UHGV virus genome: UHGV-1367038
DNA from: a virus
Strand: one strand, 5' to 3'
Length of the DNA stretch: 52,981 nucleotides
How positions within the stretch are numbered: the stretch's first letter is position 1; each line of letters begins with the position of its first letter. The position numbers and the translations under genes were made by a program. This document shows, piece by piece, positions 1 through 52,981 of the stretch. The notes below the pieces were generated by a model that ran no database searches, was not told the origin of the DNA, and saw only the letters and a list, made by a program, of their open reading frames with translations.

Positions 1-2265
1 ACGCTTACTACCGATACGTCATATGAATTCTACTATGCAGGGGAAAATCAGATCACAGATCCGGCAAAAATAACCACGTCGGCACAGTTTACCGGGCGCG
101 GGTATCAGTGGACGTTCGGCGGCATGAATACGGGCCATACTTATTACGTTTATGTGCGCACTCGTAATGCTTTTGGTGTGTCTGATTTCGTCGAGGCATC
201 AGGTAAGCCAACAGAGGATTTTGACGAAATCACTGATTACGTTACAAAGGATGTAATGGAATCAGAGCAATTCAAGGAGATGATTAGCGACATTAAAGAT
301 CTTGGTGATCGCACTGATATTGTAGAAGGAGCTACCGAAGACCTTAAAATAGCTACAGAGGATCTTAAAGCTGACACAGATACACTTAAAAAAGACACCG
401 AAGACCTTTATAAAAAAGTCGAAGAAAACGCCGATGAAATAGGCAAACATGAGGTAAGAATAGACTCATTAGAGGTATCAAACGAAAACGTTAACAACGA
501 ACTGGCACAGGCAAAAGCAAGTTTACAAAACGCTTCGCTTGCTCTGATCAATAACTCGCTTGCTCAAACTAACACGCGGGTTACTCTTACCGCTCAATAT
601 AAGAAAGGTCGCAACGAAACAAAGGCACAGATTGACCGCATCGACAACGTTATCGCAGAGGAGAAAAAAGCGACAGCGGAATCACTGGAAACCATCACAG
701 CCGAAATAAATACGATAGACTCAAACATCAAAGGAGAAATAGCCCGCGTAGACAAAGCAATAGCAACCGAAACGCAGGCGAGAACGGAAGCTATAAGCAA
801 CGTTAACGCCAGTATCAGCAGCCTGGAAAACAAAACTGATGCGAGCGTTTCTCGTCTCGATCAAGCTATCGCTGACGAATCAAGCGCCCGCGCTCAGGCA
901 ATATCAGGAATCAGTGCGGAGCTTGGTCTTGTTGAAAATGAGGTTGATAAAAACAGCGACGAAATAGATCAGGCGAAAGCAAGCCTGCAAAATGCCTCAC
1001 TTGCACTTATTAATAACTCAATAGCGCAAAGCAAAATGAGCACTGTTATTGAGGCAAAATACAGGAAAGGCCAGACAAAAACAAAAGCGGAAATAGCAAG
1101 AATCGACACCGCAATAGCAGACGAAACCCAGGCCCGCGCGGAGGCTATAGCATCGCTTGAGGCAAATATTAATGAAAACATTTCAGCAAAAATAACGGAT
1201 GTCTCAACGGCACTCGCAACTCACGAGGCATCAAGCGCTGAAAAATTTGTCCAGATCTCGGCGTCTTTCGAAGATGTAAATTCAAGCATCACGGAATGGT
1301 CGCGGGCTATGGCAACGGCAGACGAGGCTTTATCAACCAAAATTGACCAGTTAAAAGTAACTATTGACGGGAACACAACAGCCATAGAGACGACATCGAA
1401 AGCGTTAACGGACTTTAAGGGGAATGTTGACGCATCATACTCTATTAAGATCGCGACAGACAGCAGGGGCGTAAAATACGCTACTGGTATGTCACTTGGC
1501 CTTACTGGTAGCGGAACTAACGTGCAATCGCAGTGTATTTTCCTCGTTGATCGCTTCGTGTTAATGACTGCGGCAAACGGTTCATATCAGACCCCGTTCT
1601 ATGTTACTAACGGCGCTTGCTACATTCGTGAAGCGTGGATCAAAGACGCATCCATCACTACCGCGAAGATCGCGCAGCAAATCCAGTCAACCAACTATAC
1701 ATCTGGTTCGGCTGGCTGGATGCTAAACAAAAACGGTAACGCGGAGTTCAATAACGTCACTGTTCGGGGTACGGTATACGCCACAAACGGTAAATTTACT
1801 GGTGAGATTCAGGCCACAAGCGGGACGTTTAAAGGGACTGTACAGGCTAACAAATTTGTCGGTGATATTGTGGCTATTCACACTTTCCCTGATTCCAGCA
1901 CTGTCTATAACTCAAGCCAGCGTGTAGCGCGTTTCTGTTATCGCTATGTGGACTCAACATCCGAAGGGACTTATAAAAACGTTATGTTCCAGGCAAGGTT
2001 ATCAGGGGCTACTGGCAACTCACAGATCAATACCTGGATAGCTGGTTCTCAGGTATTGGTTGGTAAGAAATACGGTAACGAAAACTCGAACGGCATGTTC
2101 TGTTTCGGTAGGGATGGTGTAACAAATCAGACGGTCGATGTTATTATCGAGATCTACACTCCGTGGTCAACAGGTAACATCACCGGGATTACGTTAAGTT
2201 GTCCGACTATGTTTATCGGTCGCAGTAACGGCACATGGTCGAAATGGGAAGAATCACACGACTAA
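1..2265 (+). CDS. J: Host specificity / central tail fiber protein J, C-terminal part (5' partial; continues from window end)
   Basis: Open frame from base 1; FN3-like segment (HTYYVYVRTRNAFGVSDFVEASG) resembles lambda J; long coiled-coil with internal duplication; C-terminal receptor-binding-like domain. Confidence 0.8.
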   Translation, partial: TLTTDTSYEFYYAGENQITDPAKITTSAQFTGRGYQWTFGGMNTGHTYYVYVRTRNAFGVSDFVEASGKPTEDFDEITDYVTKDVMESEQFKEMISDIKDLGDRTDIVEGATEDLKIATEDLKADTDTLKKDTEDLYKKVEENADEIGKHEVRIDSLEVSNENVNNELAQAKASLQNASLALINNSLAQTNTRVTLTAQYKKGRNETKAQIDRIDNVIAEEKKATAESLETITAEINTIDSNIKGEIARVDKAIATETQARTEAISNVNASISSLENKTDASVSRLDQAIADESSARAQAISGISAELGLVENEVDKNSDEIDQAKASLQNASLALINNSIAQSKMSTVIEAKYRKGQTKTKAEIARIDTAIADETQARAEAIASLEANINENISAKITDVSTALATHEASSAEKFVQISASFEDVNSSITEWSRAMATADEALSTKIDQLKVTIDGNTTAIETTSKALTDFKGNVDASYSIKIATDSRGVKYATGMSLGLTGSGTNVQSQCIFLVDRFVLMTAANGSYQTPFYVTNGACYIREAWIKDASITTAKIAQQIQSTNYTSGSAGWMLNKNGNAEFNNVTVRGTVYATNGKFTGEIQATSGTFKGTVQANKFVGDIVAIHTFPDSSTVYNSSQRVARFCYRYVDSTSEGTYKNVMFQARLSGATGNSQINTWIAGSQVLVGKKYGNENSNGMFCFGRDGVTNQTVDVIIEIYTPWSTGNITGITLSCPTMFIGRSNGTWSKWEESHD

Positions 2266-2269
2266 TACT

Positions 2270-2291
2270 AACCCCGCTACGGCGGGGTTTA
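2270..2291 (+). terminator. Rho-independent terminator-like hairpin after J
   Basis: CCCCGC-tacg-GCGGGG followed by TTTAT. Confidence 0.5.
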
Positions 2292-2373
2292 TACATATAG
2301 TAAACACATATTCGTCTGCGTAATGACAAAACGTTAAAATAGTATGGTTAATTAACAAGATGGAGTCATTGCG

Positions 2374-4149
2374 ATGATTTACACAACAGGCACGATAGCC
2401 GTTAGCGGAAAAACAGTTACCGGAACGGGGACTGAATTCAACGCCGCATTATCTCTGATCAGAGTGGGTTGCACTCTTATTGCCATTAGTAATCCGGTGC
2501 AGATTTTCTCAATCACAGAGGTAAAAAGCGCGACAAGTTTGTCAGTAACTCCGGCAGCAAGCCCGGCAATTCCGGCTGGAACTAAATTTAGCATCCTGCT
2601 TTCAGATTCGATCTCTGTGGATGGTCTTGCTCAGGATGTTGCAGAAACACTGCGTTACTATCAGGGCAAGGAATCAGAAATAGCTGACGCCGTTGAATTT
2701 TTTAGCGACAACAAAGATGTGATTTCAGCCTCAAAATTAGCATCAGAATCAGCTACCACTGCAACCAATGCGGCAACAACAGCGACAACCGCCGCCAATT
2801 CAGCAAAGACATACAGAGACGAGGCCCACGAATACGCCAATCAGACGGCGCAGCCTTACGCGTATGTTTTGCAGCCGCTGCCGGACGTATGGATACCGTT
2901 TAATGATTCACTTGATATGCTCACTGGCTACGGCCCTGGCACTAAAAAAGTAACCATTGATGGTGAAGAAAAAACAATATCATCAGATAAGGTTGTTTCT
3001 TTCTCACGCGCAAGCACTGCGACCTATATCAATAAATCCGGTGTACTCACCACTGCTGATATTGATGAGCCGCGTTTCGAACGCGATGGATTATTAATCG
3101 AAGGCACACGCACAAATTACCTTACCAATTCTAATACGCCGACGTCGTGGAATGCTAACACAGGCGTCTTAGAATTAACTGAATCAGGGACGGATAGTTA
3201 CGGCTTTAATTATGGAACATTTACATGCACAGCAGATGCGGCATCAACAGCGACGTTAATTTCGACAGGCACATCAAGAGTAATAGCTACCGCATCCGGC
3301 GAATCAGTTACTATTTCCGGGCGCTTTAAGGGTACTGGCGTCCGCGCACGGGCGCGTATCTCAAAACTTAATGAAGATGGATCAGGTAATACATTCATTG
3401 CTGACGCGCTTTTGGATCTTGATACAAAAGTTTTAACGTACGCCGCTAATTATCTATCTGCTTACTTCGTTGATGAAGGAAACGGATGGCTTTTCTTTTC
3501 CACCACGTATACAGCAACCGAAGATATTGACGTCTACGCACGCTTTGAATTATCACCAAAAACCGGGGAAACATTAGCAATAGGCGACAGTATCACCATG
3601 ACCACGCCGCAGTATGAGTCTGGTTCTTGCGCATCATCGTTTATTGTATCAGGTGACAATCCAACCACACGAGCAAGCGACCTGGTAAGCATACCGACTA
3701 AGAATAACTTATTTAAGCCACCATTCAGTTTTTTACTTGAATTACATAAGGAATGGACAACAGCGCCAAACGCAGCACCTAGAGTATTTGATATTGCAAA
3801 CGCAAGCACAGGACAATCTATTATAGCTGCCATTAACAGAGGTAGCAGTAAATTTTACGTTTCCTTGTCTAACAGTTCTGGTGATTACATCAATTCTGCC
3901 GCTGATTCCGTATTGCCAAGTAAAGCCATTGTTGGTGCGGTAGCTAAAGGTGATGATACTTTTCACGCGATCATGGATGGTGTGGCCGTTGCAGATGCAA
4001 CATGTTCTTACGGTGGAGTAACTCAAGGCAAAAACATCAGATTCGGCGGTCAGGTAGCAGACGGAGCGCGCCACTTGTTCGGACATATAAGAAATTTTCG
4101 TATCTGGCACAAAGCATTAACTGATTCTCAATTAAGCGAAATTGTTTAA
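2374..4149 (+). CDS. Side tail fiber protein with C-terminal lectin/LamG-like domain
   Basis: 591 aa; GGAG RBS; N-terminal MIYTTGTIAVSGKTVTGTGTEF typical of enterobacterial phage tail fibers; Ala/Thr-rich shaft; position after J. Confidence 0.6.
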   Translation: MIYTTGTIAVSGKTVTGTGTEFNAALSLIRVGCTLIAISNPVQIFSITEVKSATSLSVTPAASPAIPAGTKFSILLSDSISVDGLAQDVAETLRYYQGKESEIADAVEFFSDNKDVISASKLASESATTATNAATTATTAANSAKTYRDEAHEYANQTAQPYAYVLQPLPDVWIPFNDSLDMLTGYGPGTKKVTIDGEEKTISSDKVVSFSRASTATYINKSGVLTTADIDEPRFERDGLLIEGTRTNYLTNSNTPTSWNANTGVLELTESGTDSYGFNYGTFTCTADAASTATLISTGTSRVIATASGESVTISGRFKGTGVRARARISKLNEDGSGNTFIADALLDLDTKVLTYAANYLSAYFVDEGNGWLFFSTTYTATEDIDVYARFELSPKTGETLAIGDSITMTTPQYESGSCASSFIVSGDNPTTRASDLVSIPTKNNLFKPPFSFLLELHKEWTTAPNAAPRVFDIANASTGQSIIAAINRGSSKFYVSLSNSSGDYINSAADSVLPSKAIVGAVAKGDDTFHAIMDGVAVADATCSYGGVTQGKNIRFGGQVADGARHLFGHIRNFRIWHKALTDSQLSEIV

Positions 4150-4159
4150 GGTGGTTAGC

Positions 4160-4426
4160 ATGAAAGACGTTAGCTTGCAATTTACTGATAAACAGCAATA
4201 CAACGACATTGTGATTAACAGCGGCTGGCTGGACGAAAATCAGCAAACCGTGTTTATTGATGATATTGGTTTTGTTCTTGTATTCGATGATCCAGAAAGC
4301 GACACGCCTGTACTGATTGAGAAAAAAGGCTATTACGTCAACATGCGCATAACTGGTGACGATGTTGATTTGTCGCCGCTGGAAAAATTCATCATTCCAG
4401 ATCCCGGCGTCCGCGCATGGGCTTAA
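4160..4426 (+). CDS. Hypothetical protein downstream of tail fiber
   Basis: ATG with AAGGTGG RBS; 88 aa; the listed ORF start at 4142 is a TTG. Confidence 0.5.
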   Translation: MKDVSLQFTDKQQYNDIVINSGWLDENQQTVFIDDIGFVLVFDDPESDTPVLIEKKGYYVNMRITGDDVDLSPLEKFIIPDPGVRAWA

Positions 4427-4470
4427 TGGTGCGATAGTAACAGCATGGTGATGTTGAAGACATCGCCGCG

Positions 4471-4500
4471 AAACGAGGCTAACGCCTCGTTTCTTTTTGT
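4471..4500 (+). terminator. Rho-independent terminator
   Basis: AAACGAGGC-taac-GCCTCGTTT then CTTTTTGT. Confidence 0.7.
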
Positions 4501-4519
4501 GTACCAAATAGTGACCAAA
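4499..4519. repeat. Arm-type direct repeat copy 1 (GTGTACCAAATAGTGACCAAA), candidate integrase arm site in attP
   Basis: 19/21 identical to copy at 4740..4760; flanks int. Confidence 0.45.
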
Positions 4520-4702
4520 TATCAAAAATCAAAAGCAAAAATAACGTAATACACTGTTTTATAAATGATTATTCGTTGCGCTAACCATTCCAGACAGGAC
4601 CAGCGCACTATGTTTAAAGGTGTTTAACTCCGTTCAATCTCTCCACTAAAATTACTTAAAAATCATCCGGTTGTAACCAAAATCAAGCGTCACGTTTCTA
4701 AT

Positions 4703-4731
4703 TCCGTACAATACTGTTAATATCCGTACAA
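4703..4731. repeat. Two direct copies of TCCGTACAA spaced 20 bp, inside attP-like region
   Basis: Exact 9-bp repeats at 4703..4711 and 4723..4731. Confidence 0.35.
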
Positions 4732-4739
4732 CAAAAACT

Positions 4740-4760
4740 GTGTACCAAAACGTGACCAAA
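4740..4760. repeat. Arm-type direct repeat copy 2 (GTGTACCAAAACGTGACCAAA)
   Basis: Immediately upstream of int start. Confidence 0.45.
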
Positions 4761-4774
4761 AATGGGGGTGCAGC

Positions 4775-5989
4775 ATGCTTACGGATACCAGGTTAAGGAC
4801 TATTGCCAACAAGCCATATGACGGCCCAGGCGAGATAGCTGATCGTGATGGCCTGTCAGCCAGGATAAGCCCAAAAGGGAAAATTACCTTTCAGTACCGT
4901 TACAGATTCAACGGTAAGCCAGTGCGAATGAAGATCGGCGAGTACGGGAAAATGAGTCTGAAAGACGCCCGCTACGCGGTGGCTGAATACAGGGAGTTGC
5001 TTACGAAAGGGAAGAATCCGGCACTGTGCGTAAAGCAGGCCATAGCCTTTGAGCAGGGCAAGCGATCTATATCCGACGTAGTGGAAGACTACCTATCCCT
5101 GCCGAACGTCATTAAGCTGGTGGCGTATAAAGAAGTAAAAAGCGCATTGATGCGCCACGTGGTCAACAAGTACGGCGACTACATAGCTGACGACGTAACG
5201 ACAAAACAGTGGATGGATATATTTGGCGAGATCACGAAGGCGGGGCACGCCGTTACGGCGGGTTTGATATTAAAGCGAATGAAAATCATCGTTAACAGCG
5301 CAATCAGGCGCGGGATAATGACTAACACAGCGATAAACAATATCCGTGTCGCTGACGTTGGCGAGCATTATGCGGTGGGTGAACGTTATTTATCATGCGA
5401 GGAGATAGGTCACTTCTGGCGCACTGTAGACAGTTCGCAGATCTATCCGCAGAACAAAATAGCCTTAAAGCTATTATTGCTAACAGGGTGTAGGGTTGGT
5501 GAATTGCAGAAAATGAGAAGGGAACACCTCGACCTGGATAACGGTGTGTGGACCGTTCCGGCGGCGGTGGCGAAGACAAGAAGTGAAATCAGGCGGGGAT
5601 TATCTGACTTGTCGATAAAAATGCTCAGGGAGGTTTTAACCTCCCATGAGTATGATTATGTATTCCCGCCAGTGATTAACGGCGGCAACAGGCCAGTAAA
5701 CGTATCAGTGATAAAAGTAGCTGCAATATTCGTGCGTAAAAGGATGGGCGGTAAATCATGGTCCTGTCACGACCTCCGCAGGACGTGCCGGACACACCTT
5801 TCAGCTATAGGTGTTCCGGTACATATTGCAGAAAAGATCTTAGGCCATTCATTAAGGGGAATACTGGCGGTGTACGACAAATATGATTATCTTGATGAAC
5901 AAAAGGAGGCACTAAATAAGTTTGCTGATTATGTGTTATCTTTGGCTGACGTTAAACCAATCCGATCAAAGAACTGCATTACGTCCTGA
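4775..5989 (+). CDS. int: Tyrosine integrase (P4-like, N-terminal arm-binding domain)
   Basis: 404 aa; N-terminal DUF4102-like arm-binding pattern; C-terminal HDLRRT...HSLRG...Y catalytic motifs; GGGGG RBS. Confidence 0.9.
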   Translation: MLTDTRLRTIANKPYDGPGEIADRDGLSARISPKGKITFQYRYRFNGKPVRMKIGEYGKMSLKDARYAVAEYRELLTKGKNPALCVKQAIAFEQGKRSISDVVEDYLSLPNVIKLVAYKEVKSALMRHVVNKYGDYIADDVTTKQWMDIFGEITKAGHAVTAGLILKRMKIIVNSAIRRGIMTNTAINNIRVADVGEHYAVGERYLSCEEIGHFWRTVDSSQIYPQNKIALKLLLLTGCRVGELQKMRREHLDLDNGVWTVPAAVAKTRSEIRRGLSDLSIKMLREVLTSHEYDYVFPPVINGGNRPVNVSVIKVAAIFVRKRMGGKSWSCHDLRRTCRTHLSAIGVPVHIAEKILGHSLRGILAVYDKYDYLDEQKEALNKFADYVLSLADVKPIRSKNCITS

Positions 5990-6159
5990 TAGCGGTACAT
6001 AACGCCACGCCCGGTCCCAAGTACGTCAACCGGGTCGGGGAACGGAGTTCCGTTCCGTTCCCATTTTTTACGCCATAAGTAAAACGTTCCCCTGCTAATT
6101 CCCCCAAGCATCCGGCAGATGGCAGGGCGACTAAGAAGGATTGTCCCGGTTTTATCCAT
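5929..6159 (-). CDS. AlpA-family HTH regulator / putative excisionase
   Basis: 76 aa; AlpA-like HTH (LLSRPAICRMLGGISRGTFYLWRKK); 3' end overlaps int 3' end by 61 nt. Confidence 0.65.
   Translation of the reverse strand: MDKTGTILLSRPAICRMLGGISRGTFYLWRKKWERNGTPFPDPVDVLGTGRGVMYRYQDVMQFFDRIGLTSAKDNT
6038..6070 (+). terminator. Terminator-like hairpin downstream of int, embedded in the AlpA-like coding region
   Basis: GGAACGG-agtt-CCGTTCC followed by ATTTTTTA. Confidence 0.4.
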
Positions 6160-6806
6160 TATTTATCCCCCGTGTATTCAACGTGTCCGATACATCCGTC
6201 TATAATAGCTTGCGCCATGTTGCGATAATCACGCGAATAATCATTATCACGATTGAAATTTATTTCTCCTGCTGCGTCTTCACCAATAACCTTAGTAGCC
6301 AGTGCAAACGCAATTTGCGCCAGTGCTTTTTCTTTCGGATCTATCCAGCGGCGATACCTAAAACGGTTCCATCTTGCTGTTTCTTCACATTTTCCAGTCC
6401 TTCTAACAAATATCCCTATTTCATCGCCAGTAAAAATATATTTGGCTACGCAGTATACAGGCGCAAAGTCACCTGGGTAAAATTCGAGCCATACATCTAA
6501 CGGCGGTCTTTCCCCTGGCTGCCATTCCTCGACTTTTGGTTTATCACAATCATGGCGCTCATCTTCGATTAACTCGTCAATGATTTCACTTTCTTTATTC
6601 ATGCCATCATCATCAATGTTTTTATATTCTTCAAAAACCCATGAAGCCGCCATTACTGAATAAGTGCCGCCAGTATCAGCGCGAACGCCCAAAAGGAAAG
6701 ATGATCCATATTGGTATTCGCTGCGGTATGTAGCAACCTCAAAAGAAGGGTAAAAGTCCGGATCTACACGATGTCGAATTATGCCAATTGCTTTAAGTTT
6801 ATTCAT
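6159..6806 (-). CDS. Hypothetical protein
   Basis: 215 aa ORF; GAGGGT RBS; stop overlaps the AlpA-like start. Confidence 0.6.
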   Translation of the reverse strand: MNKLKAIGIIRHRVDPDFYPSFEVATYRSEYQYGSSFLLGVRADTGGTYSVMAASWVFEEYKNIDDDGMNKESEIIDELIEDERHDCDKPKVEEWQPGERPPLDVWLEFYPGDFAPVYCVAKYIFTGDEIGIFVRRTGKCEETARWNRFRYRRWIDPKEKALAQIAFALATKVIGEDAAGEINFNRDNDYSRDYRNMAQAIIDGCIGHVEYTGDK

Positions 6807-6821
6807 TTTGTTTACCCTCAG

Positions 6822-6998
6822 TTACGCCACAGTTACATTGTCAACCTTGATATAATATTCAGGGTTGTTTTCTATTTCAGATTTAAACTTAGAAAAACAT
6901 TCGCGCCACTCATTTGCTGGTCTACTAAAATAATAAACTGTATGGTTTTCTATTTTGTACAGGATACCAGTAACCTTAGCTTTGTAATAACTCACCAT
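6822..6998 (-). CDS. Small hypothetical protein (58 aa)
   Basis: ATG 2 nt after NinB stop; GGGGG RBS; MVSYYKAKVTGILYKIEN... Confidence 0.4.
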   Translation of the reverse strand: MVSYYKAKVTGILYKIENHTVYYFSRPANEWRECFSKFKSEIENNPEYYIKVDNVTVA

Positions 6999-7000
6999 TA

Positions 7001-7429
7001 CTACCCCCAGCGCTTTATGAATTCCTCGTTTAATTTAGTATCACCTGACCATTGAACACCATGTTCAGCGCCGAACGAGTAGATCAGTTCGATTAGTTCG
7101 CTGAATTCTGATTTACTCATCCTGCTAGTCGATGTTCCCAATACAACGAAGCCTGATTTATCCAGGTTAGGCACGACGCCATATTTCTTAAGCCCGGCAG
7201 TAAATACCGCTTTCCAGTCATCCGGCGACAGCTTCTTGCCGTACCAATTAACCTGATCGCTAACGTCTGTTAGCAGCGCCCAAAGCAATGCATTTTGGCT
7301 TAGCGAGCGGGTTTTCTCCTGAATGGTAATTATCAGCGGGCTTTTGCTATCAGGCTGGATCTCCCTTATCTGCCTGATAGCGTTTTCTTTTACTGCGTCG
7401 TTTACTATTTCAAATCTTATTTGCCTCAT
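7001..7429 (-). CDS. ninB: NinB/Orf-family recombination protein
   Basis: 142 aa; resembles lambda NinB along its length (VVPNLDKSGFVVLGTSTSRM..FSELIELIYSFGAEHGVQWS). Confidence 0.8.
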   Translation of the reverse strand: MRQIRFEIVNDAVKENAIRQIREIQPDSKSPLIITIQEKTRSLSQNALLWALLTDVSDQVNWYGKKLSPDDWKAVFTAGLKKYGVVPNLDKSGFVVLGTSTSRMSKSEFSELIELIYSFGAEHGVQWSGDTKLNEEFIKRWG

Positions 7430-7623
7430 GATACACCATTACTATTTTTCCATTGCGCCCGCGCATACATGATCGCCCATAAAGAAATTAGTCTTGAACT
7501 AGACATAAAATCGTTTTTAAGTTTTTTCATATCAATGACGACAGGGCGATCAGGATCATCTCCGCGCATGTATTCCGCAATCGTGCTCAGGTCTTCAACA
7601 GTTAAATCAAGTTCTTTATCCAT
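7426..7623 (-). CDS. Hypothetical protein
   Basis: 65 aa; stop overlaps NinB start. Confidence 0.5.
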   Translation of the reverse strand: MDKELDLTVEDLSTIAEYMRGDDPDRPVVIDMKKLKNDFMSSSRLISLWAIMYARAQWKNSNGVS

Positions 7624-7631
7624 AACTCACC

Positions 7632-7838
7632 TCACACAATGCGCATTGTGTTTCGTAATTCACCGCGCAGCGCCTGTAACGCTTCACGAATTGGAACAAA
7701 AACCCGTTTAAATTTTACGTGTCTGTACTTGCGCATAAGTGGAGGTGTATAAACCATCGCGCCGCGAGAATCGCACGGGAAACGGAAATGTGATTCATCA
7801 ATGAATGTTTCAACTGAATAAAAGATTACCCGTCTCAT
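7632..7838 (-). CDS. Hypothetical protein
   Basis: 68 aa ORF in operon context. Confidence 0.45.
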   Translation of the reverse strand: MRRVIFYSVETFIDESHFRFPCDSRGAMVYTPPLMRKYRHVKFKRVFVPIREALQALRGELRNTMRIV

Positions 7839-8392
7839 AATTCTAACCCCGTTTCGCTGTTAAGTTTTTCGATTTCAAATACTGGTTTATCCGGCAGCAG
7901 GCCGTTTTTTCTCCGGTATTCGTTAAGGCGGCTGTCAAAATCAAACGCAAGATCATTAGCGTGACCGAAGCGCCCAGGCTTAAACAGTGAGTAAAAATTA
8001 AGTCCGTGTTTATTGGTATCAATGCAAAGCGTTTCATCAAGGACCATTAAACGCAGAGTGCGAGAAAGATAATTCCACGGGATACCAGTTTCAGCGCTAA
8101 TGTCACGCATACGTTTTTTGACGCTGTAGTCACTAAATAACGCCGCCACACGATCACGACGTTGTGCATACAAATGTTTAATCCGATACCCAAGCAAGCG
8201 GCGGCGCGGTCCGAAATATGTATAGACGCGCTCTACAATACCGCTATCTATTAAGTGTTTAATTGTCTCAGGCAAGCATCCTGCTTCGTCATATTCCGCT
8301 GATAATCCTGTTTTCTGGCGTAACTGCTGCATTGTGTCGATGCCATCCAGTTCAAGGATGTTGATAATTTTTGTTTCAAGTTCAATGCTCAT
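7835..8392 (-). CDS. Hypothetical protein (replication module)
   Basis: Start taken at ATG 8392 (MSIELETKI..) with GAGG RBS; listed ORF extends to 8428. Confidence 0.5.
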   Translation of the reverse strand: MSIELETKIINILELDGIDTMQQLRQKTGLSAEYDEAGCLPETIKHLIDSGIVERVYTYFGPRRRLLGYRIKHLYAQRRDRVAALFSDYSVKKRMRDISAETGIPWNYLSRTLRLMVLDETLCIDTNKHGLNFYSLFKPGRFGHANDLAFDFDSRLNEYRRKNGLLPDKPVFEIEKLNSETGLEL

Positions 8393-8471
8393 TGTTTTTA
8401 GCCTCAATTTAAGCGCGAAAACAGCCACCAGAAAGCGGTAAACTTTCCGGTAAGCCGTTTGCTCAAGTTAA

Positions 8472-9893
8472 TTAAAAAGATGCTTTATTCTGGTTGTTTC
8501 GTGGCGAGAATCGGCTTACCGCCGGACGTTGTTGCATTGACTGGATGCAAGCTGACGCCGCGCGGGCCTGGTCACACGGTAATATGTTGCCGTTGTCGTC
8601 AAAACGCTGGTAAACAGTCCCGGTTTTTCCGTGACGGTTTTTTGAAACGATAATCTCCATGTATTCGCGTGCAACAGATTGTTCGTTGTAGTAGCCGTCG
8701 CGGTATACCATGATGATCCGGTCTGCGTCCTGTTCAAGATTGCCGGAATCGCGCAGATCAGAATTGTTCGGTCGCTTGTTCGGTCGTTCCTCGACGCGGC
8801 GGGATAATTGCGCCAGCGCCGCCACTGGTACGCGCAATTCTTTCGCCATCATTTTCAACGACCATGATAATTGCCCTACAGCGAGATCATGACGTTCGGC
8901 CTTAGCCAGCTTCATTAACCCGATGTAGTCAATCATTACCATACCCAGGTTAGGGTGATCCTGTTTCATTCGTTCGGCGGTGGCGCGTATTTCCTCGACC
9001 GTTAACTGTGATGCGTCAACAATCCATACTTCAAGATCAGCAAGTGCGCTCATACCCTGGGCTACGTGCGCCCATCCTTCATCATCAAGTTTTACCGGGT
9101 TACGCAGGCAATCAGTTGATAAGTTCCCAGCGCCAGCTATAGCGCGTTCGGTCATTTGATCAAGCGACATTTCAAGCGTAAAGAGCAAAACACCGACCCG
9201 CTGGCCTTCGCCGCCAGGGTAGGGGCGTTCAGCCGCCGAGCGGGCTATTGCTAACGCTAACGCTGATTTGCCAGACCCAGGACGTCCGGCGATAAGCACA
9301 AGATCAGTGGCGTTAATGCCGCCTAACATTTCGTCGAGTGGTTCTATCCCTGTTTTTATGTTGTCAGAATTGACACCGCATTCCATGCGCTTACTTAAAA
9401 CTTCCGTGTACTCCTGTACTGCGTCGCGCAACAGTACCGGAAGGATCTTGTCTTTCGTTACCTTTAATTTTGAATACCGGGAATCAAAATCCTTCATCGT
9501 CTCCTTGACAACCTCAAGCGTCCCCGTTTCCAGCTTGTAGCGAACGTCTTCCATTAGCTCCAGCATTTGCCGCCGCTGGTGTTCTTCCTGTAGTAGCTGC
9601 GCGTACCCTTTCAGGTTGGCAGCAGAAGGACACGATCGCGCCGTTTGCATTAGCGGTATGAAATTTTCGTTACCGATTTCATCACCAACCAATAACGCGT
9701 CGATAAGATTTCTGTTTCTGGCTTGCGCCCTGATGATTTCGAACGCGCGCCTGTACAGAGGAATAGTGAATACATCAGGATCGAGTGTAGCAAGAACATC
9801 TTGCGCGTTAGGAGTAAGCCCGCCTAACAGGAGGCCACCTATAACAGCCGCTTCGCGCTCCTGCCGCAATGAGTTCACTTGCTCAGTTATCAT
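8472..9893 (-). CDS. dnaB: Replicative DNA helicase (DnaB family)
   Basis: 473 aa; Walker A GRPGSGKSALALAIA; DnaB-like N- and C-terminal domains. Confidence 0.9.
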   Translation of the reverse strand: MITEQVNSLRQEREAAVIGGLLLGGLTPNAQDVLATLDPDVFTIPLYRRAFEIIRAQARNRNLIDALLVGDEIGNENFIPLMQTARSCPSAANLKGYAQLLQEEHQRRQMLELMEDVRYKLETGTLEVVKETMKDFDSRYSKLKVTKDKILPVLLRDAVQEYTEVLSKRMECGVNSDNIKTGIEPLDEMLGGINATDLVLIAGRPGSGKSALALAIARSAAERPYPGGEGQRVGVLLFTLEMSLDQMTERAIAGAGNLSTDCLRNPVKLDDEGWAHVAQGMSALADLEVWIVDASQLTVEEIRATAERMKQDHPNLGMVMIDYIGLMKLAKAERHDLAVGQLSWSLKMMAKELRVPVAALAQLSRRVEERPNKRPNNSDLRDSGNLEQDADRIIMVYRDGYYNEQSVAREYMEIIVSKNRHGKTGTVYQRFDDNGNILPCDQARAASACIQSMQQRPAVSRFSPRNNQNKASF

Positions 9894-9911
9894 TATGGAA
9901 TTACCTCATGT

Positions 9912-11030
9912 TTACAAAATGGAATATTCAGGGTAATAAACAAAGCGCCCAATTTCTCCATGAGCCGGGCTGTAAATAATCACCGCCGCCAGCCGCCGTG
10001 AACGCCAGCCGCCATTCGTCGAGTAAGCATCTTTGCCAGCTAACGTTCCGTGATACTCGACAACGCCTAACGATGATTCAATCAGCCGCTGGTGATGCCA
10101 GTGTCCGCAATGAGCGTAAACCGACGACGATTTACCGAAATCCTCCCGCCAGTCAGAAACACAGGCAGCAAGTAAGGTTTCTGGTTTTTTGATGGTGTGT
10201 CCGTGGTGGTAAGCAAGGAATGTTTTTCCGTATTGTGTGTGGTGGACGATAGCAGGGGACACATCAACCGTTACGCGCGGTTCATCTTCGTAAAAAGCCG
10301 CCAGCGCCGCACGTAGCCAAATCATCCCCGACTGATCGTGATTGCCGGATAACACCTGGATCTCGACGTCCTTATGGTTTAACAACATTTTCCCCACCGC
10401 ACGCCGGACCGACCGGATCGCCACATAAACAAGTTTTGCGTAGCGTGAATCGCAATCTAAGACGTGATTACTTGATGGCGTCACTGGTAATAGCCCGTCC
10501 GTGTGAAGCACATCACCGCCGAGAAGCAATACAGCTTTTTCAGACGTTGGTGCAGCGCCTACAGCGTAGTCAAAGAAGTCATTTAACACGCGTTCAGCGA
10601 TCCCGGTGTCGTAGCTTTCTCCGCATTCAGCTTTATGCGCAAGCGCCCCGATATGCAGATCGAATACCGGATAAAGGGCCAGGCTTTTCTGAAAATCAAT
10701 TTCCGGCACTGGCACGGCTTCCGCGCGCGGCATTTCTTCCGTAAATGCGTCACAAGCTGCCTGCATTAGCCTTTCCATTTCCTCACGGTCACGGGCCGTT
10801 TTAATCCAGCGCATGATTACATTGCCATCTTTATCAACGAGCAATGATTCACCATTGACACCAAAACCCGGCGCGCGGCGCGTGGATATTAAACCGCGTT
10901 TCGCCAGCCGTGCGCCCAGGCGCTCGACGTTGCGTTTTGCCATGCCGTACTTCTCAGCGATCTGTTTATACGTCAGGCCGCTGTTATGTTCAGCGATTAA
11001 TTCCTCATCGCTGATCTTTCTTTGTGACAT
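9912..11030 (-). CDS. HTH domain fused to calcineurin-like metallophosphoesterase (Mre11/SbcD-like motifs)
   Basis: N-terminal HTH (LTYKQIAEKYGMAKRNVERL); DLH, GGDVLH, GNHD, GHWHH motifs; start taken at ATG 11030 with GAGGA RBS (alternative 11045). Confidence 0.6.
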   Translation of the reverse strand: MSQRKISDEELIAEHNSGLTYKQIAEKYGMAKRNVERLGARLAKRGLISTRRAPGFGVNGESLLVDKDGNVIMRWIKTARDREEMERLMQAACDAFTEEMPRAEAVPVPEIDFQKSLALYPVFDLHIGALAHKAECGESYDTGIAERVLNDFFDYAVGAAPTSEKAVLLLGGDVLHTDGLLPVTPSSNHVLDCDSRYAKLVYVAIRSVRRAVGKMLLNHKDVEIQVLSGNHDQSGMIWLRAALAAFYEDEPRVTVDVSPAIVHHTQYGKTFLAYHHGHTIKKPETLLAACVSDWREDFGKSSSVYAHCGHWHHQRLIESSLGVVEYHGTLAGKDAYSTNGGWRSRRLAAVIIYSPAHGEIGRFVYYPEYSIL

Positions 11031-11159
11031 AACGTTATTCCTCATGTTTACAGAATGTATATTTATTTTCCGTAAAACGCGCTACAACGCAAAATCCCAC
11101 CGCGTAACCCACTTATAAGAGTGCAGTGTCTTTCTTGCGTCAGAGGCGCTATCAGGTGG

Positions 11160-11393
11160 CTATTTTTTGATTTTTAAGATGACATAAACGTTAGCTTGTT
11201 GGCGTCCATGCAATTTACTCCTGCAAATGGCTATTACTCCGGCCTGTTCCAGAGATCGGATCGCTAGCTTAACACTTTGCCGACTCACTCCCAACCTGTC
11301 AGCAAGCATGATAAGTGATATTTGATAACCTCCCGTCCGGCAATGCACAGCCAGCAGATCGTAAACTTTACGCTCAGTTTTGGTTAATTTCAT
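11160..11393 (-). CDS. Small winged-helix DNA-binding protein
   Basis: 77 aa; wHTH pattern LADRLGVSRQSVKLAIRSLEQAGVI. Confidence 0.5.
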   Translation of the reverse strand: MKLTKTERKVYDLLAVHCRTGGYQISLIMLADRLGVSRQSVKLAIRSLEQAGVIAICRSKLHGRQQANVYVILKIKK

Positions 11394-11520
11394 GAAAAGC
11401 CCTTAAACGCTCTATAACGAAGAAAACGCATTAAGCCAAGCAAGTCTAGCACTTGATATGTTTTATCGCGTTAGTGGCGCGTTTAAGTTGGTTATTTGGG
11501 GTTTTTGTGAAGCTTGGTAG

Positions 11521-12513
11521 TCAAAGAGCGCCAGCGCGGGTGTCGCGTAGCGTTTTTGGTTTTAGTAAGAAATCTAGTGTCGCAGTGAAGCCATTGCCGA
11601 AGTAAAAATCTGAGGCCGTATTTTTGAACGCTTCGAAGTAGCTGATAAAGCCTTTGATGCTTTTATCTTTCAGGTAGTCAGAGAACGCATAAATTTTACG
11701 TTCCAGATCCCGATCAAGTTCAGCAGGTGGTAACAGGCCATCAAACGTGCTGTTAAATGCTTCCACTACGTCGGCGGCGTTTACGGTAGCTGATAGCTTG
11801 CGCCATTGTTCAGCATCAGCCAGATACCCATCGAATTTAGTTACCCGGCAAATGTTAATAGGCTTAGGCACTCCACCACGACTACGCCATTGAGTCAAAG
11901 CCCATTCAATTACTAATGTGATCTCATCCTCCGTATATGCCTTACGTGTTTTTGTTTCTGTCAGTAGTTCGATAAATGGTTTTGCGTCACGACATTTGCA
12001 TCCTGCCTTGTCGTTGTAGAAGGCTAGGCAACGCAATGCTGCCAAATTAGCCGCCTGATCTTCTTCGCTAATAGGCCCGTCTTTTTCCAATACACGGAGT
12101 GTATTGTTTTTAATGTTCTCTTTACTGGTTATATATGACTGATTAGGGTGTCTCTCTGACACTACCCCCGGTGTCACAGTGACACTACCCTGGTGTCTCT
12201 CTGACACTACCCCCGGTGTCTCTCTGACACTACCCTGTAATGATGGTAAGACGATTACATAGAAGTTACTTGTTTGCTCTTTTCCTCCTATTAGATATCG
12301 AGGTTGCTTAATCAATAACCCTTTCTCACAAAGAGCATCAATAGCCCGCATAGCTGTGCTTTTGCCTATTTCGCATTGCTTTGCTATGTGCTGGTAAGAA
12401 GGGTAACATTCGCCGTTATCGTTAGCGTTATCAGCCAACTTTAACAGCACAAGTTTGTGCATTGGGTTGCCGACTTCAGTATGAAAGACTTCAACCATTA
12501 GCCGCATACTCAT
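11521..12513 (-). CDS. Replication initiator (lambda O-like, N-terminal HTH) containing origin iterons
   Basis: HTH (SYQHIAKQCEIGKSTAMRAIDALCEKGLL); four iterons inside the ORF; AGGAGG RBS before ATG 12513 (alternative 12519; listed start 12561 is TTG). Confidence 0.7.
   Translation of the reverse strand: MSMRLMVEVFHTEVGNPMHKLVLLKLADNANDNGECYPSYQHIAKQCEIGKSTAMRAIDALCEKGLLIKQPRYLIGGKEQTSNFYVIVLPSLQGSVRETPGVVSERHQGSVTVTPGVVSERHPNQSYITSKENIKNNTLRVLEKDGPISEEDQAANLAALRCLAFYNDKAGCKCRDAKPFIELLTETKTRKAYTEDEITLVIEWALTQWRSRGGVPKPINICRVTKFDGYLADAEQWRKLSATVNAADVVEAFNSTFDGLLPPAELDRDLERKIYAFSDYLKDKSIKGFISYFEAFKNTASDFYFGNGFTATLDFLLKPKTLRDTRAGAL
12147..12236. repeat. Four tandem ~22-bp iterons (GGTGTCTCTCTGACACTACCCC), candidate replication origin
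   Basis: Direct repeats each containing a GTGTC..GACAC palindrome; AT-rich segment on the gene-downstream side; inside O-like gene. Confidence 0.7.
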
Positions 12514-12821
12514 AAACATTGGCCTCCTATGGTTAAAATGAACGCGCGGGCGGGTATCCAATTAGCATTAGATAGCGGTGAGTGACCGCTTAACAGATCC
12601 CGCCGTTGCGTGATATTTGTCTTTCGCTTCGCAGCGACACCGGATTTTTAAAGAGCATGAGGTATGCGCCTTTTTGTGCTATTCCGTTATCTTTTTTCTT
12701 GCGTCTTTGCAACTATGGCCTTACCTTGTCTGCAAGTTTACAGAATGGAGTTTTTAGATCAAGACTTGAAAAATACATTTTGTGACTTGTATCAAACTTT
12801 TTGAGGTTATAGGGTAGCGAC

Positions 12822-13469
12822 ATGAAAACAAAATGGTATGACTTAGCAAAGCAGCTCATGCGAGCGCAAGGCATGAGCCAGGATTCACTCGCGGATCTCA
12901 TGGGGATAACTAAAGGCGGCCTGTCACACTGGCTTAACGGTCGCCGCGAGCCAAATCTTGAAGATATTGCGCGGATTATGCGGGCACTTGGTCGTCGGCA
13001 GTTCACTGTTACCCATGATGGAATGGTCATTGATGATTCTGTTTCTAACACGTTACCGGGAGCGCCGCAGCGTGATTTAGGCAGTTACCCGGTTGTTGAC
13101 TGGAAGGACACAGTAAACAATATGGAAGATACAAGGCGATCAACATTACCACACGTTACGACTAGCGTTATTTGTTCAGATGATAGTTACTGGCTGGTTG
13201 CTAAAGGTGAATCAATGAACGCGCCGCAGGGGTTGAGCATCCCTGCCGGGACGATGATACTTGTTGACCCACACGCGCCAGCTATCGATGGAAAGCTGGT
13301 TATAGCACAGCTTGAGGAAGGGCAAATACCGACGTTTAAACAGTTGATTATTGATGGAGGTCAAAGGCTTTTACGTTCGCTTAACCCGCTGTATCCACCA
13401 ATCCCCATGAATCCTGAATCGAAAATCATAGGCGTGGTGGTGGACGCGAAGATCGTAAACCTGCCATAA
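12822..13469 (+). CDS. cI: CI-like repressor (HTH plus S24 LexA-like peptidase domain)
   Basis: 215 aa; N-terminal XRE HTH; C-terminal AKGESM serine motif; ATG 8 nt after a TATAGG -10-like hexamer (possibly leaderless). Confidence 0.85.
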   Translation: MKTKWYDLAKQLMRAQGMSQDSLADLMGITKGGLSHWLNGRREPNLEDIARIMRALGRRQFTVTHDGMVIDDSVSNTLPGAPQRDLGSYPVVDWKDTVNNMEDTRRSTLPHVTTSVICSDDSYWLVAKGESMNAPQGLSIPAGTMILVDPHAPAIDGKLVIAQLEEGQIPTFKQLIIDGGQRLLRSLNPLYPPIPMNPESKIIGVVVDAKIVNLP

Positions 13470-13475
13470 AAAATT

Positions 13476-13500
13476 AGCCGCCGAATGGCGGCTTTTCTTT
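13476..13500 (+). terminator. Rho-independent terminator after cI
   Basis: AGCCGCC-gaat-GGCGGCT then TTTCTTT. Confidence 0.7.
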
Positions 13501-13593
13501 GCCCTGAAAACACCAAAACGTAAACATAAAACGTGTTTTATTATTTAAATATCAATGACATATAAAATATTTTAAAAAAGTATACAAAATGGA

Positions 13594-13622
13594 TTGACTC
13601 GGTGTATCACGGGGCGTATATT
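13594..13622 (+). promoter_or_regulatory. pL-like sigma70 promoter
   Basis: TTGACT - 17 bp - TATATT; TATACAAAATGGA motif abuts the -35. Confidence 0.55.
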
Positions 13623-13664
13623 TCGAGGCAAAGGAGGTAGCAAGGCAGGGGAAAGAAGGTTACT

Positions 13665-13702
13665 TGCTCTTTAACAATCTGGTCAGCCGCTGGAAGTGCG
13701 GC
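13665..13702 (+). promoter_or_regulatory. nutL-like site: boxA-like TGCTCTTTAAC plus boxB-like hairpin GCCGC-tggaagt-GCGGC
   Basis: Between pL-like promoter and N-like gene, spacing as in lambda nut sites. Confidence 0.4.
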
Positions 13703-13758
13703 AATTAATGAAGATGATTTTTATTAAGTATCATCATGGGATATAAGGAGATCAGATT

Positions 13759-14049
13759 ATGACCGTAACAATTATGTATGGCAAATGTGATAGCAAAATA
13801 AATGCCAGGGAACGCAGAAGAATAAAAAGAGAAAACGAAAGAAAATCATCACCTGCAATCAATAAAACTGACAATGTTGATAAAGCTATTCGTTTTGCAA
13901 ACGTAGAAAGATGCAAACCGAATGGCATTAAAGAGCATCGCAAAGGTGCGGCAAAATGGTATGCGGAAAACGAAAGCGGCAATTACTACCACGCAACACA
14001 ACCGCGTAGTCTAGGGGAAAAACCCCTGGATAAAGTACGCTACAGATAA
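13759..14049 (+). CDS. N-like transcription antiterminator
   Basis: 96 aa basic protein; N-terminal MTVTIMYGK..INARERRRIKRENERK resembles the P22/lambda N arginine-rich motif; AAGGAG RBS; first gene after pL-like promoter. Confidence 0.55.
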   Translation: MTVTIMYGKCDSKINARERRRIKRENERKSSPAINKTDNVDKAIRFANVERCKPNGIKEHRKGAAKWYAENESGNYYHATQPRSLGEKPLDKVRYR

Positions 14050-14079
14050 TACAAAATGTAAACTTTCAAAGGTGACATT

Positions 14080-14202
14080 ATGGTTGTTCAGGCGCTTCAA
14101 TTCAAACTGGCTGTAGCGGAAATGCTTCACGATGCCGAAATGTGGAGCACCGCGAATAAAGCTTTATATGTAGTGTTAACAGCGAGGGAGATTAAAGGGT
14201 GA
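14080..14202 (+). CDS. Small hypothetical protein (40 aa)
   Basis: AAAGGTGA RBS; stop overlaps GTG start of erf. Confidence 0.35.
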   Translation: MVVQALQFKLAVAEMLHDAEMWSTANKALYVVLTAREIKG

Positions 14203-14840
14203 AAACAGAATTACATAAAAAGCTGTGGACTATTCAGCAGACGCTGAATGCGCCGAAAAGTCAGCGCAATAATTTTGGCGGTTATAATTATCGTTCGGCA
14301 GAAGATATTTTAGAGGCTGTTAAACCACTGCTTCAAAATATCACTCTGACGGTAAGTGATGAAATCGTCTTAATTGGCGAACGCTATTACGTGAAAGCTA
14401 CGGCGACACTAAGTGACGGTGAGGACGCGATAGCGGTAACTGCTTACGCAAGGGAGGAAGATAATAAGAAGGGAATGGATGCAAGCCAGCTAACAGGAGC
14501 AACATCAAGTTACGCGCGGAAATATGCTTTGAACGGTTTATTCTGCATAGACGATGCAAAAGACGCGGATACTGATGCTTACAGTAAGCAGACAGGCCAG
14601 CAGCCTAGACAGCAGAAAAACCAGCCAAAACAACAACAGCAGAAGCAGAAAGCGCCGCCAAATCCTGATGAAGTGTTAGCGCGTTTCTGTGATGCAGCAG
14701 CGAAAGCGCCGGACGCTAACAAGTTGCGTGAAATATTCGGTAAATGCTGGAAATTACTGCCGGAAGGATCGGAACATCGAGTTAAAGCAAAAGATGTTTA
14801 TGACATCCGGATCGCAGAGCTTAATGGGGAGATGAGCTAA
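14199..14840 (+). CDS. erf: ERF-family single-strand annealing protein
   Basis: 213 aa; NFGGYNYRSAEDILEAVKPLL typical of Erf; GTG start. Confidence 0.7.
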   Translation: MKTELHKKLWTIQQTLNAPKSQRNNFGGYNYRSAEDILEAVKPLLQNITLTVSDEIVLIGERYYVKATATLSDGEDAIAVTAYAREEDNKKGMDASQLTGATSSYARKYALNGLFCIDDAKDADTDAYSKQTGQQPRQQKNQPKQQQQKQKAPPNPDEVLARFCDAAAKAPDANKLREIFGKCWKLLPEGSEHRVKAKDVYDIRIAELNGEMS

Positions 14841-15289
14841 TGAGTTTAAATTCAATCACGCTTGGCGGGAATATCGGAAACGACATGGAAGTACGCTATA
14901 CGCAAAACGGGAAGGCGATTGGTAGTTTTCCGTTAGCTGTAACGAATGGCTACGGCGATAATAAGCGGGTAATGTGGATCACTTGTCTGGTATTCGGTGA
15001 GCGTGCTGAAAAATTAGCGCCGCATATCCGCAAGGGTGGAAAGATAGTGGTAAGCGGTCGCCTGGATGTTCGGCAATATGACCGGAACGACGGCACGAAA
15101 GGAACGGCGGTAGAAGTGGCGGTTAATGAATTCGAGTTTTGCAGCAGGAATGACCAACAGCAACAACAGCAGAAAGCGCAACCGCAAAACAATAATGGAA
15201 ACTATCCACCGCCGGATGATTTCGATCCAGACATTCCGTTTAGTCCTGTGGGGTTGCAATATGGACGACACAGAATCTACGCGCTATAA
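14840..15289 (+). CDS. ssb: Single-stranded DNA-binding protein with C-terminal extension
   Basis: OB-fold N-terminus; Gln/Pro-rich linker; DFDPDIPF followed by 15 extra residues before the stop. Confidence 0.8.
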   Translation: MSLNSITLGGNIGNDMEVRYTQNGKAIGSFPLAVTNGYGDNKRVMWITCLVFGERAEKLAPHIRKGGKIVVSGRLDVRQYDRNDGTKGTAVEVAVNEFEFCSRNDQQQQQQKAQPQNNNGNYPPPDDFDPDIPFSPVGLQYGRHRIYAL

Positions 15290-15782
15290 ACGATGTTTTA
15301 AATGTGGGGCATTATTGCCCCTTTCTTGTTTCTATAAAAATAAACAAATGGCTGATGGTCACGTAAATAAATGCAAGGAATGCACAAAACGAGATGTTAG
15401 AGATAATTACAGGAAAAATAGAGAATATTACAAGGAATATGACAGAATAAGAGATCAGTCGGAAGAAAGAAAGGAGATGAAAAGAAAGTATATTCAAACC
15501 GAAAAAGGCAAGGAAGCACATAAAAGATGTTGCGATAAATGGCAGGAAAATAACCAGAAGAAAAGACACGCTGAAATAATGGTAGGAAATGCCATCCGTG
15601 ATGGCAAGCTGGTCAAACAACCTTGCGAAGTATGCGGAAGAAGCGAACGCGTTCACGCTCACCATTGCGATTATGATAAGCCGTTAGACGTTATGTGGCT
15701 TTGTCCTATTTGCCATCGAGCGTGGCACAATGAGCATGGTGAAGGAGCCAACGCACATGACGAGGTGGTTAGCGATGGGTGA
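15261..15782 (+). CDS. HNH endonuclease with zinc-finger motifs
   Basis: CFKCG, CEVCG, HAHHCDYDKPLDVMWLCPICHRAWH; start at ATG 15261 inside SSB 3' end. Confidence 0.6.
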   Translation: MDDTESTRYKRCFKCGALLPLSCFYKNKQMADGHVNKCKECTKRDVRDNYRKNREYYKEYDRIRDQSEERKEMKRKYIQTEKGKEAHKRCCDKWQENNQKKRHAEIMVGNAIRDGKLVKQPCEVCGRSERVHAHHCDYDKPLDVMWLCPICHRAWHNEHGEGANAHDEVVSDG

Positions 15783-16053
15783 TTATTTAAAACAGCCACC
15801 GCCACCGCGAACAAAAGAGCAAGTACTAAAAGAAGCCCGTGATCAAATCGATCGCGGGTTTTTTATTACTGGCAGTTCGGCTGAACGGATGGCGAGAAGA
15901 TTTAGTGACCTGTACGCAAAGCAAATCTGGTTTGACAACTGGCAAGCGAGTTTTTACCCGCTACAGAAAACTGATGATATGCATTGGCCTGAATATGTCG
16001 ATCCACGTATGCGCAAATATCGCGGGCGTATGGGCCAGGTTATTAACGATTAA
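15775..16053 (+). CDS. Hypothetical protein
   Basis: GAGGTGG RBS; 92 aa. Confidence 0.5.
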   Translation: MGDYLKQPPPPRTKEQVLKEARDQIDRGFFITGSSAERMARRFSDLYAKQIWFDNWQASFYPLQKTDDMHWPEYVDPRMRKYRGRMGQVIND

Positions 16054-16067
16054 TGAGGTATTAAATC

Positions 16068-16292
16068 ATGGTCGAAGATAAAGAAGTCGATAAAGAAATG
16101 CCGGACGGTGCTGATGATCTTATTACTTTTAGCGGTGGTTTGTATGAATTCGAAACGTCTGCGGGTTGGCATGATCACTGGCACTTTCCAACGCGCAAGG
16201 AATTAAGCGAACGTAAATCATTTGGCGAAGATGCCGAACGTCTGGCTAATAACAAATGGCTTGATAAATTCATTGCGGAGGCTGAAAAATGA
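16068..16292 (+). CDS. Hypothetical acidic protein
   Basis: 74 aa ORF. Confidence 0.5.
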   Translation: MVEDKEVDKEMPDGADDLITFSGGLYEFETSAGWHDHWHFPTRKELSERKSFGEDAERLANNKWLDKFIAEAEK

Positions 16293-16402
16293 ATTTTGCA
16301 AAAATTGCAGCACTGGCTGCGGCGGTGGCGGTGGCTGCGCTATATCTTAGCCTATCGCTTTATATCACTGTGGCGATCATCAAGCTGATTACAACTATGT
16401 GA
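16289..16402 (+). CDS. Small membrane peptide (37 aa)
   Basis: ATGA overlap with upstream stop; MNFAKIAALAAAVAVAALYLSLSLYITVAIIKLITTM. Confidence 0.4.
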   Translation: MNFAKIAALAAAVAVAALYLSLSLYITVAIIKLITTM

Positions 16403-16409
16403 GGCAATC

Positions 16410-16532
16410 ATGAGAGTCAGTAAGGATATTGTGACGGTCGCATTTTGCGTTATTTGCTTCCTGTTTACTGTTATATTTTGCGGAGCACTTGCTGCGGTAG
16501 TGGCCTTTATTGGTAAGGGGGTGATGCTATGA
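16410..16532 (+). CDS. Small membrane peptide (40 aa)
   Basis: GAGG RBS; MRVSKDIVTVAFCVICFLFTVIFCGALAAVVAFIGKGVML; stop overlaps next start. Confidence 0.4.
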   Translation: MRVSKDIVTVAFCVICFLFTVIFCGALAAVVAFIGKGVML

Positions 16533-16801
16533 CTCCGTGGAATGCAAAGGCTGGTGATCTGGTTGTGCTTCCTGCATATCGTAGCGATCCAGGTCTTGTT
16601 GTGCTGAATAAATCATGTATAGAAATTGAACGCCCGATCCTGGTTAAGTACTTGGATGGAACAATTATAGAGCCTATTTTCTTTGACAAGATTGAGCTAA
16701 AGGCACGCAATGTTCGCGTTAAGCCGTTCCGGGCTTATGTTGAAAACCACTGGCGGCGGTTATTCGCCGGACTTAATGGGATGTTCGGAGTATGGCTATG
16801 A
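16529..16801 (+). CDS. Hypothetical protein
   Basis: 90 aa ORF, translationally coupled. Confidence 0.5.
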   Translation: MTPWNAKAGDLVVLPAYRSDPGLVVLNKSCIEIERPILVKYLDGTIIEPIFFDKIELKARNVRVKPFRAYVENHWRRLFAGLNGMFGVWL

Positions 16802-16983
16802 AATTAGTGAAGGTAAAAGACCTGAAAGGCGGCGAAAGATTAATGTCGTGGTTCGGGTATGAATTTATTGCTACTGACTTTTATTTCGGCCCTGGTGGGC
16901 AGGTAACAATATTCGATGAAGATTACGACGAGGTAGGACAATGGCATCTTGATCAATATGTCGAGGTGTTAAATGAAAATTAA
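16792..16983 (+). CDS. Hypothetical protein
   Basis: 63 aa ORF; GGAG RBS. Confidence 0.45.
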   Translation: MAMKLVKVKDLKGGERLMSWFGYEFIATDFYFGPGGQVTIFDEDYDEVGQWHLDQYVEVLNEN

Positions 16984-17305
16984 ATTCCATAAGTCATATG
17001 ATAGCAAGACGAACAAGCTATCTCTATTCATTGAATTCGAGCGCAGGATCGTGGTTGTGCCTTATTCGCGGCGTTTCAATGACGCTGGCGGGCGGCGACA
17101 GTTCGCGTTAGATATGCTGTTACGCGGATGTGGTCTTATGCGCCCGCTATCTGATTTAAAACGAATGATGCCGGGATCGTTCGGTCAGATTGATGAAATA
17201 GAAATAAGCCCGGAAGAACTGAAACGGGAGCGTGATTTATTCCTTTCAAGCGAAGGAAGCCCGTTCAATTCAGAAACTGAAATGAAATGGCATCATCCAC
17301 TATAA
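16973..17305 (+). CDS. Hypothetical protein
   Basis: 110 aa ORF. Confidence 0.5.
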   Translation: MKIKFHKSYDSKTNKLSLFIEFERRIVVVPYSRRFNDAGGRRQFALDMLLRGCGLMRPLSDLKRMMPGSFGQIDEIEISPEELKRERDLFLSSEGSPFNSETEMKWHHPL

Positions 17306-17316
17306 GGATAAATATC

Positions 17317-17937
17317 ATGAACGACGTCAAAACAGCTTATTCACTCGGCAGCGAAGGCATGTTAATCACTCGCTACACTGAAGACGCCAGCTTTCACGAA
17401 GTGTTAACTAAGGACTATCACGAAGTTATTAAAGATATGGATGCAGGCGTGTATGACGGTGATTTAAACCTGGCGCTACAGGTTGTTGACATTGTGATGG
17501 ATGCATCAATCCGCGATTACGTGTCTTTAAGCGCGGAAGAAAAAATATCGGTAGCACGTTACGTGTTCTGCCTCACTTTTGTGAAACGCATGGAGGAAGA
17601 ATTCGGGCGAGTACCAGTGCCGGAAGATCTGGACCCGCTTGCACATGGTAGCGCGGTAATGGTCCCGCTGGGCGACGGGGTGATGGGAAGTGCTTCATTG
17701 CATACAATCCGCGGACTGATGCGAGATGTGCTTGAGGATGGAGCACTTAAGAAAGCGGTAGAAGACGGTCGCGACGAGGAAGAATTTAAAAAATTCATGC
17801 CTGCTATTTATGGCGATATGGTCGGCGATAACATGCGTGCTAATGATTTCGGTGTTCAGTGCGTCATGGCTGTACTTAATGATGCCAGAAAACGTGCACA
17901 GCCAATGCCGAAACAGGAAAAACGTGTACTACATTAA
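17317..17937 (+). CDS. Hypothetical protein
   Basis: AAGGA RBS before ATG 17317; 206 aa. Confidence 0.55.
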   Translation: MNDVKTAYSLGSEGMLITRYTEDASFHEVLTKDYHEVIKDMDAGVYDGDLNLALQVVDIVMDASIRDYVSLSAEEKISVARYVFCLTFVKRMEEEFGRVPVPEDLDPLAHGSAVMVPLGDGVMGSASLHTIRGLMRDVLEDGALKKAVEDGRDEEEFKKFMPAIYGDMVGDNMRANDFGVQCVMAVLNDARKRAQPMPKQEKRVLH

Positions 17938-17940
17938 CAG

Positions 17941-18008
17941 CGTGATTGCGATCACATAAATATACATTTTGTATTGTGATCGCATATCCGTTTTGTAAAC
18001 TGAAATCG
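17941..18008 (+). promoter_or_regulatory. Conserved intergenic element: CRP-like palindrome cGTGA-N6-TCACA plus ATCCGTTTTGTAAAC block
   Basis: About 65-bp element shared with 21509..21576; lies 30-95 bp upstream of the next ATG. Confidence 0.45.
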
Positions 18009-18035
18009 AAAGGTTTACGACACGGAGGAAACAAG

Positions 18036-18254
18036 ATGGAACGCGAATTGATGCTCTACTGCGTAGAATGTGGCGTAGGTCATGATGCCTACGTCGCCGG
18101 GAAAAGCTATCCAGCCGATGAAGTGCTTTCTAATATGCACTTTAGAGAAAACGAATTTCAAATATCAGTATGGAAGCGATGCATTGATGGAATTGAGGTC
18201 GTTAGCCTTGAAAGATATTTAGGTAAATTCGACTACGGATTAATGGAGGCTTAA
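18036..18254 (+). CDS. Hypothetical Cys-containing small protein
   Basis: GGAGG RBS; MERELMLYCVECGVGHDAY. Confidence 0.5.
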   Translation: MERELMLYCVECGVGHDAYVAGKSYPADEVLSNMHFRENEFQISVWKRCIDGIEVVSLERYLGKFDYGLMEA

Positions 18255-18256
18255 CA

Positions 18257-18349
18257 ATGGACGACGCATTGTTATTCATGTGCATTTGCTGGGGATTTAT
18301 TGCTTTATGCTTATTTGTAAGATGGTTTATTGAATATCATATGAGGTGA
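18257..18349 (+). CDS. Small membrane peptide (30 aa)
   Basis: GGAGG RBS; MDDALLFMCICWGFIALCLFVRWFIEYHMR. Confidence 0.4.
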   Translation: MDDALLFMCICWGFIALCLFVRWFIEYHMR

Positions 18350-18352
18350 TGT

Positions 18353-18547
18353 ATGGAACAGGAAACTGATTACAGAATACCTGAAAACCTAAAGTTGGTA
18401 GGCATTGGTTTTGATTGTAGTTTTGTATCTGACGCAAACGGGGCGATTTATTTAGTGCGCATCATTGATGGCGTTCAGCATATAAGAAGGCTAGGACTTT
18501 ACATCAAAGCATTCAGAAGAGGTTATTTAAAAGCTCATGAAGTTTAA
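18353..18547 (+). CDS. Hypothetical protein
   Basis: 64 aa ORF. Confidence 0.45.
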   Translation: MEQETDYRIPENLKLVGIGFDCSFVSDANGAIYLVRIIDGVQHIRRLGLYIKAFRRGYLKAHEV

Positions 18548-18740
18548 ACACTATAAAGAATGGAAAATTCCAGAATCAGCAACAAAGGCAGCGCCAGGAA
18601 ATTTTTCTGGAGTTTATTTTTATATGGATGGCAAATGGTATTTCGGCAGCAGGCCGGATCACTATTATCAGGAAATATGCAAGACGCACGTATGGGATAT
18701 TAAAGAGCGTGTGAAAGATGGGGTGATCGAGGACGTTTAA
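18537..18740 (+). CDS. Hypothetical protein
   Basis: 67 aa ORF. Confidence 0.45.
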   Translation: MKFKHYKEWKIPESATKAAPGNFSGVYFYMDGKWYFGSRPDHYYQEICKTHVWDIKERVKDGVIEDV

Positions 18741-18741
18741 A

Positions 18742-18978
18742 ATGATTAAGAGCTTTTTTAACTGGTTGGGAGCGTGGATTTTATCCACGTTTTTTGTTTT
18801 CATGGCGTTCATGGCTGTTATCACTGTTATCATGCTTGGCGCTATGTTTATTACGTGGTCGCTGCCTGAATTTAACGAAATAGGCGATATCCTTGCCGCA
18901 GGTCGCGCTTTATTAACGGTTAGCGCATTTATCGGGTTTTGCTGGGCTGCCGCGCCAGATTGGGATGATCCTTTTTAA
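18742..18978 (+). CDS. Hypothetical membrane protein
   Basis: 78 aa; two predicted TM segments. Confidence 0.5.
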   Translation: MIKSFFNWLGAWILSTFFVFMAFMAVITVIMLGAMFITWSLPEFNEIGDILAAGRALLTVSAFIGFCWAAAPDWDDPF

Positions 18979-18980
18979 TT

Positions 18981-19214
18981 ATGGCTTTATTCAACATGTC
19001 AGAGCCGCAATTCAACGCCGTTAAAAATGCCGCCCGCGCGGCGCTTTCTGCCTGCAAAACTGAGGTGGAAAGAAACGGCTATAGCGATAAAGCCACGCGG
19101 CTGATACTCGACGAGCATTATCGCAAGGTCGCCCCGCTAATCAGCATTGAGCGTTTCGTGTGGTTGGTGGGGTATATGAATAACAGATGGGGAACTGATC
19201 AGGATTATTTCTAA
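18981..19214 (+). CDS. Hypothetical protein
   Basis: 77 aa ORF. Confidence 0.5.
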   Translation: MALFNMSEPQFNAVKNAARAALSACKTEVERNGYSDKATRLILDEHYRKVAPLISIERFVWLVGYMNNRWGTDQDYF

Positions 19215-19223
19215 GGGGGCGTA

Positions 19224-19763
19224 ATGAAAAATGATTTCGGCGGTAGCCATACGCCGCAGGAAATTAAAGACCTATGGCAAACGCCTAAGCCTGTCTTTAG
19301 AGGAATGGATCGGGAATTCGAATTCGTCGCGGATGTGGCGGCAAACAAGGCAAATGCATTAGTTCCGCGATATATAACCGAAGAAATGGACACACTACAT
19401 TATCCATGGGGAGCGGTGGCGATGCCTGGTGAATATGTCTGGATGAATCCACCATATTCTAATCCTGGGCCATTCGTTGATAAAGCGGCGCTGGAACATC
19501 ATCGAAACCATATCGGATGCGTAATGTTATTGCCCGCTGACATTTCTGTTAACTGGTTTATGAACGGCGTGGAGACGGCAAACGAATGCCGTTTAATCAC
19601 GCGCGGGCGACTGGCGTTTATCAATGCCGCGACTGGTAAACCAGTAAGCGGAAACAATAAAGGGAGCTTATTCTTGATCTGGCATCCACGATGCAGACAT
19701 GAATGTATTTTCACGCAGATAACACGTAAAGAGCTATATGCAAGAGGTGCAGAAAATGAGTAA
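19224..19763 (+). CDS. dam: Phage N6-adenine DNA methyltransferase (Dam-like)
   Basis: 179 aa; NPPY catalytic motif (VWMNPPYS). Confidence 0.7.
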   Translation: MKNDFGGSHTPQEIKDLWQTPKPVFRGMDREFEFVADVAANKANALVPRYITEEMDTLHYPWGAVAMPGEYVWMNPPYSNPGPFVDKAALEHHRNHIGCVMLLPADISVNWFMNGVETANECRLITRGRLAFINAATGKPVSGNNKGSLFLIWHPRCRHECIFTQITRKELYARGAENE

Positions 19764-20247
19764 AGCGGCTGAATTGCTAAGACTTGCGGCTGAAACTATT
19801 GAAGCAAGAGGGGAACAAAACGGATACGATCGAAAAGAAGAAAAATCAGCGCCAAAAATAGCCACTATTTACAACGCTAAGAAGGGGACAAATCTAACCA
19901 CGCTTGATGTATGGGATCTACTAATTTGTCTCAAGGAGGCGCGATTAGAGGCCATTTTAAGCAATGGTAGCGACCCGCTCGATACTCTTATAGACCTTAT
20001 TGCTTATAACGCGCTAAAAGCGGAGCAAATATTAACGGAGCGGGAGGAAGAACAAAGAAAGAAACAGGCTGTTTTTGATATGCCGTTAAATTGCGGCTGT
20101 AAGAAAGCCTCAATACCTGGCGACCTGATCGCCAGTGGTGAAGTAACGCTAAATGATAGCTTCCTACTTGATAACGGCTGGCGGTTTAATAAAGAGGCTT
20201 TATTGTATACACCGAAGGATCATAAAGATGGAAAGGGTGATGATTGA
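19756..20247 (+). CDS. Hypothetical protein
   Basis: GAGG RBS; 163 aa. Confidence 0.5.
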   Translation: MSKAAELLRLAAETIEARGEQNGYDRKEEKSAPKIATIYNAKKGTNLTTLDVWDLLICLKEARLEAILSNGSDPLDTLIDLIAYNALKAEQILTEREEEQRKKQAVFDMPLNCGCKKASIPGDLIASGEVTLNDSFLLDNGWRFNKEALLYTPKDHKDGKGDD

Positions 20248-20731
20248 CAGGTTATTAGCCTGCGTTTATGTCGCCGTTTTCGTTATCATCAATCTTATTG
20301 TTAATCACTGCGGCCCGTGGGTAATTCCGATCACCACGGTAGCCGCCGTGTATGTCAATATGATGATCCGTGACTTCCTGTTATATGACGGCGGCCTGAA
20401 ATGGTCGGCTACAACATGCGCCGCCGCTGGCGCAATCACGGTGCTGATAAACTACGATGCCGGAATGGTGGCGATTGCGTCATTCGTCGCGGTTGTTTCC
20501 GGTGCGCTTATTTCTGGCGGTGTTTACAGGATTTTACCTGGCGATTTCGACTCAAAACGCTGGCCTGCGAATATAGCGTCAGCCATTGGCGATTCGTTAA
20601 TTTTCCCCACGCTATCGTTTATGGCATTCATGCCGGAAATATCAGCTATGCAATTCATCTCAAAAATGGCAGCGGTAACGGTGATCACTATCATCATGCG
20701 CCGCTACTTTACATTCGAGGGTAGGAAATGA
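20228..20731 (+). CDS. Integral membrane protein; weak resemblance to YhhQ/DUF165 transporter family
   Basis: Multiple hydrophobic segments; RW...AS..G..D..F..F.AF pattern near C-terminus; family assignment is speculative. Confidence 0.5.
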   Translation: MERVMIDRLLACVYVAVFVIINLIVNHCGPWVIPITTVAAVYVNMMIRDFLLYDGGLKWSATTCAAAGAITVLINYDAGMVAIASFVAVVSGALISGGVYRILPGDFDSKRWPANIASAIGDSLIFPTLSFMAFMPEISAMQFISKMAAVTVITIIMRRYFTFEGRK

Positions 20732-21486
20732 GTGGGCTTAGAAATTGGGTGGTGTGGTCGCTGTACGACGGCAGCGGATACGCCGTTAAAGATTGGGCCG
20801 ACGCTGGTTATAAATGCTATTGCTTCAACTATGATGGCGCTAATCACGGCGATTATGAAGGCGTCAAAATCATTCATCCGAACATTGAGTATGTCAACGT
20901 ATGGATTGACAGCCATTTCCTGGTGATGTTCTCCCCTGAATTGTCTGTATATCCAGATCCTGACATTATTTTGGCCTTCCCGCCGTGCGACGATCTCGCT
21001 GTTTCCGGCGCTCGCTGGTTTGCTGATAAGCGGAAAAAAGATCCTCACTTTCAGGATAAGGCAGCGTATAACGCAAAACTGGTGGAAACGCTGGCTGACA
21101 TGTACCACGTGCCGTGGATGGTGGAAAATCCGGTGGGCGCACTGTCAACGTTATGGCGTAAACCGGATTTTATCTTTAATCCGTGCGCTTACGGTGGTTA
21201 TCTGCCTGAAGATGATGAACATCCATCTTTCCCGGATGTTTACCCTCCGCGCGACGCGTATACGAAGAAGACTTGTATCTGGTGTGGTAACGGATTTAAA
21301 CAGCCTCTTTTTAGACCTGTAGATCTTAACTCTGATGATAACCCTGGCTGGGCGAAAACAGGAGGCAGGACGAAAAGGACTAAGATGATCCGCTCGCTAA
21401 CGCCGCGTGGATTCGCCAGAGCTGTATTCCTGGCTAACGACCGGGCAATCACGAGGACTACTCTTAACCGCGTTTTACCGGATTGA
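20728..21486 (+). CDS. DNA cytosine-5 methyltransferase-like protein (short form)
   Basis: FPPCDDLAVSG resembles C5-MTase motif IV (PPCQxFSxAG); ENPVG resembles motif VI (ENV); DGSG motif I-like. Confidence 0.45.
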   Translation: MSGLRNWVVWSLYDGSGYAVKDWADAGYKCYCFNYDGANHGDYEGVKIIHPNIEYVNVWIDSHFLVMFSPELSVYPDPDIILAFPPCDDLAVSGARWFADKRKKDPHFQDKAAYNAKLVETLADMYHVPWMVENPVGALSTLWRKPDFIFNPCAYGGYLPEDDEHPSFPDVYPPRDAYTKKTCIWCGNGFKQPLFRPVDLNSDDNPGWAKTGGRTKRTKMIRSLTPRGFARAVFLANDRAITRTTLNRVLPD

Positions 21487-21508
21487 TGTTTACAAAATGG
21501 CGTCATTG

Positions 21509-21576
21509 TGTGATGAGGATCACATAATGGCGCTTTATTGCTTGTTCGCATGTATCCGTTTTGTATACTTCAAACA
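21509..21576 (+). promoter_or_regulatory. Conserved intergenic element: perfect CRP-consensus palindrome TGTGA-N6-TCACA plus ATCCGTTTTGTATAC block
   Basis: TGTGATGAGGATCACA at 21509..21524; homologous to 17941..18008. Confidence 0.5.
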
Positions 21577-21647
21577 AACAAAATGCTCTTTAAAAATCCG
21601 GTAACGCTGAAATGCGTAAAAATCACCTGAAAAAAGGAGAGAGCATT

Positions 21648-21824
21648 ATGCCTTTTGAGAATTACCAATGGCATGACGACTATGAGAGAGAAAGTGTCAT
21701 GCGTGCAATGTGCAATGTATGTAGCACTAAGAAAGGAGAATGTAACGAGTGCAACGAATGCGTAGATCGCTTGCTAAGGGCAGGACACGCCGAAAGGCTG
21801 AACGAAACAGAGAATCAAAAATAA
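21648..21824 (+). CDS. Small Cys-rich (zinc-finger-like) protein
   Basis: GGAGAG RBS; CNVCSTKKGECNECNEC. Confidence 0.5.
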   Translation: MPFENYQWHDDYERESVMRAMCNVCSTKKGECNECNECVDRLLRAGHAERLNETENQK

Positions 21825-21838
21825 TCGGGGTGGTTTTT

Positions 21839-22444
21839 ATGCAAAACCCTAAGAAACCAATAAGACGCCGTTGCAAATGCTGCGGCGTTTTTTTTGAGCC
21901 TAAATATCACAATCAGACGTGGTGCAGTGACGAATGCCTGGAAGAACTGAAGTTTGACCAGCTATGCCGCGACCGTGAGAAGGCTATGAAGGCAATGGAA
22001 CGGAAGAAACGCCGTGACAGCCAGCGGGAAGAACGCAACCGGAAGCGGAAACAGTTAAATCCGCGCAGCTACTGGCTGAAACAGGCGCAAGCGGTATTTA
22101 ATGCCTATATCCGCGAACGTGACGCGCGGTTACCGTGTATATCATGCGGCACTTACTACGGTGAGCAATGTTCATGGGATGCGGGCCATTATAGAACGGT
22201 CGCCGCCGCCGGACACCTTCGCTTCAATGAAGATAACGTCCACAAACAATGCAGACACTGCAACCAGACGTTAGACGGCAACATCGGAGGTTATCGCCAG
22301 GCGCTGATTAGAAAAATCGGCCTAGCCAGGGTGGTAGCACTGGAGAACAACAACGATACGCACAAATGGACGATCGAAGAATGTAAGGAGATCATAAAAG
22401 TTTATCAGGCGAAGTTGGACGCCTTAAGGAGAAAGGCAGCATGA
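21839..22444 (+). CDS. ninG: NinG/Rap recombination-associated protein
   Basis: Resembles lambda NinG (RRCKCCGVFF..LPCISCGT..WDAGHYRT..HKQCRHCNQ..WTIEECKEI); GGGGTGG RBS. Confidence 0.8.
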   Translation: MQNPKKPIRRRCKCCGVFFEPKYHNQTWCSDECLEELKFDQLCRDREKAMKAMERKKRRDSQREERNRKRKQLNPRSYWLKQAQAVFNAYIRERDARLPCISCGTYYGEQCSWDAGHYRTVAAAGHLRFNEDNVHKQCRHCNQTLDGNIGGYRQALIRKIGLARVVALENNNDTHKWTIEECKEIIKVYQAKLDALRRKAA

Positions 22445-22848
22445 ATGAATATACTTTTAGCCTGCCTTACCCTCCATCAGCAAATAAATATTACCGCCAC
22501 GCCAGAGGATTTAACTATATAAGCAAGGAAGGCAAGGAATACAGGGAGCAGGTAAAAGATATTATAGAACTGCTTAATCTGAATATTAACCTTAAGTGTA
22601 GGCTATCAATAACGGTGTATATTGCGCCGCCAGATAGTAGACGCCGCGATATTGATAATGTAGGAAAAGCGTTATTTGACGCTATAACTTATTCCTGTTT
22701 TTGGGCTGATGATAGCCAGGTTGATGCAATGAAGTTTGTCCGCTGCCGGAAGGTAAAAGGAGGGCGACTATTTATCAAGGTACGCGAACGCGGCGACCTG
22801 CTACCGGATATTGACGAATACGCGACCAATATGTGGGGTGAGCAATGA
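22441..22848 (+). CDS. rusA: RusA-family Holliday junction resolvase
   Basis: 135 aa; LPYPPSANKYYRH..RRRDIDN..FWADDSQV..KGGRL pattern of RusA. Confidence 0.85.
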   Translation: MNEYTFSLPYPPSANKYYRHARGFNYISKEGKEYREQVKDIIELLNLNINLKCRLSITVYIAPPDSRRRDIDNVGKALFDAITYSCFWADDSQVDAMKFVRCRKVKGGRLFIKVRERGDLLPDIDEYATNMWGEQ

Positions 22849-23027
22849 AAAACGAAATTAAAGATCTGCAAATTGATATTCAGCGCGACGAGCGTGATTT
22901 AGAAACGGTCAGACAAATCCAGGCTTTCCACATGCGAGAATTACTCGCGCTAAAAGAGTTTGAAAGGAAGTTAGTGCAAGCTATTTCTGATCGCAAACGC
23001 CTTGTTGCTCGTTACGGGGGCAAATAA
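22845..23027 (+). CDS. Hypothetical protein
   Basis: 60 aa ORF, coupled. Confidence 0.45.
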   Translation: MKNEIKDLQIDIQRDERDLETVRQIQAFHMRELLALKEFERKLVQAISDRKRLVARYGGK

Positions 23028-23755
23028 TGAATTTAGAGTCAATTCTAAAATTCCACTTTCCTAAATCGCCGCGATTATCAGACGAAAGCCGTGGTACATC
23101 CCCTGATGCGCTTAATACTACTGATGCGCTTACCGCAGCTGGTATGGCGCAATCTCGCGTAGAGCTTGGATATAGCGCTTTTTTGGGAAAGATGGAGCTA
23201 TCGCAAGCCGAAAAACACAGGGCCGTAGTTTTGCTTACAGAGCGTTTAAGAGCTATGGCAAAAGATTACGAATACGTCATGGAACTGGACGAGGAAAAGC
23301 GCAATGATTTTATTATTCTTGTTGCCGTTTTCGCGTTTCGGGATTACTGCCAGAGTGCAGCGACCGAAAAAGTTTGCCCTAAGTGCTGCGGTCACGGGCA
23401 TTTACCAAATCAATATTGCAAATACACATCAACAATTTGCGCACGGTGCGGCGGCAAAGGCTACGTTAAAAACCATTGCCAGCGGTGCAAGGGCCGTGGC
23501 GAAGTACCGGATAAAGCAGCCAGCGAGGCAGCGGAAATGCCAGTTTTCAGAACGTGCCAGCATTGCGGCGGGCGCGGGTACTCGCGTTTCCCTGTAGATC
23601 TTGTCCGGCAGGCGGTTAATCAGCTTGTTTTTCCGGTAAGCCGATCAACATGGTGGAAGAAATACAGGGTTTTCTATGAGGACGCCATAGCTGAGCTATT
23701 CAAAGAAGAAGCCCGCGCGGAAAGCGAAATCAAGCGAGTGACGAGAGGTGAATAA
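23027..23755 (+). CDS. Putative late-gene regulator (Q-like antiterminator candidate) with DnaJ-type CxxCxGxG zinc fingers
   Basis: CPKCCGHGH, CARCGGKGY, CQRCKGRGE, CQHCGGRGY; position after NinG-RusA as in lambdoid phages. Confidence 0.4.
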   Translation: MNLESILKFHFPKSPRLSDESRGTSPDALNTTDALTAAGMAQSRVELGYSAFLGKMELSQAEKHRAVVLLTERLRAMAKDYEYVMELDEEKRNDFIILVAVFAFRDYCQSAATEKVCPKCCGHGHLPNQYCKYTSTICARCGGKGYVKNHCQRCKGRGEVPDKAASEAAEMPVFRTCQHCGGRGYSRFPVDLVRQAVNQLVFPVSRSTWWKKYRVFYEDAIAELFKEEARAESEIKRVTRGE

Positions 23756-23958
23756 TGGATAAGTTGGAAATAAACGATCAGTTCGCTGTTATCTTATTCG
23801 AAGATAAAACAGGCGGCGCATGGTGTAAGAAAGTCACTGGTGCTGAAGCGCGTTTAATATTAGGCATGGCAAGCGCATTAAACGAAGGCGAATTACCAGC
23901 AGTTCCCATTGAACCAGTTCACATTTACGGACGGAAGAAAGACGATGAAAATAATTAA
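23755..23958 (+). CDS. Hypothetical protein
   Basis: 67 aa ORF. Confidence 0.45.
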   Translation: MDKLEINDQFAVILFEDKTGGAWCKKVTGAEARLILGMASALNEGELPAVPIEPVHIYGRKKDDENN

Positions 23959-24292
23959 CATTGGGTGGTTGTATTGCGAAAACTGCGACGAAGACGGCAT
24001 GGTCGTTAAGACTGAAAAAGGCTGCGGCCTCTTTCTGTATCAAGGCGATAAGTTTGTTTGCCCGCGATGCGGTGGTAGTGGTGAAATAGAAATTATTGAA
24101 GATAGCGCAACAGCGCCAGATCCAGAGCGCATTGTTCTTGATGAAAAAATAAAAATTCATCCTGATTTATTACAGCAAATCATCGATCACGTATCGGCAG
24201 CAGCAATCTACAGCAATAACAATTATCAGCGTGAAATTAACGTCAAACGTGCGCTTGAGCAATATTTTAAGGGTGACGATGATGAAGCCTAA
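23945..24292 (+). CDS. Small zinc-ribbon protein
   Basis: CENCDEDG...CPRCGGSG. Confidence 0.5.
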   Translation: MKIINIGWLYCENCDEDGMVVKTEKGCGLFLYQGDKFVCPRCGGSGEIEIIEDSATAPDPERIVLDEKIKIHPDLLQQIIDHVSAAAIYSNNNYQREINVKRALEQYFKGDDDEA

Positions 24293-24551
24293 ATTAAAAG
24301 AACATCTATTTGCAAAGCTGGTTAATGACCTGACATTATCCGCGCGGTTGTGTCGTGATACGCAACAATTAGGGGCGTGGATAGCAAGGGATTTAAGAAA
24401 ATACATTGAGCCGGGCGGACCAGGCGATGAAATGACGATGGATAAGGCCATCAAGCGCCGGACGGCTGAATGGTCAGTGAGTAATACCGGATTAACCGGA
24501 TACATCGAAGGCTACAACGACTGCTTACAGGATCATAGCGATGGCAAGTAA
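24282..24551 (+). CDS. Hypothetical protein
   Basis: AAGGGTG RBS; 89 aa. Confidence 0.45.
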   Translation: MKPKLKEHLFAKLVNDLTLSARLCRDTQQLGAWIARDLRKYIEPGGPGDEMTMDKAIKRRTAEWSVSNTGLTGYIEGYNDCLQDHSDGK

Positions 24552-24849
24552 AGATCTACATTTAAACCTGAAAGGAGAATACTTTTACGCTATCCGGGCG
24601 GGAAAGAAGGTGGAGGAATACCGACTTTATAATGACTACTGGCGTAAACGCCTGGAATGGCGGGAATATGAACGCCTGATCATTAAGCTGGGCTATCCAG
24701 CCAGCCACGAAACACACCGGATCATAAACCTGCCTTATTTCGGGTATGAAGTGAAAACTATCACACATCCATTGTTCGGCCATGATCCTGTAAAGGTATT
24801 CGCAATTAAGTGTGATGTGAATTGGATGTTAAGGTGGGGTGAGCAATGA
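24541..24849 (+). CDS. ASCH-domain-like protein
   Basis: GEYFYAIRAGKKVEEYRLYND resembles ASCH GxKxxExR. Confidence 0.45.
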   Translation: MASKDLHLNLKGEYFYAIRAGKKVEEYRLYNDYWRKRLEWREYERLIIKLGYPASHETHRIINLPYFGYEVKTITHPLFGHDPVKVFAIKCDVNWMLRWGEQ

Positions 24850-25064
24850 AAAGTAACCGTAAACGCCTGGTAAGGGCATATGACAAAGCGTTAAAGGCTT
24901 TTGATGATCTGCGACACAATAAGCGACAGCGCCGTAAATGGGCGCGAATGCTTGTTCATGAATGGCATTATCCTGATGCTGCCTTGATAGAAGGCGCACC
25001 GCCATTTACACAGGAACAAGCCGACGAAGTAGCTAGCGATAACGTTTATTACATGATGTGGTGA
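24846..25064 (+). CDS. Hypothetical protein
   Basis: 72 aa ORF. Confidence 0.45.
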   Translation: MKSNRKRLVRAYDKALKAFDDLRHNKRQRRKWARMLVHEWHYPDAALIEGAPPFTQEQADEVASDNVYYMMW

Positions 25065-25068
25065 CAAT

Positions 25069-25434
25069 ATGAAAATAATCATTGATTACCTTTGCCATAT
25101 ATTCAATACAATTTTTGGTTTTTATCAACATCCGTTTCTTAAAGAATGGGATGCGATGCTAAACGAAATCCTCGACAAAGGATTAATAATGGAGGTTGAC
25201 GAGCTTACAATAAAAATTAATTATGATGGTGAAGAATATCAAATTTGGGTGGGTAATAGATGGTATGCATACGCACATATTTATTCACTAAATGGAAAAC
25301 TCCTAACTAATAGACAGGAATTCCGACCGCGATTCCGCACAATGCGCCGACTACATAACCTGCATATGAATCTATTTGAAGACCAGGAAGCACGGGAATT
25401 ATTCAAGATCTATGGAGATAAATCATGGAGCTAA
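25069..25434 (+). CDS. Hypothetical protein
   Basis: 121 aa ORF. Confidence 0.5.
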   Translation: MKIIIDYLCHIFNTIFGFYQHPFLKEWDAMLNEILDKGLIMEVDELTIKINYDGEEYQIWVGNRWYAYAHIYSLNGKLLTNRQEFRPRFRTMRRLHNLHMNLFEDQEARELFKIYGDKSWS

Positions 25435-25655
25435 AAATCTGGCAGGCTATCGACGTAGTTGATAATGAATTATCTATGTTTGCCACTGATGGAAAGCGCG
25501 TGGTGATCGCTACATGGACGCGCAACCATGATGATATTGTTTTTCGTCGCAAGGCTGCGGAGTGGCTTTTCTCTGATGAAGGCTACACGATGAACATCAC
25601 ACAGCTTGCCAGAATGAAGGATGAAAAGCTGGTAGATAGTTACACGACTGCATAG
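25425..25655 (+). CDS. Hypothetical protein
   Basis: 76 aa ORF. Confidence 0.45.
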   Translation: MELKIWQAIDVVDNELSMFATDGKRVVIATWTRNHDDIVFRRKAAEWLFSDEGYTMNITQLARMKDEKLVDSYTTA

Positions 25656-25665
25656 TGGGGCAAAT

Positions 25666-25899
25666 ATGCGTATCTATGAACACAAGCGGGATAAAACCCG
25701 CTTTTTTGTTCGTGCTGGCGTGGCGTACCAGTATCACGAATGCGGATATATCGAGGCGCTTGCTTACGACCTTGATTTTGAACAAGAAAAAGAATGGTTT
25801 GACTTTAAGATTTACCGGAAGCGCAAGCCGACGCGCGACGAGCGCCACGCTATTCGTGACTTTTTAATCAGCATTGACCGGTGGGAGGCAGAAGAATGA
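25666..25899 (+). CDS. Hypothetical protein
   Basis: 77 aa ORF. Confidence 0.45.
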   Translation: MRIYEHKRDKTRFFVRAGVAYQYHECGYIEALAYDLDFEQEKEWFDFKIYRKRKPTRDERHAIRDFLISIDRWEAEE

Positions 25900-26123
25900 A
25901 AGTTAAATTCTTGCACGATCACGGATACCCGTCATTTAAACAGGTTGTTGGTAAGGTCGTTAATGTCGTTCATAGCGATGATGTTACTTGCATGATTAAT
26001 GGTGCTGATCTCATCGCCGCTGGTGCTGACGACCATTACATCAATCCTGCTTGGTCGTATACGTTCAGCCTTGGTGATTTCGTCGGGGATAAGGGGCGCG
26101 GGCTTGAGATTGTAGAGGATTAA
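25896..26123 (+). CDS. Hypothetical protein
   Basis: ATGA overlap; MKVKFLHDHGYPSFKQVVGK. Confidence 0.45.
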   Translation: MKVKFLHDHGYPSFKQVVGKVVNVVHSDDVTCMINGADLIAAGADDHYINPAWSYTFSLGDFVGDKGRGLEIVED

Positions 26124-26127
26124 CAGT

Positions 26128-26343
26128 ATGGACGTTTACGAGGATCTATACCTCCAGACAAATAGCCGCATTTTTTATTTTCTGAAAAACAGCGTCGTAT
26201 ATCGCAGCGACGACGGGGTGATAATGAAAGAGTGGCTATTTAAGAGCAAAGACCTACTCGATGATCTGGTTTTTGCCGGAATATTCCGTAAACGTCCGGC
26301 TAACCTGGAAGAAGAAATGCTGATCGACGAGGTATTGAGATGA
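26128..26343 (+). CDS. Hypothetical protein
   Basis: 71 aa ORF. Confidence 0.45.
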   Translation: MDVYEDLYLQTNSRIFYFLKNSVVYRSDDGVIMKEWLFKSKDLLDDLVFAGIFRKRPANLEEEMLIDEVLR

Positions 26344-26591
26344 AAATGAAAGTTAACTATTTCAGGGCAAAAGACAAGGCAACAGGGAAACGGGTAGTTA
26401 TCCTGGTTAATGAGGCCAATTATATGTTTGTTCTCCAGCCGTGGTGCATAGCTGACTATAACGATGATTATCGCCGTCATGCAGCGCGGCGGGCGGTCGG
26501 CATGAAAGGCTGGCAACCGCGCGACATGCTTAATTATTGCGACTGGAATCTTATAGCAAAATACACGGTCGATTATAAAGGGGTTTTCTGA
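26340..26591 (+). CDS. Hypothetical protein
   Basis: 83 aa ORF. Confidence 0.45.
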   Translation: MKMKVNYFRAKDKATGKRVVILVNEANYMFVLQPWCIADYNDDYRRHAARRAVGMKGWQPRDMLNYCDWNLIAKYTVDYKGVF

Positions 26592-26593
26592 TT

Positions 26594-26809
26594 ATGTTTG
26601 CAAGATGCGTTTATTCTGATACTTCGTGCTTCACTACTGGCGAACTATATAGCGTTGATCTTCTTAATGGGTGCAAGCGCGGCGCTGGCGGTATTCATTA
26701 TGTAAAAGATAATGATGGCGATGCGTGGCAATTTTACGGAGATCATGCAAAAGGTGTTGTTAAGGGTAGTTTTGATAATCGTGTAATGGCGCGTTTTGTT
26801 AAGTGGTGA
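26594..26809 (+). CDS. Small protein, paralog family member 1
   Basis: C.YS...F..G.LY.V ... DNDGDAWQFY pattern shared with neighbours. Confidence 0.5.
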   Translation: MFARCVYSDTSCFTTGELYSVDLLNGCKRGAGGIHYVKDNDGDAWQFYGDHAKGVVKGSFDNRVMARFVKW

Positions 26810-26818
26810 GGTGAATTT

Positions 26819-27031
26819 ATGCAGGTTAAATGTTCATATTCAAGCAATGACAGTGTTTTCACGATTGGGCGTATTTATGACGTTCACATTGTTTATGGCA
26901 ACGAAAATCACACAATGAGTAATTGCCTTGCCTTGATTGATAATCATGACGAAATATGGATATTCAGGCCAACTTATCGTGGCGGAGAAATATCAGGTAT
27001 TGAATTTGCAGCCAGCTTTGAACGTTATTAA
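26819..27031 (+). CDS. Small protein, paralog family member 2
   Basis: KCSYSSNDSVFTIGRIYDV ... DNHDEIWIF. Confidence 0.5.
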   Translation: MQVKCSYSSNDSVFTIGRIYDVHIVYGNENHTMSNCLALIDNHDEIWIFRPTYRGGEISGIEFAASFERY

Positions 27032-27040
27032 GGGGTAAGC

Positions 27041-27292
27041 ATGAAGCGATTATATTTTGATGTAGTGCAGACGCGCGACCGCGACATATTCGATGAGGGG
27101 AAAGTTTATTGCGGTGTTCAACTCCACGGCGCACCGGGCGGCGAGGCGATGGCGATAACTGGTGATGATAATAAGGTTTATTTTGCTTATGTCACACGCT
27201 TTCCGCACACTGACAAGGTTTATTATCGCATCGTGCATGACTTCCAGGGCGTAGCTGTATTTTGTGACCGCGAAGGCAGTAAACCGGAATAG
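27041..27292 (+). CDS. Small protein, possible divergent paralog
   Basis: DEGKVYCGV ... GDDNKVYFAY. Confidence 0.45.
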   Translation: MKRLYFDVVQTRDRDIFDEGKVYCGVQLHGAPGGEAMAITGDDNKVYFAYVTRFPHTDKVYYRIVHDFQGVAVFCDREGSKPE

Positions 27293-27541
27293 GTGATGGT
27301 TATGAGTCGGAAACATAGATACCAGTGCACGTACTCACGATGCAGTGCGTTTTTTAAGAATGGCAAGATCTACGATGTTGGCGCGGCATTGGTTGACGCA
27401 AAGAATCAGGAATATATTTACGCCATTACTGACGACCAGGGCCAGCTATGGCGATTTTATAAGATGGGGTACGGCACGGCGCTTGTTTATGCGCGTGCTG
27501 GTGGTGGCGCTTTTGCTGCATTTTCGTATGTAGGTGCGTGA
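27293..27541 (+). CDS. Small protein, paralog family member 3
   Basis: QCTYSRCSAFFKNGKIYDV ... DDQGQLWRFY. Confidence 0.5.
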   Translation: MMVMSRKHRYQCTYSRCSAFFKNGKIYDVGAALVDAKNQEYIYAITDDQGQLWRFYKMGYGTALVYARAGGGAFAAFSYVGA

Positions 27542-27544
27542 AAA

Positions 27545-27763
27545 ATGATTTTAACGTGTAATAGATCGGAATTAGGTTGTTTTGAGGAAGGCGTACAGTA
27601 TGCGGCTGAAAAACCGATGGGGTTGTCTCCTAAATTCCCGTTCATCGTCGTGACTGACACTTACGGTCACTTATGGTACGCAGAGCCGCTGTGCGGTATT
27701 GGTCGTTATGTTGTCCGTAGCTCTGACGGTGCGATGAAGGTTAATTTTACGGAAGAAACATAA
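27545..27763 (+). CDS. Small protein, paralog family member 4
   Basis: TCNRSELGCFEEGVQY ... DTYGHLWYA. Confidence 0.5.
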   Translation: MILTCNRSELGCFEEGVQYAAEKPMGLSPKFPFIVVTDTYGHLWYAEPLCGIGRYVVRSSDGAMKVNFTEET

Positions 27764-27782
27764 ATGTGATCTACCCCGCAAA

Positions 27783-27826
27783 GTTTACAAAATGGCATTG
27801 TTCCGGCAGTGCCATTTTGTTATAAA
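27783..27826 (+). promoter_or_regulatory. Conserved inverted-repeat element ACAAAATGGCA-N12-TGCCATTTTGT followed by TATAAA
   Basis: Homologous to elements at 44124..44166 and 47170..47217. Confidence 0.45.
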
Positions 27827-27861
27827 GAAGCTGAAGAGAGAACGATGCGGAGGGTAGAAAA

Positions 27862-28140
27862 ATGAAACGCTGGATTAACAAAGAAGTCGAATCTCGCTTA
27901 AACGCATTTTGGGAGATGGTGGAGAAAGAAGACCCAGCACACGCTGCAAGCCCTTATCTGAACAACATTGAATATCACTACATTGCAGCAAACAACGCGG
28001 AGTTCGAGGAAGAAGGAGGGGCAGACAAGTTTGCACAAAGTAACGCATTCAACAACGCAAACGAAATGATGATGGCAGTTATCGAACAGGCAGAGGAAGA
28101 CTACGAATGCAAAGCACTTGAATTTGCACGCATGGCATAA
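27862..28140 (+). CDS. Hypothetical acidic protein
   Basis: GGAGGG RBS; 92 aa. Confidence 0.5.
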   Translation: MKRWINKEVESRLNAFWEMVEKEDPAHAASPYLNNIEYHYIAANNAEFEEEGGADKFAQSNAFNNANEMMMAVIEQAEEDYECKALEFARMA

Positions 28141-28149
28141 GGGGGAACC

Positions 28150-28290
28150 ATGAACGCTAACGCTAAATATCCGGCCTGGGTTTTTGAACTGTATGCTCGC
28201 TACTTTGAATTGCTGGAACCAGGTGAAGAAGCATTGAGCATTGACGAATACGCGGAGTGTTTAGGATTTAAAGGAGACGAAGAAGAATAA
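28150..28290 (+). CDS. Small acidic protein (46 aa)
   Basis: GGGGGA RBS; similar in pattern to 29142..29273. Confidence 0.35.
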   Translation: MNANAKYPAWVFELYARYFELLEPGEEALSIDEYAECLGFKGDEEE

Positions 28291-28330
28291 AACACGGGGC
28301 CGGATGGCCCCATCAAACGGAGTATAAATT

Positions 28331-28585
28331 ATGGTTGTGATCAGACTATGGCGCGGAGTTAGTAGGCTTGATGGTATATACAGCCGCGTAATTGAGGATG
28401 TTAACAATAGTCGGTTTTATGAGCTTGAATACAGCGAAAAAAGGGAGAATGAATATTTGAACGAATCGACACCTATGTGGTGCAAAGTGGCTGGCCTTTC
28501 TTCACTTATGCGTCACGGGTTTTATACAGATTATAACACGCTAACAGATGCCGAACTGGTAGCAACTCTTTACGAAGGAGAATAA
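28331..28585 (+). CDS. Hypothetical protein
   Basis: 84 aa ORF. Confidence 0.45.
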   Translation: MVVIRLWRGVSRLDGIYSRVIEDVNNSRFYELEYSEKRENEYLNESTPMWCKVAGLSSLMRHGFYTDYNTLTDAELVATLYEGE

Positions 28586-28588
28586 ATA

Positions 28589-28912
28589 ATGACTAAATTT
28601 ATCAGCGTTAAAGTTTTCCGTGGAACTATTCCAGAAGGTGAGAAATACGGTGAATTCGGTGGAATGACTGGAGCATGTTTCCGTGTAGCAACGGAAGACG
28701 ACGATCATGTTAAATGCTTCCACGTATCGGAGCCGCCTTTTAGTCCAGAGCATCTTGAAGACCCTGGTAAAATTAAAATGTTCGTCTTCGCATCACTAAC
28801 GATTAATCCTTACCCTGATCCTGATGTCGAATTGATCGGGGCTGAAATGGTCGCTGAATACAAAATAACCCCGGCAGACAACGGAGACTCTAAAATTGAG
28901 CGCATCAAATAA
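28589..28912 (+). CDS. Hypothetical protein
   Basis: 107 aa ORF. Confidence 0.5.
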   Translation: MTKFISVKVFRGTIPEGEKYGEFGGMTGACFRVATEDDDHVKCFHVSEPPFSPEHLEDPGKIKMFVFASLTINPYPDPDVELIGAEMVAEYKITPADNGDSKIERIK

Positions 28913-29120
28913 ACCTTACAAAATCCGCTGCAAAGGCAGTTATGACGGATTCACTCAGGGGTGTGAATACCTGGGCCACATTGGACATGGCCCGTTCGGT
29001 GAATTAGGGATGAATACGATAGACGACGACGGCGACAACAGGACGCTTGATCTTGATTCTGATGATTTCGAATACATCCCGCCAGTAACTTACCGCGACG
29101 TCGATGAATTTCCGGCATAA
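28896..29120 (+). CDS. Small protein, possible divergent paralog
   Basis: RCKGSYDGFTQGCEY ... DDDGDNRTL. Confidence 0.45.
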   Translation: MSASNKPYKIRCKGSYDGFTQGCEYLGHIGHGPFGELGMNTIDDDGDNRTLDLDSDDFEYIPPVTYRDVDEFPA

Positions 29121-29141
29121 CAAGAAGACGAGGACGATTAA

Positions 29142-29273
29142 ATGGAAGAGTGGTATAAAAATCTATTAATCATGTTTCTTGCTGAAAATTGGGCGCTATT
29201 TGAGCGTTTTTGCGATGAACATGGTGAAGACCCTAACGATATTTATCACGATCTTGGGGGCGAAGATGATTGA
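29142..29273 (+). CDS. Small acidic protein (43 aa)
   Basis: GAGGA RBS; MEEWYKNLLIMFLAENWALFERFCDEHGEDPNDIYHDLGGEDD. Confidence 0.35.
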   Translation: MEEWYKNLLIMFLAENWALFERFCDEHGEDPNDIYHDLGGEDD

Positions 29274-29466
29274 ATTTCTTATCGCTGCAATTATCTTTCT
29301 TTATATCGCTGGCGCTATATTAATGTCTTGCTTTGTTAGAAGTAACGATCTCGGCCCGGCTTACCTTGAAGTTACTTTTTGGCCTGTAGCAGTCTTTTAC
29401 GCTTTTGTAGACGCTACGCGCATACAGATCATGCGAGCTATTAAGGAGCGTAAAAATGGGAAATAG
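29266..29466 (+). CDS. Small membrane protein
   Basis: GGGGG RBS; MIEFLIAAIIFLYIAGAILMSCFV; the listed ORF from 29179 is probably an over-extension. Confidence 0.45.
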   Translation: MIEFLIAAIIFLYIAGAILMSCFVRSNDLGPAYLEVTFWPVAVFYAFVDATRIQIMRAIKERKNGK

Positions 29467-29653
29467 CGACCATAAATATGATGGCGTTTATCAGTCATTG
29501 GTGTCACGCGCTTATTATCGACTTGAAGGTGAACACGTAATGATGCGATTACGCCAGTGTGATCCGTGGCATGAAACGATTTTACCTGTGACAGCGAAAG
29601 AAGTTATCGCGATGTTTAATCACGGATACTGGCGCAAGGTTGGTGATTTATGA
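29456..29653 (+). CDS. Hypothetical protein
   Basis: 65 aa ORF. Confidence 0.45.
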   Translation: MGNSDHKYDGVYQSLVSRAYYRLEGEHVMMRLRQCDPWHETILPVTAKEVIAMFNHGYWRKVGDL

Positions 29654-29823
29654 ACGAGATCGAAGATGGTATCTATGTGCATAACTTATTTGATATTACT
29701 TACTTGCTGAAAGAAGAAAAGGTTTTTGTTATGTCGAGTGGGCATCCTTTCTGGACTTTCGTAAACATGGATCGTGAACAGATGCAAATATTGCTTGATA
29801 ATGGCCTGATAAAGAAGAAATAG
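29650..29823 (+). CDS. Hypothetical protein (57 aa)
   Basis: ATGA overlap with upstream stop. Confidence 0.4.
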   Translation: MNEIEDGIYVHNLFDITYLLKEEKVFVMSSGHPFWTFVNMDREQMQILLDNGLIKKK

Positions 29824-29889
29824 AAACCATAATCGCGCATAAAAAACAAATAGATTAAAATACTTCCTAACAATGCGAAATTGTAATTA

Positions 29890-29912
29890 CCCGGCACCGC
29901 GCCGGGTTTTTG
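29890..29912 (+). terminator. tR'-like terminator about 20 nt upstream of holin
   Basis: CCCGGC-accgc-GCCGGG then TTTTT. Confidence 0.7.
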
Positions 29913-29931
29913 CTTTGTTGGAGGTAAATCT

Positions 29932-30132
29932 ATGTTCGACAGAATACGGGAGGCGTGCGCGTATGTGACTGGGGCCGTAACTGCTTTTTTCGGCGCGATA
30001 ACCATCAATGACATTGCCGTCTTTGTGGGTATCTTATCAACCATTGGCACATTTGCCGTTAATTATTACTTCAAATCACAGGAGAACAAGCGAGCGCAAG
30101 AGGAACACGACGCGCGAATGGGGAATAAGTAA
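29932..30132 (+). CDS. Class II holin (phage 21 S-like pinholin candidate)
   Basis: 66 aa, two TM segments, charged C-terminus; GGAGG RBS. Confidence 0.6.
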
Positions 30133-30133
30133 A

Positions 30134-30625
30134 ATGATTAGCCAATCGCTGAAAAACAAAATTGTTGCGGCGGCGGCTGGTGGGGCGATCGCTATTGCGG
30201 CGGTGATGATAAAAGATCTTGAAGGCGTTGAGTATGAGCCATACAGAGATGTTATCGGTGTTTACACAATATGTTATGGTCACACCGGAAAGGACATTAT
30301 GTTGGGTAAGACTTACACGCAATCAGAATGCGATGCTTTGTTAAATAAAGATCTCCACAAAACCGCAAAAGCGATCGACCCCTATATTAAAGTCGAAATA
30401 TCAGATTTTACCCGCGCGGCGCTTTATTCATTCGCCTATAACGTAGGCGCTACAAACTTCAAAACATCAACCTTATTGAAGCTACTTAATGACGGCAAGA
30501 AATCAGAAGCGTGCGCACAGCTTAAACGCTGGATATACGCTGGCGGCAAGAAGTGGCAAGGCCTTGTTAACCGCCGTGATGTTGAATATGCCGTTTGCGA
30601 ATGGGGTGAAACATGGACAAGGTAA
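30134..30625 (+). CDS. SAR endolysin (T4-type lysozyme, GH24)
   Basis: N-terminal Gly/Ala-rich signal-anchor-release segment; E..D..T catalytic pattern ([22 protein letters not shown]). Confidence 0.8.
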
Positions 30626-31080
30626 AGGCGTTAATTATTGCCGTTGTTCTCTGTGTTGTTACCGCTCTGGTAGCTGCGTTATCTCACACTACCAGTCAGA
30701 TTTCTGCATTAGAGGCAGAGTTACAGACCACACAGGGCGCACTTAAGACAGCAAGTAACACTATTCAGCAGATGAAGGAGCGAAACGCCGAACTGTCAAA
30801 ACTTGATAAGAGGTATCACGATGAAATTAAAGCTATCAGGTCTGACATTGCCGATCTGCGCACTGGCATTGACAATGGCACTATCAAGCTGCGCGTCAAC
30901 GCAATGCCAGTGCGAGTGGACTCCGCCACAGGAACCGCCAGCAGCATTGATGGAGCCACCTGTAGACTCACTGCCAGTGCTCAATCAAATTATCTATCCC
31001 TCAGAGAACAATTAAAAGAGAAAGACGCGAAGATCACCGGATTGCAGGACTACATCAAGACGCAGTGCTTACGCAAATAA
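30613..31080 (+). CDS. Rz: Rz-like i-spanin
   Basis: N-terminal TM segment plus coiled-coil periplasmic domain; overlaps lysozyme stop. Confidence 0.7.
30821..31015 (+). CDS. Rz1: Rz1-like o-spanin lipoprotein, embedded in Rz in the +1 frame
   Basis: AGAGG RBS; lipobox LSSC; Pro-rich mature region. Confidence 0.6.
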   Translation: MKLKLSGLTLPICALALTMALSSCASTQCQCEWTPPQEPPAALMEPPVDSLPVLNQIIYPSENN

Positions 31081-31362
31081 TAACAGCGCGTGGACGTGTC
31101 GCCGTTTCCGCCAGCCAGCCATAACCGGGCCAATCCTTCCCGCGAGCGACGGCGGAATAGTCAAAAACACGTAATACCGGAACATCCATCCCATTAACAG
31201 GTCCGGCGCTACCTGGGTAGAAGAAAGCGCCATTCGCCAATTTTATAAAATTCTGGAAACGGTACTGATGAAGCGCCGTTTTCAGTGTTTTATAGCTGTT
31301 TTCACTCCCTGCGGTGTCGAGTTTTGCGGGGGTTATATTTTTCAGAATAGGAGATTATTCTG

Positions 31363-31905
31363 ATGGCTAAGGCTAAAGGCATTAAGTTGCCTCACTTCAA
31401 AATCCCACTATTTGAGCATACAACCGTTTTCTTTTGCCCGACCCGCGAGATGTTTTATGAATTTTGCGAAAAGGCAGGAATTCCAATCGAGCCTGATTTC
31501 GAACTGGCAGGCGGCCTGACACTCACTTGCACTGGCGAGAAAGGCGGTAACTTCTACGTGATCGCAGTATTCGACAATGAGTTAGGAACGCTGGTACATG
31601 AATGCGCTCACACCACATTCCATGTTTTAAGTGATGTAGGCGTCGTGGCGACCACTGATCCAACTCATCCGGCGAATGAGACTTACGCTTACATGGTAGG
31701 CCGCATCTTTGATGCATTTTTCCCTATCCTGGCTGAATCAAACGAAGCACAGGTTGCAGCAATGCAGGCGGCTGAAGTCGTTGAGCAGGCATTAGAACAG
31801 GCAGAACAGCCGAAGGAAGAAGAAAAACCCGCTAAGAAAGGCAAACGTAAGCCGAAATCAAAAGAAGCGTATGTACCGCGTGTAATGAGCTTTAAGCGAG
31901 GCTGA
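31363..31905 (+). CDS. Hypothetical protein with HExxH zincin-like motif
   Basis: LVHECAHTTFH; Lys-rich C-terminus. Confidence 0.5.
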   Translation: MAKAKGIKLPHFKIPLFEHTTVFFCPTREMFYEFCEKAGIPIEPDFELAGGLTLTCTGEKGGNFYVIAVFDNELGTLVHECAHTTFHVLSDVGVVATTDPTHPANETYAYMVGRIFDAFFPILAESNEAQVAAMQAAEVVEQALEQAEQPKEEEKPAKKGKRKPKSKEAYVPRVMSFKRG

Positions 31906-31907
31906 TT

Positions 31908-32003
31908 ATGGATGAATGCATCATCGCCGGATTAATTGGTATTTCTGTATTTCTGGTGAGTTTTATTATTGCCGTGCTGATAACCGTAAAGAGTAAATTA
32001 TGA
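31908..32003 (+). CDS. Tiny hydrophobic peptide 1 (31 aa)
   Basis: GAGG RBS; MDECIIAGLIGISVFLVSFIIAVLITVKSKL. Confidence 0.45.
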   Translation: MDECIIAGLIGISVFLVSFIIAVLITVKSKL

Positions 32004-32074
32004 ACACCTACGATCTCATCTGGTTATTGGTGCTCATCGTAGGTATTGGCGTGAACATTTACAGGCTATGGTGA
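32000..32074 (+). CDS. Tiny hydrophobic peptide 2 (24 aa)
   Basis: ATGA overlap; MNTYDLIWLLVLIVGIGVNIYRLW. Confidence 0.45.
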   Translation: MNTYDLIWLLVLIVGIGVNIYRLW

Positions 32075-32078
32075 AAAT

Positions 32079-32153
32079 ATGATTGACCCGCTTATTATCC
32101 TTTCTGCCTGCGTCGCTGTATGGCTGGCGATCATGATATTCATTGAAAGCTGA
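32079..32153 (+). CDS. Tiny hydrophobic peptide 3 (24 aa)
   Basis: MIDPLIILSACVAVWLAIMIFIES. Confidence 0.4.
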   Translation: MIDPLIILSACVAVWLAIMIFIES

Positions 32154-32164
32154 AGGTATTCACC

Positions 32165-32239
32165 ATGAATATTTACGATCTCATCTGGTGGTCGTTGGTC
32201 GCCGTAATTATCTATTTCTGGTGGAAGAATGTTGTATAG
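32165..32239 (+). CDS. Tiny hydrophobic peptide 4 (24 aa), paralog of peptide 2
   Basis: AAGG RBS; MNIYDLIWWSLVAVIIYFWWKNVV. Confidence 0.45.
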   Translation: MNIYDLIWWSLVAVIIYFWWKNVV

Positions 32240-32246
32240 GTGAATT

Positions 32247-32336
32247 ATGTATGGCCCATTCTACGAGTTAATACCGCTTGTTGTTCTGGCGATTGTTATA
32301 TGGTTTTTCTATGCGATGTTCAGAGTTCGCCCATAG
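32247..32336 (+). CDS. Tiny hydrophobic peptide 5 (29 aa)
   Basis: AGGTGA RBS; MYGPFYELIPLVVLAIVIWFFYAMFRVRP. Confidence 0.45.
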   Translation: MYGPFYELIPLVVLAIVIWFFYAMFRVRP

Positions 32337-32344
32337 GTGACTGC

Positions 32345-32443
32345 ATGGATATATTCGAACTACTGGCGATTATGTGCGGCATGATGTTAGGCATTGTCGC
32401 CATAATTATCATCATCGGCCTTGTTATGGGTAGCATCAAATGA
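32345..32443 (+). CDS. Tiny hydrophobic peptide 6 (32 aa)
   Basis: AGGTGA RBS; MDIFELLAIMCGMMLGIVAIIIIIGLVMGSIK. Confidence 0.45.
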   Translation: MDIFELLAIMCGMMLGIVAIIIIIGLVMGSIK

Positions 32444-32529
32444 ACGCATACGAAATGCTATTGCTGGTGGCTGTAGTTGTAGTCATTGCCGTAGATGTTT
32501 ATCGGGAGTTTAAAAATGAAATGGCTTGA
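32440..32529 (+). CDS. Tiny hydrophobic peptide 7 (29 aa)
   Basis: ATGA overlap; MNAYEMLLLVAVVVVIAVDVYREFKNEMA. Confidence 0.4.
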   Translation: MNAYEMLLLVAVVVVIAVDVYREFKNEMA

Positions 32530-32584
32530 TTTCTTTTTCCTGATTGTTGCGATTGTTCTCACCATGACCGCGCTGACTCAATAG
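32516..32584 (+). CDS. Tiny hydrophobic peptide 8 (22 aa)
   Basis: GGGAG RBS; MKWLDFFFLIVAIVLTMTALTQ. Confidence 0.4.
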   Translation: MKWLDFFFLIVAIVLTMTALTQ

Positions 32585-32592
32585 GTGAGCGA

Positions 32593-32667
32593 ATGAACGC
32601 TATTGACATTATGTTGATCGTGTGTACCGTTGCGTTAATTATCGTTGGGGTGATTATCAATGTCTGA
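32593..32667 (+). CDS. Tiny hydrophobic peptide 9 (24 aa)
   Basis: AGGTGA RBS; MNAIDIMLIVCTVALIIVGVIINV. Confidence 0.45.
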   Translation: MNAIDIMLIVCTVALIIVGVIINV

Positions 32668-32728
32668 CAGTGATTTCTTAATCATGGCTATATGCACGTT
32701 GTTAGTCGTTATAGTTTTCTTCGCGTAA
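32660..32728 (+). CDS. Tiny hydrophobic peptide 10 (22 aa)
   Basis: MSDSDFLIMAICTLLVVIVFFA. Confidence 0.4.
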   Translation: MSDSDFLIMAICTLLVVIVFFA

Positions 32729-32742
32729 ACAAGGTGGACAAT

Positions 32743-32814
32743 GTGAGAGAGTCAGATTTTATCTATATGGTTTTGGCTATCGTCCTCATTACCTGGGCGC
32801 TTTCGATTATGTGA
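32743..32814 (+). CDS. Tiny hydrophobic peptide 11 (23 aa, GTG start)
   Basis: AAGGTGG RBS; (M)RESDFIYMVLAIVLITWALSIM. Confidence 0.35.
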   Translation: MRESDFIYMVLAIVLITWALSIM

Positions 32815-32825
32815 AGGGGTAAACA

Positions 32826-32909
32826 ATGAAAGAGCTATTCGACTGGTTGGAAGTATTAACATACTGTGCAAGTTTTGTCGCTTGCGTATATATCATCAAT
32901 AAATATTGA
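32826..32909 (+). CDS. Tiny hydrophobic peptide 12 (27 aa)
   Basis: GAAGGGG RBS; MKELFDWLEVLTYCASFVACVYIINKY. Confidence 0.4.
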   Translation: MKELFDWLEVLTYCASFVACVYIINKY

Positions 32910-32919
32910 GAGGTGAATT

Positions 32920-33420
32920 ATGGCCCGCACTAAAAAGGCAAAAGCTGACGATAAAAAGCCAGCCGCAAAAAGGGTGGGCCGTCCGCATGGTTATACAGAA
33001 GAAAAAGCGTTAGAGATATGCGAACTGGTGGCGGACGGTCAGAGCATTAACAAAATATCAAAAATGCCAGGTATGCCTACCCGTTCAACAATCCTGAAAT
33101 GGTTTAGGGATGTACCGGAATTCTCGATCATGTACGCACGCGCGAAGGAGATCGGTTTCGAGGTGTTGGCTGACGAAATTATCGACCTGGCTGACTCCGA
33201 GAATAACGCTAATAAAGATCAGTGCCGCCGCCATCAACTGATGATTGATACCCGCAAATGGTTACTGGCAAAACTCCAACCGCGCAAATACGGCGAACGC
33301 GTCACACAGGAGATTGTTGGTGATGCAAATAATCCGGTACAGGTTGAACAACATACGCAAATGTCGATCGAGGACTACAGAAACGCCCGCCGTGAAATGC
33401 TCGAAGAAGATGATTGTTAA
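32920..33420 (+). CDS. Terminase small subunit
   Basis: 166 aa; N-terminal HTH-like basic region; position immediately upstream of large terminase; GAGAGGTGA RBS. Confidence 0.55.
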   Translation: MARTKKAKADDKKPAAKRVGRPHGYTEEKALEICELVADGQSINKISKMPGMPTRSTILKWFRDVPEFSIMYARAKEIGFEVLADEIIDLADSENNANKDQCRRHQLMIDTRKWLLAKLQPRKYGERVTQEIVGDANNPVQVEQHTQMSIEDYRNARREMLEEDDC

Positions 33421-33431
33421 GGCGGTAAATC

Positions 33432-34919
33432 ATGAAATCAACCAGTAAGCAAAGAACAGAAGCCAGACGAATAGAATGTATAGAAAGCGGTGAGTATTTT
33501 TGCCGCTACTTCTATAAACAGCGCACTGGCGCAAAGATGATAATTAGCGCACATCATAGAGTTATCCTTGAAACACTACAAAAAGTCATTAATGGCGAAA
33601 TAACCCGTTTAGTCATTAACATTCCTCCAGGGTATTCCAAAACAGAGATCGCGACAATTAATTTCATGTGTCGCGGCCTCGCCATCAATAACCGCTCCCG
33701 CTTCCTTCATTTATCCTACTCAAATAACCTTGCATTACTTAATTCATCAACAGCCAGAACAACTATCAAATCCAGATCCTTCCAGGATATGTGGAGGATG
33801 GATATAAGGGCCGATGCTGACAGTAAATCTATGTGGTGGAATCAGTACGGCGGCGGCGTGTATGCGACGTCAACGCTTGCGCAGGTCACGGGATTTCGAG
33901 CGGGCCATATGGAGGACGGATTTAACGGCGCGATGATTATCGACGACCCGTTAAAACCCGCTGACGCTTACTCTGATGTAGTTAGAACGCAGGTTAACAC
34001 CAACTACAACGATACTCTGGCTTCACGTCTGGCAGTGCAAACAACGCCAGTGATCGTTATCATGCAGCGTATCCACTACGATGATTTGTCCGGATACCTG
34101 TTACGCGGTGGGAGCGGTGAGAAATGGTATCACCTCAACCTGCCAGTGAAGATCGACAATAGCATTGACTATTGGGATCTGTACCCGGAAAATGAATTCG
34201 CTATTCCTATTGCTCACAACCTTCCTGACGGATGGCTATGGCCTAAAAAGCACAATGACAGCCACGAAGCCGGACTAAAGGCACACCGCAGGTCATTCGA
34301 AGCCCAATATATGCAGCGCCCGCGTAAATTCGACGAAGAAGGCGCATTGTGGACGGAAGCGATGATTACCGCTGCGCACCGGATGCAGATAACGCAGGAC
34401 AAGATCCGCACGGTGATAGCCATCGACCCGGCGACAACATCATCTGATGAGTCGGACGAAACCGGGATCGTGGCATGTTCAGCCTATGGTGGTGGCAAGT
34501 ACGCACAGTATTCAGTGGACGGTGACTACTCAGGCCGCATGTCTCCTAACGATTGGGCGCAAGCATCAATGAACGCTTATAACATCCATGAGGCTGATGC
34601 GATAGTTATCGAAACCAACCAGGGCGGCGAAATGGCAGAGGCCACGTTGCGTAATGCCGGATTTAAAGGCCGCATTGTTAAGGTGCACGCAAGCAAAGGT
34701 AAATTCGCCCGCGCCGAGCCAATATCGGCACTGTATGCACAAGGAAGGGTGGCCCACACAGGCAGCCTGTACACGCTGGAAAATCAAATGATGGAATACG
34801 TGCCAGCCACCGCCAAAAAATCACCTGACCGACTCGACGCAATGGTATGGGGTATCACTGAACTAAGCCAGCCTCAGGCAATGGGCCTGATGTTACCGAA
34901 GCGCCTGCGCGGATTTTAA
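33432..34919 (+). CDS. Terminase large subunit
   Basis: 495 aa; ATPase-like N-terminus; C-terminal nuclease-like VIAIDPATTSSDESDETGIVACS. Confidence 0.7.
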   Translation: MKSTSKQRTEARRIECIESGEYFCRYFYKQRTGAKMIISAHHRVILETLQKVINGEITRLVINIPPGYSKTEIATINFMCRGLAINNRSRFLHLSYSNNLALLNSSTARTTIKSRSFQDMWRMDIRADADSKSMWWNQYGGGVYATSTLAQVTGFRAGHMEDGFNGAMIIDDPLKPADAYSDVVRTQVNTNYNDTLASRLAVQTTPVIVIMQRIHYDDLSGYLLRGGSGEKWYHLNLPVKIDNSIDYWDLYPENEFAIPIAHNLPDGWLWPKKHNDSHEAGLKAHRRSFEAQYMQRPRKFDEEGALWTEAMITAAHRMQITQDKIRTVIAIDPATTSSDESDETGIVACSAYGGGKYAQYSVDGDYSGRMSPNDWAQASMNAYNIHEADAIVIETNQGGEMAEATLRNAGFKGRIVKVHASKGKFARAEPISALYAQGRVAHTGSLYTLENQMMEYVPATAKKSPDRLDAMVWGITELSQPQAMGLMLPKRLRGF

Positions 34920-34997
34920 AATCTGCCTCACAATCCCCCACAAATTTTTCTATTTTTCGCGTAGCAACGCGTAAACATGTATTCAGGAGTAAACATT

Positions 34998-36371
34998 ATG
35001 CCATCCAATTTAGAATTGGCGGTTAATGCTGCCTTGTCTCAACGCCAGGCGGCCTTTGCACGCTATGCAGCCGCTAACCCATTCTCGATGGGTATTGATG
35101 CAAAGCGTGACGCTGCGTGGAGTGAATACGGATTCAAAGAAGAAATTACCTATGGCGATCTATACAAACTGTATCGTCGCGGTGGTATCGCTCACGGTGC
35201 TATCGAGAAAATCATCACAACGTGCTGGCGCACCAGGCCAATGCTGATAGAAGGTACGGAAGACGAGAAAGCAGAAACCGAAACGCCGTGGGAAAGGGAA
35301 ATCAAAAAGCAATTTGATAATCGTTTCTGGCGCGTCATAGCTGAATGCGATCGTCGCCGCCTCATTGGTCGTTATGCTGGCCTGTTAATTCATGTCAGAG
35401 ATAACCAGCCGTGGGATCGTCCAGTTACTAAAGGTGTAGGCATTGCCAAGTTTACCCCTGTATGGGCTGGCGCTCTCACACCGAAGGATTTCGAAGAAAA
35501 CCCGGAAAGCGAAAACTATGGTCTGCCTACATGGTGGGAATACAAGGAGCGCATTAACAATAAGACCATAACAAGAAAGATACATCCTGACCGGATATTC
35601 ATCTTCGGTGACTATTCTGATGATGCCATCGCTTTCCTTGAGCCGTCCTATAACGCATTCGTTTCGCTGGAGAAAGTGGAAGGCGGTAGCGGTGAGTCAT
35701 TCCTGAAAAACGCCGCACGTCAACTGGCTATCTCATTCGATAAAGAGATTGATTTCCGTTCCCTGGCTGCAACATACGATTGCGACGTTACAGAGCTACG
35801 CGAGAAATTCAACGAGGCAGCAGCAGAAATGAACAGGGGTAATGATGTGATGATGGCGTTACAGGGAGCTAACGTTAGCCCGCTGGTAACTGCCGTGGCA
35901 GATCCGTCCGCTACCTATGACGTCAACCTGCAAACTGCCGCCGCTGGTATCGACATCCCGACGCGCATCCTTGTAGGAAATCAGCAGGGTGAACGCGCGT
36001 CAACAGAAGACCTCCGCTACTTCAATAACCGCTGTATGACACGCCGCGAGGAAATCGGTGGCGAGCTTGAAGAACTATTCCGCAAGATGGCAGATCTGCG
36101 CCTTATCAGTACGCCAGTCGATGTATCGGTGCTGTGGGATGATCTGAACGCCATGACGAAATCCGAGCTACTCGACGCGGCACACAAAATGGCGCAAATC
36201 AATCAAGCGTGTCTCGCTACTGGTGAGCAGGTGTTCAGTGGTGACGAGATCCGCGAAGCTGCCGGATATGAGGGGCCAACGCAGGAAGTAGAACTGGAAG
36301 ACGAGGAAAACGATAATGAAGGTGAAGAAAATAATCAGGCGAATACCTCCCGCCGCGATAATGCCATCTAA
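34998..36371 (+). CDS. Putative portal protein
   Basis: Position after terminase; size; acidic C-terminus; GGAG RBS before ATG 34998. Confidence 0.5.
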   Translation: MPSNLELAVNAALSQRQAAFARYAAANPFSMGIDAKRDAAWSEYGFKEEITYGDLYKLYRRGGIAHGAIEKIITTCWRTRPMLIEGTEDEKAETETPWEREIKKQFDNRFWRVIAECDRRRLIGRYAGLLIHVRDNQPWDRPVTKGVGIAKFTPVWAGALTPKDFEENPESENYGLPTWWEYKERINNKTITRKIHPDRIFIFGDYSDDAIAFLEPSYNAFVSLEKVEGGSGESFLKNAARQLAISFDKEIDFRSLAATYDCDVTELREKFNEAAAEMNRGNDVMMALQGANVSPLVTAVADPSATYDVNLQTAAAGIDIPTRILVGNQQGERASTEDLRYFNNRCMTRREEIGGELEELFRKMADLRLISTPVDVSVLWDDLNAMTKSELLDAAHKMAQINQACLATGEQVFSGDEIREAAGYEGPTQEVELEDEENDNEGEENNQANTSRRDNAI

Positions 36372-37257
36372 CACCGAAGATCCGACCATGACAGGGAAGT
36401 TACGGTCTGGAGCTGTTAAGCGTTTCAAATCCTGCCTGAAGAAAGTAGCCGATCCATACATCGCCATACTGGACAGAATCCAATATAGCCTGGCTGTTAA
36501 TAAGAAATACACCTTTCAGATTTACATGGATGAACTGCATGACATGCTGGAGGACGCCAGCGACATGATTGATGAGATATTCGAACTAACCGACCCGGAA
36601 AGTTTTTGGTTTTGGCAGGAATACGTGAAGGTGGCTTATCAGCGCGGCACGGCACAGGAATATGCCAACCTTGCTAACCAGTCGGTCACATACTCAAGCG
36701 CATATCCAGATGTATCTGCCGTGTTATCCAGCACAACTTACCGCACACGCCTTGCTCTGGTCCGTACCCGTGTCTTTGAGGAAATGCGCGGTCTTACCGC
36801 ACAGATCAAAAAGGATATGGCCCGGCGATTAACAGAAGGTATGGCCCGTGGCTTAAATCCGCTGGAAATAGCGCGCACATTGCAGCAGGAAACGCAATTA
36901 CCACTGTACAGGTGCAAACGTATTGCCAGAACTGAAATATGCACAGCGTTACGCACAGCGCGTATGGATGAGGCAGAAGCGGCGACAGAAGAATTTAATC
37001 TGCGCACTATGCAAATGCACATTTCTGCATTATCACCGACAACCAGGCTATCACACGCGCAGCGGCACGGGAAAACATACACCATAGATGAGCAGCGCGA
37101 ATGGTGGAGCAGATCCCCTAATTCAATTAACTGCAAATGCACCACGATTACCGTATTGGTTGATGAAGACGGTAATATATTAAACAAGCGAATACTGGAG
37201 CGGGCGCAAGAAAACTATAAGGTTGCGCACTCTAAATATGGCGAAGATTGGGAGTAA
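36361..37257 (+). CDS. Putative head morphogenesis protein (Mu F / SPP1 gp7-like)
   Basis: Position after portal; size about 300 aa; start uncertain (36361 or 36388). Confidence 0.4.
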   Translation: MPSNTEDPTMTGKLRSGAVKRFKSCLKKVADPYIAILDRIQYSLAVNKKYTFQIYMDELHDMLEDASDMIDEIFELTDPESFWFWQEYVKVAYQRGTAQEYANLANQSVTYSSAYPDVSAVLSSTTYRTRLALVRTRVFEEMRGLTAQIKKDMARRLTEGMARGLNPLEIARTLQQETQLPLYRCKRIARTEICTALRTARMDEAEAATEEFNLRTMQMHISALSPTTRLSHAQRHGKTYTIDEQREWWSRSPNSINCKCTTITVLVDEDGNILNKRILERAQENYKVAHSKYGEDWE

Positions 37258-37262
37258 AAACC

Positions 37263-38531
37263 GTGAGTAAAGAATTAATTCAGGTTAATACCAAATTAAC
37301 CGCTAATACCATACGCCGGGAAACGTATAACGGGCGGGAACATATTGTTGTTCCGTCATATACGTTGCCATTCAATATCGTTATGAATAAAGAGTATTAC
37401 CCTGAAGCTGAAATTATTGCTAATTATCAGTCTCTGGAGGGTACACTTGCCCCGCTGGGCCATCCTACCGTTGACGGTAAATTTGTCTCCGCATTTAGCC
37501 CGGAAGGATTAAACATCGGTTTTTGTGGAGCGTGGAACAGAAATGTTGAGTTACGCGGCAACCGTGTTTATGTGGAAAAATGGGTTGATGTGGAAACCGC
37601 CAGCCATTCAGAGCAGGGCCGCGAATTATTAAGCCGACTGGAGGCACTGGAGAAAGGCGAGAGCAAAGATCCGATCTGGTCGTCCGTCGCTGTATATCGT
37701 CAACGTATGCCAGCCACCGAAGAAATGAAAGCGCAGGGCGCTGACAGCGTTGTTAAAATTATGTCGATCGACCATGACGCTATTTTACTGCATGAGCCGC
37801 CAGCCGCATCACCGGAACAGGGTGTTGGCCTGATGGTTAACACTGACCAGGCTAAACCATTAATGGCGGTGGCAATGAAAGAAAACAGCTACCGCACGCT
37901 TGAGAAACAATTAACCGACGCGGCGAGGGAATTATTCCCTGACGCTGATTATGTATATGTGGTGGACTTTACTGATAAAGAGGTGACAATCGCCACTAAT
38001 ACTGAAAGTGCTCAAGTTTGCACATATGAAAAACAGGCTGATAAAATTATTCTCAATAATGGCGAGCTTGCAACCAACGAGGAAAGTAAATCCTGGTTTA
38101 GTCAGTTCGCTGAACACCTTTCTAATCTTTTCTCCCTGAATGAAAAAATTAAGGCCAATAAATCGGAGGACGATCCCATGCCTTTGACCAAAGAAGAACG
38201 CGCCGAACTGGTAAAAGAAATTAACGAAGGCTTATCCGCCAATATCGCTAATGCAGTAGCAGAAGCATTAAAACCAGTACAGGCAAGCGTGGAAGAATTA
38301 CAGACCAACCAGAAAGCAATTAAAGAAGAAATTGCAGCAAACGCAAATAAAGAAGAAACAGAAAAACGCGCCGCAGTAGCAAAAGTACACGGCGAAATTG
38401 TTGCTAACGCATTAAGCGGTGAAGCGCTCGATGCAATGTTTAAATCCCTGGGCAAAGCAGCGCCGATGGCTACCAACGCAGCAAGCGAAGGTAAAAAAGG
38501 CGAAGTCCCGGACTTTAACACCTATTTCTGA
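37263..38531 (+). CDS. Putative scaffold protein, possibly prohead protease/scaffold fusion
   Basis: C-terminal Ala/Glu/Lys-rich coiled coil; GTG start with GGGAG RBS; precedes capsid gene. Confidence 0.4.
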   Translation: MSKELIQVNTKLTANTIRRETYNGREHIVVPSYTLPFNIVMNKEYYPEAEIIANYQSLEGTLAPLGHPTVDGKFVSAFSPEGLNIGFCGAWNRNVELRGNRVYVEKWVDVETASHSEQGRELLSRLEALEKGESKDPIWSSVAVYRQRMPATEEMKAQGADSVVKIMSIDHDAILLHEPPAASPEQGVGLMVNTDQAKPLMAVAMKENSYRTLEKQLTDAARELFPDADYVYVVDFTDKEVTIATNTESAQVCTYEKQADKIILNNGELATNEESKSWFSQFAEHLSNLFSLNEKIKANKSEDDPMPLTKEERAELVKEINEGLSANIANAVAEALKPVQASVEELQTNQKAIKEEIAANANKEETEKRAAVAKVHGEIVANALSGEALDAMFKSLGKAAPMATNAASEGKKGEVPDFNTYF

Positions 38532-38547
38532 TTAAAAGGGGATCACA

Positions 38548-38919
38548 ATGTTTCGTTTTCGTCGTGTAAATATTGATGGTAAATCCATTACCGAAACCCG
38601 CCTCGCTGGTGCTGAATTAAATCCAGGTGAACTGGTAAAACTGGAAGACGGTAAATTCGTCAAAGCTGAAACCGCAGAAGGCCGCCTGTATATCGTTAAC
38701 CCTGCATTCCATGAAGGCAAAACCATTGCTGATGCGATCGCAGCAGGTGAAACAGTCGTAGCTGACTACGTGGAAGAAGGGCGCGAATTCGCAATGCGAG
38801 TGGAAGCGTCAACCTACAAAAAAGACCAGGCCATCAAACTTGGTGAAGTAACAGTTGCATACTGCCAGGAAGATGTAACCCTGGAAGATGTAGACTTTAT
38901 CCGCGTTCGCGTCGCTTAA
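38548..38919 (+). CDS. Small capsid-associated (decoration-like) protein
   Basis: GGGGA RBS; 123 aa; position between scaffold and major capsid. Confidence 0.3.
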   Translation: MFRFRRVNIDGKSITETRLAGAELNPGELVKLEDGKFVKAETAEGRLYIVNPAFHEGKTIADAIAAGETVVADYVEEGREFAMRVEASTYKKDQAIKLGEVTVAYCQEDVTLEDVDFIRVRVA

Positions 38920-38936
38920 TTTAAAAGGGGAACAGT

Positions 38937-39986
38937 ATGTACTTTACAAAACAAAATTTAGCCACTAACAGCCGGATGCAAGCACATTGGGCTGAACTGT
39001 GGGCGCAACGCAACATCTTCAACAATCAGCATGACGCCATGATTGCGGCTAACAAGGCAAACATGACCGCTGAAATGTTGGCCTGTAACGCAGTTGGCGG
39101 CTTCGCAAAAGAATTCTGGAAAGAAATTGATAACCAGATCATCGAACTGAACACCGAAGAAATCGGTATCGAAATCGTAAACGACCTGATGGGTGTACAA
39201 ACCGTATTACCAATCGGTAAAACACTGAAAATGTACAACGTATCCGGCGATATCAACGATGAAGTCGTAATGTCTATGGATGGTCAAGCGCCACACGGCT
39301 TTGATCACACCGAATACGGTAGCGATGGCGACCCGATCCCGATGTTCGCCGCTGGTTATGGTGTTAACTGGCGTTTAGCTCAGGGCCTGAATACTGTAGG
39401 TATTGACCTTGCTCTGGATAGCCAGCGCCTGAAACTGAAAAAATTCAATAAGGCCCGTGTTAAATTCTACCTCAGCGGTAACGAAAATATCGTGGTAGAC
39501 GGTCATAAAGCTATGGGTATTAAAAACCATAAAAACACTCAGCAGCTTACCCTGACCACTGACCTGACCACAGCAGATTTCGAGGCGATTATCGACTTCT
39601 TCACCATTGGTGAATTCGGCGTATTGGCCCGCAATAACTTCGTTGCAAAATACGATGTTATGTGGGTATCTCCTGAAATCATGGCTAACCTGGCACGTCC
39701 GCACATCGTTAACGGTGCTGTGGTTGGTAGCGTACTGCAAACGGTTATGCCGTTCGCCCCGGTCGGCGAAATCCGTCAGACCTTCGCACTGAAGGGCAAT
39801 GAAATTATTGCTTATCAGCGCCGTCGTGATGTGATTTCTCCGCTGATTGGTATGACTACTGGTGTAGTACCTCTGCCGCGCTTCATGCCGACTGACAACT
39901 ACAACTTCCGTATCATGTCAGCAGAAGGTTTACAGATCACCTGCGACATGTTAGGCCGTTCCGGTGTCGTTTACGGTCACGCATAA
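38937..39986 (+). CDS. Major capsid protein
   Basis: 349 aa; GGGGA RBS; strong terminator directly downstream; position in head module. Confidence 0.6.
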   Translation: MYFTKQNLATNSRMQAHWAELWAQRNIFNNQHDAMIAANKANMTAEMLACNAVGGFAKEFWKEIDNQIIELNTEEIGIEIVNDLMGVQTVLPIGKTLKMYNVSGDINDEVVMSMDGQAPHGFDHTEYGSDGDPIPMFAAGYGVNWRLAQGLNTVGIDLALDSQRLKLKKFNKARVKFYLSGNENIVVDGHKAMGIKNHKNTQQLTLTTDLTTADFEAIIDFFTIGEFGVLARNNFVAKYDVMWVSPEIMANLARPHIVNGAVVGSVLQTVMPFAPVGEIRQTFALKGNEIIAYQRRRDVISPLIGMTTGVVPLPRFMPTDNYNFRIMSAEGLQITCDMLGRSGVVYGHA

Positions 39987-40006
39987 TCTGACGTTTTCCT
40001 GTAACT

Positions 40007-40034
40007 CCCCGGCGCGATGCCGGGGATTTTTTTT
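40007..40034 (+). terminator. Strong rho-independent terminator after major capsid gene
   Basis: CCCCGGC-gcgat-GCCGGGG then ATTTTTTTT. Confidence 0.8.
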
Positions 40035-40051
40035 GTATGTGGAGAAAGCAA

Positions 40052-40438
40052 ATGGTCACTACAGAACAGGCGCGGGAATATCTTGAAAGCCAGGGTATTG
40101 ACCTGCCAGACATTATCTTATCTTTGCTGGTGGAGCAGGCAAACAGCGTTAATGAATGCCTTGATGCCAATTATCCGGCCTCCACTGCAACATTAATTCA
40201 GCTTTATCTCATTGGCCTGTTAGGGCTAACTCAGGCTGATAAATACATTTCCTCACAGACAGGTCCGAACGGTGCTAGCCAGTCCTACCGCTACGTCGAT
40301 TTCAATAAAAGATGGAAGGCAGCTTGCTCGTTGCTTCGCTCGATTGACAAGCATAATTGCACAGCCGAACTGATTCCGGCAGATCCTGAAGCCACCGCGC
40401 ACGCCGGACTATGGATCGGCAAAAGCGGGAGGATGTAA
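40052..40438 (+). CDS. Putative head-tail connector/adaptor protein
   Basis: GGAGA RBS; position after capsid. Confidence 0.35.
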   Translation: MVTTEQAREYLESQGIDLPDIILSLLVEQANSVNECLDANYPASTATLIQLYLIGLLGLTQADKYISSQTGPNGASQSYRYVDFNKRWKAACSLLRSIDKHNCTAELIPADPEATAHAGLWIGKSGRM

Positions 40439-40440
40439 CC

Positions 40441-40626
40441 ATGTGGAACGACATTACATTACCAAAACCACTAATGCCGAAGCCGTTTACCCGCGTGTGG
40501 GTGAAGACTGACACCGGGCGACAGGTGGCGGCATATCTCAATGATGCTGGTGAATGGGTAATTCTTTGCCCGCGCGTGGCGAAAACTCATCCGAAAATTG
40601 TTAAATGGAGTCATGGCTATGAGTAA
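40441..40626 (+). CDS. Hypothetical small structural protein
   Basis: GGGAGG RBS; 61 aa. Confidence 0.4.
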   Translation: MWNDITLPKPLMPKPFTRVWVKTDTGRQVAAYLNDAGEWVILCPRVAKTHPKIVKWSHGYE

Positions 40627-40987
40627 GATCGCGCGATTCAGTTACAAGGCATTAGCCACCATTTACCCCGTAACGCATGACGACTGGACAAACGCCGACG
40701 TATACGGCGATCCATACCTGATTAACTGCGCATGGGAGCGCACCGACGGCACTGCTACAGACACAAACGGCAATGAGGTTAGCAATACGATAACCGTATT
40801 TACCGAACTGCTTCACAACATGCAGCCAGTGCAGCGCCCGGAAAGGGGCTGGATGGTTGCTACTGGCGACACTACTGATATTCCAGACCCACTGGCGGCT
40901 GGGGCCAACGTTATAACCGGAATCGTTGAATGGGATATGAGCATGTTCAACGACACGCCGGATTATAAGATCGTTACAGGGGGTTAA
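40619..40987 (+). CDS. Putative head-tail joining protein
   Basis: GGAG RBS; 122 aa. Confidence 0.35.
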   Translation: MSKIARFSYKALATIYPVTHDDWTNADVYGDPYLINCAWERTDGTATDTNGNEVSNTITVFTELLHNMQPVQRPERGWMVATGDTTDIPDPLAAGANVITGIVEWDMSMFNDTPDYKIVTGG

Positions 40988-40989
40988 TT

Positions 40990-41454
40990 ATGCCGATTAA
41001 AGGCGTTAAGCGCGTAAGGGAGCGATTGAAACAGGAATTAAAGGAAATAGCCGACAAGAAGACGCATGAGGTTTTATGGCGCGTAGGTATGCTGGCTGGT
41101 GGCTTTGCTGCGAATATGACGCCAGTCGATACGGGTTTTTTAATTAACAGCCAGTTTCAGTATATAGGGAACACGGCTGACGGTATGCAATTACGCCTTG
41201 GATATACGGCCCGCTATGCTGAATGGGTGCACAATATGCCAGGTAAATTAAAAGGACAGCCGCGCGAACATTTCGGGAAAACAAATAACCTTTCAGATTT
41301 CGGGCCGAAACAGGTAATTGAGTTTGGCGGCGGTACTGGTAAGGGTAATTATTGGGACCCAAACGGTGAGCCGGAATTCTTGCTCAATGCGTTCGAAGAT
41401 CCAAACAACGCTGATGATATTTACAAAGAAATTGTAGAAGGTTACAAGGTATGA
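40990..41454 (+). CDS. Putative head-tail joining / tail completion protein
   Basis: 154 aa, coupled. Confidence 0.35.
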   Translation: MPIKGVKRVRERLKQELKEIADKKTHEVLWRVGMLAGGFAANMTPVDTGFLINSQFQYIGNTADGMQLRLGYTARYAEWVHNMPGKLKGQPREHFGKTNNLSDFGPKQVIEFGGGTGKGNYWDPNGEPEFLLNAFEDPNNADDIYKEIVEGYKV

Positions 41455-41837
41455 AACGCAGCGAAGTATACGACGAAATAAGGGATTGGATTAAATCCCA
41501 CGGATACGATGAAGGCTATATTTTGCAGGCCCGTTTCTGGAATGAGCGAAGCAATTCGAATAACGACAGATACATCGTGATCCAGCAAAACGGCGGCGCG
41601 GCTGGAGAAGAAGCAATTACCCGTGACTATTTCCGCATTCTGGTTATTTCAGCGCGTAATGATGCAAATATCAGTGAAGTGGAAGACCTTGCCGACGCCA
41701 TCCGTCAAAGTATGTTAACAGAATATAAAACTGATAAAATTACACACATGAAGCCAGTTGGCGCTATTCCTGCGATGCAAACGAGAGAAGGGCGCTTTAT
41801 TTTTACCGTAGCTTTTCAAACCATCATATCTAGATAA
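41451..41837 (+). CDS. Putative tail completion protein
   Basis: 128 aa, coupled. Confidence 0.35.
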   Translation: MKRSEVYDEIRDWIKSHGYDEGYILQARFWNERSNSNNDRYIVIQQNGGAAGEEAITRDYFRILVISARNDANISEVEDLADAIRQSMLTEYKTDKITHMKPVGAIPAMQTREGRFIFTVAFQTIISR

Positions 41838-41850
41838 GAGGTAATTAAAC

Positions 41851-42327
41851 ATGTCTCAGACTTGCGAAAAAGGCGCATTTTTGGGCCGCGACGTGGCTGT
41901 ATTCTTCGCTATCGCTTGTCCTAACGCGAAGCCAGAAGATGGAGAATACAATGCGTTAGGCATGATGCGCGGCAAAACGCTTTCCGTTGAATGGGAAACG
42001 GCAGACGCCACCGCTGATAAATCAGCAAACTACACTAAGGAATCAATGGTAACTTACAAATCCGTTTCTTTCTCCGGCGACGGCGTATCCCGTACTGAAG
42101 AAATCCACAACCAGAAGACGTTGAAACGTCATACCATTAACCCTGGTGAAACTACTGGTAATCAACCTTATGTATGGTTGAAAATCGTTTCTCCTGTAGA
42201 TGTGACCGAGGGGCCGTTCCTTTGCACCTCCTTTAAAGAAGAAGATCCACACGATGATGTTTCCACCTGGTCAATCGAGTGTGAAAGCGCTGGACAGGTA
42301 AGTGTGGAAGATATTCCAGAAGCATAA
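41851..42327 (+). CDS. Major tail (tube) protein
   Basis: 158 aa; followed by terminator; position before chaperone and tape measure. Confidence 0.5.
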   Translation: MSQTCEKGAFLGRDVAVFFAIACPNAKPEDGEYNALGMMRGKTLSVEWETADATADKSANYTKESMVTYKSVSFSGDGVSRTEEIHNQKTLKRHTINPGETTGNQPYVWLKIVSPVDVTEGPFLCTSFKEEDPHDDVSTWSIECESAGQVSVEDIPEA

Positions 42328-42345
42328 CAAATAACATTAACAATC

Positions 42346-42369
42346 GGGGCCATCTGGCCCCTTTCTTTT
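42346..42369 (+). terminator. Rho-independent terminator after major tail gene
   Basis: GGGGCC-atct-GGCCCC then TTTCTTTT. Confidence 0.7.
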
Positions 42370-42381
42370 AGGGTGACAGTT

Positions 42382-43059
42382 ATGATCCATGTTCGAACAG
42401 GACAATTTGCAGCCGTGGTAGACGGCAGGCGGTACGTATTTAATCCCTGCTTCGCCGCGATGGCTAAGATCGGCAGTGACACCGAACTGGTGGAATACTT
42501 CGCAATCATCCACGGTGGCAAATATCCATCACGATTACCAGCAGATCCAGACTTACGCAATCGCATTCTGGCGCGCTGTTATGGTGAGATAGTGCAAACG
42601 TCCATGCACATCCTGAAATGTTGCGCAGAAGACGAAACAGGGCCATTGCTGGGCGAATGCAGATTCACTTCCTCCGGCAAGTTGAGACTAAAACCCGGAT
42701 TGATGCCAACAGAGGATGTAATCACGCTGGCACAGCATTGCATGTACCACGGTTTAATCGGTGACGGGCCGGAAGAATACGACGGTGAGATCCGGGAAGG
42801 TGAATATAAGCCGACATTTGATGTTCTTGAATTCGTTTACTCTGCCGTTGCTCACCTTGGATTGTCAGAATCAGAAGCGTGGAACATGACAATGACCGGA
42901 TACAGGGCCGCTGTACGTGCTAAAACGCCTCCAGACGAAAGAAACGAAAGAAGTAAGCCAAACGTTCACATAAATAAACGTGCTTATGACGAGCAAATGG
43001 AGGCCGCTAAAAAGGCGCTGGAAAGAATGAAAAATCGCAAGCAAGAAAAAGCCCGGTAG
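42382..43059 (+). CDS. Putative tail assembly chaperone
   Basis: AGGGTGA RBS; position between major tail and tape measure. Confidence 0.45.
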   Translation: MIHVRTGQFAAVVDGRRYVFNPCFAAMAKIGSDTELVEYFAIIHGGKYPSRLPADPDLRNRILARCYGEIVQTSMHILKCCAEDETGPLLGECRFTSSGKLRLKPGLMPTEDVITLAQHCMYHGLIGDGPEEYDGEIREGEYKPTFDVLEFVYSAVAHLGLSESEAWNMTMTGYRAAVRAKTPPDERNERSKPNVHINKRAYDEQMEAAKKALERMKNRKQEKAR

Positions 43060-43082
43060 ATCCGGGCGTTCTCTTTTATTTG
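43045..43082. terminator. Bidirectional terminator between the plus-strand chaperone gene and minus-strand moron cassette 1
   Basis: CCCGG-tagat-CCGGG flanked by A-run upstream and T-run downstream. Confidence 0.55.
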
Positions 43083-43378
43083 TATGCTGAAAACCTGCAT
43101 CTTGCTTCTTCTAAATCGCTTACTGTATACACGTTCTCAAAAACATACGTCGCAACCTGTACTTTTTGCACGTCCGTAGCGTTAGGGAATTCCATGCTGG
43201 CGAACGTTAAAGCGTCGACGTAGTGTTTAAACATTTTCTTGTTTACGCATAGCGCGTAAATCAATACAGCAGGCCAAAAAATCAGAGCGCCAATAAAAGC
43301 CATAAGCATGTTTAAGTGTTTTTTACCAGCTACGACCATAGTCACAACGAATCCAATGAAGCCAATTATTAGTTCCAT
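43076..43378 (-). CDS. Moron 1d: membrane protein
   Basis: AAGGAGG RBS; MELIIGFIGFVVTMVVAGKK; two TM segments. Confidence 0.5.
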   Translation of the reverse strand: MELIIGFIGFVVTMVVAGKKHLNMLMAFIGALIFWPAVLIYALCVNKKMFKHYVDALTFASMEFPNATDVQKVQVATYVFENVYTVSDLEEARCRFSAYK

Positions 43379-43389
43379 GATGCGCCTCC

Positions 43390-43497
43390 TTATTTGCATT
43401 CGCCTTTTATTGTCAGTGCCAGCACGAATACAGCCATTACATTAAAAGCTACCCATGCTGACATATACACGTCTATGATGCTTTTGATAATATCCAT
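43390..43497 (-). CDS. Moron 1c: small membrane peptide (35 aa)
   Basis: GGGGG RBS; MDIIKSIIDVYMSAWVAFNVMAVFVLALTIKGECK. Confidence 0.4.
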   Translation of the reverse strand: MDIIKSIIDVYMSAWVAFNVMAVFVLALTIKGECK

Positions 43498-43498
43498 G

Positions 43499-43849
43499 TT
43501 ACGCCCCCGCCTCAATTCTGTTATGAATTGCGAATCCTTTAACTTCGCCGTCATGAATCACTTTTAATTGTTCAGGATCTTTTAATCCTTCAACTATTTC
43601 TTTGTATTTTTCGTGTAGTCTATATTCTTCAACAATTTTTTTATCAAGAAATGGCACTACTGCTTTATATTCACATGCTGCGTTATATACGATCTCAACA
43701 TAACCCATGCTGTCACCATACTTGATGTCGTACAATTCAGCGGCAACCGCGCATTCATGTTTTGCTTTATCAACTTTGTTTTCTGCGTTAGCACCAAATG
43801 CAAATGCTGCAATCATCGCCGCCATCACTGCTTTTGCTAACCGTTTCAT
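43499..43849 (-). CDS. Moron 1b: secreted/periplasmic protein
   Basis: GAGGTGG RBS; Sec signal peptide MKRLAKAVMAAMIAAFAFGANA. Confidence 0.6.
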   Translation of the reverse strand: MKRLAKAVMAAMIAAFAFGANAENKVDKAKHECAVAAELYDIKYGDSMGYVEIVYNAACEYKAVVPFLDKKIVEEYRLHEKYKEIVEGLKDPEQLKVIHDGEVKGFAIHNRIEAGA

Positions 43850-43861
43850 AAACCACCTCGC

Positions 43862-43951
43862 TTAATTTTTGTTTTTAAGTGCTTTTAACATTTCTTCGAT
43901 GAAATCAGCATAGCGTTCATATTCGTTGGGGCGGTAGTTTACGTTTTTCAT
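43862..43951 (-). CDS. Moron 1a: small hydrophilic peptide (29 aa)
   Basis: AGAGGA RBS; MKNVNYRPNEYERYADFIEEMLKALKNKN. Confidence 0.35.
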   Translation of the reverse strand: MKNVNYRPNEYERYADFIEEMLKALKNKN

Positions 43952-44123
43952 TTTCTTATCCTCTTTTGCTTCCTCCGGTTTATCCGGCCTTTTAAAATCC
44001 TTTTCCTGCTTCCTTAGTTTTAGGGGATTTCGCCTCCCTCGTTCCTTCGGTTAGCTGGGCTTCAAGTCTCAATCCTTTATATCCTTCGACCTTCTTTTCC
44101 CTCTCTCATCCTTCACCTTCTTT

Positions 44124-44166
44124 ATACAAAATGGAGTCGTTGAAGTGAAGCCATTTTGTATAAAAT
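44124..44166 (+). promoter_or_regulatory. Conserved inverted-repeat element TACAAAATGG-N16-CCATTTTGTA followed by TATAAAAT
   Basis: Near-identical to 47170..47217; lies between moron cassette 1 and tape measure gene. Confidence 0.5.
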
Positions 44167-44201
44167 AGAGACGTAGATCACATTTTGTATGAGGTTAAAT
44201 C

Positions 44202-46544
44202 ATGGCTACCAGTTTAGGTACAATTTATTACGAAGTTGACGCCAAAACGGGGCAACTTCTTGTCGTGCAGCGGCAAGCAGATCAAACGTTTGACACCATC
44301 GAGCGCGGCGCAAAACGTGCCGATCGCCAGGTGAATACACTTAAAACGTCAATCAAAACACTGACCAGGGCAATCCACCTGCTACTTGCTGCCGAGGCTG
44401 TGCGCCAGTTTATTGATATGGCGGAACAGGCAAAACAGTTACGCGTAAAAATCAAAATGCTGACAGGTGATGCCGAGTCTGCCGGACGGGTTTTCGATGG
44501 TCTGAAAGCAATATCCAGGGAGACAGGTCAGAGCCTGAAAGATACTGGCGAATTATGGCAAGGACTGGCTATCTCACTCAAGAACACCTCCGCCACGGAA
44601 GGGCAACTGCTTAACCTGGTTGGCACTATTCAGAAAATGGGTGCGCTAGGAGGTGCGTCAGCGGAACAAATGTCTAACTCAATGCGCCAGTTCCGCCAGG
44701 CTATCGACGGCGGCGTATTGCGTGCTGAAGAATTCAACAGCCTACTTGAAAACACTCCCACCATCGTACAGACAATGGCCCGCCAGATGGGGTTATCAAT
44801 GGGCCAGTTCCGCGCTGAAATGCTGGACGGCAAGATCACGGCTGAAAGGATGGTCAACGCAATCCAGGCGGCTACGCAGGAAACAAACGATAAGTTTGCT
44901 CAGTTGCCGCGCACATCCGGCATGGCTATCAACGAACTAAAAGTCGAAGTGATGGGCCTGGTTGAGCAACTGGACGATCTTTTCGGTGTATCAGATGGCG
45001 TGGTATCAGCTATCGACTTAATCACGAAGGTCGTTAAAGGGTTAGGTGAGGGCGCTAAATTCGCTAAAACCTGCTTCGACACACTCAAAACGGCTGGTAG
45101 CGAATTTATCGACATGTTTGATGATGTTGCTGTTAAAGCTGGTGAGGTGGCGGAGAAGATCATCGCAATGGTGACGCCAATCAAGGCGCTAATGGATGCA
45201 TATAAATGGATGAAGGAGGTAGTAGGAGAGCAAACCGACGAATATAACAGCAACTACGAGAAGAAATACGGGAAGACCGTTGGCAAGGTCATGCAACTAC
45301 AGGATGATCTGACAGCAGCAATCCAGGCTACAGAAGAAGCAAGGAAAAATGAACAGAATGCTGCCAATGACGGAGCGATTACCGGATTCGACAAGCCAGT
45401 TGATAAGCCGAAAAAGCAGAAAAAAGAGAAGAAATCGGAAGCCGATCGTCTTGGTGACAGGGGTATAAGCGTTTCTGACCAGTACAATAAAGACGCAGCA
45501 GCTATGCGCAAAGCGTTAGAGAACGGCAAGGCTATTGATGCTGCATTCGCTCAGGGGAAAATAACACTCCTTGAGTACCGCGCAGCGCAAAAGGGGATCG
45601 GCAAGGAACTGAAGGAAGAATTAGCGCAGATCCCTGCAGATGAATTACGTGATAAATGGGCGCAAATAGTAAGCCCGATGGATCAGCTTAAAGGCGAGGT
45701 TGACCCTATTCAGCAGGCGCAAAATGAATGGGCCGTCCGTAAGCAAATGTTGTTAGATCTGAACGCATCAGAGGCGCAAATCAGGGCCGAGCAACTCCAG
45801 CATGAAAGGACCATCACCAGCCTTAAATGGGAACAATGGCAGGCGCAAAGCGATACAAACGGCCTGATCGGTGATTGCGTTAACGGCCTTAAAGGCGGTA
45901 TGAGCAATGCGCTCGTCGGCCTGCTTAACGGTACTCAATCATTGAGCGATGTTTTTGCTAACTTAGGGAGCAATATACTAGGGAACATCGGTAGCAGACT
46001 TTCTGACATAGCCGCCGACTGGATAGCAGATCAAATCATGATGGAGACGCAAAGCAAGGCCACGCAAGCCAGTACAACGGCAAGCGCGGTAGCCGCTCAG
46101 GGAAGCATAGCGGCGGCGGCGGCCCCGGCGGCGGCAGCGACAGCGGCATCAACTGGCGGTAGCTGGGCGGCGGCTGGTTCTGCGGCGCTAACTGCAATCA
46201 TGTCGCTGGCAACATCCATTTTCGGCGGCAGGCGCTTTAATGGTGGTAGTGTCATTGGCGGCAATTTGTACCGTGTCGGGGAAAATAACAGAATGGAGCT
46301 ATTCCAGACGCCTAACGGCAACCAATATATGATCCCTGGCGAGAATGGCAGAATCATCCCTGGCCGTGACATTGGCGGCGGTGGCGGTATTAGTATGCCT
46401 GTCAGTATCAGCATTCAGACCACAAACGGATTTAGCGAAGAAGACAGCCGCAGACTTGAATCAACAATGGAACGTGTAGCCATGAAAATGATAACAAGGG
46501 AGTCGCAAAGACCAGGCGGTATATTGCAGCCGCGCCGCAAATAA
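44202..46544 (+). CDS. Tail tape measure protein
   Basis: 780 aa; tape-measure N-terminal domain; coiled-coil middle; Gly/Ala-rich C-terminus. Confidence 0.85.
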   Translation: MATSLGTIYYEVDAKTGQLLVVQRQADQTFDTIERGAKRADRQVNTLKTSIKTLTRAIHLLLAAEAVRQFIDMAEQAKQLRVKIKMLTGDAESAGRVFDGLKAISRETGQSLKDTGELWQGLAISLKNTSATEGQLLNLVGTIQKMGALGGASAEQMSNSMRQFRQAIDGGVLRAEEFNSLLENTPTIVQTMARQMGLSMGQFRAEMLDGKITAERMVNAIQAATQETNDKFAQLPRTSGMAINELKVEVMGLVEQLDDLFGVSDGVVSAIDLITKVVKGLGEGAKFAKTCFDTLKTAGSEFIDMFDDVAVKAGEVAEKIIAMVTPIKALMDAYKWMKEVVGEQTDEYNSNYEKKYGKTVGKVMQLQDDLTAAIQATEEARKNEQNAANDGAITGFDKPVDKPKKQKKEKKSEADRLGDRGISVSDQYNKDAAAMRKALENGKAIDAAFAQGKITLLEYRAAQKGIGKELKEELAQIPADELRDKWAQIVSPMDQLKGEVDPIQQAQNEWAVRKQMLLDLNASEAQIRAEQLQHERTITSLKWEQWQAQSDTNGLIGDCVNGLKGGMSNALVGLLNGTQSLSDVFANLGSNILGNIGSRLSDIAADWIADQIMMETQSKATQASTTASAVAAQGSIAAAAAPAAAATAASTGGSWAAAGSAALTAIMSLATSIFGGRRFNGGSVIGGNLYRVGENNRMELFQTPNGNQYMIPGENGRIIPGRDIGGGGGISMPVSISIQTTNGFSEEDSRRLESTMERVAMKMITRESQRPGGILQPRRK

Positions 46545-46548
46545 ACAA

Positions 46549-46580
46549 AACCCCGGTACAATGCCGGGGTTATCTTTTAT
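46549..46580. terminator. Bidirectional terminator after tape measure gene
   Basis: CCCCGG-tacaatg-CCGGGG then TTATCTTTTAT. Confidence 0.7.
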
Positions 46581-46753
46581 TCATTATCAAAACTTGTATA
46601 TCCTCTCTCAATTTTCCCGCCTCTTACGCTTTTGGCGAATACTGCGTCAGTGTATTTGAAAAACGGTTCTGTGTATGTATCGCCTTTCGTGTCCATCCAT
46701 TTTACGATCCAGGCCATGCGTTTGACGTTGCTTTTATTTGCAGTGACTTTCAT
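46577..46753 (-). CDS. Moron 2c: small protein (58 aa)
   Basis: GGAGG RBS; MKVTANKSNVKRMAWIVKWMDTKGDTYTEPFFKY. Confidence 0.45.
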   Translation of the reverse strand: MKVTANKSNVKRMAWIVKWMDTKGDTYTEPFFKYTDAVFAKSVRGGKIERGYTSFDNE

Positions 46754-46771
46754 TTTATTTTCCTCCGCAAA

Positions 46772-46864
46772 TTACAATCTTCCGTTTCTTGCTATGTAGC
46801 TGCGAGCAAACATCACTTGCCAGATGTTCCATATTTCACGCCAGGTGAATTTATCGTCATTCAT
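46772..46864 (-). CDS. Moron 2b: small protein (30 aa)
   Basis: GAGGTAGG RBS; MNDDKFTWREIWNIWQVMFARSYIARNGRL. Confidence 0.35.
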   Translation of the reverse strand: MNDDKFTWREIWNIWQVMFARSYIARNGRL

Positions 46865-46871
46865 ACCTACC

Positions 46872-47126
46872 TCACTTATGCGCACCTTTGACGCCGCAGT
46901 GCCTGTTATATTCAAGATGATCGATGATTAACCATACCTTGAGGTCTTCACTGAACAGCCGCCAATCAGGGTTGATGTCAAATTTGAAACCGTATCCGTC
47001 GCGTAACTTTTTGGGGTACGCTTCTTTCTTCAGAAACGCTTTGAGCAATTCCTTACCTTTCTTGATGATCCGGTCCTGTGCGTTTTTCTGTGCTTTCAGG
47101 TTTTTGTCAATCGCTACCAGTTTCAT
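46872..47126 (-). CDS. Moron 2a: basic hypothetical protein (84 aa)
   Basis: ORF with start at 47126. Confidence 0.5.
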   Translation of the reverse strand: MKLVAIDKNLKAQKNAQDRIIKKGKELLKAFLKKEAYPKKLRDGYGFKFDINPDWRLFSEDLKVWLIIDHLEYNRHCGVKGAHK

Positions 47127-47169
47127 AACATCCCCCTTTGCGTAACGTCTTTCTCATTTGCTTTCTGTA

Positions 47170-47217
47170 TACAATATGGAGTTCATAAAGTGAAGCCATT
47201 TTGAAAACTGGTTATAA
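47170..47217 (+). promoter_or_regulatory. Conserved inverted-repeat element TACAATATGG-N16-CCATTTTG followed by TATAAT
   Basis: Homolog of 44124..44166; near-CRP site TGTGA-N6-TCTCA at 47222..47237. Confidence 0.5.
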
Positions 47218-47293
47218 TTCCTGTGATGAATGTCTCATTTTTCGCGTAGAATCGCGTAAAGATATATACAAAATGTAACTTATAGGGGGTTTT

Positions 47294-47647
47294 ATGCCTG
47301 AAGTGTTCCGATGGACACCACAAAGAAGCTACAGCGTAAACAGTGAGCCTAACGTGTCTGTCATTAAACTGGGTGATGGGTATGAACAGAGGCAGACAAA
47401 AGGGATTAACCCTTTACTTGATAGCTATACGCTGGTCTTTAAGGGTACGAGCGCAGGATGCGGTGACGCCGGAAACGTAGCGCTACAGGTTGACGCATTT
47501 TTAAGAGCACGTTGCGCGGTCGAGGCGTTTTACTGGACTCCATCAACGGATGGAGTTCAAAGGCTTTTTGTATGCCGAAAGTGGAGCATGACGAAAGACG
47601 GCCCGGTATGCACGCTGAATGCAACGTTTGAACAAGTTGTCAATTAA
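47294..47647 (+). CDS. M: Minor tail protein M-like
   Basis: 117 aa; DGYEQR motif and C-terminal ATFEQVVN resemble lambda M. Confidence 0.8.
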   Translation: MPEVFRWTPQRSYSVNSEPNVSVIKLGDGYEQRQTKGINPLLDSYTLVFKGTSAGCGDAGNVALQVDAFLRARCAVEAFYWTPSTDGVQRLFVCRKWSMTKDGPVCTLNATFEQVVN

Positions 47648-47660
47648 TGGAGGTGTCAAT

Positions 47661-47846
47661 ATGTATGCTATTTGTGTAGTTGACCGCACTGGCGCTTTTA
47701 CATTGTTTGACGACTACGAGATCAACGACCTTACTGTAAAAGCTGATAATGGTGAGACCTGGTATCTTCATGACGTTGGTGACGGGTATGTTGGGTGCAG
47801 GTCGAGAGAAGGCAAGGAAGTTTTATTCTTACTTGATGGCGTATAA
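47661..47846 (+). CDS. Hypothetical protein
   Basis: GGAGG RBS; 61 aa. Confidence 0.45.
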   Translation: MYAICVVDRTGAFTLFDDYEINDLTVKADNGETWYLHDVGDGYVGCRSREGKEVLFLLDGV

Positions 47847-47852
47847 ACACGA

Positions 47853-47876
47853 CCCCGCGCGAAGCGGGGTTTTACA
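47853..47876 (+). terminator. Rho-independent terminator
   Basis: CCCCGC-gcgaa-GCGGGG then TTTTAC. Confidence 0.65.
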
Positions 47877-47947
47877 TTGTTGATAGCAGAATAAACAATA
47901 ATCCTATTATTATAATAATCACTTCTAATATGTAGTGATAACACATA

Positions 47948-48196
47948 TCATAATGTTTCCCTTAAGTATGTTAACCCCTTATCAGTGACGAATGAATGAT
48001 TAACCTGGTTTTCATCCGTCATGATGATGAATAACTTTTCCTGTAGGTATTTCGCTTTAGGGTACAGCGTTAAGCAGACCTTGTACAGTATCCCGCGCTC
48101 AATCAGCAAATCAATAAATTCGTGCTCATGATAACCGATGAGGCGGGCGGCCTGTTTCAACGTGTACACATAATCGCCGTGATTGCGCCGCCCCAT
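47948..48196 (-). CDS. Moron 3c: small protein with possible HTH
   Basis: AAGGCGG RBS; YTLKQAARLIGYHEHEFIDLLIERGILY. Confidence 0.5.
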   Translation of the reverse strand: MGRRNHGDYVYTLKQAARLIGYHEHEFIDLLIERGILYKVCLTLYPKAKYLQEKLFIIMTDENQVNHSFVTDKGLTYLRETL

Positions 48197-48205
48197 GTTG
48201 CCGCC

Positions 48206-48568
48206 TTATTTATCGAATGCGCTCAGGTTATCTATGCAGAAGTCTTTCGCGGCTTTTTCGTATTCGAGTTTTGCTTTCGGGTCGTCTGCCGGGAAACCTT
48301 TTGCGTGTATTTCGCCAGGGCAAGCCTGATCCATAGAGTTAGCAAAATTAACATTGAGGTTCACATTAATATCTTTCGGGTTCATAGCATTGTCCTCGTC
48401 TTGTTCGTCGTCTGGTATTTCTATCGGGTTAACTGTAAAGTCACATGCCCTGTTCCAGCACCGGAGTATTTCAATACCTTCGACTCGCGCCTTTTCATAC
48501 GTTTCGAATATCCCAAGATATTCCCATTCTTGCCTGTCAGTCCATACATCTAAACGCCATTTTCTCAT
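48206..48568 (-). CDS. Moron 3b: hypothetical acidic protein
   Basis: Start at 48568 or 48580; overlaps 3a by at least 32 nt. Confidence 0.45.
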   Translation of the reverse strand: MRKWRLDVWTDRQEWEYLGIFETYEKARVEGIEILRCWNRACDFTVNPIEIPDDEQDEDNAMNPKDINVNLNVNFANSMDQACPGEIHAKGFPADDPKAKLEYEKAAKDFCIDNLSAFDK

Positions 48569-48755
48569 TTCGCCCACCATTGAATTTAATAGGTTTAATC
48601 CGGTAGCCCATTACTCGATCATCTTTTTCTGATAGGTCTAAGGCCGTATCTAATGCGTCTCCAGGATTATCGAATTCAGCATCGACATCACGCCCATTAC
48701 TCATAAATAAGGTTAGTATCCATAACTTGTCATTCATTCCGCGCCATTGTTCCAT
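48537..48755 (-). CDS. Moron 3a: hypothetical protein
   Basis: AAGGAGG RBS before ATG 48755; MEQWRGMNDKLWILTLF. Confidence 0.5.
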   Translation of the reverse strand: MEQWRGMNDKLWILTLFMSNGRDVDAEFDNPGDALDTALDLSEKDDRVMGYRIKPIKFNGGRNEKMAFRCMD

Positions 48756-48831
48756 TTTGTTGACCTCCTTCCGTTTGAGTAAAATATACATATTGTAAAA
48801 ACCGAGATCAATCCATTTTGGTATGATTTAG

Positions 48832-48847
48832 CGTGACACAGATCACA
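48832..48847 (+). promoter_or_regulatory. CRP-like palindrome cGTGA-N6-TCACA about 20 bp upstream of L
   Basis: CGTGACACAGATCACA; preceded by ATCCATTTTGGTATGA block. Confidence 0.4.
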
Positions 48848-48865
48848 AAATGACAAGGTGAGAAA

Positions 48866-49570
48866 ATGCGCAGTATACCTACAGAGATGATTATTGATTC
48901 CGTCGACGCCGGAGTTGGCGCGGTCATTGACTTATTCGAACTGGATTTATCGCCCATGGGTGGCGATGTTATCCGATTCCATTCCGGCGCAAACGGCTAT
49001 TACGGTCCGGTTATCTGGAAGGGCGTAGCTTACAACAGCTACCCGATCGAGGCTACTGGCTTCGAAATGAAAAACGAAGGCGTTTATTCGCGTCCTCAAA
49101 TGGTTGTAGCCAACATCGGCGGGCTAATTACGGGGATGAATAACGATTTCAACGACCTAAGAGGAATGAAGGTGACGCGCCGCCAGGTGGAGGTTAAATA
49201 TCTGGACGCTGTTAACTTCCCTAACGGCAATCCAGATGCAGATCCATCCATTGAGGCTGTGTCGTTTTATGTCGTCGAATCAATGAGCGAAGAAACTGCG
49301 GACCAGGTGCAATACGAACTGTCAACGCCAATTGATGCTGACAAAGCCGTTATTCCTGGTCGCACCATCCTTGCTGATGTTTGCCAGTGGCAGTACAGGG
49401 GCGACGGGTGCATGTATTCTGGCGGCCCTGTAGCAACGGATAAAGATGTACCGACAAGCGATCCAACGTTAGACAAATGCAGCCACAGATTGAGTGGTTG
49501 CCGTTTGCGTTTCCCGCGTCCGGCAGCACTGCCAATCTCCTGTTTCCCTGGTTCCAGCAAGGTAGGTTAA
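48866..49570 (+). CDS. L: Minor tail protein L-like
   Basis: 234 aa; resembles lambda L (FLDAVNF.NGN..ADP ... WQYRGDGC.YSG ... DKCS..LSGC). Confidence 0.85.
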   Translation: MRSIPTEMIIDSVDAGVGAVIDLFELDLSPMGGDVIRFHSGANGYYGPVIWKGVAYNSYPIEATGFEMKNEGVYSRPQMVVANIGGLITGMNNDFNDLRGMKVTRRQVEVKYLDAVNFPNGNPDADPSIEAVSFYVVESMSEETADQVQYELSTPIDADKAVIPGRTILADVCQWQYRGDGCMYSGGPVATDKDVPTSDPTLDKCSHRLSGCRLRFPRPAALPISCFPGSSKVG

Positions 49571-49572
49571 TC

Positions 49573-50304
49573 ATGGTTATGGAAGGCAAAATGTCGCGTT
49601 ATGCCGCCGCGCATCCGTTTGAGGAAGTATGCGGTCTTGTAATAGATAACGAGTATTTTTACCCGTGCGCTAACGTGTCTGAAACGCCTCACAACAGCTT
49701 TAAAATTTCGCCAGACGATTACATCAAAGCGGACGAATTGGGTGTTATAACCGCCGTTTTCCACTCCCACGTTGATGATATTCCGGTATTGTCTGCGCGG
49801 GATAGACAACAGCAGGTTATTTCCGGTCTGCCGTGGTTTTTATACTCCGGCGGCAAGATCAGAAAATTCCGTCCGGTGGCGCACCTGTTAGGCCGTAAAT
49901 TTGTACACGGAACGACAGATTGTTATGCGCTTCTCCGCGACGCCTATCACCTTTGCGGCGTGGACCTGCCGGACTTCGAGCGCTTTGATGGATGGTGGCT
50001 TCGTGGCGAAAACCTGTATTTAAAAAACTTGCCATTGAACGGGTTTCATCAGGTTGATGCGCAAAGCATACAGCAAGGTGACGTAATCATCAGGCAACCG
50101 TTTAAAGGTGCTGATCCGTGTCACGCGATGATTTACCTGGGTGATAACACGGTTTTGCATCATGACCATGCCGGACTGTTAAGTCGCCGCGAGCAAATGC
50201 GGCCCGCGTATGTTCGACAGACTCATTCAATATGGAGATCTGATAAATGCTCAAATTTAGATTTACGGGCAATCTTCGAAGATATTACAGCAAAGTGTGT
50301 TTAA
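49573..50304 (+). CDS. K: Tail tip assembly protein K-like (MPN/JAB plus NlpC/P60 domains)
   Basis: JAMM-like HSHVDDIPVLSARD; NlpC/P60 Cys (DCYALL) and His (HAMIYLGDNTVLHH). Confidence 0.8.
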   Translation: MVMEGKMSRYAAAHPFEEVCGLVIDNEYFYPCANVSETPHNSFKISPDDYIKADELGVITAVFHSHVDDIPVLSARDRQQQVISGLPWFLYSGGKIRKFRPVAHLLGRKFVHGTTDCYALLRDAYHLCGVDLPDFERFDGWWLRGENLYLKNLPLNGFHQVDAQSIQQGDVIIRQPFKGADPCHAMIYLGDNTVLHHDHAGLLSRREQMRPAYVRQTHSIWRSDKCSNLDLRAIFEDITAKCV

Positions 50305-50777
50305 ACGTTGAAACGCCAGCGCAAGGACTTCGCTTATTGACAGCGCAGAATCAGGAATTCAAGAAGGCGTTTTTAAATACACCTTTGCGTTTACGGATTG
50401 CCGGGAAAGATTACGACGAAAAGACCGCGCCAGCGGCTGTTAACAGCAAATATCCAGATGGAACTACGGTAATCATCGCGCCAATAGTGGAAGGTGGTAT
50501 TGCAGGGATTGGCGTGGTCGGCTGGATTATGATCGGAATATCAGTTGTTAGTGTCGCATTTTCTATTTTCATGTCTCGCAACATGAAGGTGAAAACATCA
50601 TCAGAAAGTGCACAGGACAATACAATCACAAATAACACCTATACCAGCGTAGAAAACAAGGTAGGCCAGGGTAGACCAGTGCCGATTCTCCTTGGCGAAA
50701 TGAAAGTAGGTTCAAACGTCGGATCGTTAGGCATAGACACAACCAACAATAAAGACGCCTTAGACGTTGTAAGTTAA
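50247..50777 (+). CDS. I: Tail assembly protein I-like
   Basis: N-terminal ubiquitin-like region; hydrophobic Gly-rich segment; QGRPVPILLGEMKVGSNV resembles lambda I. Confidence 0.7.
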   Translation: MLKFRFTGNLRRYYSKVCLNVETPAQGLRLLTAQNQEFKKAFLNTPLRLRIAGKDYDEKTAPAAVNSKYPDGTTVIIAPIVEGGIAGIGVVGWIMIGISVVSVAFSIFMSRNMKVKTSSESAQDNTITNNTYTSVENKVGQGRPVPILLGEMKVGSNVGSLGIDTTNNKDALDVVS

Positions 50778-50791
50778 CAGGAGAAATAACC

Positions 50792-52981
50792 ATGAGTAGC
50801 GGCGGCGGCAAAGCAAAAACACCGACTTTGATTAATGATAACCTTTATCACAAACAGTTTTATCGTGTGCTGGATATTATTTCGGAAGGTCCGATTTATG
50901 GCCCTGTCAATACCAGTGCGCCATTAAATAGCGTAATGCTTAATGACACTCCTGTAACTGACGCTAACGGTAATACCAGTATCCCTGGTGTTAGCGTTGC
51001 GTGGCGTAATGGTACGTTAGATCAATCACCTATTAACGGCTTTAATGCCATCGAATCAACGGTAATGGTTAACGCGCAGGTGAAACACGACACGCCACTT
51101 GTAAGGACGGTATCAGATCCGAACGTGACGCGAGTCCGGTTAAATATTGGCGTGGATTCTCTGGTGGAAAGCGATAGCCAATCAAACCAGAAAGAAACAT
51201 CTGTCATTATGGCGATCGACGTTAAACCGTCCTCATCTTCCACATGGTCGTCTATTAAGGCCGTGCAAATAGGCCCAGGTAAAATCAGCGGAGAATACCT
51301 TGAAGCGCATATTATTGATGCGCCAGATGAAAAGCCGTTTGATATTCGCGTTCGCCGCGTAACCGCTGATAGCACAAGTGATCTATTGCAGAATGATACG
51401 CGGTGGAGTAGCTACAGCGAAATAATCGACGATAATTTGTCTTATCCTCACACTGCTGTAGCAGGCGCGGTTATTGATCACGATCAGTACACTGACACAC
51501 CTACTCGCACTTATCACCTGCGTGGGCTTATTGTTGACGTGCCTGATAACTACGACCCGGAAACGCGCACTTATTCCGGTTTATGGCTTGGTGGTTTGAA
51601 ACGGGCTTACACTAATAACCCTGCGTGGATCTTCCGCTACCTGGTAAAAAATGAGCGTTTCGGCCTTGCCCGTCATGCTGGTTATATCGACGTTGACGAC
51701 GGCGCATTATATACACTCTCCCAATACTGCGACCAGTTGGTCGATGATGGTTACGGTGGCCTTGAGCCGCGCGTGACGCTTAATGCGTACATAACAGAGC
51801 AAATGAGCGCACGCGATTTGCTGGACAACATCGCCGGGATGTTCCGTGGCATCGCGTTATGGGACGGGCAACGCCTTACCGTAATGATTGATGCACCGCA
51901 AGATCCAATCGCCACCATTACTAATGCAAACGTTGTTGATGGCGCGTTTACTCGTTCAAGTATCTCCCGTGCGGAATGCTACAACGCCGTGATCGTATCC
52001 TGGACTGACCCGGAAAACGGTTGGGAACAATCAAAAGAGTATGTAGCAGATGATGAGCTAATAGCCCGCGATGGCTACAACGAAACCACGATGGAGGCGT
52101 TCGGGTGCACGTCACGCGGGCAAGCGTACCGTGCTGGCAAATGGCTGATAGAAACAGCAAAACGCGAGCCGTCAAAATTCACGTTTAAAATGGCACGTGA
52201 CGCAATTCACTTTACGCCAGGGGATATAATCGAGATCCTCGACAATAACCGCGCAGGCGCTCGTTTAGGCGGTCGTATTGTGGCGAACAATGGGAACGTA
52301 ATAACAGTTGATAAGGTTGACAGTGAGTATATCACGGCGGGTGATACTATCAGCCTTCTCGATAGCGATGGCAAATTTAAAAAACATCAGATTACTGGTG
52401 TAAACGGAAACGAAATCACACTAGCGGCGGCCCCGGCATGGATTCGGAACGGTACTGTATTTGCTGTATCCACCGAAGCGGCAAAACCCGTTTTATGCCG
52501 GATCACCAGTGTAGCCGAAACCGAAAATAATAGCGTGTATACCATCGAAGCAGCGCAACATGACCCGAACAAACAAGCGGTAGTCGATGAAGGCGCGATA
52601 TTTGAAATCAACAACGACACGCTTAATCACTTCCGTGTCCCGAACATTGAAAACCTGAAAGTGGTAAACATCGGATCTGAAACAGTTCAATGCCGAGCTA
52701 CATGGGAAACACAGACAACCACGCATCGCATGACATTCGAGATCCGCATATACAATACTGATGGTGCGGTGGTTAAAAGCTACGAAACAACGAAATACAG
52801 TTATGATTTTTATGGTATTGACGCTGGCGCGTATTCGTTAGGCGTTCGCGGAAGAAACGATACTGGCATGAAAGGCGCTGAAAGCATTGTTGATCTTGTT
52901 ATTGGTGCTCCAGCCGCGCCAGTTGGCGTAAATTGGGTTCCAGGCGTATTTCAGGCGACCGTGTACCCGATAAGCAAAACC
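50792..52981 (+). CDS. J: Host specificity protein J, N-terminal 730 codons (3' partial; continues at base 1)
   Basis: AGGAG RBS; similarity to lambda J along the whole segment (ISEGPIYGPV..., WSSYSEIID, MEAFGCTSRGQAYRAGKWLIET); no stop before window end. Confidence 0.9.
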   Translation, partial: MSSGGGKAKTPTLINDNLYHKQFYRVLDIISEGPIYGPVNTSAPLNSVMLNDTPVTDANGNTSIPGVSVAWRNGTLDQSPINGFNAIESTVMVNAQVKHDTPLVRTVSDPNVTRVRLNIGVDSLVESDSQSNQKETSVIMAIDVKPSSSSTWSSIKAVQIGPGKISGEYLEAHIIDAPDEKPFDIRVRRVTADSTSDLLQNDTRWSSYSEIIDDNLSYPHTAVAGAVIDHDQYTDTPTRTYHLRGLIVDVPDNYDPETRTYSGLWLGGLKRAYTNNPAWIFRYLVKNERFGLARHAGYIDVDDGALYTLSQYCDQLVDDGYGGLEPRVTLNAYITEQMSARDLLDNIAGMFRGIALWDGQRLTVMIDAPQDPIATITNANVVDGAFTRSSISRAECYNAVIVSWTDPENGWEQSKEYVADDELIARDGYNETTMEAFGCTSRGQAYRAGKWLIETAKREPSKFTFKMARDAIHFTPGDIIEILDNNRAGARLGGRIVANNGNVITVDKVDSEYITAGDTISLLDSDGKFKKHQITGVNGNEITLAAAPAWIRNGTVFAVSTEAAKPVLCRITSVAETENNSVYTIEAAQHDPNKQAVVDEGAIFEINNDTLNHFRVPNIENLKVVNIGSETVQCRATWETQTTTHRMTFEIRIYNTDGAVVKSYETTKYSYDFYGIDAGAYSLGVRGRNDTGMKGAESIVDLVIGAPAAPVGVNWVPGVFQATVYPISKT

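Follow-up and report, generated by a model that had tools for sequence, protein, structure and literature searches.

A 52,981-bp gut-metagenome circle opened inside its J gene is very probably the complete genome of a temperate mEpimmI-group siphovirus of E. coli

The DNA analysed here (the window) is a stretch of 52,981 nucleotides that starts and stops inside open reading frames, and this raises the question of whether it is a fragment with missing flanks or a whole genome that was opened within a gene. The sequence-only reading had proposed the latter, namely a complete circular genome in which a J-like gene is split across the window ends. The results presented below make it very probable that the 52,981 bp of the window are a whole genome without redundancy, belonging to a temperate siphovirus of E. 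coli from the mEpimmI (mEp021-like) group, which was assembled as a closed circle from human gut metagenomes and linearised inside J.

Recomputing the coordinates confirmed that the plus-strand ORF starting at position 50792 runs for 2190 nt (730 codons, 50792..52981) to the last base without a stop, and that frame 0 is open from base 1 to the stop that ends at 2265 (1..2265, plus strand, 754 codons plus stop). When the end of the window is joined to its beginning, a single uninterrupted ORF for J (tip attachment/central tail fibre) of 1484 amino acids plus stop results, i.e. the 1485 codons that had been anticipated approximately. The two parts are indeed consecutive regions of lambda J (NP_040600): the N-terminal part aligns to residues 1-733 with 40% identity (E 6e-174), the C-terminal part picks up at residues 744-877 and 832-1020, and the joined protein gives one HSP (1-854 versus 1-861). 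Pfam profiles FNIII-A_GpJ, Phage-tail_3, Ig_J, Ig_J_second and Phage_Tail_Tip matched the joined protein in this order, which is that of lambda J, all above their gathering scores. Domain Ig_J_second (aa 709-811, profile positions 2-104 of 105) spans the junction at aa 730/731 and is whole only in the joined protein. The genes L, K (NlpC/P60) and I directly precede J, which places it in the context of the lambda J/tip attachment family. Beyond the remainder of Ig_J_second, the part encoded by 1..2265 contains a coiled coil of ~360 aa, inserted relative to lambda J between Ig_J_second and Phage_Tail_Tip, followed by a receptor-binding end that is divergent; the final ~200 aa of J are similar to the fibre tips of rV5-like myoviruses (~50% identity) and not to the LamB-binding domain of lambda.

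The closure itself was evaluated on assemblies of the same sequence, which were found through exact-protein look-ups. In three such metagenome contigs the regions 50792..52981 and 1..2265 are contiguous. Over 21,776 nt across the junction, JGI contig Ga0495776_012607 has 100% identity to the joined DNA and ENA scaffold_535 has 99.995% (one base different), an agreement that chance would not produce. Contigs from public gut metagenomes measure 53,036 and 53,100 nt, which correspond to 52,981+55 and 52,981+119 nt, and they collapse to exactly 52,981 bp. Their terminal overlaps were checked directly (55 nt in scaffold_535 and 119 nt in Ga0495776_012608) and are the assembler k-mers. The window itself has no terminal direct repeat, which indicates that the assembler overlap had already been trimmed. 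The same circle has been opened at no fewer than five different points (window positions 24011, 42803, 50499, 27297 and 50430). The opening point is arbitrary, and a break inside J is an ordinary by-product of linearising circular assemblies. The number of independent assemblies is to be read as at least three to five rather than eight, since some JGI 3300045988 contigs may be ENA re-depositions. Together these data bear out the proposed circular genome.

Related phages are also continuous at this position. Seven of them read straight over the join at 80-86% identity, and the prophage of E. coli M15 does so at 94-95% (M15 locus 4167|4168). An IMG/VR contig crosses the join at 93% identity and contains an exact 42-mer of the junction. 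Neither the 42-nt junction nor a 46-nt pattern taken close behind the first base of the window had an exact match in genome_contigs or metagenome_contigs, and the scans of viral_contigs yielded only one 93% relative. The length of 52,981 bp is in keeping with that of relatives (52,961-54,655 bp).

A 12-bp attP core, TCCAGACAGGAC (4589..4600), has phage arms on both sides, and adjoins an intact plus-strand gene for a tyrosine integrase (4775..5989; Arm-DNA-bind_3 and Phage_integrase) that is 89% identical to mEp021 Int. The 3' end of int is overlapped by a minus-strand gene call for a small HTH protein (5929..6159; weak HTH_23 match), which may be Xis-like judging by its position. As had been stated, attP and integrase lie intact between the tail fibre gene (2374..4149, plus strand) and the minus-strand replication genes, among them that for a DnaB-type helicase (8472..9893; DnaB and DnaB_C). 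In E. coli M15 the same 12-bp core is duplicated as attL and attR, flanking a related prophage in dgcM, and related prophages in E. coli are opened at precisely this core site within dgcM/ydaM. Of 5426 E. coli genomes, 5367 have the reconstructed attB, which was confirmed to lie in dgcM, without interruption. When used as a host-sequence contrast, attB/dgcM matched 5389 of these genomes, whereas window segments matched only 35-36, all of them prophage-bearing, and no host DNA was found in the circle by this comparison. The matches in E. coli fall at 72 places, every one of them chromosomal and none on a plasmid. Searches of the genome for tRNA and Rfam families were negative; hence, the att site is not tRNA-linked.

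These observations allow the alternatives for the origin of the circle to be weighed. One takes the window for an integrated prophage, or for a segment of chromosome whose ends were mis-set, as might be suggested by the fact that its closest relatives in complete genomes are all integrated E. coli prophages. However, the att core has phage sequence on either side, so that the site is attP and not attL or attR, no segment occurs in more than 36 of the 5426 genomes, and the window ends lie inside J and not at att. Another holds that the circle is an extrachromosomal plasmid-prophage in the style of P1, with which the circular assembly from bulk metagenomes and a ParE-like toxin gene (46872..47126) would agree. 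Against this stand the intact integrase, attP and Xis-like gene, the chromosomal integration of close relatives at the matching attB, the absence of partition or plasmid-replication genes among the gene calls, and the exclusively chromosomal matches in E. coli. Both explanations were rejected on the att evidence; the probability left to the integrated fragment is negligible, and that of a plasmid-prophage is just as minute. A false circularisation or chimera, in which two related phages were joined or a linear contig was closed via a repeat in or near J, is highly improbable as well. It would draw on the mosaic, repeat-containing J genes of the mEpimmI group (PMC11893012, section 3.6), and on the finding of several related phages together in gut samples. 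The circle, however, is free of exact repeats of 31 nt or longer on both strands, which leaves a single possible cycle at k=55 or k=119; assemblies at these two k values, from different samples and with different break points, gave the identical circle; collinearity over the join and all other break points is seen in integrated prophages as well as in isolated phages; and a single Pfam domain spans the join. The closed phage genome thus stands as the preferred reading. The sequence-only reading had further taken the circle for the vegetative or excised form. The part of this claim that concerns integration held, attP being intact and host DNA absent, but a circular assembly alone does not separate an intracellular or excised circle from linear, circularly permuted, terminally redundant virion DNA.

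The phage group to which this genome belongs, mEpimmI, was described by Negrete-Mendez et al. 2025 (PMC11893012) with mEp021 (MH706966) as archetype. Inclusion requires a BLASTn match to mEp021 that reaches a coverage of 60% and an identity of 70% or more (PMC11893012, section 2.2); the window is covered to 80.6% at a mean identity of 83.0%, and every HSP is collinear from attP. The group is further characterised by conserved synteny of ~50 core genes and a GC content of ~46%, by four integrase types that each have a matching att site (type I with ydaM/dgcM), by Nus-dependent, N-like antitermination, and by siphovirus morphology (PMC11893012). The GC content here is 45.96%, HSPs are collinear from attP to the tail fibre, and the Pfam gene order, judged as blocks, is that of the mEp021 annotation. 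The integrase is of type I by its identity to mEp021 Int and by an attP core equal to the attL/attR core of dgcM-integrated prophages. Visible from genes alone are a Q-like antiterminator and siphovirus-type tail genes. The CI-like repressor gene (12822..13469, plus strand; HTH_3 and Peptidase_S24) has a product 98% identical to the mEp021 repressor, an identity that covers 198 residues when 12873..13466 is compared, and the phage is predicted to belong to immunity group I. It is not strictly lambdoid: J is lambda-like, but the remaining genome is not lambdoid and falls in the non-lambdoid mEpimmI group (PMC11893012).

Along the map, the fibre gene at 2374..4149 encodes 591 aa with a ConA-like/Laminin_G_3 C-terminus (59% identity to the M15 prophage fibre). 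The replication-initiator-like gene (11521..12561, minus strand; HTH_36) contains four iterons of ~22 nt at 12147-12236, which are the probable origin. The plus strand further encodes the Q-like late antiterminator (23027..23755; PF03589 Antiterm), a lysis cassette of holin, lysozyme and Rz-like genes (29932..31080), the portal, Mu F-like minor head, 422-aa head, decoration-like and major capsid (DUF6260) proteins (34977..39986), and a tail module with terminator, tube, tape measure (44202..46544), M, L, K and I (41451..50777), which is broken up by clusters of morons on the minus strand. A comparison with NCBIfam was uninformative for these morons and for a 180-aa gene. The RefSeq label "anti-CBASS Acb1 family protein" used in relatives falls on the portal homolog, and was not taken to mark an anti-defence gene. 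A tandem paralog array was also considered for the ~20 small genes after Q and discarded, similarity being weak and restricted to 3-5 genes.

Compared with mEp021, the genome is alike in size, GC content and dgcM/ydaM attachment site, and is collinear through attP, int, the minus-strand replication operon, CI, Erf/SSB, Dam, NinG/RusA/Q, lysis, packaging, head, tail, J and fibre. In both phages the N-terminus of J is lambda-like and leads into a region of repeats or coiled coil, but J is 1484 aa here versus 1727 aa in mEp021 and the receptor-binding end differs. Lacking here are the Lpp exclusion lipoprotein, FlgL-like virion protein and HNH genes of mEp021. Small genes after Q number ~25 here and ~8 in mEp021. 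The closest relatives found are the prophages of E. coli KKa019 (NZ_CP091664; 91.4% identity over 96% of window positions 5000-29999), UMNK88 (89% over 95% of the late half of the genome) and M15 (J protein 96.8% identical over aa 1-1326). All three are integrated, with attL/attR in dgcM or other sites, and all are below 95% identity overall, which makes them a different species by the usual phage criterion; the M15 prophage in addition carries cor and IS903B, both absent here. As no relative above 95% identity was found, the phage is a new species-level member of the mEpimmI group.

How its DNA is packaged was approached through the terminases. The small terminase TerS (32920..33420, plus strand) is Sf6 gp1-like: it matched PF20901 (Sf6_terminase) with 125.7 bits (cutoff 27; E 1e-36) and the Sf6 gp1 structures 3HEF and 4DYC at E 1e-28 (3HEF, 1.4e-28). 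The large terminase TerL (33432..34919, plus strand) has a Terminase_6C nuclease domain, and its tblastn relatives include terminases of T1-like phages and of the mycobacteriophage PG1 type, which are headful packagers. Compared with PDB sequences, TerL matched no solved terminase, including those of Sf6 and P22; the likeness to Sf6/P22-type packaging lies in the shared TerS family, and does not extend to detectable sequence similarity with the solved Sf6/P22 TerL. The genome also encodes a Mu F/SPP1 gp7-like head protein. Based on the Sf6-like TerS, headful (pac) packaging is predicted and favoured over cos, with a pac site predicted in or near the TerS gene. The start of this gene at 32920 lends indirect support to the cos or pac termini that had been suggested near 32900. 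Were the phage a cos packager, fixed cohesive ends would lie a little upstream of TerS (~32.9 kb), and the circle would stem from intracellular DNA that is replicating, ligated or annealed at cos. Lambda is a cos phage, and J, L, K, I and further tail genes are lambda-like; moreover, ~1 kb just upstream of TerS is devoid of conventional genes. We nevertheless consider cos packaging unlikely. TerS is neither lambda Nu1-like nor HK97-like, TerL does not match Terminase_GpA or Terminase_1, the gp7-type head protein lies alongside the terminases, and the region upstream of TerS holds conserved micro-ORFs rather than cos-like repeats. For the mEpimmI group there is no experimental report on termini, and the paper describing it reports nothing on cos or pac (PMC11893012).

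The micro-ORFs fill this apparent 1-kb gap (31908-32909). There are 12 of them, abutting on the plus strand (31908..32909), each of 22-32 codons and encoding one hydrophobic helix; mEp021 has ~4. Standard gene callers leave the stretch empty, and the ORFs are annotated neither in RefSeq nor in metagenome gene calls. All 47 related loci have such an array, of 2-12 ORFs that come from ~16 ortholog families; the ORFs are open in all relatives, and stop-to-start overlaps are frequent. Codon variants show an excess of synonymous change (295 synonymous versus 243 amino-acid-changing). Neither a significant match nor a family was found in PHROG, and a literature search found no description of such arrays. 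We tentatively suggest, at somewhat less than even probability, that they constitute an undescribed, family-wide, copy-number-variable set of translated single-helix micropeptide genes, expressed together with the late operon and acting on the membrane or on packaging initiation.

A life cycle can be proposed from these features. Linear virion DNA would enter the cell and circularise, and Int would recombine the attP core at 4589-4600 with its identical counterpart in the 5' portion of dgcM/ydaM, giving rise to a prophage. Lysogeny would be maintained by the CI-like repressor with type I immunity, and induction would lead to excision. Replication may then start from the iteron origin inside the initiator gene with the phage's own DnaB-type helicase. 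The Sf6-like TerS/TerL pair would package concatemers by the headful mechanism, starting at a pac site within or close to the TerS gene and yielding circularly permuted, terminally redundant virion DNA. Assemblers could return the circle from this virion form or from the excised or replicating one.

In summary, the two truncated ORFs at the edges are one gene, the window needs no flanks, and all its features can be interpreted on a closed map of 52,981 bp. With this genome, a coliphage group that was defined recently and is prevalent in the gut gains a further species-level member, which was recovered in near-identical and apparently free (non-integrated) form from several human gut samples. 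For this phage, E. coli as host, dgcM as integration site, immunity type I and headful packaging are predicted, the mode of packaging being a matter not previously addressed for the mEpimmI group. If the micropeptides do act on the membrane, they may affect lysis timing, exclusion or depolarisation.

The reading frame that starts at position 50792 runs without a stop to the last base of the window (50792..52981; 2190 nt, or 730 codons), and base 1 lies in a frame (frame 0) that remains open until the stop at position 2265. The sequence-only reading had described both parts and had likened them to consecutive regions of lambda J, and both observations hold: the N part aligns with residues 1-733 of lambda J (40% identity, E = 6e-174) and the C part with lambda J from residue 744. 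Joining the end to the start produced a single plus-strand ORF encoding 1484 aa plus stop, the product of which gave one HSP with lambda J (1-854 versus 1-861). In addition, its Pfam domains stand in the order of the lambda-type tip attachment protein J: FNIII-A_GpJ (aa 88-214), Phage-tail_3 (aa 335-492), Ig_J (aa 609-707), Ig_J_second (aa 709-811) and Phage_Tail_Tip (aa 1191-1328). The junction, at aa 730/731, falls within Ig_J_second, which is full length only once the ends are joined.

The joined protein differs from lambda J in that it contains a coiled-coil insert of ∼360 aa (about aa 830-1190). The best similarity of its final ∼200 aa (∼50% identity) is to the tail-fibre tips of rV5-like myoviruses (FV3, Murica and rV5), and not to J proteins of other phages of the mEpimmI group of coliphages. 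Moreover, the J protein of the E. coli M15 prophage is 96.8% identical to that of the window up to aa 1326 but divergent beyond it, which indicates that the receptor-binding module has been swapped.

No terminal direct repeat was found in the window itself. A 455-nt probe over the join (base 52981 to base 1) gave an unbroken alignment to J of seven isolated phages (MagusPhagus, mEp554, mEp013, mEp010, mEp044, mEp021 and mEp515; 80-86% identity), and the integrated M15 prophage is also continuous over the join (94-95% identity; position 4167|4168 of its locus, L003). The exact 42-nt junction sits internally in one IMG/VR contig. Look-ups with exact proteins retrieved at least eight near-identical contigs of 53,036 or 53,100 nt, some of which may be re-deposits, so that at least three to five of the assemblies are truly separate. 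Compared with the joined window, JGI contig Ga0495776_012607 is 100% identical across a 21,776-nt stretch that includes the join and ENA ERZ28572965 scaffold_535 is 99.995% identical; the three long contigs that span the join all encode the identical 1484-aa J, with identical DNA.

The contig sizes correspond to 52,981 plus 55 and 52,981 plus 119 nt. Direct inspection showed that the first 55 nt of scaffold_535 equal its last 55 nt (window 24011-24065), and that the first 119 nt of Ga0495776_012608 equal its last 119 nt (window 50430-50548). We take these overlaps to be the usual k-mer leftovers on circular de Bruijn contigs; one matching contig record bears the name k119_. The contigs are broken at varying points, at 24011, 50430 and 50499 as seen directly and at 42803 and 27297 as computed from offsets. 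On neither strand does the circle contain an exact repeat of 31 nt or more, which excludes the alternative that assembly at k=55 or k=119 closed it falsely through a repeat. The proposal that the window is a complete circular genome is confirmed as an observation and supported as an interpretation, and the split of J at the window ends is an ordinary feature, an artefact that arose when a circular contig was linearised.

An intact attP-like region had also been proposed, and a 12-bp core, TCCAGACAGGAC (4589-4600), with phage arms on both sides was indeed present. In E. coli genomes, similarity on the int side begins at window position 4589, beside dgcM, and similarity on the fibre side stops near 4600. 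Alignment of both ends of the M15 prophage showed that the core is common to its attL and attR. Both arms next to the core in the window correspond to phage-side sequence, the left one to that of attR and the right one to that of attL, which identifies the window site as attP. When reconstructed as host arm, core and host arm, attB runs unbroken within dgcM in 5367 of the 5426 complete E. coli genomes. Segments of the window match just 35-36 E. coli genomes, always in the chromosome and always in a prophage, so the window carries no host DNA. The integrase gene (4775..5989) encodes Arm-DNA-bind_3 and Phage_integrase domains, and its 3′ end is overlapped by a small HTH gene, which is putatively Xis-like by position only. 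The window int region is nearest (89-95% at the nucleotide level) to the Ia-column prophages KKa019, PAR, MS21-1, M1/5 and FAH, versus 83-86% for Ib-column prophages. The integrases of mEp021, mEp515 and mEp554 are type Ia in section 3.4 of PMC11893012, contrary to its Table 2, which places these phages under Ib.

TerS (32920..33420) is a clear small terminase of the Sf6 gp1 family (PF20901, 125.7 bits; E about 1e-28 versus PDB 3HEF/4DYC). TerL has a Terminase_6C nuclease domain, and among the relatives identified by tblastn are T1-like coliphages and terminases of the mycobacteriophage PG1 type, which belong to headful packagers. The portal is followed by a head protein of the Mu F/SPP1 gp7 type. 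Based on these three similarities, pac/headful packaging that initiates in or near the TerS gene is a rather likely prediction, the position of which agrees with that suggested by the sequence-only reading (near 32900). Genome termini are not treated for mEpimmI in PMC11893012. If packaging is headful, virion DNA would be circularly permuted, and its assembly would also yield a circle, so that the assembly alone cannot prove an intracellular circular form. The portal homolog in UMNK88-type prophages (4875-6248 of the E. coli UMNK88 locus L028, corresponding to window 34998-36371) is called “anti-CBASS protein Acb1 family protein” by RefSeq/PGAP; Pfam assigns it to Phage_portal_3, and the Acb1 label is probably a misleading automatic name spread over many E. 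coli genomes.

The plus-strand tail operon is broken up by three minus-strand clusters of small genes, located before the tape measure gene (43076-43951), between tape measure and M (46577-47126) and between M and L (47948-48755). They include, also on the minus strand, a ParE-like toxin gene (46872..47126) with a 58-aa neighbour, and a gene for a KilAC/ANT-domain protein (47948..48196). mEp021 and UMNK88 carry other cargo at the same spots, which points to moron hot spots. In mEp021 and the M15 prophage, genes for an exclusion lipoprotein (Lpp or Cor) or a FlgL-like protein lie between J and the fibre gene, and the M15 interval additionally holds IS903B (L003 7484-8452). In the window, by contrast, the fibre gene directly follows J; no homolog of the FlgL-like virion protein was found in 2265-4600, nor any of the lipoprotein (Lpp or Cor) for superinfection exclusion that characterised members of the group carry. 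Between the Q-like antiterminator and holin genes, about 25 consecutive small plus-strand genes (23755-29823; 43-115 aa) occupy 5.9 kb, versus about 8 genes in 1.7 kb in mEp021. Pfam gave no matches for them; those in 26594-27763 show weak paralogy and a common C-x-Y-S...G-x-x-Y motif.

Four tandem iterons of ∼22 nt (12147-12236), with the pattern GGTGTC-NNNN-TGACAC-TACCC and internal dyad symmetry in each, lie within an HTH_36 initiator-like gene (11521..12561, minus strand). This region, which includes the longest exact repeat of the genome (29 nt), resembles a lambda-O-style origin and is the probable ori.

Neither metagenome calls nor RefSeq place genes in the 1,014-nt gap between a 180-aa gene (31363..31905) and TerS. 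This gap is filled by an array (31908-32909) of 12 micro-ORFs on the plus strand, which are 22-32 codons long and nearly abut one another; each product has a short polar N-terminus and then a single hydrophobic helix (for example MIDPLIILSACVAVWLAIMIFIES and MKELFDWLEVLTYCASFVACVYIINKY). Orthologous units are present in MagusPhagus, mEp010, mEp021 and UMNK88, and nearly all changes in the best-conserved units are synonymous (two units have 8 synonymous and 0 non-synonymous changes each). All 47 IMG/VR relatives have micro-ORFs, 2-12 per locus, and the ortholog families to which these belong, about 16 in all, vary in presence from locus to locus, whereas seven more distant loci with an Sf6-like TerS have none. 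Over all families, codon variants are synonymous in excess, 295 versus 243 amino-acid-changing; with random change far fewer synonymous variants are expected, by estimate roughly a quarter. A PHROG search with the micropeptides gave no significant match, and a literature search found no description of such arrays. The peptides are about as small and as hydrophobic as type I toxin peptides, but the packing of the micro-ORFs is too tight for antisense sRNA genes. Several overlap stop-to-start, which suggests that they are translationally coupled within the late operon.

mEpimmI phages are Nus-dependent, non-lambdoid temperate siphoviruses that are frequent in the human gut and have four integrase types, type I inserting in ydaM (= dgcM) (PMC11893012, 2025). 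The window is about 84-88% identical to mEp021-like phages across most of its length and, when rotated to attP, collinear with the entire mEp021 record (115..53357). Its coverage of 80.6% and mean identity of 83.0% with mEp021 (GC content of the window, 45.96%) place it within the group as delimited in PMC11893012 (at least 60% coverage plus at least 70% identity). The CI-like repressor and Int of mEp021 are 98% and 89% identical, respectively, to those of the window. Of all sequences compared, E. coli prophages came closest to the window: KKa019 is 91.4% identical across 96% of the early half and 86.4% across 89% of the late half, and UMNK88 is 89% identical across 95% of the late half. As no relative above 95% was found, the phage is, by sequence identity, a new species-level member of the mEpimmI group, with E. 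coli as its predicted host. The main use of the closure is that the whole window can be read as a closed map of this phage.

Follow-up and report, generated by a model that had tools for sequence, protein, structure and literature searches.

The stretch of phage DNA analysed here (52,981 bp, in the following called the window) carries, directly upstream of an integrase gene, a non-coding region with several direct repeats (4427–4774), which raises the question of whether this region is the phage attachment site (attP), where within it strand exchange takes place, and which of the repeats serve the integrase. The region is bordered by the stop codon of ORF 4142–4426 (94 aa, late operon) and by the int ATG at 4775. 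A first-pass annotation, made from the letters alone, had proposed an attP-like region next to a P4-like integrase, and all of the repeats that it listed (4499–4519, 4740–4760, 4673–4682, 4703–4711 and 4723–4731) were found to be present.

4775–5989, plus strand: tyrosine integrase (Int), 404 aa, with PF13356 at residues 2–84 and PF00589 at residues 207–367

The N-terminal arm-binding domain (PF13356, E 1e-19) also matched PDB 3JTZ, the N-domain of a CP4-like integrase (E 3e-8), and the catalytic domain (PF00589) was recognized with an E value of 1e-20. The protein has the same domain architecture as the P4 integrase (NC_001609.1) and aligns with it over the full length (BLASTP E 2e-14, 23% identity, residues 13–387), so that the P4-like assignment was upheld. 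Full-length homology was also found to IntS of KplE1 (E 7e-20).

The window phage is a temperate E. coli phage of the mEpimmI (mEp021/mEpimmI) group. Its int region matched mEp021, mEp515 and mEp554 at about 83% DNA identity (in mEp021, int is 83% identical as DNA and the integrase 89% as protein), and the late terminator together with the first repeat matched mEp044, mEp010 and mEp013 at about 90%. Members of this group are Nus-dependent, non-lambdoid temperate coliphages with four integrase types, which insert in the 5' region of ydaM (dgcM; types Ia and Ib), at the 3' end of abgT (type II) or at the start of mppA (type III), and the insertion site of mEp021 in ydaM was verified by PCR (PMC11893012). 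The integrase motifs TGCR..EL, HDLRRT, LGH and VYD.YDY are conserved in all four types. The published report gives short att motifs and integrase types only, and the terms 'arm-type', 'excisionase', 'direct repeat' and 'attP' are absent from its text (PMC11893012). Insertion locus and core motif were thus already published for the group; the predicted arm sites, the candidate excisionase and its putative boxes described below are new details of an ordinary P4-style site.

Core, crossover and host target

Parts of the query were contained in 35 complete E. coli genomes. The int-side junction begins at window position 4589, adjoining dgcM, in nine lysogens, and the tail-side junction stops at position 4600 in 12 others (21 lysogens overall). 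For the lysogen of E. coli N25 both junctions were defined, and these were aligned with the window and with the empty site of K-12. The four-way alignment identified the following element:

4589–4600, strand not applicable: common core TCCAGACAGGAC, 12 bp, identical in attP, both prophage junctions and the K-12 attB

The flanks of the core are swapped in this alignment as site-specific recombination predicts, and the identity of the core in attP, both junctions and attB places strand exchange inside it. Lysogen junctions and empty site together confirm the region as attP, and the crossover lies inside, rather than outside, the interval (4520–4700) in which the core had been predicted.

In K-12, attB corresponds to nt 41–52 of the dgcM (ydaM) coding sequence (codons 14–18). 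The first-pass annotation had expected a core that matches a tRNA 3' end, as is usual for P4-family integrases, and this expectation failed. No tRNA or tmRNA gene was found in the window by ARAGORN, no Rfam match was obtained in 4000–6500 at E values up to 1, and attB lies within the dgcM coding sequence; a tRNA or tmRNA as the target was rejected on these grounds. The 20-bp core of P4 matches the end of a tRNA gene, leuX, and tRNA 3' ends are the habit of its family, whereas the window has a 12-bp core inside a protein-coding gene.

Window and mEp021 belong to the same phage group and have in common the target (5' region of ydaM/dgcM) and the kind of core motif, but their sequences are unrelated over the 100 bp following the core on the right, and mEp021 shares only 9 bp (TCCAGACAG) with attB versus 12 bp in the window. 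The lysogens related to the window (M1/5, FAH, MS 21-1, PAR, KKa019 and Ecol_244) are strains listed as integrase type Ia in PMC11893012. That report is inconsistent on the type of mEp021 (Ia or Ib) and states that the Ib motif carries three extra base pairs; in the present comparison the subtype sharing 12 bp with attB is that of the window (the strains in column Ia of its Table 2), and mEp021 is the one with 9 bp. In a search for core-type inverted repeats, attB showed CCAG-N6-CTGG around the core, attP showed CCAG...CCAG in direct order, and mEp021 showed nothing comparable, so that no core-type sites emerged from the sequence. It was also found that CATTCCAGA occurs twice, at 4393–4401 (inside ORF 4142–4426) and at 4586–4594 (across the left edge of the core), which is probably due to chance but could represent a pseudo-core.

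The gene dgcM encodes the diguanylate cyclase driving the expression of curli/csgD. Once the phage is integrated, the body of this gene faces the int-proximal arm, which contributes an in-frame TAG four codons upstream, with no start codon after the TAG. It follows that dgcM loses its promoter and its first 13–17 codons. In-frame repair of the gene by the phage arm is ruled out by the same TAG and the lack of a start codon, and lysogeny by the window subtype truncates dgcM without repair. In the RefSeq/PGAP annotation of the N25 lysogen (L001, 1820–3001) the truncated dgcM is called a complete CDS of 393 aa starting at ATC; this codon is native codon 18, directly at the att junction, and the call looks like an annotation artefact.

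A type III relative, the prophage of E. coli O157:H7 LSU61 (tail-side junction, L047, approximately 1560–1660), inserts in the signal-peptide region of mppA. Here the int-distal arm gives mppA a new ATG and a signal-peptide-like 5' end (MNKIMIYILFLPLCIISLSYA...) in frame, and mppA is annotated as intact; the mppA-type relative thus supplies a replacement 5' end where the window subtype does not.

Tandem repeat pairs on both arms of attP

Outside the core there are two copies of a 21-bp unit, GTGTACCAAANNGTGACCAAA, which occurs as GTGTACCAAATAGTGACCAAA at 4499–4519 and as GTGTACCAAAACGTGACCAAA at 4740–4760. The features of the two arms are:

4470–4498, plus strand: intrinsic terminator of the late (tail) operon, with a 10-bp stem, a 4-nt loop (stem-loop 4470–4493) and a T-run

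4499–4519, plus strand: int-distal tandem pair, predicted arm-type sites (GTGTACCAAA at 4499–4508 and GTGACCAAA at 4511–4519, 12 bp start to start)

4740–4760, plus strand: int-proximal tandem pair, predicted arm-type sites (GTGTACCAAA at 4740–4749 and GTGACCAAA at 4752–4760)

4673–4681, plus strand: GTAACCAAA, possible fifth, weak arm-type site (uncertain)

With up to three mismatches allowed, the 21-bp pattern matched only these two places on both strands of the 52,981 bp, and it was matched in none of 100 dinucleotide-preserving shuffles, so that no chance occurrence would be expected; GTGTACCAAA with up to one mismatch had one further match in the window. The terminator marks the outer edge of the int-distal arm, its T-run stopping directly at the first repeat. 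The distal pair, on the tail side, is separated from the core by 70 bp, and the proximal pair lies 140 bp away on the int side, ending 14 nt (about 15 bp) upstream of the int ATG. Both arms of attP therefore carry a repeated motif that is unrelated to the core.

The window was compared with reconstructed attPs of mEp021 (dgcM) and mEp044 (abgT), with that of the LSU61 prophage (mppA), and with complete attPs from a pattern scan of IMG/VR, all informative relatives belonging to one E. coli phage group. In the phage collection, integrase identity dropped from about 50% (type II-like) straight to about 35% (Stx phages, mEp234 and others), and a scan of genome contigs for distant integrase relatives gave two loci only, at 31–34% identity; the evolutionary depth of the comparison is limited by this step down to integrases only about 35% identical.

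In every attP compared, a tandem pair (12 bp start to start) follows directly after the late terminator, which lies immediately 5' of the distal pair in all relatives, and a second pair on the same strand ends 3–16 nt before the int ATG. Both positions are kept in mEp021, in mEp044 and in 30-odd IMG/VR contigs. The distal pair is kept in place in type Ib (with one mismatch), type II and type III (as GTGCACCATTAT-GTGTACCATAT), and the distance from it to the core is 70–72 bp in types I and II (in type II, with core AAAAGATAAG in abgT, it is 72 bp, compared with 70 bp in the window). The proximal pair is kept in types Ib, II and III despite unrelated flanks. Between types, the 230–240 bp separating the pairs and the DNA around the proximal pair are unrelated, and types I and II do not differ in the pair itself. 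In type III (LSU61) the pairs are GTGCACCATTAT-GTGTACCATAT and GTGTACCATATT-GTGCGCCAAAT, with the same change of CCAAA to CCATA in both arms.

The integrases vary in a corresponding manner. Across the types, identity is 62–68% in the N-domain, 33–44% in the central domain and 46–56% in the catalytic domain, and a conserved N-domain with a diverged central domain is the pattern predicted for integrases that have a common arm specificity and different core specificities. The integrases of phages lambda and HK022 have the same arm-site specificity and different core specificities, and the shared arms and different cores of types I, II and III parallel this case.

The layout also resembles that of P4, in whose record the features annotated as 'attP arm sequence repeat' flank the core on either side as tandem pairs of directly adjoining 12-bp units, all on the int strand. 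The proximal pair of P4 is located 16 bp from the int ATG (15 bp in the window) and its distal pair 54 bp from the core (70 bp in the window), the distal pair being nearer to the core in both. The P4 repeat sequence (TTGGGGGCATAA) is unrelated, and P4 carries additional copies in inverted orientation, at the ATG and within int, none of which were seen in the window.

Both the comparative tests and the match to the P4 layout support the earlier suggestion that the 21-bp pairs behave as arm-type sites, as far as sequence comparison can indicate this. Some features call for caution: conservation of the distal pair could be due to linkage to the adjoining conserved terminator, identity of the two pairs and their concerted change in type III could reflect gene conversion, and the half-sites differ by a 1-nt indel (GTGTACCAAA versus GTGACCAAA), a difference not usually seen within a single recognition motif.

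In two type II contigs of IMG/VR, both from one metagenome (L021, approximately 3134–3200 in terminator orientation, and L034, approximately 522–590), the late terminator is followed by a single 21-bp pair and then the int ATG, and about 231 bp including the core are missing. The gap arose either by deletion between the identical direct repeats or by collapse in the assembly, and the two contigs are not independent, since their sequences agree completely over −500 to +1013 relative to the junction. Recombination (or collapse) between copies would also be consistent with 21-bp repeats that have no binding function and are conserved as joints from, or for, homologous exchange of int-att cassettes among mEpimmI phages, and the distal copy is located exactly at the border between the conserved late region with its terminator and the variable att-int module. 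The proximal copy, however, lies inside the variable module and is conserved between unrelated flanks in types I, II and III, type III has altered both arms alike, and the N-terminal arm-binding domain of Int needs arm sites, for which no other repeat is present on both arms. A function as joints only is thus considered highly improbable, and the pairs are treated below as predicted arm-type sites.

The related GTAACCAAAA at 4673–4682, which had been listed with these repeats, is present, and its standing as an arm site is uncertain. It is kept as AACCAAAA (with T/C variation) among window-type attPs only, and was absent at the same position in the mEp021 subtype. GTRACCAAA had three matches compared with 1.09 expected, a number reached by 11 of 100 shuffles, and GTAACCAAA alone was not significant.

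Internal repeats, putative int promoter and candidate excisionase

A second family of repeats lies between the core and the proximal pair. These repeats and other features discussed in this section are:

4629–4637, plus strand: TCCGTTCAA, core-proximal copy with one mismatch to TCCGTACAA, candidate excisionase (recombination directionality factor, RDF) box

4703–4711 and 4723–4731, plus strand: two exact TCCGTACAA copies, candidate RDF boxes, 20 bp apart with a degenerate 10-bp unit (ACTGTTAATA) between them

4547–4559, minus strand: weak IHF-like element AAACAGTGTATTA, with two mismatches to WATCAANNNNTTR and an A/T-rich tract beside it (low confidence)

5929–6159, minus strand: 76-aa winged-helix protein, candidate excisionase (RDF), overlapping the int 3' end convergently by 61 bp

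The first-pass annotation had grouped the TCCGTACAA copies with the arm-type repeats; they are more likely to be excisionase boxes or promoter elements. As an exact 9-mer pair they are near chance level, another exact 9-mer pair being present in the same 600 bp, and TCCGTACAA with up to one mismatch had 10 matches in the window against 11.3 expected. Their TCCG element, in contrast to this chance level, was in excess. On the plus strand of 4601–4739 it occurs four times versus 0.29 expected, a count reached in none of 5000 shuffles, and on the int strand of the proximal arm it occurs four times in P4 (0.41 expected) and three times in KplE1 (0.6 expected) and is likewise enriched in mEp021, all of these being tests chosen post hoc. 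The excess is common to P4 (L051, 3966–4077), the KplE1 attL (L050, 885–1045) and the dgcM-type mEpimmI phages, and TCCG may be a common recognition element of AlpA/Vis/TorI-like excisionases.

Counted from the start of the core, TCCGTTCAA lies at +40 and the TCCGTACAA copies at +114 and +134. In mEp021, GCGTTCAGA is found at a similar offset to TCCGTTCAA, and TCCGTTCGA and TCCGTTCAG are found at the identical offsets of +114 and +134. Type II has 2+3 tandem 10-bp units (ATCGTGTCAC) in place of the TCCGTACAA family, and type III has GCGTAAAC-like units between core and proximal pair, so that each integrase type has its own strand-specific repeat family at this place.

In the attL of KplE1, the boxes of the excisionase TorI (GTTCG, GATCG and GTCCG) were footprinted; they form one group of two and one of three, located between core and intS promoter (PMC2951348). 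The 2+3 repeat blocks of type II have the same pattern, and the KplE1 arm sequence contains TCCGTAC and TCCGTAG.

The 76-aa protein is encoded at the other end of int. It matched HTH_23 of Pfam, its AlphaFold model (pLDDT 82) has a strand-helix-helix-wing-helix topology, and pairwise BLASTP with Vis of P4 gave an E value of 0.004 over the helix-turn-helix. By its model it would have an AlpA/Vis-like, excisionase-type fold, and it is regarded as a candidate excisionase. Between the two dgcM subtypes its sequence identity is 93%, as against 47% with type II and 57% with type III; the protein diverges by integrase type and thus varies together with the internal repeats. The convergent overlap of int (plus) and the 76-aa gene (minus) at 5929–5989 has the same layout in mEp021, mEp044 and LSU61, and early-leftward transcripts that cross the candidate excisionase gene would continue into int in antisense orientation. 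Directly upstream of this gene, a 215-aa ORF (6159–6806, minus strand) has no Pfam or PHROG match and is conserved beside int in mEp021, mEp044, N25 and LSU61.

The core and the int ATG are 174 bp apart, on the same strand, and in the lysogen the upstream neighbour of int is the divergent, truncated dgcM. As int is transcribed away from the core with only this gap before it, its promoter is expected in the int-proximal arm. The sigma-70 scan gave a single weak match (4624–4652), no better than in shuffles, and TCCGTTCAA sits in its spacer. Each type examined has a -10-like hexamer at 16–22 nt on the 5' side of the proximal pair (TAATAT at 4718–4723 in the window, TACTAT in type II, TATATT in type III); these hexamers were read by eye and are below the thresholds of the promoter scan. 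The TCCGTACAA copies overlap TAATAT. If TAATAT is the promoter, the candidate excisionase boxes and the arm pair would bracket the int promoter and leader, which predicts negative control of the KplE1/P4 style.

Alternatively, the repeats could be promoter or activator elements of int, or chance repeats kept by general conservation of 4694–4774. They overlap -35-like as well as -10-like hexamers, the exact pair is near the chance level, and the window and the mEp021 type are highly similar throughout 4694–4774, with the consequence that the identical offsets may reflect shared ancestry only. Against this stand the strand-specific TCCG excess, which is also seen in the independent arms of P4 and KplE1, and the different repeat families of types II and III at the same place, which vary with the winged-helix protein. 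Nor does a TCCGTACAA pair occur elsewhere in the genome, as the regulon of a CII-type activator would have, and a CII-type activator site was judged unlikely for this reason. For this repeat family alone, a promoter or chance origin is possible, if somewhat unlikely, and the TCCGTACAA-family repeats are interpreted with moderate confidence as putative excisionase boxes overlapping the predicted int promoter.

A further alternative reverses the two roles: the 21-bp pairs would be operators of a regulator other than Int (for example the 76-aa protein or a phage repressor) that controls int and late read-through, and the TCCGTWCAA-type repeats would be the true arm sites. The proximal pair, between the likely promoter and the ATG, is in a typical operator position, GTAC..A.A is common to TCCGTACAA and GTGTACCAAA, and each integrase type has its own internal repeat family. 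The TCCGTWCAA-type repeats are however confined to one arm, whereas arm-type sites are expected on both, as annotated in P4. The 21-bp pairs are on both arms and track the conserved N-domain of Int rather than the winged-helix protein (47–57% between types), and their tandem 12-bp register and distance from the ATG match the annotated P4 arm repeats. Furthermore, in motif, block pattern and position the internal repeats are similar to the TorI boxes, which were defined by experiment. Such an exchange of roles is accordingly improbable.

Proposed working of the attP and related modules

These results suggest that 4499–4760 is, with good probability, a functional attP of an mEpimmI-group coliphage that works like the P4 and KplE1 recombination modules, the features beyond the core being predictions from sequence. 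The attP belongs to the heterobivalent tyrosine-integrase class (lambda/P4), with arm binding predicted. Int would bind two kinds of site, its conserved N-domain recognizing the two same-strand tandem pairs, which make up four arm-type sites, and its central domain (the most diverged) and catalytic domain contacting the core. Following the lambda/P4 paradigm, four Int protomers would place their C-terminal domains on the two core half-sites of attP and of attB and their N-domains on the four arm sites, and the tetramer, bridging arm and core sites on DNA bent by host factors, would form the intasome.

The int-proximal arm would also carry the int promoter and leader, so that by occupying the proximal pair, 14 nt from the ATG, Int would act as a repressor of int. 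The TCCGTWCAA boxes (4629, 4703 and 4723), which are strand-specific, are probably sites for the AlpA/Vis-like 76-aa protein, which would direct excision and shut off int: on the boxes in the int-side junction it would reshape the arm, and this binding, combined with that of Int to the proximal pair, would limit int expression.

No consensus-grade IHF site was found in the region, where WATCAANNNNTTR matched only with one to two mismatches and these matches are not conserved between subtypes; A/T-rich tracts are present. Type II has a related ATTCAATGTGTTA (one mismatch) at the place matching the IHF-like element.

Among known systems, P4 also shares TCCG repeats in the proximal arm and an excisionase of the AlpA/Vis type (a candidate in the window). 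The KplE1/HK620 IntS-TorI system (KplE1 = CPS-53) has the same arrangement of int, which is transcribed away from the core with its promoter (predicted in the window) inside attL, and excisionase boxes (candidates in the window) in two blocks between core and promoter, arm sites (likewise predicted in the window) between the -10 box and the ATG, and int and excisionase genes that are not co-transcribed are features of both. In KplE1, where the arm sites located between the -10 box and the ATG are those of IntS, intS is repressed by IntS as well as by TorI (PMC2951348). Given its KplE1-like layout, int of the window phage would be expected to be under repression by both Int and the excisionase. 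KplE1 differs in its target (the tRNA gene argW, unlike dgcM) and in its arm motif, a TAAA-containing site.

Lambda and HK022 have the same general mechanism, in which the N-domain occupies arm sites, the core-binding and catalytic domains act on a short overlap of identical sequence, and accessory proteins bend the DNA. The N-domain of lambda Int is, however, of a different family, its five arm sites are arranged 2+3, Xis binds on the int-distal arm, int and xis share a transcript, and lambda has well-defined IHF sites, which were not found in the window.

For a prevalent group of gut coliphages, of which only a short insertion motif had been described, the analysis provides the full anatomy of attP: the core, four predicted arm sites, and candidate excisionase boxes with a candidate gene. 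This matters mainly for annotation, and the current understanding of site-specific recombination is unchanged. The shared arm sites and swapped core specificities would form a natural series for studying or re-engineering the target choice of integrases.

A more far-reaching interpretation is that the N-domain of Int and the four arm sites are a fixed scaffold on which central domain, core, excisionase and boxes are swapped, giving the targets mppA, abgT and dgcM within about 15 kb of the E. coli chromosome, and that the identical 21-bp repeats occasionally delete the core, as in L021 and L034, to leave integration-defective variants. This combined proposal is regarded as unlikely in its entirety. 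If the scaffold reading is true, co-resident Int types share arm sites and could interfere with, or assist, the formation of each other's intasomes.

Follow-up and report, generated by a model that had tools for sequence, protein, structure and literature searches.

A P4-type integrase gene overlaps a convergent, probable excisionase gene in the recombination cassette of an mEp021-like phage

The virus genome UHGV-1367038 (52,981 nucleotides; hereafter the window) carries a P4-type tyrosine integrase gene, int, on its plus strand, and the 3' end of this gene runs into the 3' end of a small minus-strand gene. For reasons given below, we regard the small gene as a probable excisionase (RDF) gene. 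The following features were located in this region by the ORF table and the methods named for each:

4591..4610, no strand: att core, or attL junction, approximate, CCAGACAGGACCAGCGCAC; placed by comparing the window to the E. coli M15 prophage junction and to the start of the mEp021 record
4624..4652, plus strand: candidate int promoter, TTAACT-17-TAAAAT; consensus scan
4739..4763, plus strand: tandem motif TGTGTACCAAAACGTGACCAAAAAT, directly upstream of the int start; repeat family D1
4775..5989, plus strand: int, P4-type tyrosine integrase gene, 404 aa; ORF table, Pfam and PHROG
5929..6159, minus strand: probable RDF gene, encoding a 76-aa winged-helix DNA-binding protein homologous to mEp021 gp02
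5929..5989, both strands: tail-to-tail dual-coding overlap of 61 nt; ORF table and homologous overlaps
6038..6069, plus strand: terminator-like hairpin (stem-loop 6038..6062) and A-T6 tract (ATTTTTT, 6063..6069); consensus scan and RNAfold
6159..6806, minus strand: upstream gene of unknown function, 215 aa, whose TAA stop overlaps the RDF ATG (TAATG)
6166..6171, minus strand: Shine-Dalgarno-like GGGGGA, 6 nt upstream of the RDF ATG; found by inspection of the sequence

The coordinates in the ORF table bear out the original prediction that int and the small gene share 61 nt tail-to-tail. Within the shared stretch, the plus strand encodes Int residues 385-404 and the int stop codon, and the minus strand encodes RDF residues 57-76 and the RDF stop codon. 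RefSeq/PGAP and the GenBank record of mEp021 annotate the same overlap, and the equivalent annotated overlaps measure 61 nt in mEp021 and 43 nt in mEp013, mEp044 and mEp010. That an ORF extends antisense into its neighbour for 19 codons by chance is not improbable (approximately 0.4, from (61/64)^19). An ORF-calling artefact can be rejected, because the overlapped part holds helix 3 of the RDF (residues 57-66), which is conserved and confidently modelled. Both int and the small ORF are real genes. Int has the arm-binding (DUF4102) and catalytic domains of a P4-type enzyme (Pfam Arm-DNA-bind_3, 1.1e-19, and Phage_integrase, 1.1e-20), falls into PHROG 1 (integrase) and is 33% identical to the integrase of phage Phi24B (E 2e-71) over residues 2-388, where the alignment ends. 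All 7 sequenced mEp phages carry the small ORF in intact form, and its product is conserved across the Enterobacterales at 35-60% identity; several GenBank records, those of mEp515, mEp554 and Salmonella phage Oslo, leave the ORF unannotated or place a gene in the wrong frame.

The whole region matches phage mEp021 at 83% identity and shares its gene order; it is probably the cassette that serves an mEp021-like (mEpimmI) temperate coliphage in site-specific recombination. In E. coli M15, the prophage sits at dgcM/ydaM, the site published for type I integrases of this phage group (PMC11893012). Phage and host-flank sequences diverge just left of the att core, which lies approximately 185 nt upstream of int, with repeats and the promoter-like site in between. 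Both hexamers of the candidate promoter are kept in the M15 prophage, while its spacer varies. Given its position on the int side of the att core, this putative promoter would remain with int in the prophage. The tandem motif TGTGTACCAAAACGTGACCAAAAAT upstream of int is conserved in 6 of 6 mEp phages, covering both integrase types, and recurs at 4498..4522 on the opposite side of the att core; the copies may be arm-type or regulatory sites. The mEp554 record annotates a minus-strand terminator, "T1", at the 5' end of int.

On the other side of the cassette, the RDF gene is the last of an unbroken leftward block, in which minus-strand ORFs are contiguous from approximately 12561 down to 5929. 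A nutL-like boxA/boxB was recognised by eye at 12657-12623, and a nutL site at the start of the leftward block together with N-like antitermination has been published for the mEp021-like phage group. The TAATG stop/start overlap suggests that translation of the RDF is coupled to that of the 215-aa gene, and the mEp021 record annotates GGGGG at the site equivalent to the Shine-Dalgarno-like sequence at 6166..6171. In an alignment of both integrase types, the 3' end of the 215-aa gene and the first RDF codons are conserved, whereas the body of the RDF and int differ. The 3' end of the 215-aa gene marks the boundary of an exchangeable int-RDF cassette.

Several lines of evidence bear on the function of the small protein. 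The AlphaFold2 (AF2) model (pLDDT 82) has the order beta-alpha-alpha-beta-beta-alpha of a MerR-like winged-helix fold. Fold and profile comparisons match best to excisionases, with Foldseek matches that are individually non-significant (E > 0.2). A profile built from 43 family sequences aligns with the Xis of Phi24B in hhalign over 53 columns at 32% identity (probability 82.9%, E 9.2e-6), a weak but specific match. In 66 loci, the gene adjoins the 3' end of int, and among the mEp phages a switch of integrase type is accompanied by a switch in the sequence type of the RDF, the flanking gene being conserved throughout. From the predicted fold, the Phi24B Xis profile match and the co-variation with the integrase type, the minus-strand gene very probably encodes the phage excisionase, in keeping with the Xis-like role first proposed for it. 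The accompanying label "AlpA-like" holds for the fold only and finds no counterpart in Pfam: the window protein has no match to Phage_AlpA (PF05930) at E<=10 and matches only HTH_23, HTH_28 and HTH_29. Among the relatives, 2 of 43 touch PF05930 (best E 0.1) and 6 of 43 match HTH_17 (best E 0.003). In PHROGs, the protein is assigned solely to phrog_4745, "DNA binding protein". A PDB sequence search returned a single match, to glutamate decarboxylase, which we consider spurious.

We next consider the overlap across the family, for which overlap length and terminator presence were compared by lineage. The homologous int-RDF pair overlaps in 66 of 66 int-linked loci from the Enterobacterales, making the overlap a conserved property of the cassette. 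Its length is not conserved and ranges from 8 to 61 nt (8, 25, 28, 31, 34, 37, 43, 46, 55 and 61 nt). By contrast, the spacing between anchors in the conserved cores of the two genes is fixed and free of indels, at 65-71 nt in all lineages except type II (53 nt). Differences in overlap length are mainly due to the position of the int stop, as illustrated by a natural SNP in L038 and L040 that changes RDF R66 to Q and Int R397 to a stop, leaving Int 8 aa shorter and the overlap at 37 nt. The conserved part of Int ends at approximately residue 388 (window position 5938); residues 389-404 form a lineage-specific tail, encoded antisense to RDF helix 3. Counted from the conserved ..EQ motif, the Int tail of the present lineage has 28 residues, the longest seen. 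Across the family, the tails measure 16-28 aa for Int and 7-15 aa for the RDF. The core spacing leaves no room for the two C-terminal tails together with their stop codons, so that each ORF continues antisense to the other until it meets a stop.

We favour the following account of the locus. Int would be read rightward, presumably from a promoter of its own within the 185 nt that separate the att core from the start codon, and would converge on the gene for a 76-aa winged-helix protein that is most likely its cognate excisionase. The RDF gene would be the last of a leftward early block that starts from nutL under N-like antitermination, and is apparently translationally coupled to the gene before it. 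With int served by its own promoter and the RDF at the end of the early-left block, expression of the two would be uncoupled: the RDF would be produced only once the early-left operon is derepressed, and Int independently of this. The Int tail is overprinted on RDF helix 3, and the hairpin with its T-run would largely be a by-product of conserved RDF codons. Taken as a whole, this explanation, a cassette of known type with the 61-nt overlap as a by-product of tight packing and no special control device shown, is probably the correct one. None of the 66 loci represents a lineage freed of the overlap, and its retention in every lineage could reflect selection for coupling rather than inertia.

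The terminator-like hairpin deserves separate attention. As originally predicted, a terminator-like site for int does lie within the coding sequence of the small gene; it begins 49 nt past the int stop. The stem-loop, GGGAACGGAGTTCCGTTCCGTTCCC, has 11 pairs with G-T allowed, of which 6 are G-C, and a free energy of -17.7 kcal/mol (RNAfold). On the minus strand, the hairpin bases encode RDF residues K31-K32-W-E-R-N-G-T-P-F-P41, and they derive mostly from the codons of the conserved WxxxGTPFP and KKW residues. That the hairpin and T-run are a genuine intrinsic terminator of int, selected as such within the RDF coding sequence (a dual-use sequence) and keeping int transcripts from running antisense into the early-left operon, is a possibility to be taken seriously, even if it is less likely than not. 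Its shape is canonical, with a perfect, G+C-rich stem of 9 bp (GGGAACGGA/TCCGTTCCC) followed by A-U6, and type Ib and type II relatives have some hairpin before a T-run at the same place. Moreover, the stability of the window hairpin exceeds that of 98-99% of synonymous recodings of the RDF protein, placing it in the top 1-2%; this post hoc observation hints modestly at selection, which would not be expected if the hairpin were a by-product and nothing more. Against selection, the hairpin has a z of only -1.46 relative to dinucleotide shuffles, and that of mEp021 (-12 kcal/mol) a z of approximately 0. The protein sequence alone yields a terminator-like site in 32-42% of synonymous recodings, as the GTPFP codons (GGA-ACN-CCG-TTC-CC) are intrinsically palindromic and the KKW codons supply the T-run. 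There is also no enrichment in the family as a whole, where a terminator-like site on the int strand is present in 4 of 15 lineages, compared to 2.8 +/- 1.4 expected from the protein sequences alone. Among distinct sequences, 24 of 54 have such a site, at varying positions, and the hairpins of relatives are weaker than that of the window or different from it. The ARNold predictions deposited with mEp554 likewise give no terminator at this site. Between mEp013 and mEp044/010, a C-G pair is replaced by A-T, a double change that could be read as support for a selected structure. It is, however, the sole clear double change and belongs to a hairpin in another register, and with family-wide enrichment lacking, we reject a conserved structured element. 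A search of the 53-kb window against Rfam gave no match at the gathering threshold. The hairpin may well stop int transcripts in the present lineage, without being a conserved component of the cassette.

Could the overlap itself be regulatory? Past the RDF stop, a consensus scan of the minus strand gives no intrinsic-terminator-like site for approximately 770 nt, i.e., none before 5156. Leftward transcripts would consequently enter int in antisense, making convergent transcription of int and the RDF gene plausible. Expression of Int and of the RDF might then be mutually antagonistic in cis, via an RNA duplex (RNase III), polymerase collision or both. The int mRNA would extend from its own promoter to approximately 6069 and be complementary over approximately 140 nt to the RDF mRNA in its 3' two-thirds; leftward transcripts, antiterminated upon induction, would cross the RDF gene and then int in antisense, and the decision to integrate or excise would become sharper. 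Down-regulation of a gene by a convergent transcript overlapping its 3' end has its classic example in lambda OOP RNA, which acts on the 3' end of cII. Besides this well-established precedent, the universal convergence of overlapping 3' ends in the 66 loci, the leftward block from a nutL site in a phage group with N-like antitermination, the lack of a minus-strand terminator-like site for approximately 770 nt past the RDF stop and the stability rank of the window hairpin all fit such control. We nevertheless consider it unlikely. Overlap length and terminator presence vary freely among lineages, and the fixed core spacing accounts for the overlap without any regulatory role. Since excision requires Int and the RDF together, strong mutual interference at induction would be counter-productive. 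In addition, literature searches gave no described case of int/xis antisense control. The earlier suggestion that overlap or hairpin is a dedicated directionality device thus receives no comparative support. A bolder version, to which we give slightly less credence still, holds that the overlap is kept because the 3' end of the int mRNA, set here by the terminator in the RDF coding sequence, is a built-in antisense RNA against the RDF message, while antiterminated early-left transcripts silence int; this would be an RNA-level switch on top of the protein-level Int/Xis switch. If true, antisense control would place a further, RNA-based layer on the integration/excision decision, but the comparative evidence is not in its favour.

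Least likely, in our view, is that the small protein is chiefly a transcription regulator, either an AlpA-like int activator or antiterminator or a repressor of the int promoter like P4 Vis or TorI: databases call it only a "helix-turn-helix transcriptional regulator", its Pfam matches are generic HTH families, known AlpA/Vis/TorI proteins regulate int as well as acting in excision (PMC2951348), and a related HTH lineage (L048-L051) is not adjacent to any integrase, so that the family is not strictly tied to int, but fold and profile match excisionases best, a cognate RDF would be expected at this syntenic position and to vary together with the integrase type, and the two roles are not mutually exclusive.

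The favoured reading, a packed int-RDF cassette with separately expressed genes, has a close precedent in Phi24B, for which Xis function and CI-independent int expression have been shown experimentally (Fogg et al. 2011, PMC3064807). In Phi24B (vB_EcoP_24B, HM208303), a P4-type int (236..1405, plus strand) lies at the left end of the prophage and is read rightward from its own promoter, and the last gene of the leftward early operon, for a small winged-helix Xis (1389..1571, minus strand), converges on int and overlaps the 3' end of int. The two systems differ in the length of the overlap (17 nt compared to 61 nt in the window) and of the excisionase: Phi24B Xis has 60 aa, and the 76-aa RDF of the window has a WERNGT turn insertion, the codons of which form the hairpin. 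The backbone also differs, being Sepvirinae for Phi24B and mEpimmI, non-lambdoid, here, as does the integration site (dgcM/ydaM here). Finally, excisionase activity is proven for Phi24B Xis and predicted for the window RDF. The uncoupling proposed for the window likewise follows the KplE1 paradigm, in which the int promoter lies in attL, RDF transcription is uncoupled from it and RDF expression is the switch for excision (Panis et al. 2010, PMC2951348). As in KplE1/HK620/Sf6 (IntS/TorI), a promoter-like site is found in the window between the att core and int, and int and the RDF gene would be uncoupled. With the AlpA-family/MerR-like excisionases of GIsul2 (PDB 8c3t) and RdfS (8dgl), the window protein shares the predicted winged-helix fold, without the PF05930 match.

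Lambda offers a more distant comparison. Its directionality comes from differential expression of Int and Xis, controlled by the repressor through an N-antiterminated leftward operon, and differential expression of Int and the RDF would set directionality in the window cassette as well. The arrangement of the genes is different, as lambda xis and int run in one direction from the shared pL and overlap head-to-tail, whereas those of the window converge. No equivalent of lambda sib was identified in the window cassette.

The cassette is thus a known type of integration/excision module with normal tight packing, for which Phi24B is the precedent. The practical value of the analysis lies in annotation: the mEpimmI phage group gains a likely excisionase, a protein never mentioned when the group was described in 2025 (PMC11893012). 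More broadly, a P4-type int with a convergent, overlapping RDF gene makes up a compact cassette that is swapped as a unit between unrelated Enterobacterales phages.

The original prediction placed the 3' end of the integrase gene (int) in convergent overlap with a small AlpA/Xis-like gene, with a terminator-like hairpin inside the latter. The ORF table and a consensus scan show that the 61-nt overlap and the position of the hairpin are accurate to the base:

4775..5989, plus strand: int, 404 aa (ORF table)
5929..6159, minus strand: small excisionase-like (RDF) ORF, 76 aa (ORF table)
5929..5989: tail-to-tail overlap of int and the small ORF, 61 nt
6038..6062, plus strand: stem-loop (GGGAACGGAGTTCCGTTCCGTTCCC) followed by ATTTTTT, terminator-like site (consensus scan)

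The terminator-like site begins 49 nt beyond the int stop and, in the window, lies entirely within the small gene.

The small gene is real. A GGGGGA Shine-Dalgarno sequence precedes its ATG by 6 nt, and this ATG shares bases with the stop codon of the 215-aa gene before it (TAATG). Homologues with 35-60% identity occur across Enterobacterales, and despite annotation gaps all seven phages carry the gene as an undamaged ORF. It is unannotated in mEp515 (L004 1340..1570), mEp554 (L002 1340..1570) and Salmonella phage Oslo (L008 ~2477..2722), and for the last two the annotation has a short ORF in a different frame instead; gene callers probably dropped the gene because of its overlap with int. Two homologues are damaged: P0016, a 59-aa variant that shifts to an alternative frame after residue ~19, and L047 3001..3135, a 44-aa truncation after GTPFP.

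The product is probably an excisionase, and the Xis-like assignment is upheld. The family profile matches the Xis of the Stx2 phage Phi24B (probability 83%, E 9e-6), and among the mEp phages the sequence type of the small gene changes in step with integrase type (I versus II), as would be expected if a cognate RDF and its integrase were swapped as a single cassette. Both the gene upstream, at its 3' end, and the small gene, in its first codons, are conserved whichever integrase type is present. In Pfam the protein matches only the generic HTH_23 (2.5e-6), and relaxing the cut-off to E<=10 brings up no Phage_AlpA match. Of 43 relatives, 2 reach AlpA, at E ~0.1, and 6 reach HTH_17. The AlphaFold model (43 homologues, pLDDT 82) has a beta-alpha-alpha-beta-beta-alpha arrangement with residues 67-76 disordered.

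The region shares ~83% identity and its gene order with coliphage mEp021 and with mEp515 and mEp554, which are related to it; mEp021-like phages make up the 'mEpimmI' group of Nus-dependent non-lambdoid temperate phages (PMC11893012). Int has Arm-DNA-bind_3 and Phage_integrase domains (Pfam), which make it P4-type. An identical segment, present in only 22 of 5,426 complete E. coli genomes, is a prophage beside dgcM (ydaM) in E. coli M15, which agrees with the integration site published for type I mEpimmI integrases (PMC11893012). Comparison of the M15 prophage junction with the window puts the att core at about 4591-4610, with ~185 nt separating it from the int ATG downstream. In M15 (L109 530..1896) the insertion point lies at the 5' end of dgcM, a gene annotated as 393 aa.

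An already characterised module, that of Phi24B, has this layout. The Phi24B integrase is 'inverted' relative to lambda and has its own promoter, while a novel Xis, active by experiment, adjoins the int 3' end under pL control (PMC3064807). In the Phi24B GenBank record, int (236..1405, plus strand, 'P4 integrase conserved domain') and xis (1389..1571, minus strand) overlap convergently by 17 nt, compared with 61 nt in the window; the two integrases are 33% identical over residues 2-388 of the window Int. The layout also fits the published KplE1 paradigm, in which attL holds the int promoter and transcription of int and RDF is uncoupled (PMC2951348). A promoter-like site and repeats lie between the att core and int, as in KplE1, where the int promoter and the arm sites are interspersed:

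4624..4652: promoter-like TTAACT-17-TAAAAT between att core and int, hexamers conserved in the M15 prophage

TCCGT(A/T)CAA occurs three times in the same interval (4629..4637, 4703..4711 and 4723..4731), one copy overlapping the promoter-like spacer. A tandem motif, TGTGTACCAAA..GTGACCAAAA (TGTGTACCAAA-NN-GTGACCAAA(A)), abuts the int start at 4739..4763 and is conserved there in all six mEp phages, with both integrase types; a second copy lies across the att core at 4498..4522. The motif is a candidate arm-type Int site or translation/transcription control site. Between the last tail-region ORF (4142..4426) and this P-arm copy, close to the latter, is a strong terminator-like hairpin (GAAACGAGGC/GCCTCGTTTC with a T-run, 4470..4493, plus strand), which in the circular phage genome would shield int from late-operon transcripts reading through. 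The GenBank record of mEp554 carries an ARNold-predicted rho-independent terminator, 'T1', within the first int codons (L002 209..250, minus strand; window ~4798..4839); a simple scan of the window found no equivalent.

To place the overlap in its family, we combined 98 loci from one GTDB genome scan and one IMG/VR scan with phages Pm34, Oslo and MagusPhagus and the window, yielding 66 loci where a P4-type int and the small gene converge. The ORFs overlap in 66 of 66, by 8, 25, 28, 31, 34, 37, 43, 46, 55 or 61 nt. Exceptions to the int-linked arrangement are the L048-L051 lineage, one MAG (L013) and the damaged L047 and L089. In L048-L051 (IMG/VR), a related HTH gene of this family (~51% identity) is followed by no integrase within 3 kb and lies ~1.4 kb from a canonical AlpA-like 73-aa gene (e.g., L048 2992..3216 and 4632..4853); the context may be a satellite or island.

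The overlap probably has a geometric cause. Two conserved anchors, the F codon in helix 3 of the RDF and the Q codon in the Int '..EQ' motif, lie 65-71 nt apart in all lineages but mEp type II, where the distance is 53 nt. Into this space must fit an RDF tail of 7-15 aa, an Int tail of 16-28 aa and two stop codons, which together exceed it, making overlap unavoidable; its length depends mainly on the int stop position. The window's class has the longest Int tail and therefore the largest overlap. Int residues 389-404 fall outside the stretch alignable to Phi24B Int, and their codons lie opposite those of RDF helix 3: the bases for I-T-S-stop at the Int C-terminus, for instance, read Q-D-V-M of the RDF on the complementary strand. 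In two IMG/VR loci (L038 and L040), one SNP, at ~5963 in the window, creates both RDF R66Q and a stop at Int codon 397, so that Int loses 8 aa and the overlap shrinks from 61 to 37 nt. Because the R66Q allele recurs in five more prophage contigs (L034-L037 and L039), which end before int, the Int tail appears dispensable, judging from these sequences.

The hairpin is mostly a by-product of protein sequence and not a conserved element. On the RDF strand its stem reads TGG-GAA-CGG-AAC-GGA-ACT-CCG-TTC-CCC (W-E-R-N-G-T-P-F-P), AAA-AAA-TGG (K-K-W) gives the T-run on the complementary strand, and the invariant GTPFP codons (GGA-ACN-CCG-TTC-CC) already include the GGAAC/GTTCC palindrome. We made 3,000 synonymous recodings of RDF residues 2-56 with each of two codon models, and a terminator-like site persisted in 32% of them with window codon usage and in 42% with uniform usage. 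Across the family it occurs at varying positions in 24 of 54 distinct cassette sequences and in 4 of 15 lineages (groups below ~85% similarity), versus 2.8 +/- 1.4 expected from recoding. By RNAfold, the window hairpin has -17.7 kcal/mol, with z only -1.46 against dinucleotide shuffles; those of mEp021 and mEp554 have -12 kcal/mol (z ~0), and type II phages fold in a different register (-14.4 to -15.6 kcal/mol). Only 1.2-2.1% of recodings fold as stably as the native sequence, and the hairpin of the window lineage is strong enough that a role as int terminator is plausible, if somewhat doubtful.

Convergent transcription is plausible from the layout, as originally proposed. Minus-strand ORFs, with DnaB and NinB among their products, run without sizeable gaps from ~12561 to 5929, and to their right are:

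12822..13469, plus strand: CI-like repressor (HTH_3 and Peptidase_S24)
~12657-12623, minus strand: boxA-like GCTCTTTA then a short hairpin, just left of the repressor gene (read by eye)

The boxA-like element and hairpin fit what has been published for this phage group, a nutL site upstream of the repressor gene and an N-like antitermination system based on Gp17 (PMC11893012). A bidirectional terminator-like hairpin (13476..13493) follows the repressor gene. The consensus scan found no minus-strand terminator-like site from the RDF stop until 5156, so leftward transcripts should run antisense into int. In M15, dgcM and the leftward operon share a strand, so any transcript reading leftward through int and attL would reach dgcM in sense orientation. 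It is unlikely that int/xis antisense interference controls directionality: excision requires both proteins, we found no such mechanism described in the literature, and nothing comparative singles out either overlap or hairpin as a regulatory device.

The gains are thus minor: an RDF of the mEpimmI phages is identified, as a prediction, and the int/RDF overlap is found to be universal in this cassette family, with a geometric explanation offered for it.

Follow-up and report, generated by a model that had tools for sequence, protein, structure and literature searches.

A short sequence recurs at gene junctions and around promoters of the virus genome UHGV-1367038 (52,981 nucleotides, hereafter 'the window'), which raises the question of whether a protein binds it and, if so, which one. 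With ~85% identity to phages mEp021 and mEp010, the window is a temperate coliphage of the mEpimmI group, whose own paper states that operators 'may' differ from those of lambda (PMC11893012). A literature search for the motif sequence returned nothing relevant. The explanation proposed here, a probable one based on sequence comparison, is that the motif serves as operator for the CI-type immunity repressor encoded by the phage itself, a protein with an HTH_3 head and a self-cleaving S24 tail.

The recurrence of this 13–15-bp sequence is genuine. Its core 10-mer TACAAAATGG occurs six times exactly (0.22 expected under a third-order Markov model) and 21 times with at most one mismatch (5.3 expected under that model), and comparison with dinucleotide shuffles, the check called for by the original prediction, gave 28 matches to the 13-mer with at most two mismatches against 6.0 ± 2.2, a count reached in no shuffle. 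K-mer counts made with no prior also recovered it, with ACAAAATG as the second commonest 8-mer and TACAAAATG and ACAAAATGG as the commonest 9-mers of the window. The five copies listed earlier were all found within 1 nt of their coordinates (9911-9923, TTTACAAAATGGA; 11047-11059, TTTACAGAATGTA; 12737-12749, TTTACAGAATGGA; 13581-13593, TATACAAAATGGA; 21489-21501, TTTACAAAATGGC), and copies were indeed present inside three inverted-repeat elements, each of 12-16-12 layout (27784-27823, 44123-44162 and 47168-47207). Copies at 27784, 44123, 47168, 47265 and 48785/48810 extend the motif beyond the range first described. In total, 19 strong copies in 11 intergenic clusters were mapped with a position weight matrix that was trained on the same sites and is thus circular for the top matches. 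By a crude ORF map, 15 of the 19 centres fall in non-coding DNA, which makes up 18% of the window (P about 1e-8); by inspection, all 19 sites lie between genes or on a stop codon, in agreement with the gene-junction location claimed originally. The two orientations are about equally frequent among them (8 to 8).

The best reading of the individual copies is a 15-bp pseudo-palindrome, T(A/T)TACA-AAA-TG(G/T)nnn. Conservation at homologous junctions was found both for the 9911 site, which is kept in relatives while its left flanks vary, and for the 11047 junction, where the opposite-strand reading is TATACA-TTC-TGTAAAC in the window and TATACA-AAA-TGTAAAC in relatives, the centre being flipped and the dyad kept. 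In the element that precedes the tape-measure gene, compared across ~30 variants, the outer halves are always TATACA and the inner ones vary among TGGAGT, TGTATT, TGTATA, TGTACT and CGGTAT.

The immunity region harbours the following features:

12822..13469, plus strand: CI-type immunity repressor gene, the proposed binder (215 aa; Pfam HTH_3 at residues 10-57, Peptidase_S24 at 112-207)
13581..13595, plus strand: strong pL site TATACA AAA TGGATT, at positions -48 to -34, its last 2 nt overlapping the -35
13606..13620, minus strand: weak second pL site TATACG CCC CGTGAT, over the -10 TATATT, 25 bp from the strong site
13594..13622, plus strand: pL-like promoter TTGACT-17-TATATT, then nutR1 boxA at 13665-13674
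12737..12751, plus strand: cI-O gap site TTTACA GAA TGGAGT, covering the -10 (TAAACT, 12740..12735) of a leftward PR-like promoter
12772..12786, minus strand: second cI-O gap site GTCACA AAA TGTATT (15.4 bits), 35 bp from the first
12735..12762, minus strand: putative leftward PR-like promoter TTGATC-16-TAAACT, upstream of nutL boxA (12657..12648), a consensus match only

The repressor is 98% identical to that of mEp021, with ITKGGLSHWLNG as its predicted recognition helix. Sites lie on promoter elements either side of its gene, as had been claimed for both immunity-region promoters, and the 13581 copy does adjoin the -35 of the pL-like promoter. The string AAAAAAGTATACAAAATGGATTGACT, spanning this site and the -35, is invariant in 34 non-redundant relatives, in which the -35/-10 spacer varies, and GGGCGTATATT of the weak pL site is conserved in relatives. 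On the other side, the 12737 site is conserved in 27 non-redundant relatives (positions 7 and 13 being free) and ACATTTTGTGAC of the 12772 site is invariant in relatives; the PR-like promoter was missed by a stricter promoter scan. As the cI-O gap holds two sites, not three, and no HTH_3 cro gene is present next to cI in the window, the switch differs from the classical one.

Elsewhere in the genome, the sites and associated features are:

9911..9925, plus strand: single site at the junction of the 371-aa and helicase genes, overlapping a stop codon, 18 nt before the helicase ATG
11047..11061, plus strand: single near-perfect palindrome TTTACA GAA TGTATA, upstream of the 371-aa gene
14048..14062, plus strand: single site AATACA AAA TGTAAA, overlapping the N-like gene stop
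17961..17975, minus strand: AATACA AAA TGTATA, first site of a direct pair with 24-bp spacing
17985..17999, minus strand: TTTACA AAA CGGATA, second of this pair, covering a rightward -10-like TAAACT (17996-18001)
21489..21503, plus strand: TTTACA AAA TGGCGT, just past the methyltransferase gene and ahead of a hairpin (21499-21534)
21553..21567, minus strand: TATACA AAA CGGATA, covering the -10 TATACT (21564-21569) of a putative promoter, 15 nt before nutR2 boxA
21542..21569, plus strand: putative third early promoter TTGTTC-16-TATACT, feeding nutR2 (boxA 21584-21593), a consensus match only
27784..27823, no strand assigned: inverted pair at 25-bp spacing, flanked by small genes downstream of Q, with a stable hairpin (-20.5 kcal/mol)
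44123..44162, no strand assigned: inverted pair at 25-bp spacing, in the gap where a minus-strand gene island and the tape-measure gene diverge
47168..47207, no strand assigned: inverted pair at 25-bp spacing, in the gap where a ParE-like island and a tail gene diverge, with no stable hairpin
47265..47279, plus strand: single site TATACA AAA TGTAAC, 15 nt before the tail gene start at 47294
48785..48824, minus strand: direct pair 25 bp apart, on the tool-found leftward promoter TTGATC-17-TATATT (48811..48783) of a third minus-strand island

This dispersed layout is conserved, as mEp010 carries 18 sites at syntenic places. For the 21542 promoter, mEp010 and mEp021 retain CTTGTTC and TGTATACT but vary in the intervening and upstream sequence.

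Five pairs of sites, direct or inverted, are spaced 24–25 bp centre to centre, and in four of them a -35 hexamer lies in the gap and a -10 under the downstream site, which is the pL register. pL and the three leftward island promoters share one arrangement: a site, a -35 starting from its last 2 nt, a 17-nt spacer and a -10 under the second site (TTCACT-17-TATAAA in the 44123 element and TTCACT-17-TATACA in the 47168 element, for example). Two of the four, pL and 48811..48783, were found independently by a promoter tool; the other two, from the inverted repeats of the tail region, have -10 hexamers (TATAAA, TATACA) that do not end in the customary T. The region holds 18 promoter-like matches, no more than shuffles do (21.9), so that individual promoter calls are weak.

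Near distant HTH_3+S24 repressor homologs (37–55% identity, similar recognition helix) in unrelated prophages, dyads of the form (T/A)ATACA-N3-YGTAT(A/T) were found. In six independent loci with repressors 37-51% identical, each 92-114-bp cro-cI gap holds exactly three, for example TATACATTTTGTATT, TATACGTTATGTGTC and TATACAGCTTGTATC in L178, and TATACATATCGTATT, TATACATATTGTGTC and TATACAAAACGTATA in L180; L177 and L180 have further sites downstream of the repressor gene, followed in L177 by a boxA-like CGCTCTTTAAC. No such dyads were found in a P22-C2-type control locus. Locus L175, whose repressor is 55% identical with the same helix and has Erf and SSB downstream, repeats the pL layout of the window: two sites 25 bp apart, the second (TATACGCCTTGTGAT) resembling the weak pL site, and then a boxA-like GCTCTTTAAC. 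It also has TATACAAAACGTATA at the place equivalent to the 14048 site, and additional sites precede an antirepressor-like gene. Between repressor classes, the half-sites differed too little to reveal co-variation of helix and site. Since the dyads accompany repressor homologs in unrelated prophages, the motif is very probably the repressor's operator; of the 'host or phage factor' suggested originally, it is the phage factor that is supported.

That the repressor binds these sites and represses by binding we infer from their sequence and placement, as we do the reality of the consensus promoters and any role of single sites. One dimer would occupy each 15-bp site through a strong outer half, TATACA, and a weaker second half, and two dimers would cooperate in filling a pair 24-25 bp apart, bracketing the -35 and covering the -10 so that the promoter is shut in the lysogen. 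Unusually, and unlike in lambda, the putative operators are scattered over ~11 places and not limited to pL and the leftward PR-like promoter, which flank the repressor gene. They also occur (i) on the apparent third early promoter, just upstream of nutR2; (ii) as the internal pair at 17961-17999 and in the 27784 element; and (iii) at the promoters of the three minus-strand islands that interrupt the tail genes. At four gene junctions, single sites may stop read-through transcription or anchor repressor-mediated loops.

An unlikely alternative is that another phage regulator mainly binds the sites, with or instead of CI: either a Cro-like lytic repressor, as lambda Cro shares the operators of CI (PMC4488713), or a winged-helix protein of the leftward operon (a 77-aa MarR-like protein, 11160-11393, or the 371-aa protein, 9912-11027). 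The lack of an HTH_3 cro beside cI is consistent with this, as are the three wHTH proteins encoded by the leftward operon and the two single sites directly upstream of its genes. Moreover, AAA-TGG is kept in 13 of the 19 sites and the weak half is constrained in both the window and L175, suggesting a constraint that is not obviously explained by a symmetric CI dimer and that could reflect a second protein sharing the sites. However, across the six other loci the dyad goes with the CI homolog irrespective of the neighbours, which differ (HTH_3 cro, CP76, Rha/ANT, helicase), a MarR-type gene is absent from their gene listings, and the sites are placed where CI operators sit.

It is improbable that the motif is primarily a module-boundary linker, conserved as a crossover point for cassette exchange (for example by the phage's Erf recombinase). 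As a description of location the term is apt: mEp010 homology ends at the 9911 motif and mEp021 homology just past the 11047 motif; the 27784, 44123 and 47168 elements are similarity islands with unrelated DNA on one or both sides (27784, homologous to mEp010, has non-homologous flanks); the site upstream of the 371-aa gene is joined to at least four different left flanks among relatives; and the tape-measure element is adjoined by several different gene islands. Yet dyad symmetry, 24-25 bp pairing, the fixed -35/-10 register and the recurrence of this dyad between cro and cI in unrelated prophages are left unexplained, and such breakpoints are expected as a by-product of regulatory sites heading exchangeable gene cassettes, of which the linker is a side effect.

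We give equally little credence to a host-factor site or generic promoter part, namely a proximal UP element (contacted by the RNA polymerase alpha subunit, -37 to -48), a -35-like TTTACA or a -10-like TGTATAAA. The motif abuts the -35 at five promoters, with its A-tract where the UP element consensus has the proximal subsite; reverse copies supply -10-like hexamers (TAAACT, TATACT, TATAAA), and CRP-like dyads lie beside five clusters. Nevertheless, copy-to-copy identity (six exact 10-mers) is far above what an UP element or hexamer needs, no -10 was seen by inspection at a consistent 16-18 nt after TTTACA, and single copies occur without a nearby promoter. A host factor is further made unlikely by the dyad travelling with repressor homologs annotated from different host genera (Citrobacter, Enterobacter and Serratia).

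The original description of a translation-initiation junction holds for two copies and not for the motif in general, as only two occurrences of TGTAAACATGAGG exist (9904-9916 and 11040-11052, minus strand). An RNA-level signal, acting in translation initiation or processing at junctions or as hairpins or bidirectional terminators in the inverted repeats, is highly improbable. In its favour, the two TGTAAACATGAGG-N-ATG junctions are identical, the 27784 (z -4.9) and 44123 (-17.8 kcal/mol, z -5.8) elements fold, the 27784 homolog was called a terminator by the mEp010 annotators and a predicted terminator (21499-21534) overlaps the 21489 copy with its A-tract and stem. Against it, the 47168 element lacks a fold (-8.1 kcal/mol, z -0.6), the direct pairs 17961/17985 and 48785/48810 cannot form hairpins, and all three keep the 24-25 bp spacing without one. 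An RNA-level role is also opposed by the motif facing either way relative to transcription and lying upstream of promoters, including the one that the pL copy abuts.

Among known systems, lambda OR/OL offers a direct comparison for the proposed CI operator. In lambda, OR1 and OR2 are 24-25 bp apart centre to centre, and at lambda-type operators CI dimers bind with pairwise cooperativity. The window shares this spacing of adjacent sites, a repressor with an HTH head and S24 self-cleaving tail, dyad-like sites on the -35/-10 of the divergent early promoters that flank the repressor gene, and nut sites downstream of those promoters (PMC11893012); it differs in site length (15 versus 17 bp), in its two cI-O gap sites 35 bp apart without an adjacent HTH_3 cro, and in having ~19 sites in 11 clusters genome-wide where lambda has six at two loci. 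The repressor of the Stx phage 933W, which represents a homologous class, is described as binding a 15-bp site with rotational symmetry about the central base pair, an invariant A4-C5 and little specificity at the centre and position 1 (PMC3317979); this description matches T1-A2-T3-A4-C5-A6 of the window. By the same description, 933W differs in its five sites, at OR and OL only, and a repressor reported as non-cooperative. VT2-Sakai-type Stx phages, with a repressor 38% identical to that of the window, carry AATACA-N3-TGTACT dyads in the cro-cI gap. The CB repressors of the enterobacterial prophages N15 and phiKO2 likewise have related palindromic sites at more than one promoter, three at OR and two at OL upstream of repA (PMC4488713); with five sites at two loci only, they are no precedent for the dispersal seen here. 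In dispersal the window resembles mycobacteriophage L5 with its operators and stoperators, although these are truly asymmetric 13-mers oriented with transcription, each bound by a repressor monomer that carries two DNA-binding domains, whereas the window has pseudo-dyads in mixed orientation and a lambda-type HTH_3+S24 repressor. As in L5, where the short repressor site occurs >20 times, at the early promoter and in intergenic gaps genome-wide (PMC9283540), the sites of the window are spread over intergenic clusters throughout the genome, four of which are single junction sites without a recognisable promoter.

The recurrent motif that the original prediction placed at gene junctions and in both immunity-region promoters was recovered in full, each listed copy being found no more than 1 nt from its predicted position. 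Its over-representation was likewise borne out: the 13-mer form, at up to two mismatches, has 28 matches in the window versus 6.0 ± 2.2 in shuffled sequences, its core TACAAAATGG occurs exactly six times versus 0.22 expected, and ACAAAATG, TACAAAATG and ACAAAATGG ranked at or near the top in an unbiased count of all 8- and 9-mers. Among 20 copies aligned in motif orientation, the information is confined to a 13-14-nt block, (G)T[T/A]TACAAAATGG[A/C], and the flanks beyond it have nothing in common. The 19 strong copies, mapped by a position weight matrix trained on those same sites, form 11 clusters from 9911 to 48824, and every copy is intergenic or on a stop codon (P about 1e-8 for the intergenic placement, using a crude ORF map). 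A third copy at 44177-44191 was dropped, as it is not kept in relatives. The proposed coincidence with translation-initiation junctions holds for two copies, at the junction string TGTAAACATGAGG, and fails for the motif generally, since that string exists only twice. The ribosome-binding regions of the helicase and 371-aa genes (9893-9925 and 11027-11061) are near-duplicates across about 27 nt, reading TGTAAAC-[A/C][T/G]GAGG-N-ATAAC-N-T[T/A]ATG with a site at the 5′ edge of each, which suggests a duplicated 'site + SD + start' cassette.

Positions 9000-22000 of the window share 84-86% identity with the coliphages mEp010, mEp021 and mEp515 of the 'mEpimmI' group. The temperate phages of this group are non-lambdoid, depend on Nus and occur in human gut samples about as frequently as lambdoid phages; they have a CI-lambda-like repressor (Rep021), three nut sites (nutL, nutR1 and nutR2) and, as antiterminator, the N-like Gp17 (PMC11893012). 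Their repressor was the subject of genetic tests, yet its operators were left undefined, being stated merely as ones that 'may' differ from those of lambda (PMC11893012). The corresponding features of the window are as follows, the nut coordinates being based on boxA matches and on the published description (PMC11893012).

Immunity region and early operons of the window
12822-13469, plus strand: repressor gene
Left of the repressor gene: leftward replication operon (O-like, 77-aa wHTH, 371-aa wHTH protein, helicase)
Right of the repressor gene: rightward operon (N-like, Erf, SSB, methylases, Q-like, then late genes)
12657..12648, minus strand: nutL boxA, exact TGCTCTTTAA
13665: nutR1 boxA, exact TGCTCTTTAA
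21584: nutR2 boxA, exact TGCTCTTTAA

The repressor combines an N-terminal HTH (HTH_3, 4.9e-13) with a C-terminal S24 (LexA-like) domain for self-cleavage and oligomerisation (Peptidase_S24, 3.6e-19), as in lambda-type CI. Several other features of the layout were noted. A fourth exact boxA TGCTCTTTAA lies at 13928-13937 (minus), antisense within the N-like gene; a promoter-like match on the minus strand (14105..14077) and the single site at 14048 both lie upstream of it. The group is described as having just three nut sites. Inside the O-like gene, 12140-12235 holds direct repeats of GGTGTCTCTCTGACACTACCC-like sequence, also among the top 12-mers, apparently iterons of the type usual in a lambda-like replication origin that lies in its initiator gene. 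Two large plus-strand ORFs of 713 and 591 aa (124-4149), by their position putative tail-fibre genes, precede a 404-aa ORF (4775-5989) taken as the putative integrase; as the mEp010 and mEp021 records begin with the integrase, the window would be circularly permuted with respect to them. Between these two large ORFs, a terminator-like hairpin is followed by a weaker pair of sites (2290-2304 and 2352-2366; 12-14 bits).

The centre flip at one junction, the drifting inner halves of one element and the 24-25-bp pairs changed the reading of the motif from an asymmetric 13-mer to a 15-bp pseudo-dyad. Ahead of the 371-aa gene, the junction is TATACA-TTC-TGTAAAC in the window and TATACA-AAA-TGTAAAC in many relatives, so that the outer TATACA...TGTAnA is constant while the centre is flipped. 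The element ahead of the tape-measure gene was seen in about 30 variants, all with the same outer TATACA halves, whereas the inner halves (TGGAGT, TGTATT, TGTATA, TGTACT, CGGTAT) approach a perfect TATACA-AAA-TGTATA palindrome in some and depart from it in others. The dyad is close to perfect at 11047, 17961 and 48785, and the model TATACA-N3-TGTATA has the two-fold symmetry that fits a dimer. Within the window, whose sites were defined from its own paralogous copies, A4-C5 of the strong half is present in 17 of 19 sites, and the second half is mostly weak and non-random (AAA-TGG kept in 13 of 19); because of these weak second halves, the cI-O gap of the window itself gives no match to a strict dyad WATACRNNNYGTATW at up to two mismatches. 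Under the 15-bp model, five pairs are spaced 24-25 bp centre to centre (17968/17992, 27791/27816, 44130/44155, 47175/47200 and 48792/48817). Two are direct and three inverted, and the same spacing whatever the orientation is as expected of independent, roughly symmetric units. The OR1-OR2 spacing of lambda is 24 bp. The pair spacing, about 2.3 helical turns, fits cooperative binding.

The sites also keep a register with promoter elements; the promoter assignments are consensus-level matches, and promoter-like matches in the region show no enrichment over shuffles. At pL, the rightward promoter after the repressor gene (13594..13622, located by tool), the strong site ends within the -35, TATACAAAATGGA/TTGACT-17-TATATT, and the -10 is covered by a weak half-site, TATACGCCCCGTGAT, 25 bp from the strong one. 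The leftward PR-like promoter in the cI-O gap, upstream of nutL (TTGATC-16-TAAACT, recognized by consensus match only), has its -10-like TAAACT under a site, so that the repressor gene has a site-bearing early promoter on either side. Among 27-34 non-redundant relatives, the pL site and its -35 are invariant, the -35/-10 spacer drifts, and both sites of the cI-O gap are conserved. Three leftward promoters in the pL register head minus-strand gene islands among the tail genes, and a further element is close to it; TATAAA and TATACA, the -10 hexamers of two of the leftward promoters, are without the usual final T.

Promoter-like elements in or near the pL register
44162..44121, leftward island promoter: TTCACT-17-TATAAA, pL register
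47207..47166, leftward island promoter: TTCACT-17-TATACA, pL register
48824..48783, leftward island promoter: TTGATC-17-TATATT, pL register, located by tool
27784 element: TTGTTC-17-TATAAA, pL register shifted by 1 nt

In the 21542-21593 region, a rightward TTGTTC-16-TATACT has TATACT under a site, 15 nt ahead of the nutR2 boxA, and nutR2 may thus serve its own repressor-controlled promoter and not just transcripts arriving from pL. This promoter-like match directly follows a hairpin at 21499-21534. TTTACA as a -35 hexamer in its own right was rejected by inspection, as a downstream -10 occurs at no consistent distance.

Two side observations concern the same promoters. CRP-like dyads (TGTGA-N6-TCACA, at most one mismatch) number eight in the window versus 1.7 expected.

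CRP-like elements
12781-12796: dyad beside operator cluster
17941-17956: dyad beside operator cluster
21509-21524: dyad beside operator cluster
47222-47237: dyad beside operator cluster
48832-48847: dyad beside operator cluster
27762-27775: half-site
44170-44185: half-site

All five dyads adjoining clusters contain GATC, with arms kept in relatives; the phage encodes a Dam-type methylase, and cAMP-CRP or methylation may provide an input to these promoters. The perfect dyad at 21509-21524 doubles as the stem of the predicted terminator 21499-21534. In addition, the first gene of the second tail-region island (46872-47126, minus) encodes a ParE-like toxin domain (PF24732, 2.2e-10), and its predicted promoter bears paired sites.

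The evidence that decides in favour of a probable operator is comparative. Searching with the repressor identified L064-L066, viral loci with a repressor that shares 37% identity overall and is much closer in the HTH head; each has a 112-bp cro-cI gap with three sites (TATACATAAAGTAGA, TATACATTTTGTCTG and TATACATAACGTATA in L066), the sites of L064 and L066 differing solely in the centre of the middle one. A protein search added homologs at 41-55% identity with recognition helices of the classes TKGGLSHW (the window and homolog P0008), TKGAVSHW, SKGAVGHW, TQGGxGHW and P22-C2-like SNAAISQW, and gene contexts were examined for representatives. Exactly three dyads occupy the cro-cI gap of each of L177, L178, L179 and L180 (six of six loci, including L064 and L066), while the P22-C2-type control has none and carries its own P22-style repeats instead. 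Extra sites lie downstream of the repressor gene in L177 and L180, followed in L177 by a boxA-like CGCTCTTTAAC.

The cousin of the window, L175/L176, has Erf and SSB downstream and a classical HTH_3 cro; the L175 repressor is 55% identical to that of the window, with the same recognition helix. Its pL has the geometry of the window, TATACAAAATGGT-a-TTGCAT-16-TATAGT with TATACGCCTTGTGAT 25 bp off (the spacing also found at OL of L180) and then a boxA-like GCTCTTTAAC; a perfect TATACAAAACGTATA follows the N-like gene. Two further strong sites of this locus, TATACAAAATGGAGT and TATACAAAATGGCTT (1054-1110), lie upstream of a Rha/ANT-type antirepressor-like gene, which suggests that the L175 repressor directly controls an antirepressor.

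The intergenic DNA around these dyads, judged by eye, seems not to be alignable with that of the window; thus the shared dyad seems to have been kept by function. The dyad follows the repressor gene across genomes. As ATACA is common to all classes, no co-variation of helix and half-site was demonstrable among them. The dispersed layout is conserved in mEp010, where 18 sites of at least 14 bits occupy syntenic places. Species-representative bacterial genomes scanned with the repressor alignment gave no match, and no contig location was found for homolog P0029. A viral-collection scan with TACAAAATGGATTGACT gave 57 loci, among which non-mEpimmI matches came at about the chance rate for a 17-mer and are uninformative; that with TACAAAATGG-N16-CCATTTTGTA matched solely the homologous element upstream of the tape-measure gene. 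A literature search with the motif's four 12-mer forms matched nothing but primers or genes of eukaryotes.

The motif is thus most probably the operator of the phage's CI-type repressor. Where the original prediction had proposed a host or phage factor, the tracking of the repressor gene by the dyad upholds the phage factor and speaks against the host one. We infer repressor binding, repression and the promoter assignments. Two dimers would fill a site pair and shut the promoter bracketed by it. Apart from pL and the PR-like promoter, the sites would pick out what appears to be a third early promoter, one that feeds nutR2 and would explain the extra nut site of the group, together with the internal pair 17961-17999, the 27784 element and the three tail-region island promoters.

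That a second phage regulator shares or owns the sites is improbable, even with no HTH_3 cro adjoining the window's cI, three wHTH proteins encoded by the phage, and the AAA-TGG of the weak half left unexplained by a symmetric dimer. The suggestion of module-boundary linkers was sound as to the location of several copies, since homology breakpoints between mosaic relatives fall at or beside 9911, 11047, 27784, 44123 and 47168; as an explanation it is very unlikely, for it accounts neither for the dyad symmetry, the 24-25-bp pairs and the fixed promoter register nor for the dyads in cro-cI gaps of unrelated loci. We consider it no more credible that the motif is a host-factor site or UP element: a position of -37 to -48 would suit one, but the sequence identity among copies and the single copies without a promoter would not, and the dyad travels with the repressor gene across host genera. 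To our knowledge, the motif fits none of the E. coli consensus sequences of IHF, Fis, CRP, TyrR, CpxR, OmpR, ArcA, EvgA, KdpE, NarL and the LacI family, nor the LexA box. A role in RNA, as hairpin or terminator, is extremely unlikely: the copy at pL precedes the promoter that it adjoins, orientation is mixed, direct pairs cannot fold yet share the spacing of inverted ones, and a stable hairpin with a U-tract is not common to the elements. Of the three inverted repeats, just two form a stable fold (-20.5 and -17.8 kcal/mol), that at 47168 remaining unfolded (-8.1 kcal/mol, z -0.6), and no intrinsic terminator was called by the tool at 27784-27823, 44123-44162 or 47168-47207; the 21499-21534 hairpin is a separate feature between two sites.

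The operator assignment provides an immediate map of probable repressor targets. One prediction from it is a third early promoter under repressor control, which would account for the need for a third nut site, and another is that the gene islands in the tail operon are repressor-regulated rather than constitutive lysogenic-conversion genes; one island of the window encodes the ParE-like toxin, and exclusion lipoproteins have been reported in relatives. Moreover, it opens up an E. coli system in which to study whether genome silencing by a dimeric lambda-type repressor can proceed via many scattered sites, a mode hitherto studied mainly in actinobacteriophages.

In comparison with known systems, the window resembles lambda OR/OL in its HTH + S24 repressor, its dyads on early promoters and its pair spacing; however, lambda CI operators are confined to two loci, whereas the sites of the window (and of mEp010) are not (19 in 11 clusters in the window). 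[quoted passage not shown] The putative lambda-type operators are newly assigned for this phage group, and their layout is unusually dispersed. Compared by described architecture, the proposed site of the window matches that of the 933W repressor, which is 15 bp, rotationally symmetric about the central base pair and invariant at positions 4-5 (A, C) (PMC3317979); that repressor belongs to the same broad family. VT2-Sakai-type Stx phages have a cI 38% identical to the window repressor and AATACA-N3-TGTACT dyads in the cro-cI gap. Separately, the VT2-Sakai locus (L182; AP000363.1 10224-12259) encodes at about 701-850 an HTH of the window repressor family upstream of the annotated cI start, interrupted in its recognition helix by an in-frame stop (MT*GGIGHW); this stretch precedes the start of cI as annotated in the deposited record.

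Mycobacteriophage L5 has over 20 operators/stoperators in promoters and short intergenic gaps (PMC9283540), and the window likewise has many copies of the probable repressor site in short intergenic gaps genome-wide. The L5 site, however, is asymmetric and bound by a monomeric two-domain repressor (PMC9283540), as against a pseudo-dyad and an HTH_3 + S24 protein, by inference a dimer, in the window; orientation follows transcription in L5 and is mixed in the window (about 8 forward to 8 reverse). A tentative and rather doubtful extension is that an SOS-cleavable lambda-type CI would act as a genome-wide silencer, through three nut-equipped early promoters, three tail-island promoters and single junction sites serving as stoperator-like roadblocks or loop anchors. 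If true, this would represent convergence with L5, using dimer-binding dyads.

Follow-up and report, generated by a model that had tools for sequence, protein, structure and literature searches.

An HTH-metallophosphoesterase gene of a widespread phage family in the replication operon of an mEpimmI-group temperate coliphage

The replication operon and the HTH-MPE gene

The DNA analyzed here (UHGV virus genome UHGV-1367038; 52,981 nucleotides, referred to below as the window) belongs to a temperate coliphage of the Nus-dependent, non-lambdoid mEpimmI group, which comprises mEp021, mEp010, mEp013, mEp044, mEp515, mEp554, and MagusPhagus. Its early operon lies on the minus strand and encodes, in order, an O-like initiator, a 77-amino-acid (aa) winged-helix ORF, a protein in which an HTH domain is joined to a metallophosphoesterase domain (HTH-MPE), a DnaB-family helicase, a MarR-like protein, and NinB. 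Genes for a CI/LexA-type repressor, Erf, and SSB run divergently from it. The initial annotation had located the HTH-MPE gene between the O-like initiator and the DnaB-like helicase, where it indeed lies; the one addition to that description is the 77-aa ORF that separates it from the initiator. The following features were assigned.

12147..12235, strand unassigned: ori-like iterons within the O-like gene, with the 23-nt unit GGTGTCTCTCTGACACTACCCCC present in 3.9 copies (Tandem Repeats Finder)
11521..12519, minus strand: O-like replication initiator (PF13730, 4.8e-15; PHROG initiator families)
11160..11393, minus strand: 77-aa winged-helix ORF, a variable accessory gene (PF12802, 6.1e-7)
9912..11030, minus strand: HTH-MPE gene, 372 aa from ATG 11030, with the stop codon TAA at 9912-9914
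10899..11009, minus strand: three-helix HTH DNA-binding domain, N-terminal, residues 13-49
10740..10859, minus strand: linker module of a beta-hairpin (63-83) and a helix (87-102) in AlphaFold2 (AF2) models, carrying the near-invariant Trp80
8472..9893, minus strand: DnaB-family replicative helicase of the P22 gp12 type (PF03796, 3.9e-76; PF00772), 18 nt past the HTH-MPE stop codon
8425..8453, minus strand: terminator-like hairpin just after DnaB (consensus scan; a weak site, with the total number of sites not above chance)

The mechanical ORF of the O-like initiator begins at TTG 12561, and its likely start is an ATG near 12519 that follows an AGGAGG. Iterons such as those within this gene are also a feature of lambdoid ori regions. 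Of about 80 related loci, only the window and a single identical IMG/VR contig have the 77-aa winged-helix ORF, and the slot between the initiator and HTH-MPE is variable, being occupied by this ORF, by small ORFs, by a 495-aa zinc-ribbon protein, or by an Ant antirepressor. The consensus scan placed no terminator-like site between the HTH-MPE gene and DnaB; promoter and terminator sites across the operon were no more frequent than expected by chance, and no separate transcription unit for HTH-MPE was supported.

The HTH-MPE ORF opens at a first, alternative ATG at 11045 (9912..11045, minus strand; 377 aa). However, ATG 11030, which yields a protein beginning MSQRK, is the better start because it has an SD-like GAGGA 8 to 9 nt upstream, because its closest homologues have the same 372-aa length, and because the 13-nt element found at this ATG, TGTAAACATGAGG, is also present ahead of the DnaB start, where its internal ATG is immediately followed by a stop codon. 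An exact direct repeat of 13 nt that brackets the ORF was also considered as a conserved cassette boundary, but it is only partly kept in relatives and was rejected in that role. Residue numbers throughout follow the 377-aa form.

In the AF2 model (mean pLDDT, 79.5), three N-terminal helices (13-49) are followed by a beta-hairpin (63-83), a helix (87-102), and an alpha/beta sandwich (119-370). In many of 54 relatives, the N terminus matched HTH families, among them Sigma70_r4_2 (1.5e-9), GerE (2.4e-8), and LysR-, Fis-, and homeodomain-like HTH types. The HTH is the least conserved part of the protein (mean identity, 21%, versus 38% for the MPE domain). The linker module, the Trp80 of which is at least 90% conserved in the family, gave no specific match in structure searches. 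Together, HTH and linker make up an N-terminal module of ~105 aa that is exchanged as one unit, with a mosaic boundary at about residue 105 in P0100.

The metallophosphoesterase domain and its active site

The C-terminal part of the protein is a binuclear MPE catalytic domain with a family-specific loop between motifs II and III.

9915..10691, minus strand: binuclear MPE catalytic domain (calcineurin-like, Mre11/SbcD-like), residues 119-377, with nothing capping after it
10653..10661, minus strand: MPE motif I, D129-L-H131, with D129 and H131 invariant; aligns to SDWHLG of Thermotoga maritima Mre11
10503..10517, minus strand: MPE motif II, G177-D-V-L-H181 (Mre11-type GDxxH), with G177 and D178 invariant and H181 at least 90% conserved; aligns to GDLLH of T. 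maritima Mre11
10443..10496, minus strand: family-specific loop G184-R201 (VTPxSxHxLDxDxR), identified by conservation
10335..10346, minus strand: MPE motif III, G234-N-H-D237, with N235 and H236 invariant
10197..10205, minus strand: MPE motif IV, H281-G-H283, with H281 invariant
10095..10106, minus strand: MPE motif V/VI, G314-H-W-H317, with G314 and H317 invariant and H315 at least 90% conserved

All of the motifs quoted in the initial annotation are thus present (DLH at 129-131, GDVLH at 177-181, GNHD at 234-237, HGH at 281-283, and GHWH at 314-317), and they follow the metal-ligand order DxH, GD, GNH(D/E), H, GHxH. Across 54 relatives of 30% to 56% identity, the invariant columns are D129, H131, G177, D178, T189, N235, H236, H281, G314, and H317. 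T189 belongs to the family-specific loop, in which D197, D199, and R201 are near-invariant; the model has low pLDDT across residues 184 to 197, and the loop is a possible substrate-binding element.

The model has the beta-alpha-beta-alpha-beta sandwich fold of the calcineurin-like superfamily (PF00149/SSF56300). Pfam and NCBIfam scans of the protein itself returned weak HTH matches and nothing else: there was no Pfam Metallophos match at an E value of 0.1 or below, and the curated cutoffs of PF00149 and PF12850 were not reached. PF00149 was matched by 13 of the 54 relatives (best E value, 2.7e-5) and PF12850 by 9, and the family is a divergent branch of the metallophosphoesterase superfamily. 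Searches of the PDB sequences with the single sequence or with a profile of close homologues recovered HTH domains alone, and HTH matches also dominated when a diverse full-length profile was used. It was only with a profile of the MPE domain alone that the link to Mre11/SbcD surfaced: in all PDB sequences, the sole MPEs matched were T. maritima Mre11/SbcD (E value, 0.01), aligned over TDxHLG, GDLLH..PS, GNHD, and GHxH, and the Pseudomonas putida nuclease MPE (E value, 1.3). Structural comparison of the catalytic domain gave the following scores.

Mre11 (3qg5_C): 14.1
SbcD (7dog_B): 14.0
MJ0936: 13.7
PolD DP1: 13.6
further Mre11/SbcD entries: 12 to 12.8
PPP-type protein phosphatases: about 9

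Mre11/SbcD is therefore the right nearest neighbor of the catalytic domain, by a small margin over other MPE subfamilies and with a marginal sequence link (E value, 0.01). A structure search of BFVD returned only uncharacterized or generically named phage proteins, and PADLOC gave no defense-system match.

The proposal of the initial annotation that an HTH is fused to an Mre11/SbcD-like metallophosphoesterase was borne out by a phage protein family match (PHROG 704; see below), the invariant motifs, the AF2 model, and the MPE-only profile; profile searches and structure prediction alike upheld the fold, with catalytic residues invariant in the 54 relatives. That the protein is an active MPE enzyme carrying a DNA-binding domain is predicted with high confidence, and the invariance of the catalytic residues argues that catalysis is the selected function.

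Family distribution and gene neighborhoods

The protein matches PHROG 704, annotated "DNA repair exonuclease," over nearly its full length (E value, 2.5e-137; 459 bits; residues 9-373 aligned to positions 2-387 of the 390 in the profile). A 97%-identical copy in Escherichia phage MagusPhagus (CDS0008) carries the same annotation, and a 100%-identical copy is present in one IMG/VR contig. By tblastn, carriers were detected among 2042 of 50,697 phage records, in 1954 of which the match covers at least 80% of the query, and a HMMER search of 1.84 billion representatives gave 4312 clusters (50% identity) at E values of 1e-3 or below, nearly all of 370 to 420 aa. Carriers include T1-like Drexlerviridae and Klebsiella Webervirus (60% to 67% identity), Jerseyvirus (44%), Casjensviridae, and phages of Vibrio, Roseobacter, Campylobacter, and Thermus, and nearly all family members carry the fused DNA-binding domain. 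The gene thus belongs to an already catalogued, widely annotated phage family, and the domain combination, which had been taken to be unusual, is common. The name "DNA repair exonuclease" is a label given by distant homology to Mre11/SbcD, and it overstates the kinship to SbcCD/Mre11-Rad50; some phage records label the protein a transcriptional regulator instead. A literature search found no biochemical or genetic data on any member of the PHROG 704 family, and the paper on the mEpimmI genomes is silent on this gene.

The position of the gene in other phages is diverse.

Citrobacter phage Stevie: at the end of a helicase/VRR-NUC/methylase operon, just before the holin gene
Jerseyvirus: within the tail module, as a lone antisense gene
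Locus L139: alone and antisense inside the structural-gene module
Vibrio phage: after a lysis gene and before an HNH gene
Proteus phage: between the portal and capsid genes, next to an HNH gene that runs convergently
Rhodobacter phage: following the genes for holin and endolysin
Yersinia phage: following a lysis gene, with genes for PNK and dNMP kinase as neighbors
Two metagenomic phages: following lysis genes
Two lambdoid prophages: at the end of the nin region, in the order MPE-HNH-Q-holin
Locus L045 (71% identical): flanked by genes for a T1-type helicase and a primase

Neighbors concerned with DNA or nucleotide metabolism in Stevie, L045, and the Yersinia phage, together with the nin recombination region in the lambdoid prophages, favor a DNA substrate. 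In many virulent phages, on the other hand, the gene adjoins lysis cassettes and not replication genes, which speaks against a DNA-nuclease reading. In 7 of ~10 sampled lineages, the gene lies near the lysis cassette or the early/late boundary, within a few genes. In the lambdoid prophages it occupies the slot just upstream of Q, which in lambda holds the gene for the NinI protein phosphatase; this position, too, counts against a nuclease acting on DNA.

Two alternatives follow from such contexts. According to the first, the protein would be a phosphatase or phosphodiesterase acting on a substrate other than DNA, with the HTH serving autoregulation or localization; candidate activities are those of a NinI-like protein phosphatase, a nucleotide-signal hydrolase (for cyclic or other oligonucleotides, Ap4A, or alarmones, possibly in an antidefense role), or an RNA-end healing enzyme. 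We regard this as possible, since the Mre11 link is marginal, there is no Pfam Metallophos match, and the NinI slot and lysis-proximal positions leave room for it, though it is clearly less probable than action on DNA. According to the second, the protein would be a transcription regulator, with the HTH on a promoter or operator (for example, in late or lysis timing) and the MPE domain as sensor or effector. The resemblance of the N-terminal domain to sigma-70 region 4 and to LuxR/GerE-type regulator domains agrees with such a role, as do the positions near lysis genes or the early/late boundary and the regulator labels in some records. However, the HTH is the part that varies most while the catalytic residues are invariant, the lambdoid carriers already encode Q, and in the window the gene lies away from the lysis genes, so that we consider a regulatory role unlikely.

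Linkage to DnaB and the question of helicase loading

Within the mEpimmI-like clade, the association with the helicase gene is tight: the HTH-MPE gene is immediately upstream of DnaB in all 42 loci retrieved through DnaB, separated from it by about 21 nt or, where an HNH gene is inserted, by about 550 nt. The pair is also kept in the more distant locus L137, where MPE, DnaB, and cI are 72%, 57%, and 55% identical, respectively, to their counterparts in the window. The short gap in the window, the lack of a terminator-like site in it, and the adjacency in the 42 loci and L137 all speak for coexpression with DnaB.

In locus L140, the first 105 residues of the HTH-MPE protein are about 95% identical to those of the window and DnaB is 91% identical, with an HNH gene following the HTH-MPE gene, whereas the catalytic domain is only 45% identical, with the invariant catalytic residues retained. 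This looks like a cassette swap, plausibly by co-conversion during HNH homing. It shows that the N-terminal module can be separated from the catalytic domain and that the latter needs no coadaptation to this DnaB; the catalytic domain behaves as a generic, exchangeable module. The local MPE-DnaB linkage is consistent with a functional pairing of helicase and nuclease, without proving it.

Outside the clade, the association dissolves. None of 40 T1-like loci has DnaB within 10 kb. Homologues of this DnaB were found in 1322 phage records with a host spectrum quite unlike that of the HTH-MPE carriers; Klebsiella, with 468 records carrying HTH-MPE, is yet outside the ten genera in which DnaB is most common, the tenth of which has 40 records. 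Most HTH-MPE carriers are thus without DnaB, there is no consistent co-occurrence of the two, and the adjacency is confined to the mEpimmI-like clade. HTH-MPE also co-occurs with a T1-type helicase, and of the two lambdoid prophages, one replicates with a primase-helicase fusion and the other with a DnaC/IstB-type loader.

These observations bear on the suggestion of the initial annotation that a helicase loader would be expected where the HTH-MPE gene is located. The closest DnaB outside the mEpimmI group is that of the P22-like Lederbergvirus MG40 (57% identity), in which the genes for the gp18-like initiator and the helicase overlap directly and are followed by NinB, with no loader and no MPE; the position therefore carries no such expectation. 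The operon in the window is of the same type as the P22 gp18/gp12 module, with a related DnaB, a homologous O-like C terminus (the last 90 aa are 35% identical to the gp18-like C terminus of MG40), and NinB downstream, but it differs in having variable accessory genes and HTH-MPE between initiator and helicase. On the basis of the MG40 layout and this C-terminal homology, the operon can be read as a P22-type initiator-helicase module with extra genes inserted, and helicase recruitment would most simply be assigned to the O-like initiator, by analogy with P22 gp18/gp12.

A loader or adaptor function of the HTH-MPE protein for the phage DnaB would fit the place of its gene, immediately upstream of DnaB (18 nt) in the 42 close relatives and also in L137 and L140, and the lack of a recognizable loader in the operon in Pfam, PHROGs, and NCBIfam. 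Nevertheless, the protein itself resembles no loader family in these databases, whether of the DnaC/IstB AAA+, lambda P, DnaD/DnaB-Bsu, DciA, SPP1 G39P, or another type, and the two-gene gp18-gp12 module of P22-like phages manages without it. Most carriers lack DnaB, and the gene is found even beside a DnaC/IstB-type loader and a primase-helicase fusion. The invariant active site, moreover, is one that a pure loader would not need, and the catalytic domain can be exchanged for a 45%-identical allele beside an unchanged DnaB. That HTH-MPE is the missing helicase loader is accordingly very unlikely, and a loader or adaptor role in any form is as remote.

Proposed function and comparison with known systems

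Of the roles raised in the initial annotation, that of a replication-associated nuclease or phosphatase is the best reading. We propose that the HTH-MPE protein is probably, with moderate confidence as to DNA being the substrate, a stand-alone, HTH-tethered DNA phosphodiesterase, a binuclear metallophosphoesterase of the Mre11/SbcD-like branch. The HTH would tether the protein to DNA. Cleavage of DNA phosphodiester bonds by the MPE domain would depend on Mn2+/Mg2+ and would be that of a single-strand endo- or exonuclease, with ends, hairpins, or branched intermediates as targets. The protein would be expressed early, together with the P22 gp12-type DnaB, and would contribute accessory DNA processing for replication or Erf-dependent recombination, or host DNA breakdown, and not helicase loading.

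A more specific form of this proposal would be that, in mEpimmI phages, HTH-MPE and the P22 gp12-type DnaB associate physically as nuclease and helicase at the origin or fork, where the ~105-aa module docks on DnaB, the initiator, or the ori iterons and the MPE domain cuts or resects DNA. We keep this idea because the adjacency of the two genes survives both the mosaicism of the flanking genes and the swap of the catalytic domain, but it is speculative and, on balance, rather improbable.

As a discovery, the gene has little weight, since the family is catalogued, near-identical GenBank copies are annotated, and the loader argument fails. About 4% of the phage genomes sequenced nevertheless carry the PHROG 704 enzyme, among them the majority of T1-like, Webervirus, and Jersey-like phages. 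Phages of these three groups are now in use for phage therapy and in defense-system research. Biochemical work on a single member would supply an annotation for thousands of genes, and the MPE-DnaB pairing in mEpimmI phages, which have E. coli K-12 as a host, offers a tractable test bed for an action on replication intermediates.

Compared with other members of PHROG 704 (MagusPhagus CDS0008, Stevie gp37, and mEp021_11), the protein has the same length, domain order, and catalytic motifs, with no structural difference, and its identity to the T1-like phage proteins is 66% to 67%; what sets it apart is gene position alone, the gene abutting DnaB in mEpimmI-type temperate phages.

In PolD DP1 and the polymerase B-subunits, an OB fold precedes the phosphodiesterase domain and a catalytic polymerase is the partner. 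A replisome scaffold or proofreading-type subunit like archaeal PolD DP1 or the eukaryotic B-subunits was also weighed. Here, though, a two-stranded hairpin stands before the MPE domain in place of the OB fold, the window encodes no polymerase large subunit, and most carriers have the gene outside replication modules, all of which makes such a subunit highly doubtful. Lambda NinI (ORF221), a Ser/Thr protein phosphatase, has the MPE fold in common with HTH-MPE, but the PPP-type Ser/Thr phosphatase motifs (GDxHG, GDxVDRG, and GNHE) are absent from the latter.

Mre11/SbcD, for which T. maritima Mre11 (3qg5/2q8u), Staphylococcus aureus SbcD (7dog), and E. coli SbcD (6s6v) served as references, share the Mre11-type nuclease motifs TDxHLG and GDxxH with the HTH-MPE protein at an overall sequence identity of about 15% to 18%. 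They have a capping domain after the nuclease domain and C-terminal Rad50/SbcC-binding helices, whereas the HTH-MPE protein has no such helices and ends with the last MPE strands (353-359 and 363-370 of 377). In turn, it has the N-terminal HTH and hairpin module, which Mre11 lacks, and its own VTPxSxHxLDxDxR loop. No Rad50/SbcC/SMC-like ORF was found among the window ORFs of at least 400 aa (tail [fiber], integrase, TerL, portal, tape-measure, and phrog_760 or unknown structural-region proteins), and no Rad50/SbcC partner lies beside the homologues in about 14 other contexts. Because it has neither the capping domain nor such a partner, the protein is Mre11-like and not an Mre11/SbcD orthologue.

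The P. putida nuclease MPE (6nvo) is a protein of about 200 aa without an HTH and is structurally farther from HTH-MPE than Mre11 is. It is encoded with the Lhr helicase, whereas the helicase neighbor of HTH-MPE is DnaB; should the helicase-nuclease pair prove true, Lhr-MPE or Mre11 at forks would have a counterpart in a bacterial virus.

Homing genes and the mosaic allele at the HTH-MPE gene

HNH or homing-endonuclease genes lie directly 3' of the gene for the HTH-metallophosphoesterase (HTH-MPE) protein in several unrelated phage lineages, including the following loci:

L008 (mEp021), 5963 to 6466
L009 (mEp010), 4409 to 4999
L140 (a more distant relative), 5037 to 5582
L133, 9137 to 9709
L138, 8137 to 8709
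L004, 6181 to 6690
L005, 5046 to 5579

The recurrence of HNH genes there in unrelated lineages suggests that the 3' end of the HTH-MPE gene, or the junction, is a recurrent homing site. In L140, an HNH gene follows a mosaic HTH-MPE allele, which was compared with its counterpart in the window:

L140, 3923 to 5044: mosaic HTH-MPE allele, encoding protein P0100
Window, 9912 to 11030: HTH-MPE gene

The first 105 amino acids of P0100 are ~95% identical to those of the window protein, but identity falls to just 45% in the catalytic domain; the flanking O-like initiator gene and the DnaB helicase gene are 88% to 91% identical to those of the window. Sequence comparison thus identifies the catalytic domain of the L140 allele as an apparent swapped cassette, and co-conversion during HNH homing was probably the cause of the swap.

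In the window, an exact 13-nt direct repeat (TGTAAACATGAGG, minus strand) containing a Shine-Dalgarno-like GAGG flanks the MPE ORF on both sides:

11040 to 11052, minus strand: repeat copy 9 nt upstream of the MPE ATG (11030)
9904 to 9916, minus strand: repeat copy that includes the MPE TAA stop, 10 nt upstream of the DnaB ATG (9893)

Outside the window, one identical contig alone has the repeat in exact form; relatives retain it in part. In 7 of ~10 unrelated lineages (loci L002, L004, L006, L007, L133, and L134), the HTH-MPE gene is no more than a few genes away from a holin/endolysin cassette or from the early/late boundary.

Genes around the replication region

Several ORFs surround these genes in the window:

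11160 to 11393, minus strand: MarR/winged-helix ORF (77 aa) between the initiator and MPE genes
12822 to 13469, plus strand: cI-like repressor
14199 to 14840: Erf gene
14840 to 15289: SSB gene
15126 to 15782, plus strand: HNH/endonuclease VII-like ORF (phrog_2340, 9.6e-47)

Across ~80 related loci, the winged-helix ORF was confined to the window and an identical IMG/VR contig; mEp021 has a zinc-ribbon protein in this position, and L137 has an Ant antirepressor. Because its occupants differ, the slot is an accessory-gene hot spot.

The 300 nt separating the cI-like repressor and O-like genes (12520 to 12821) contain no cro-like ORF of at least 40 aa in the correct orientation; in mEp021, mEp010, MagusPhagus, and L140, an 81- to 85-aa MarR-like ORF occupies this interval. 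The true start of the HNH/endonuclease VII-like ORF, which follows the Erf and SSB genes, is probably further downstream, since the mechanically called ORF overlaps the SSB gene end and its profile match starts at residue 52.

Putative origin within the initiator gene

The O-like gene contains a repeat array that codes for a repeated peptide in the initiator:

11521 to 12519, minus strand: O-like gene
12147 to 12235: 3.9 copies of a 23-nt unit, GGTGTCTCTCTGACACTACCCCC

Every unit carries a GTGTC-N5-GACAC dyad, and the array looks like the iterons of a replication origin. Its placement within the O-like gene resembles that in lambda, where the origin lies within the initiator gene.
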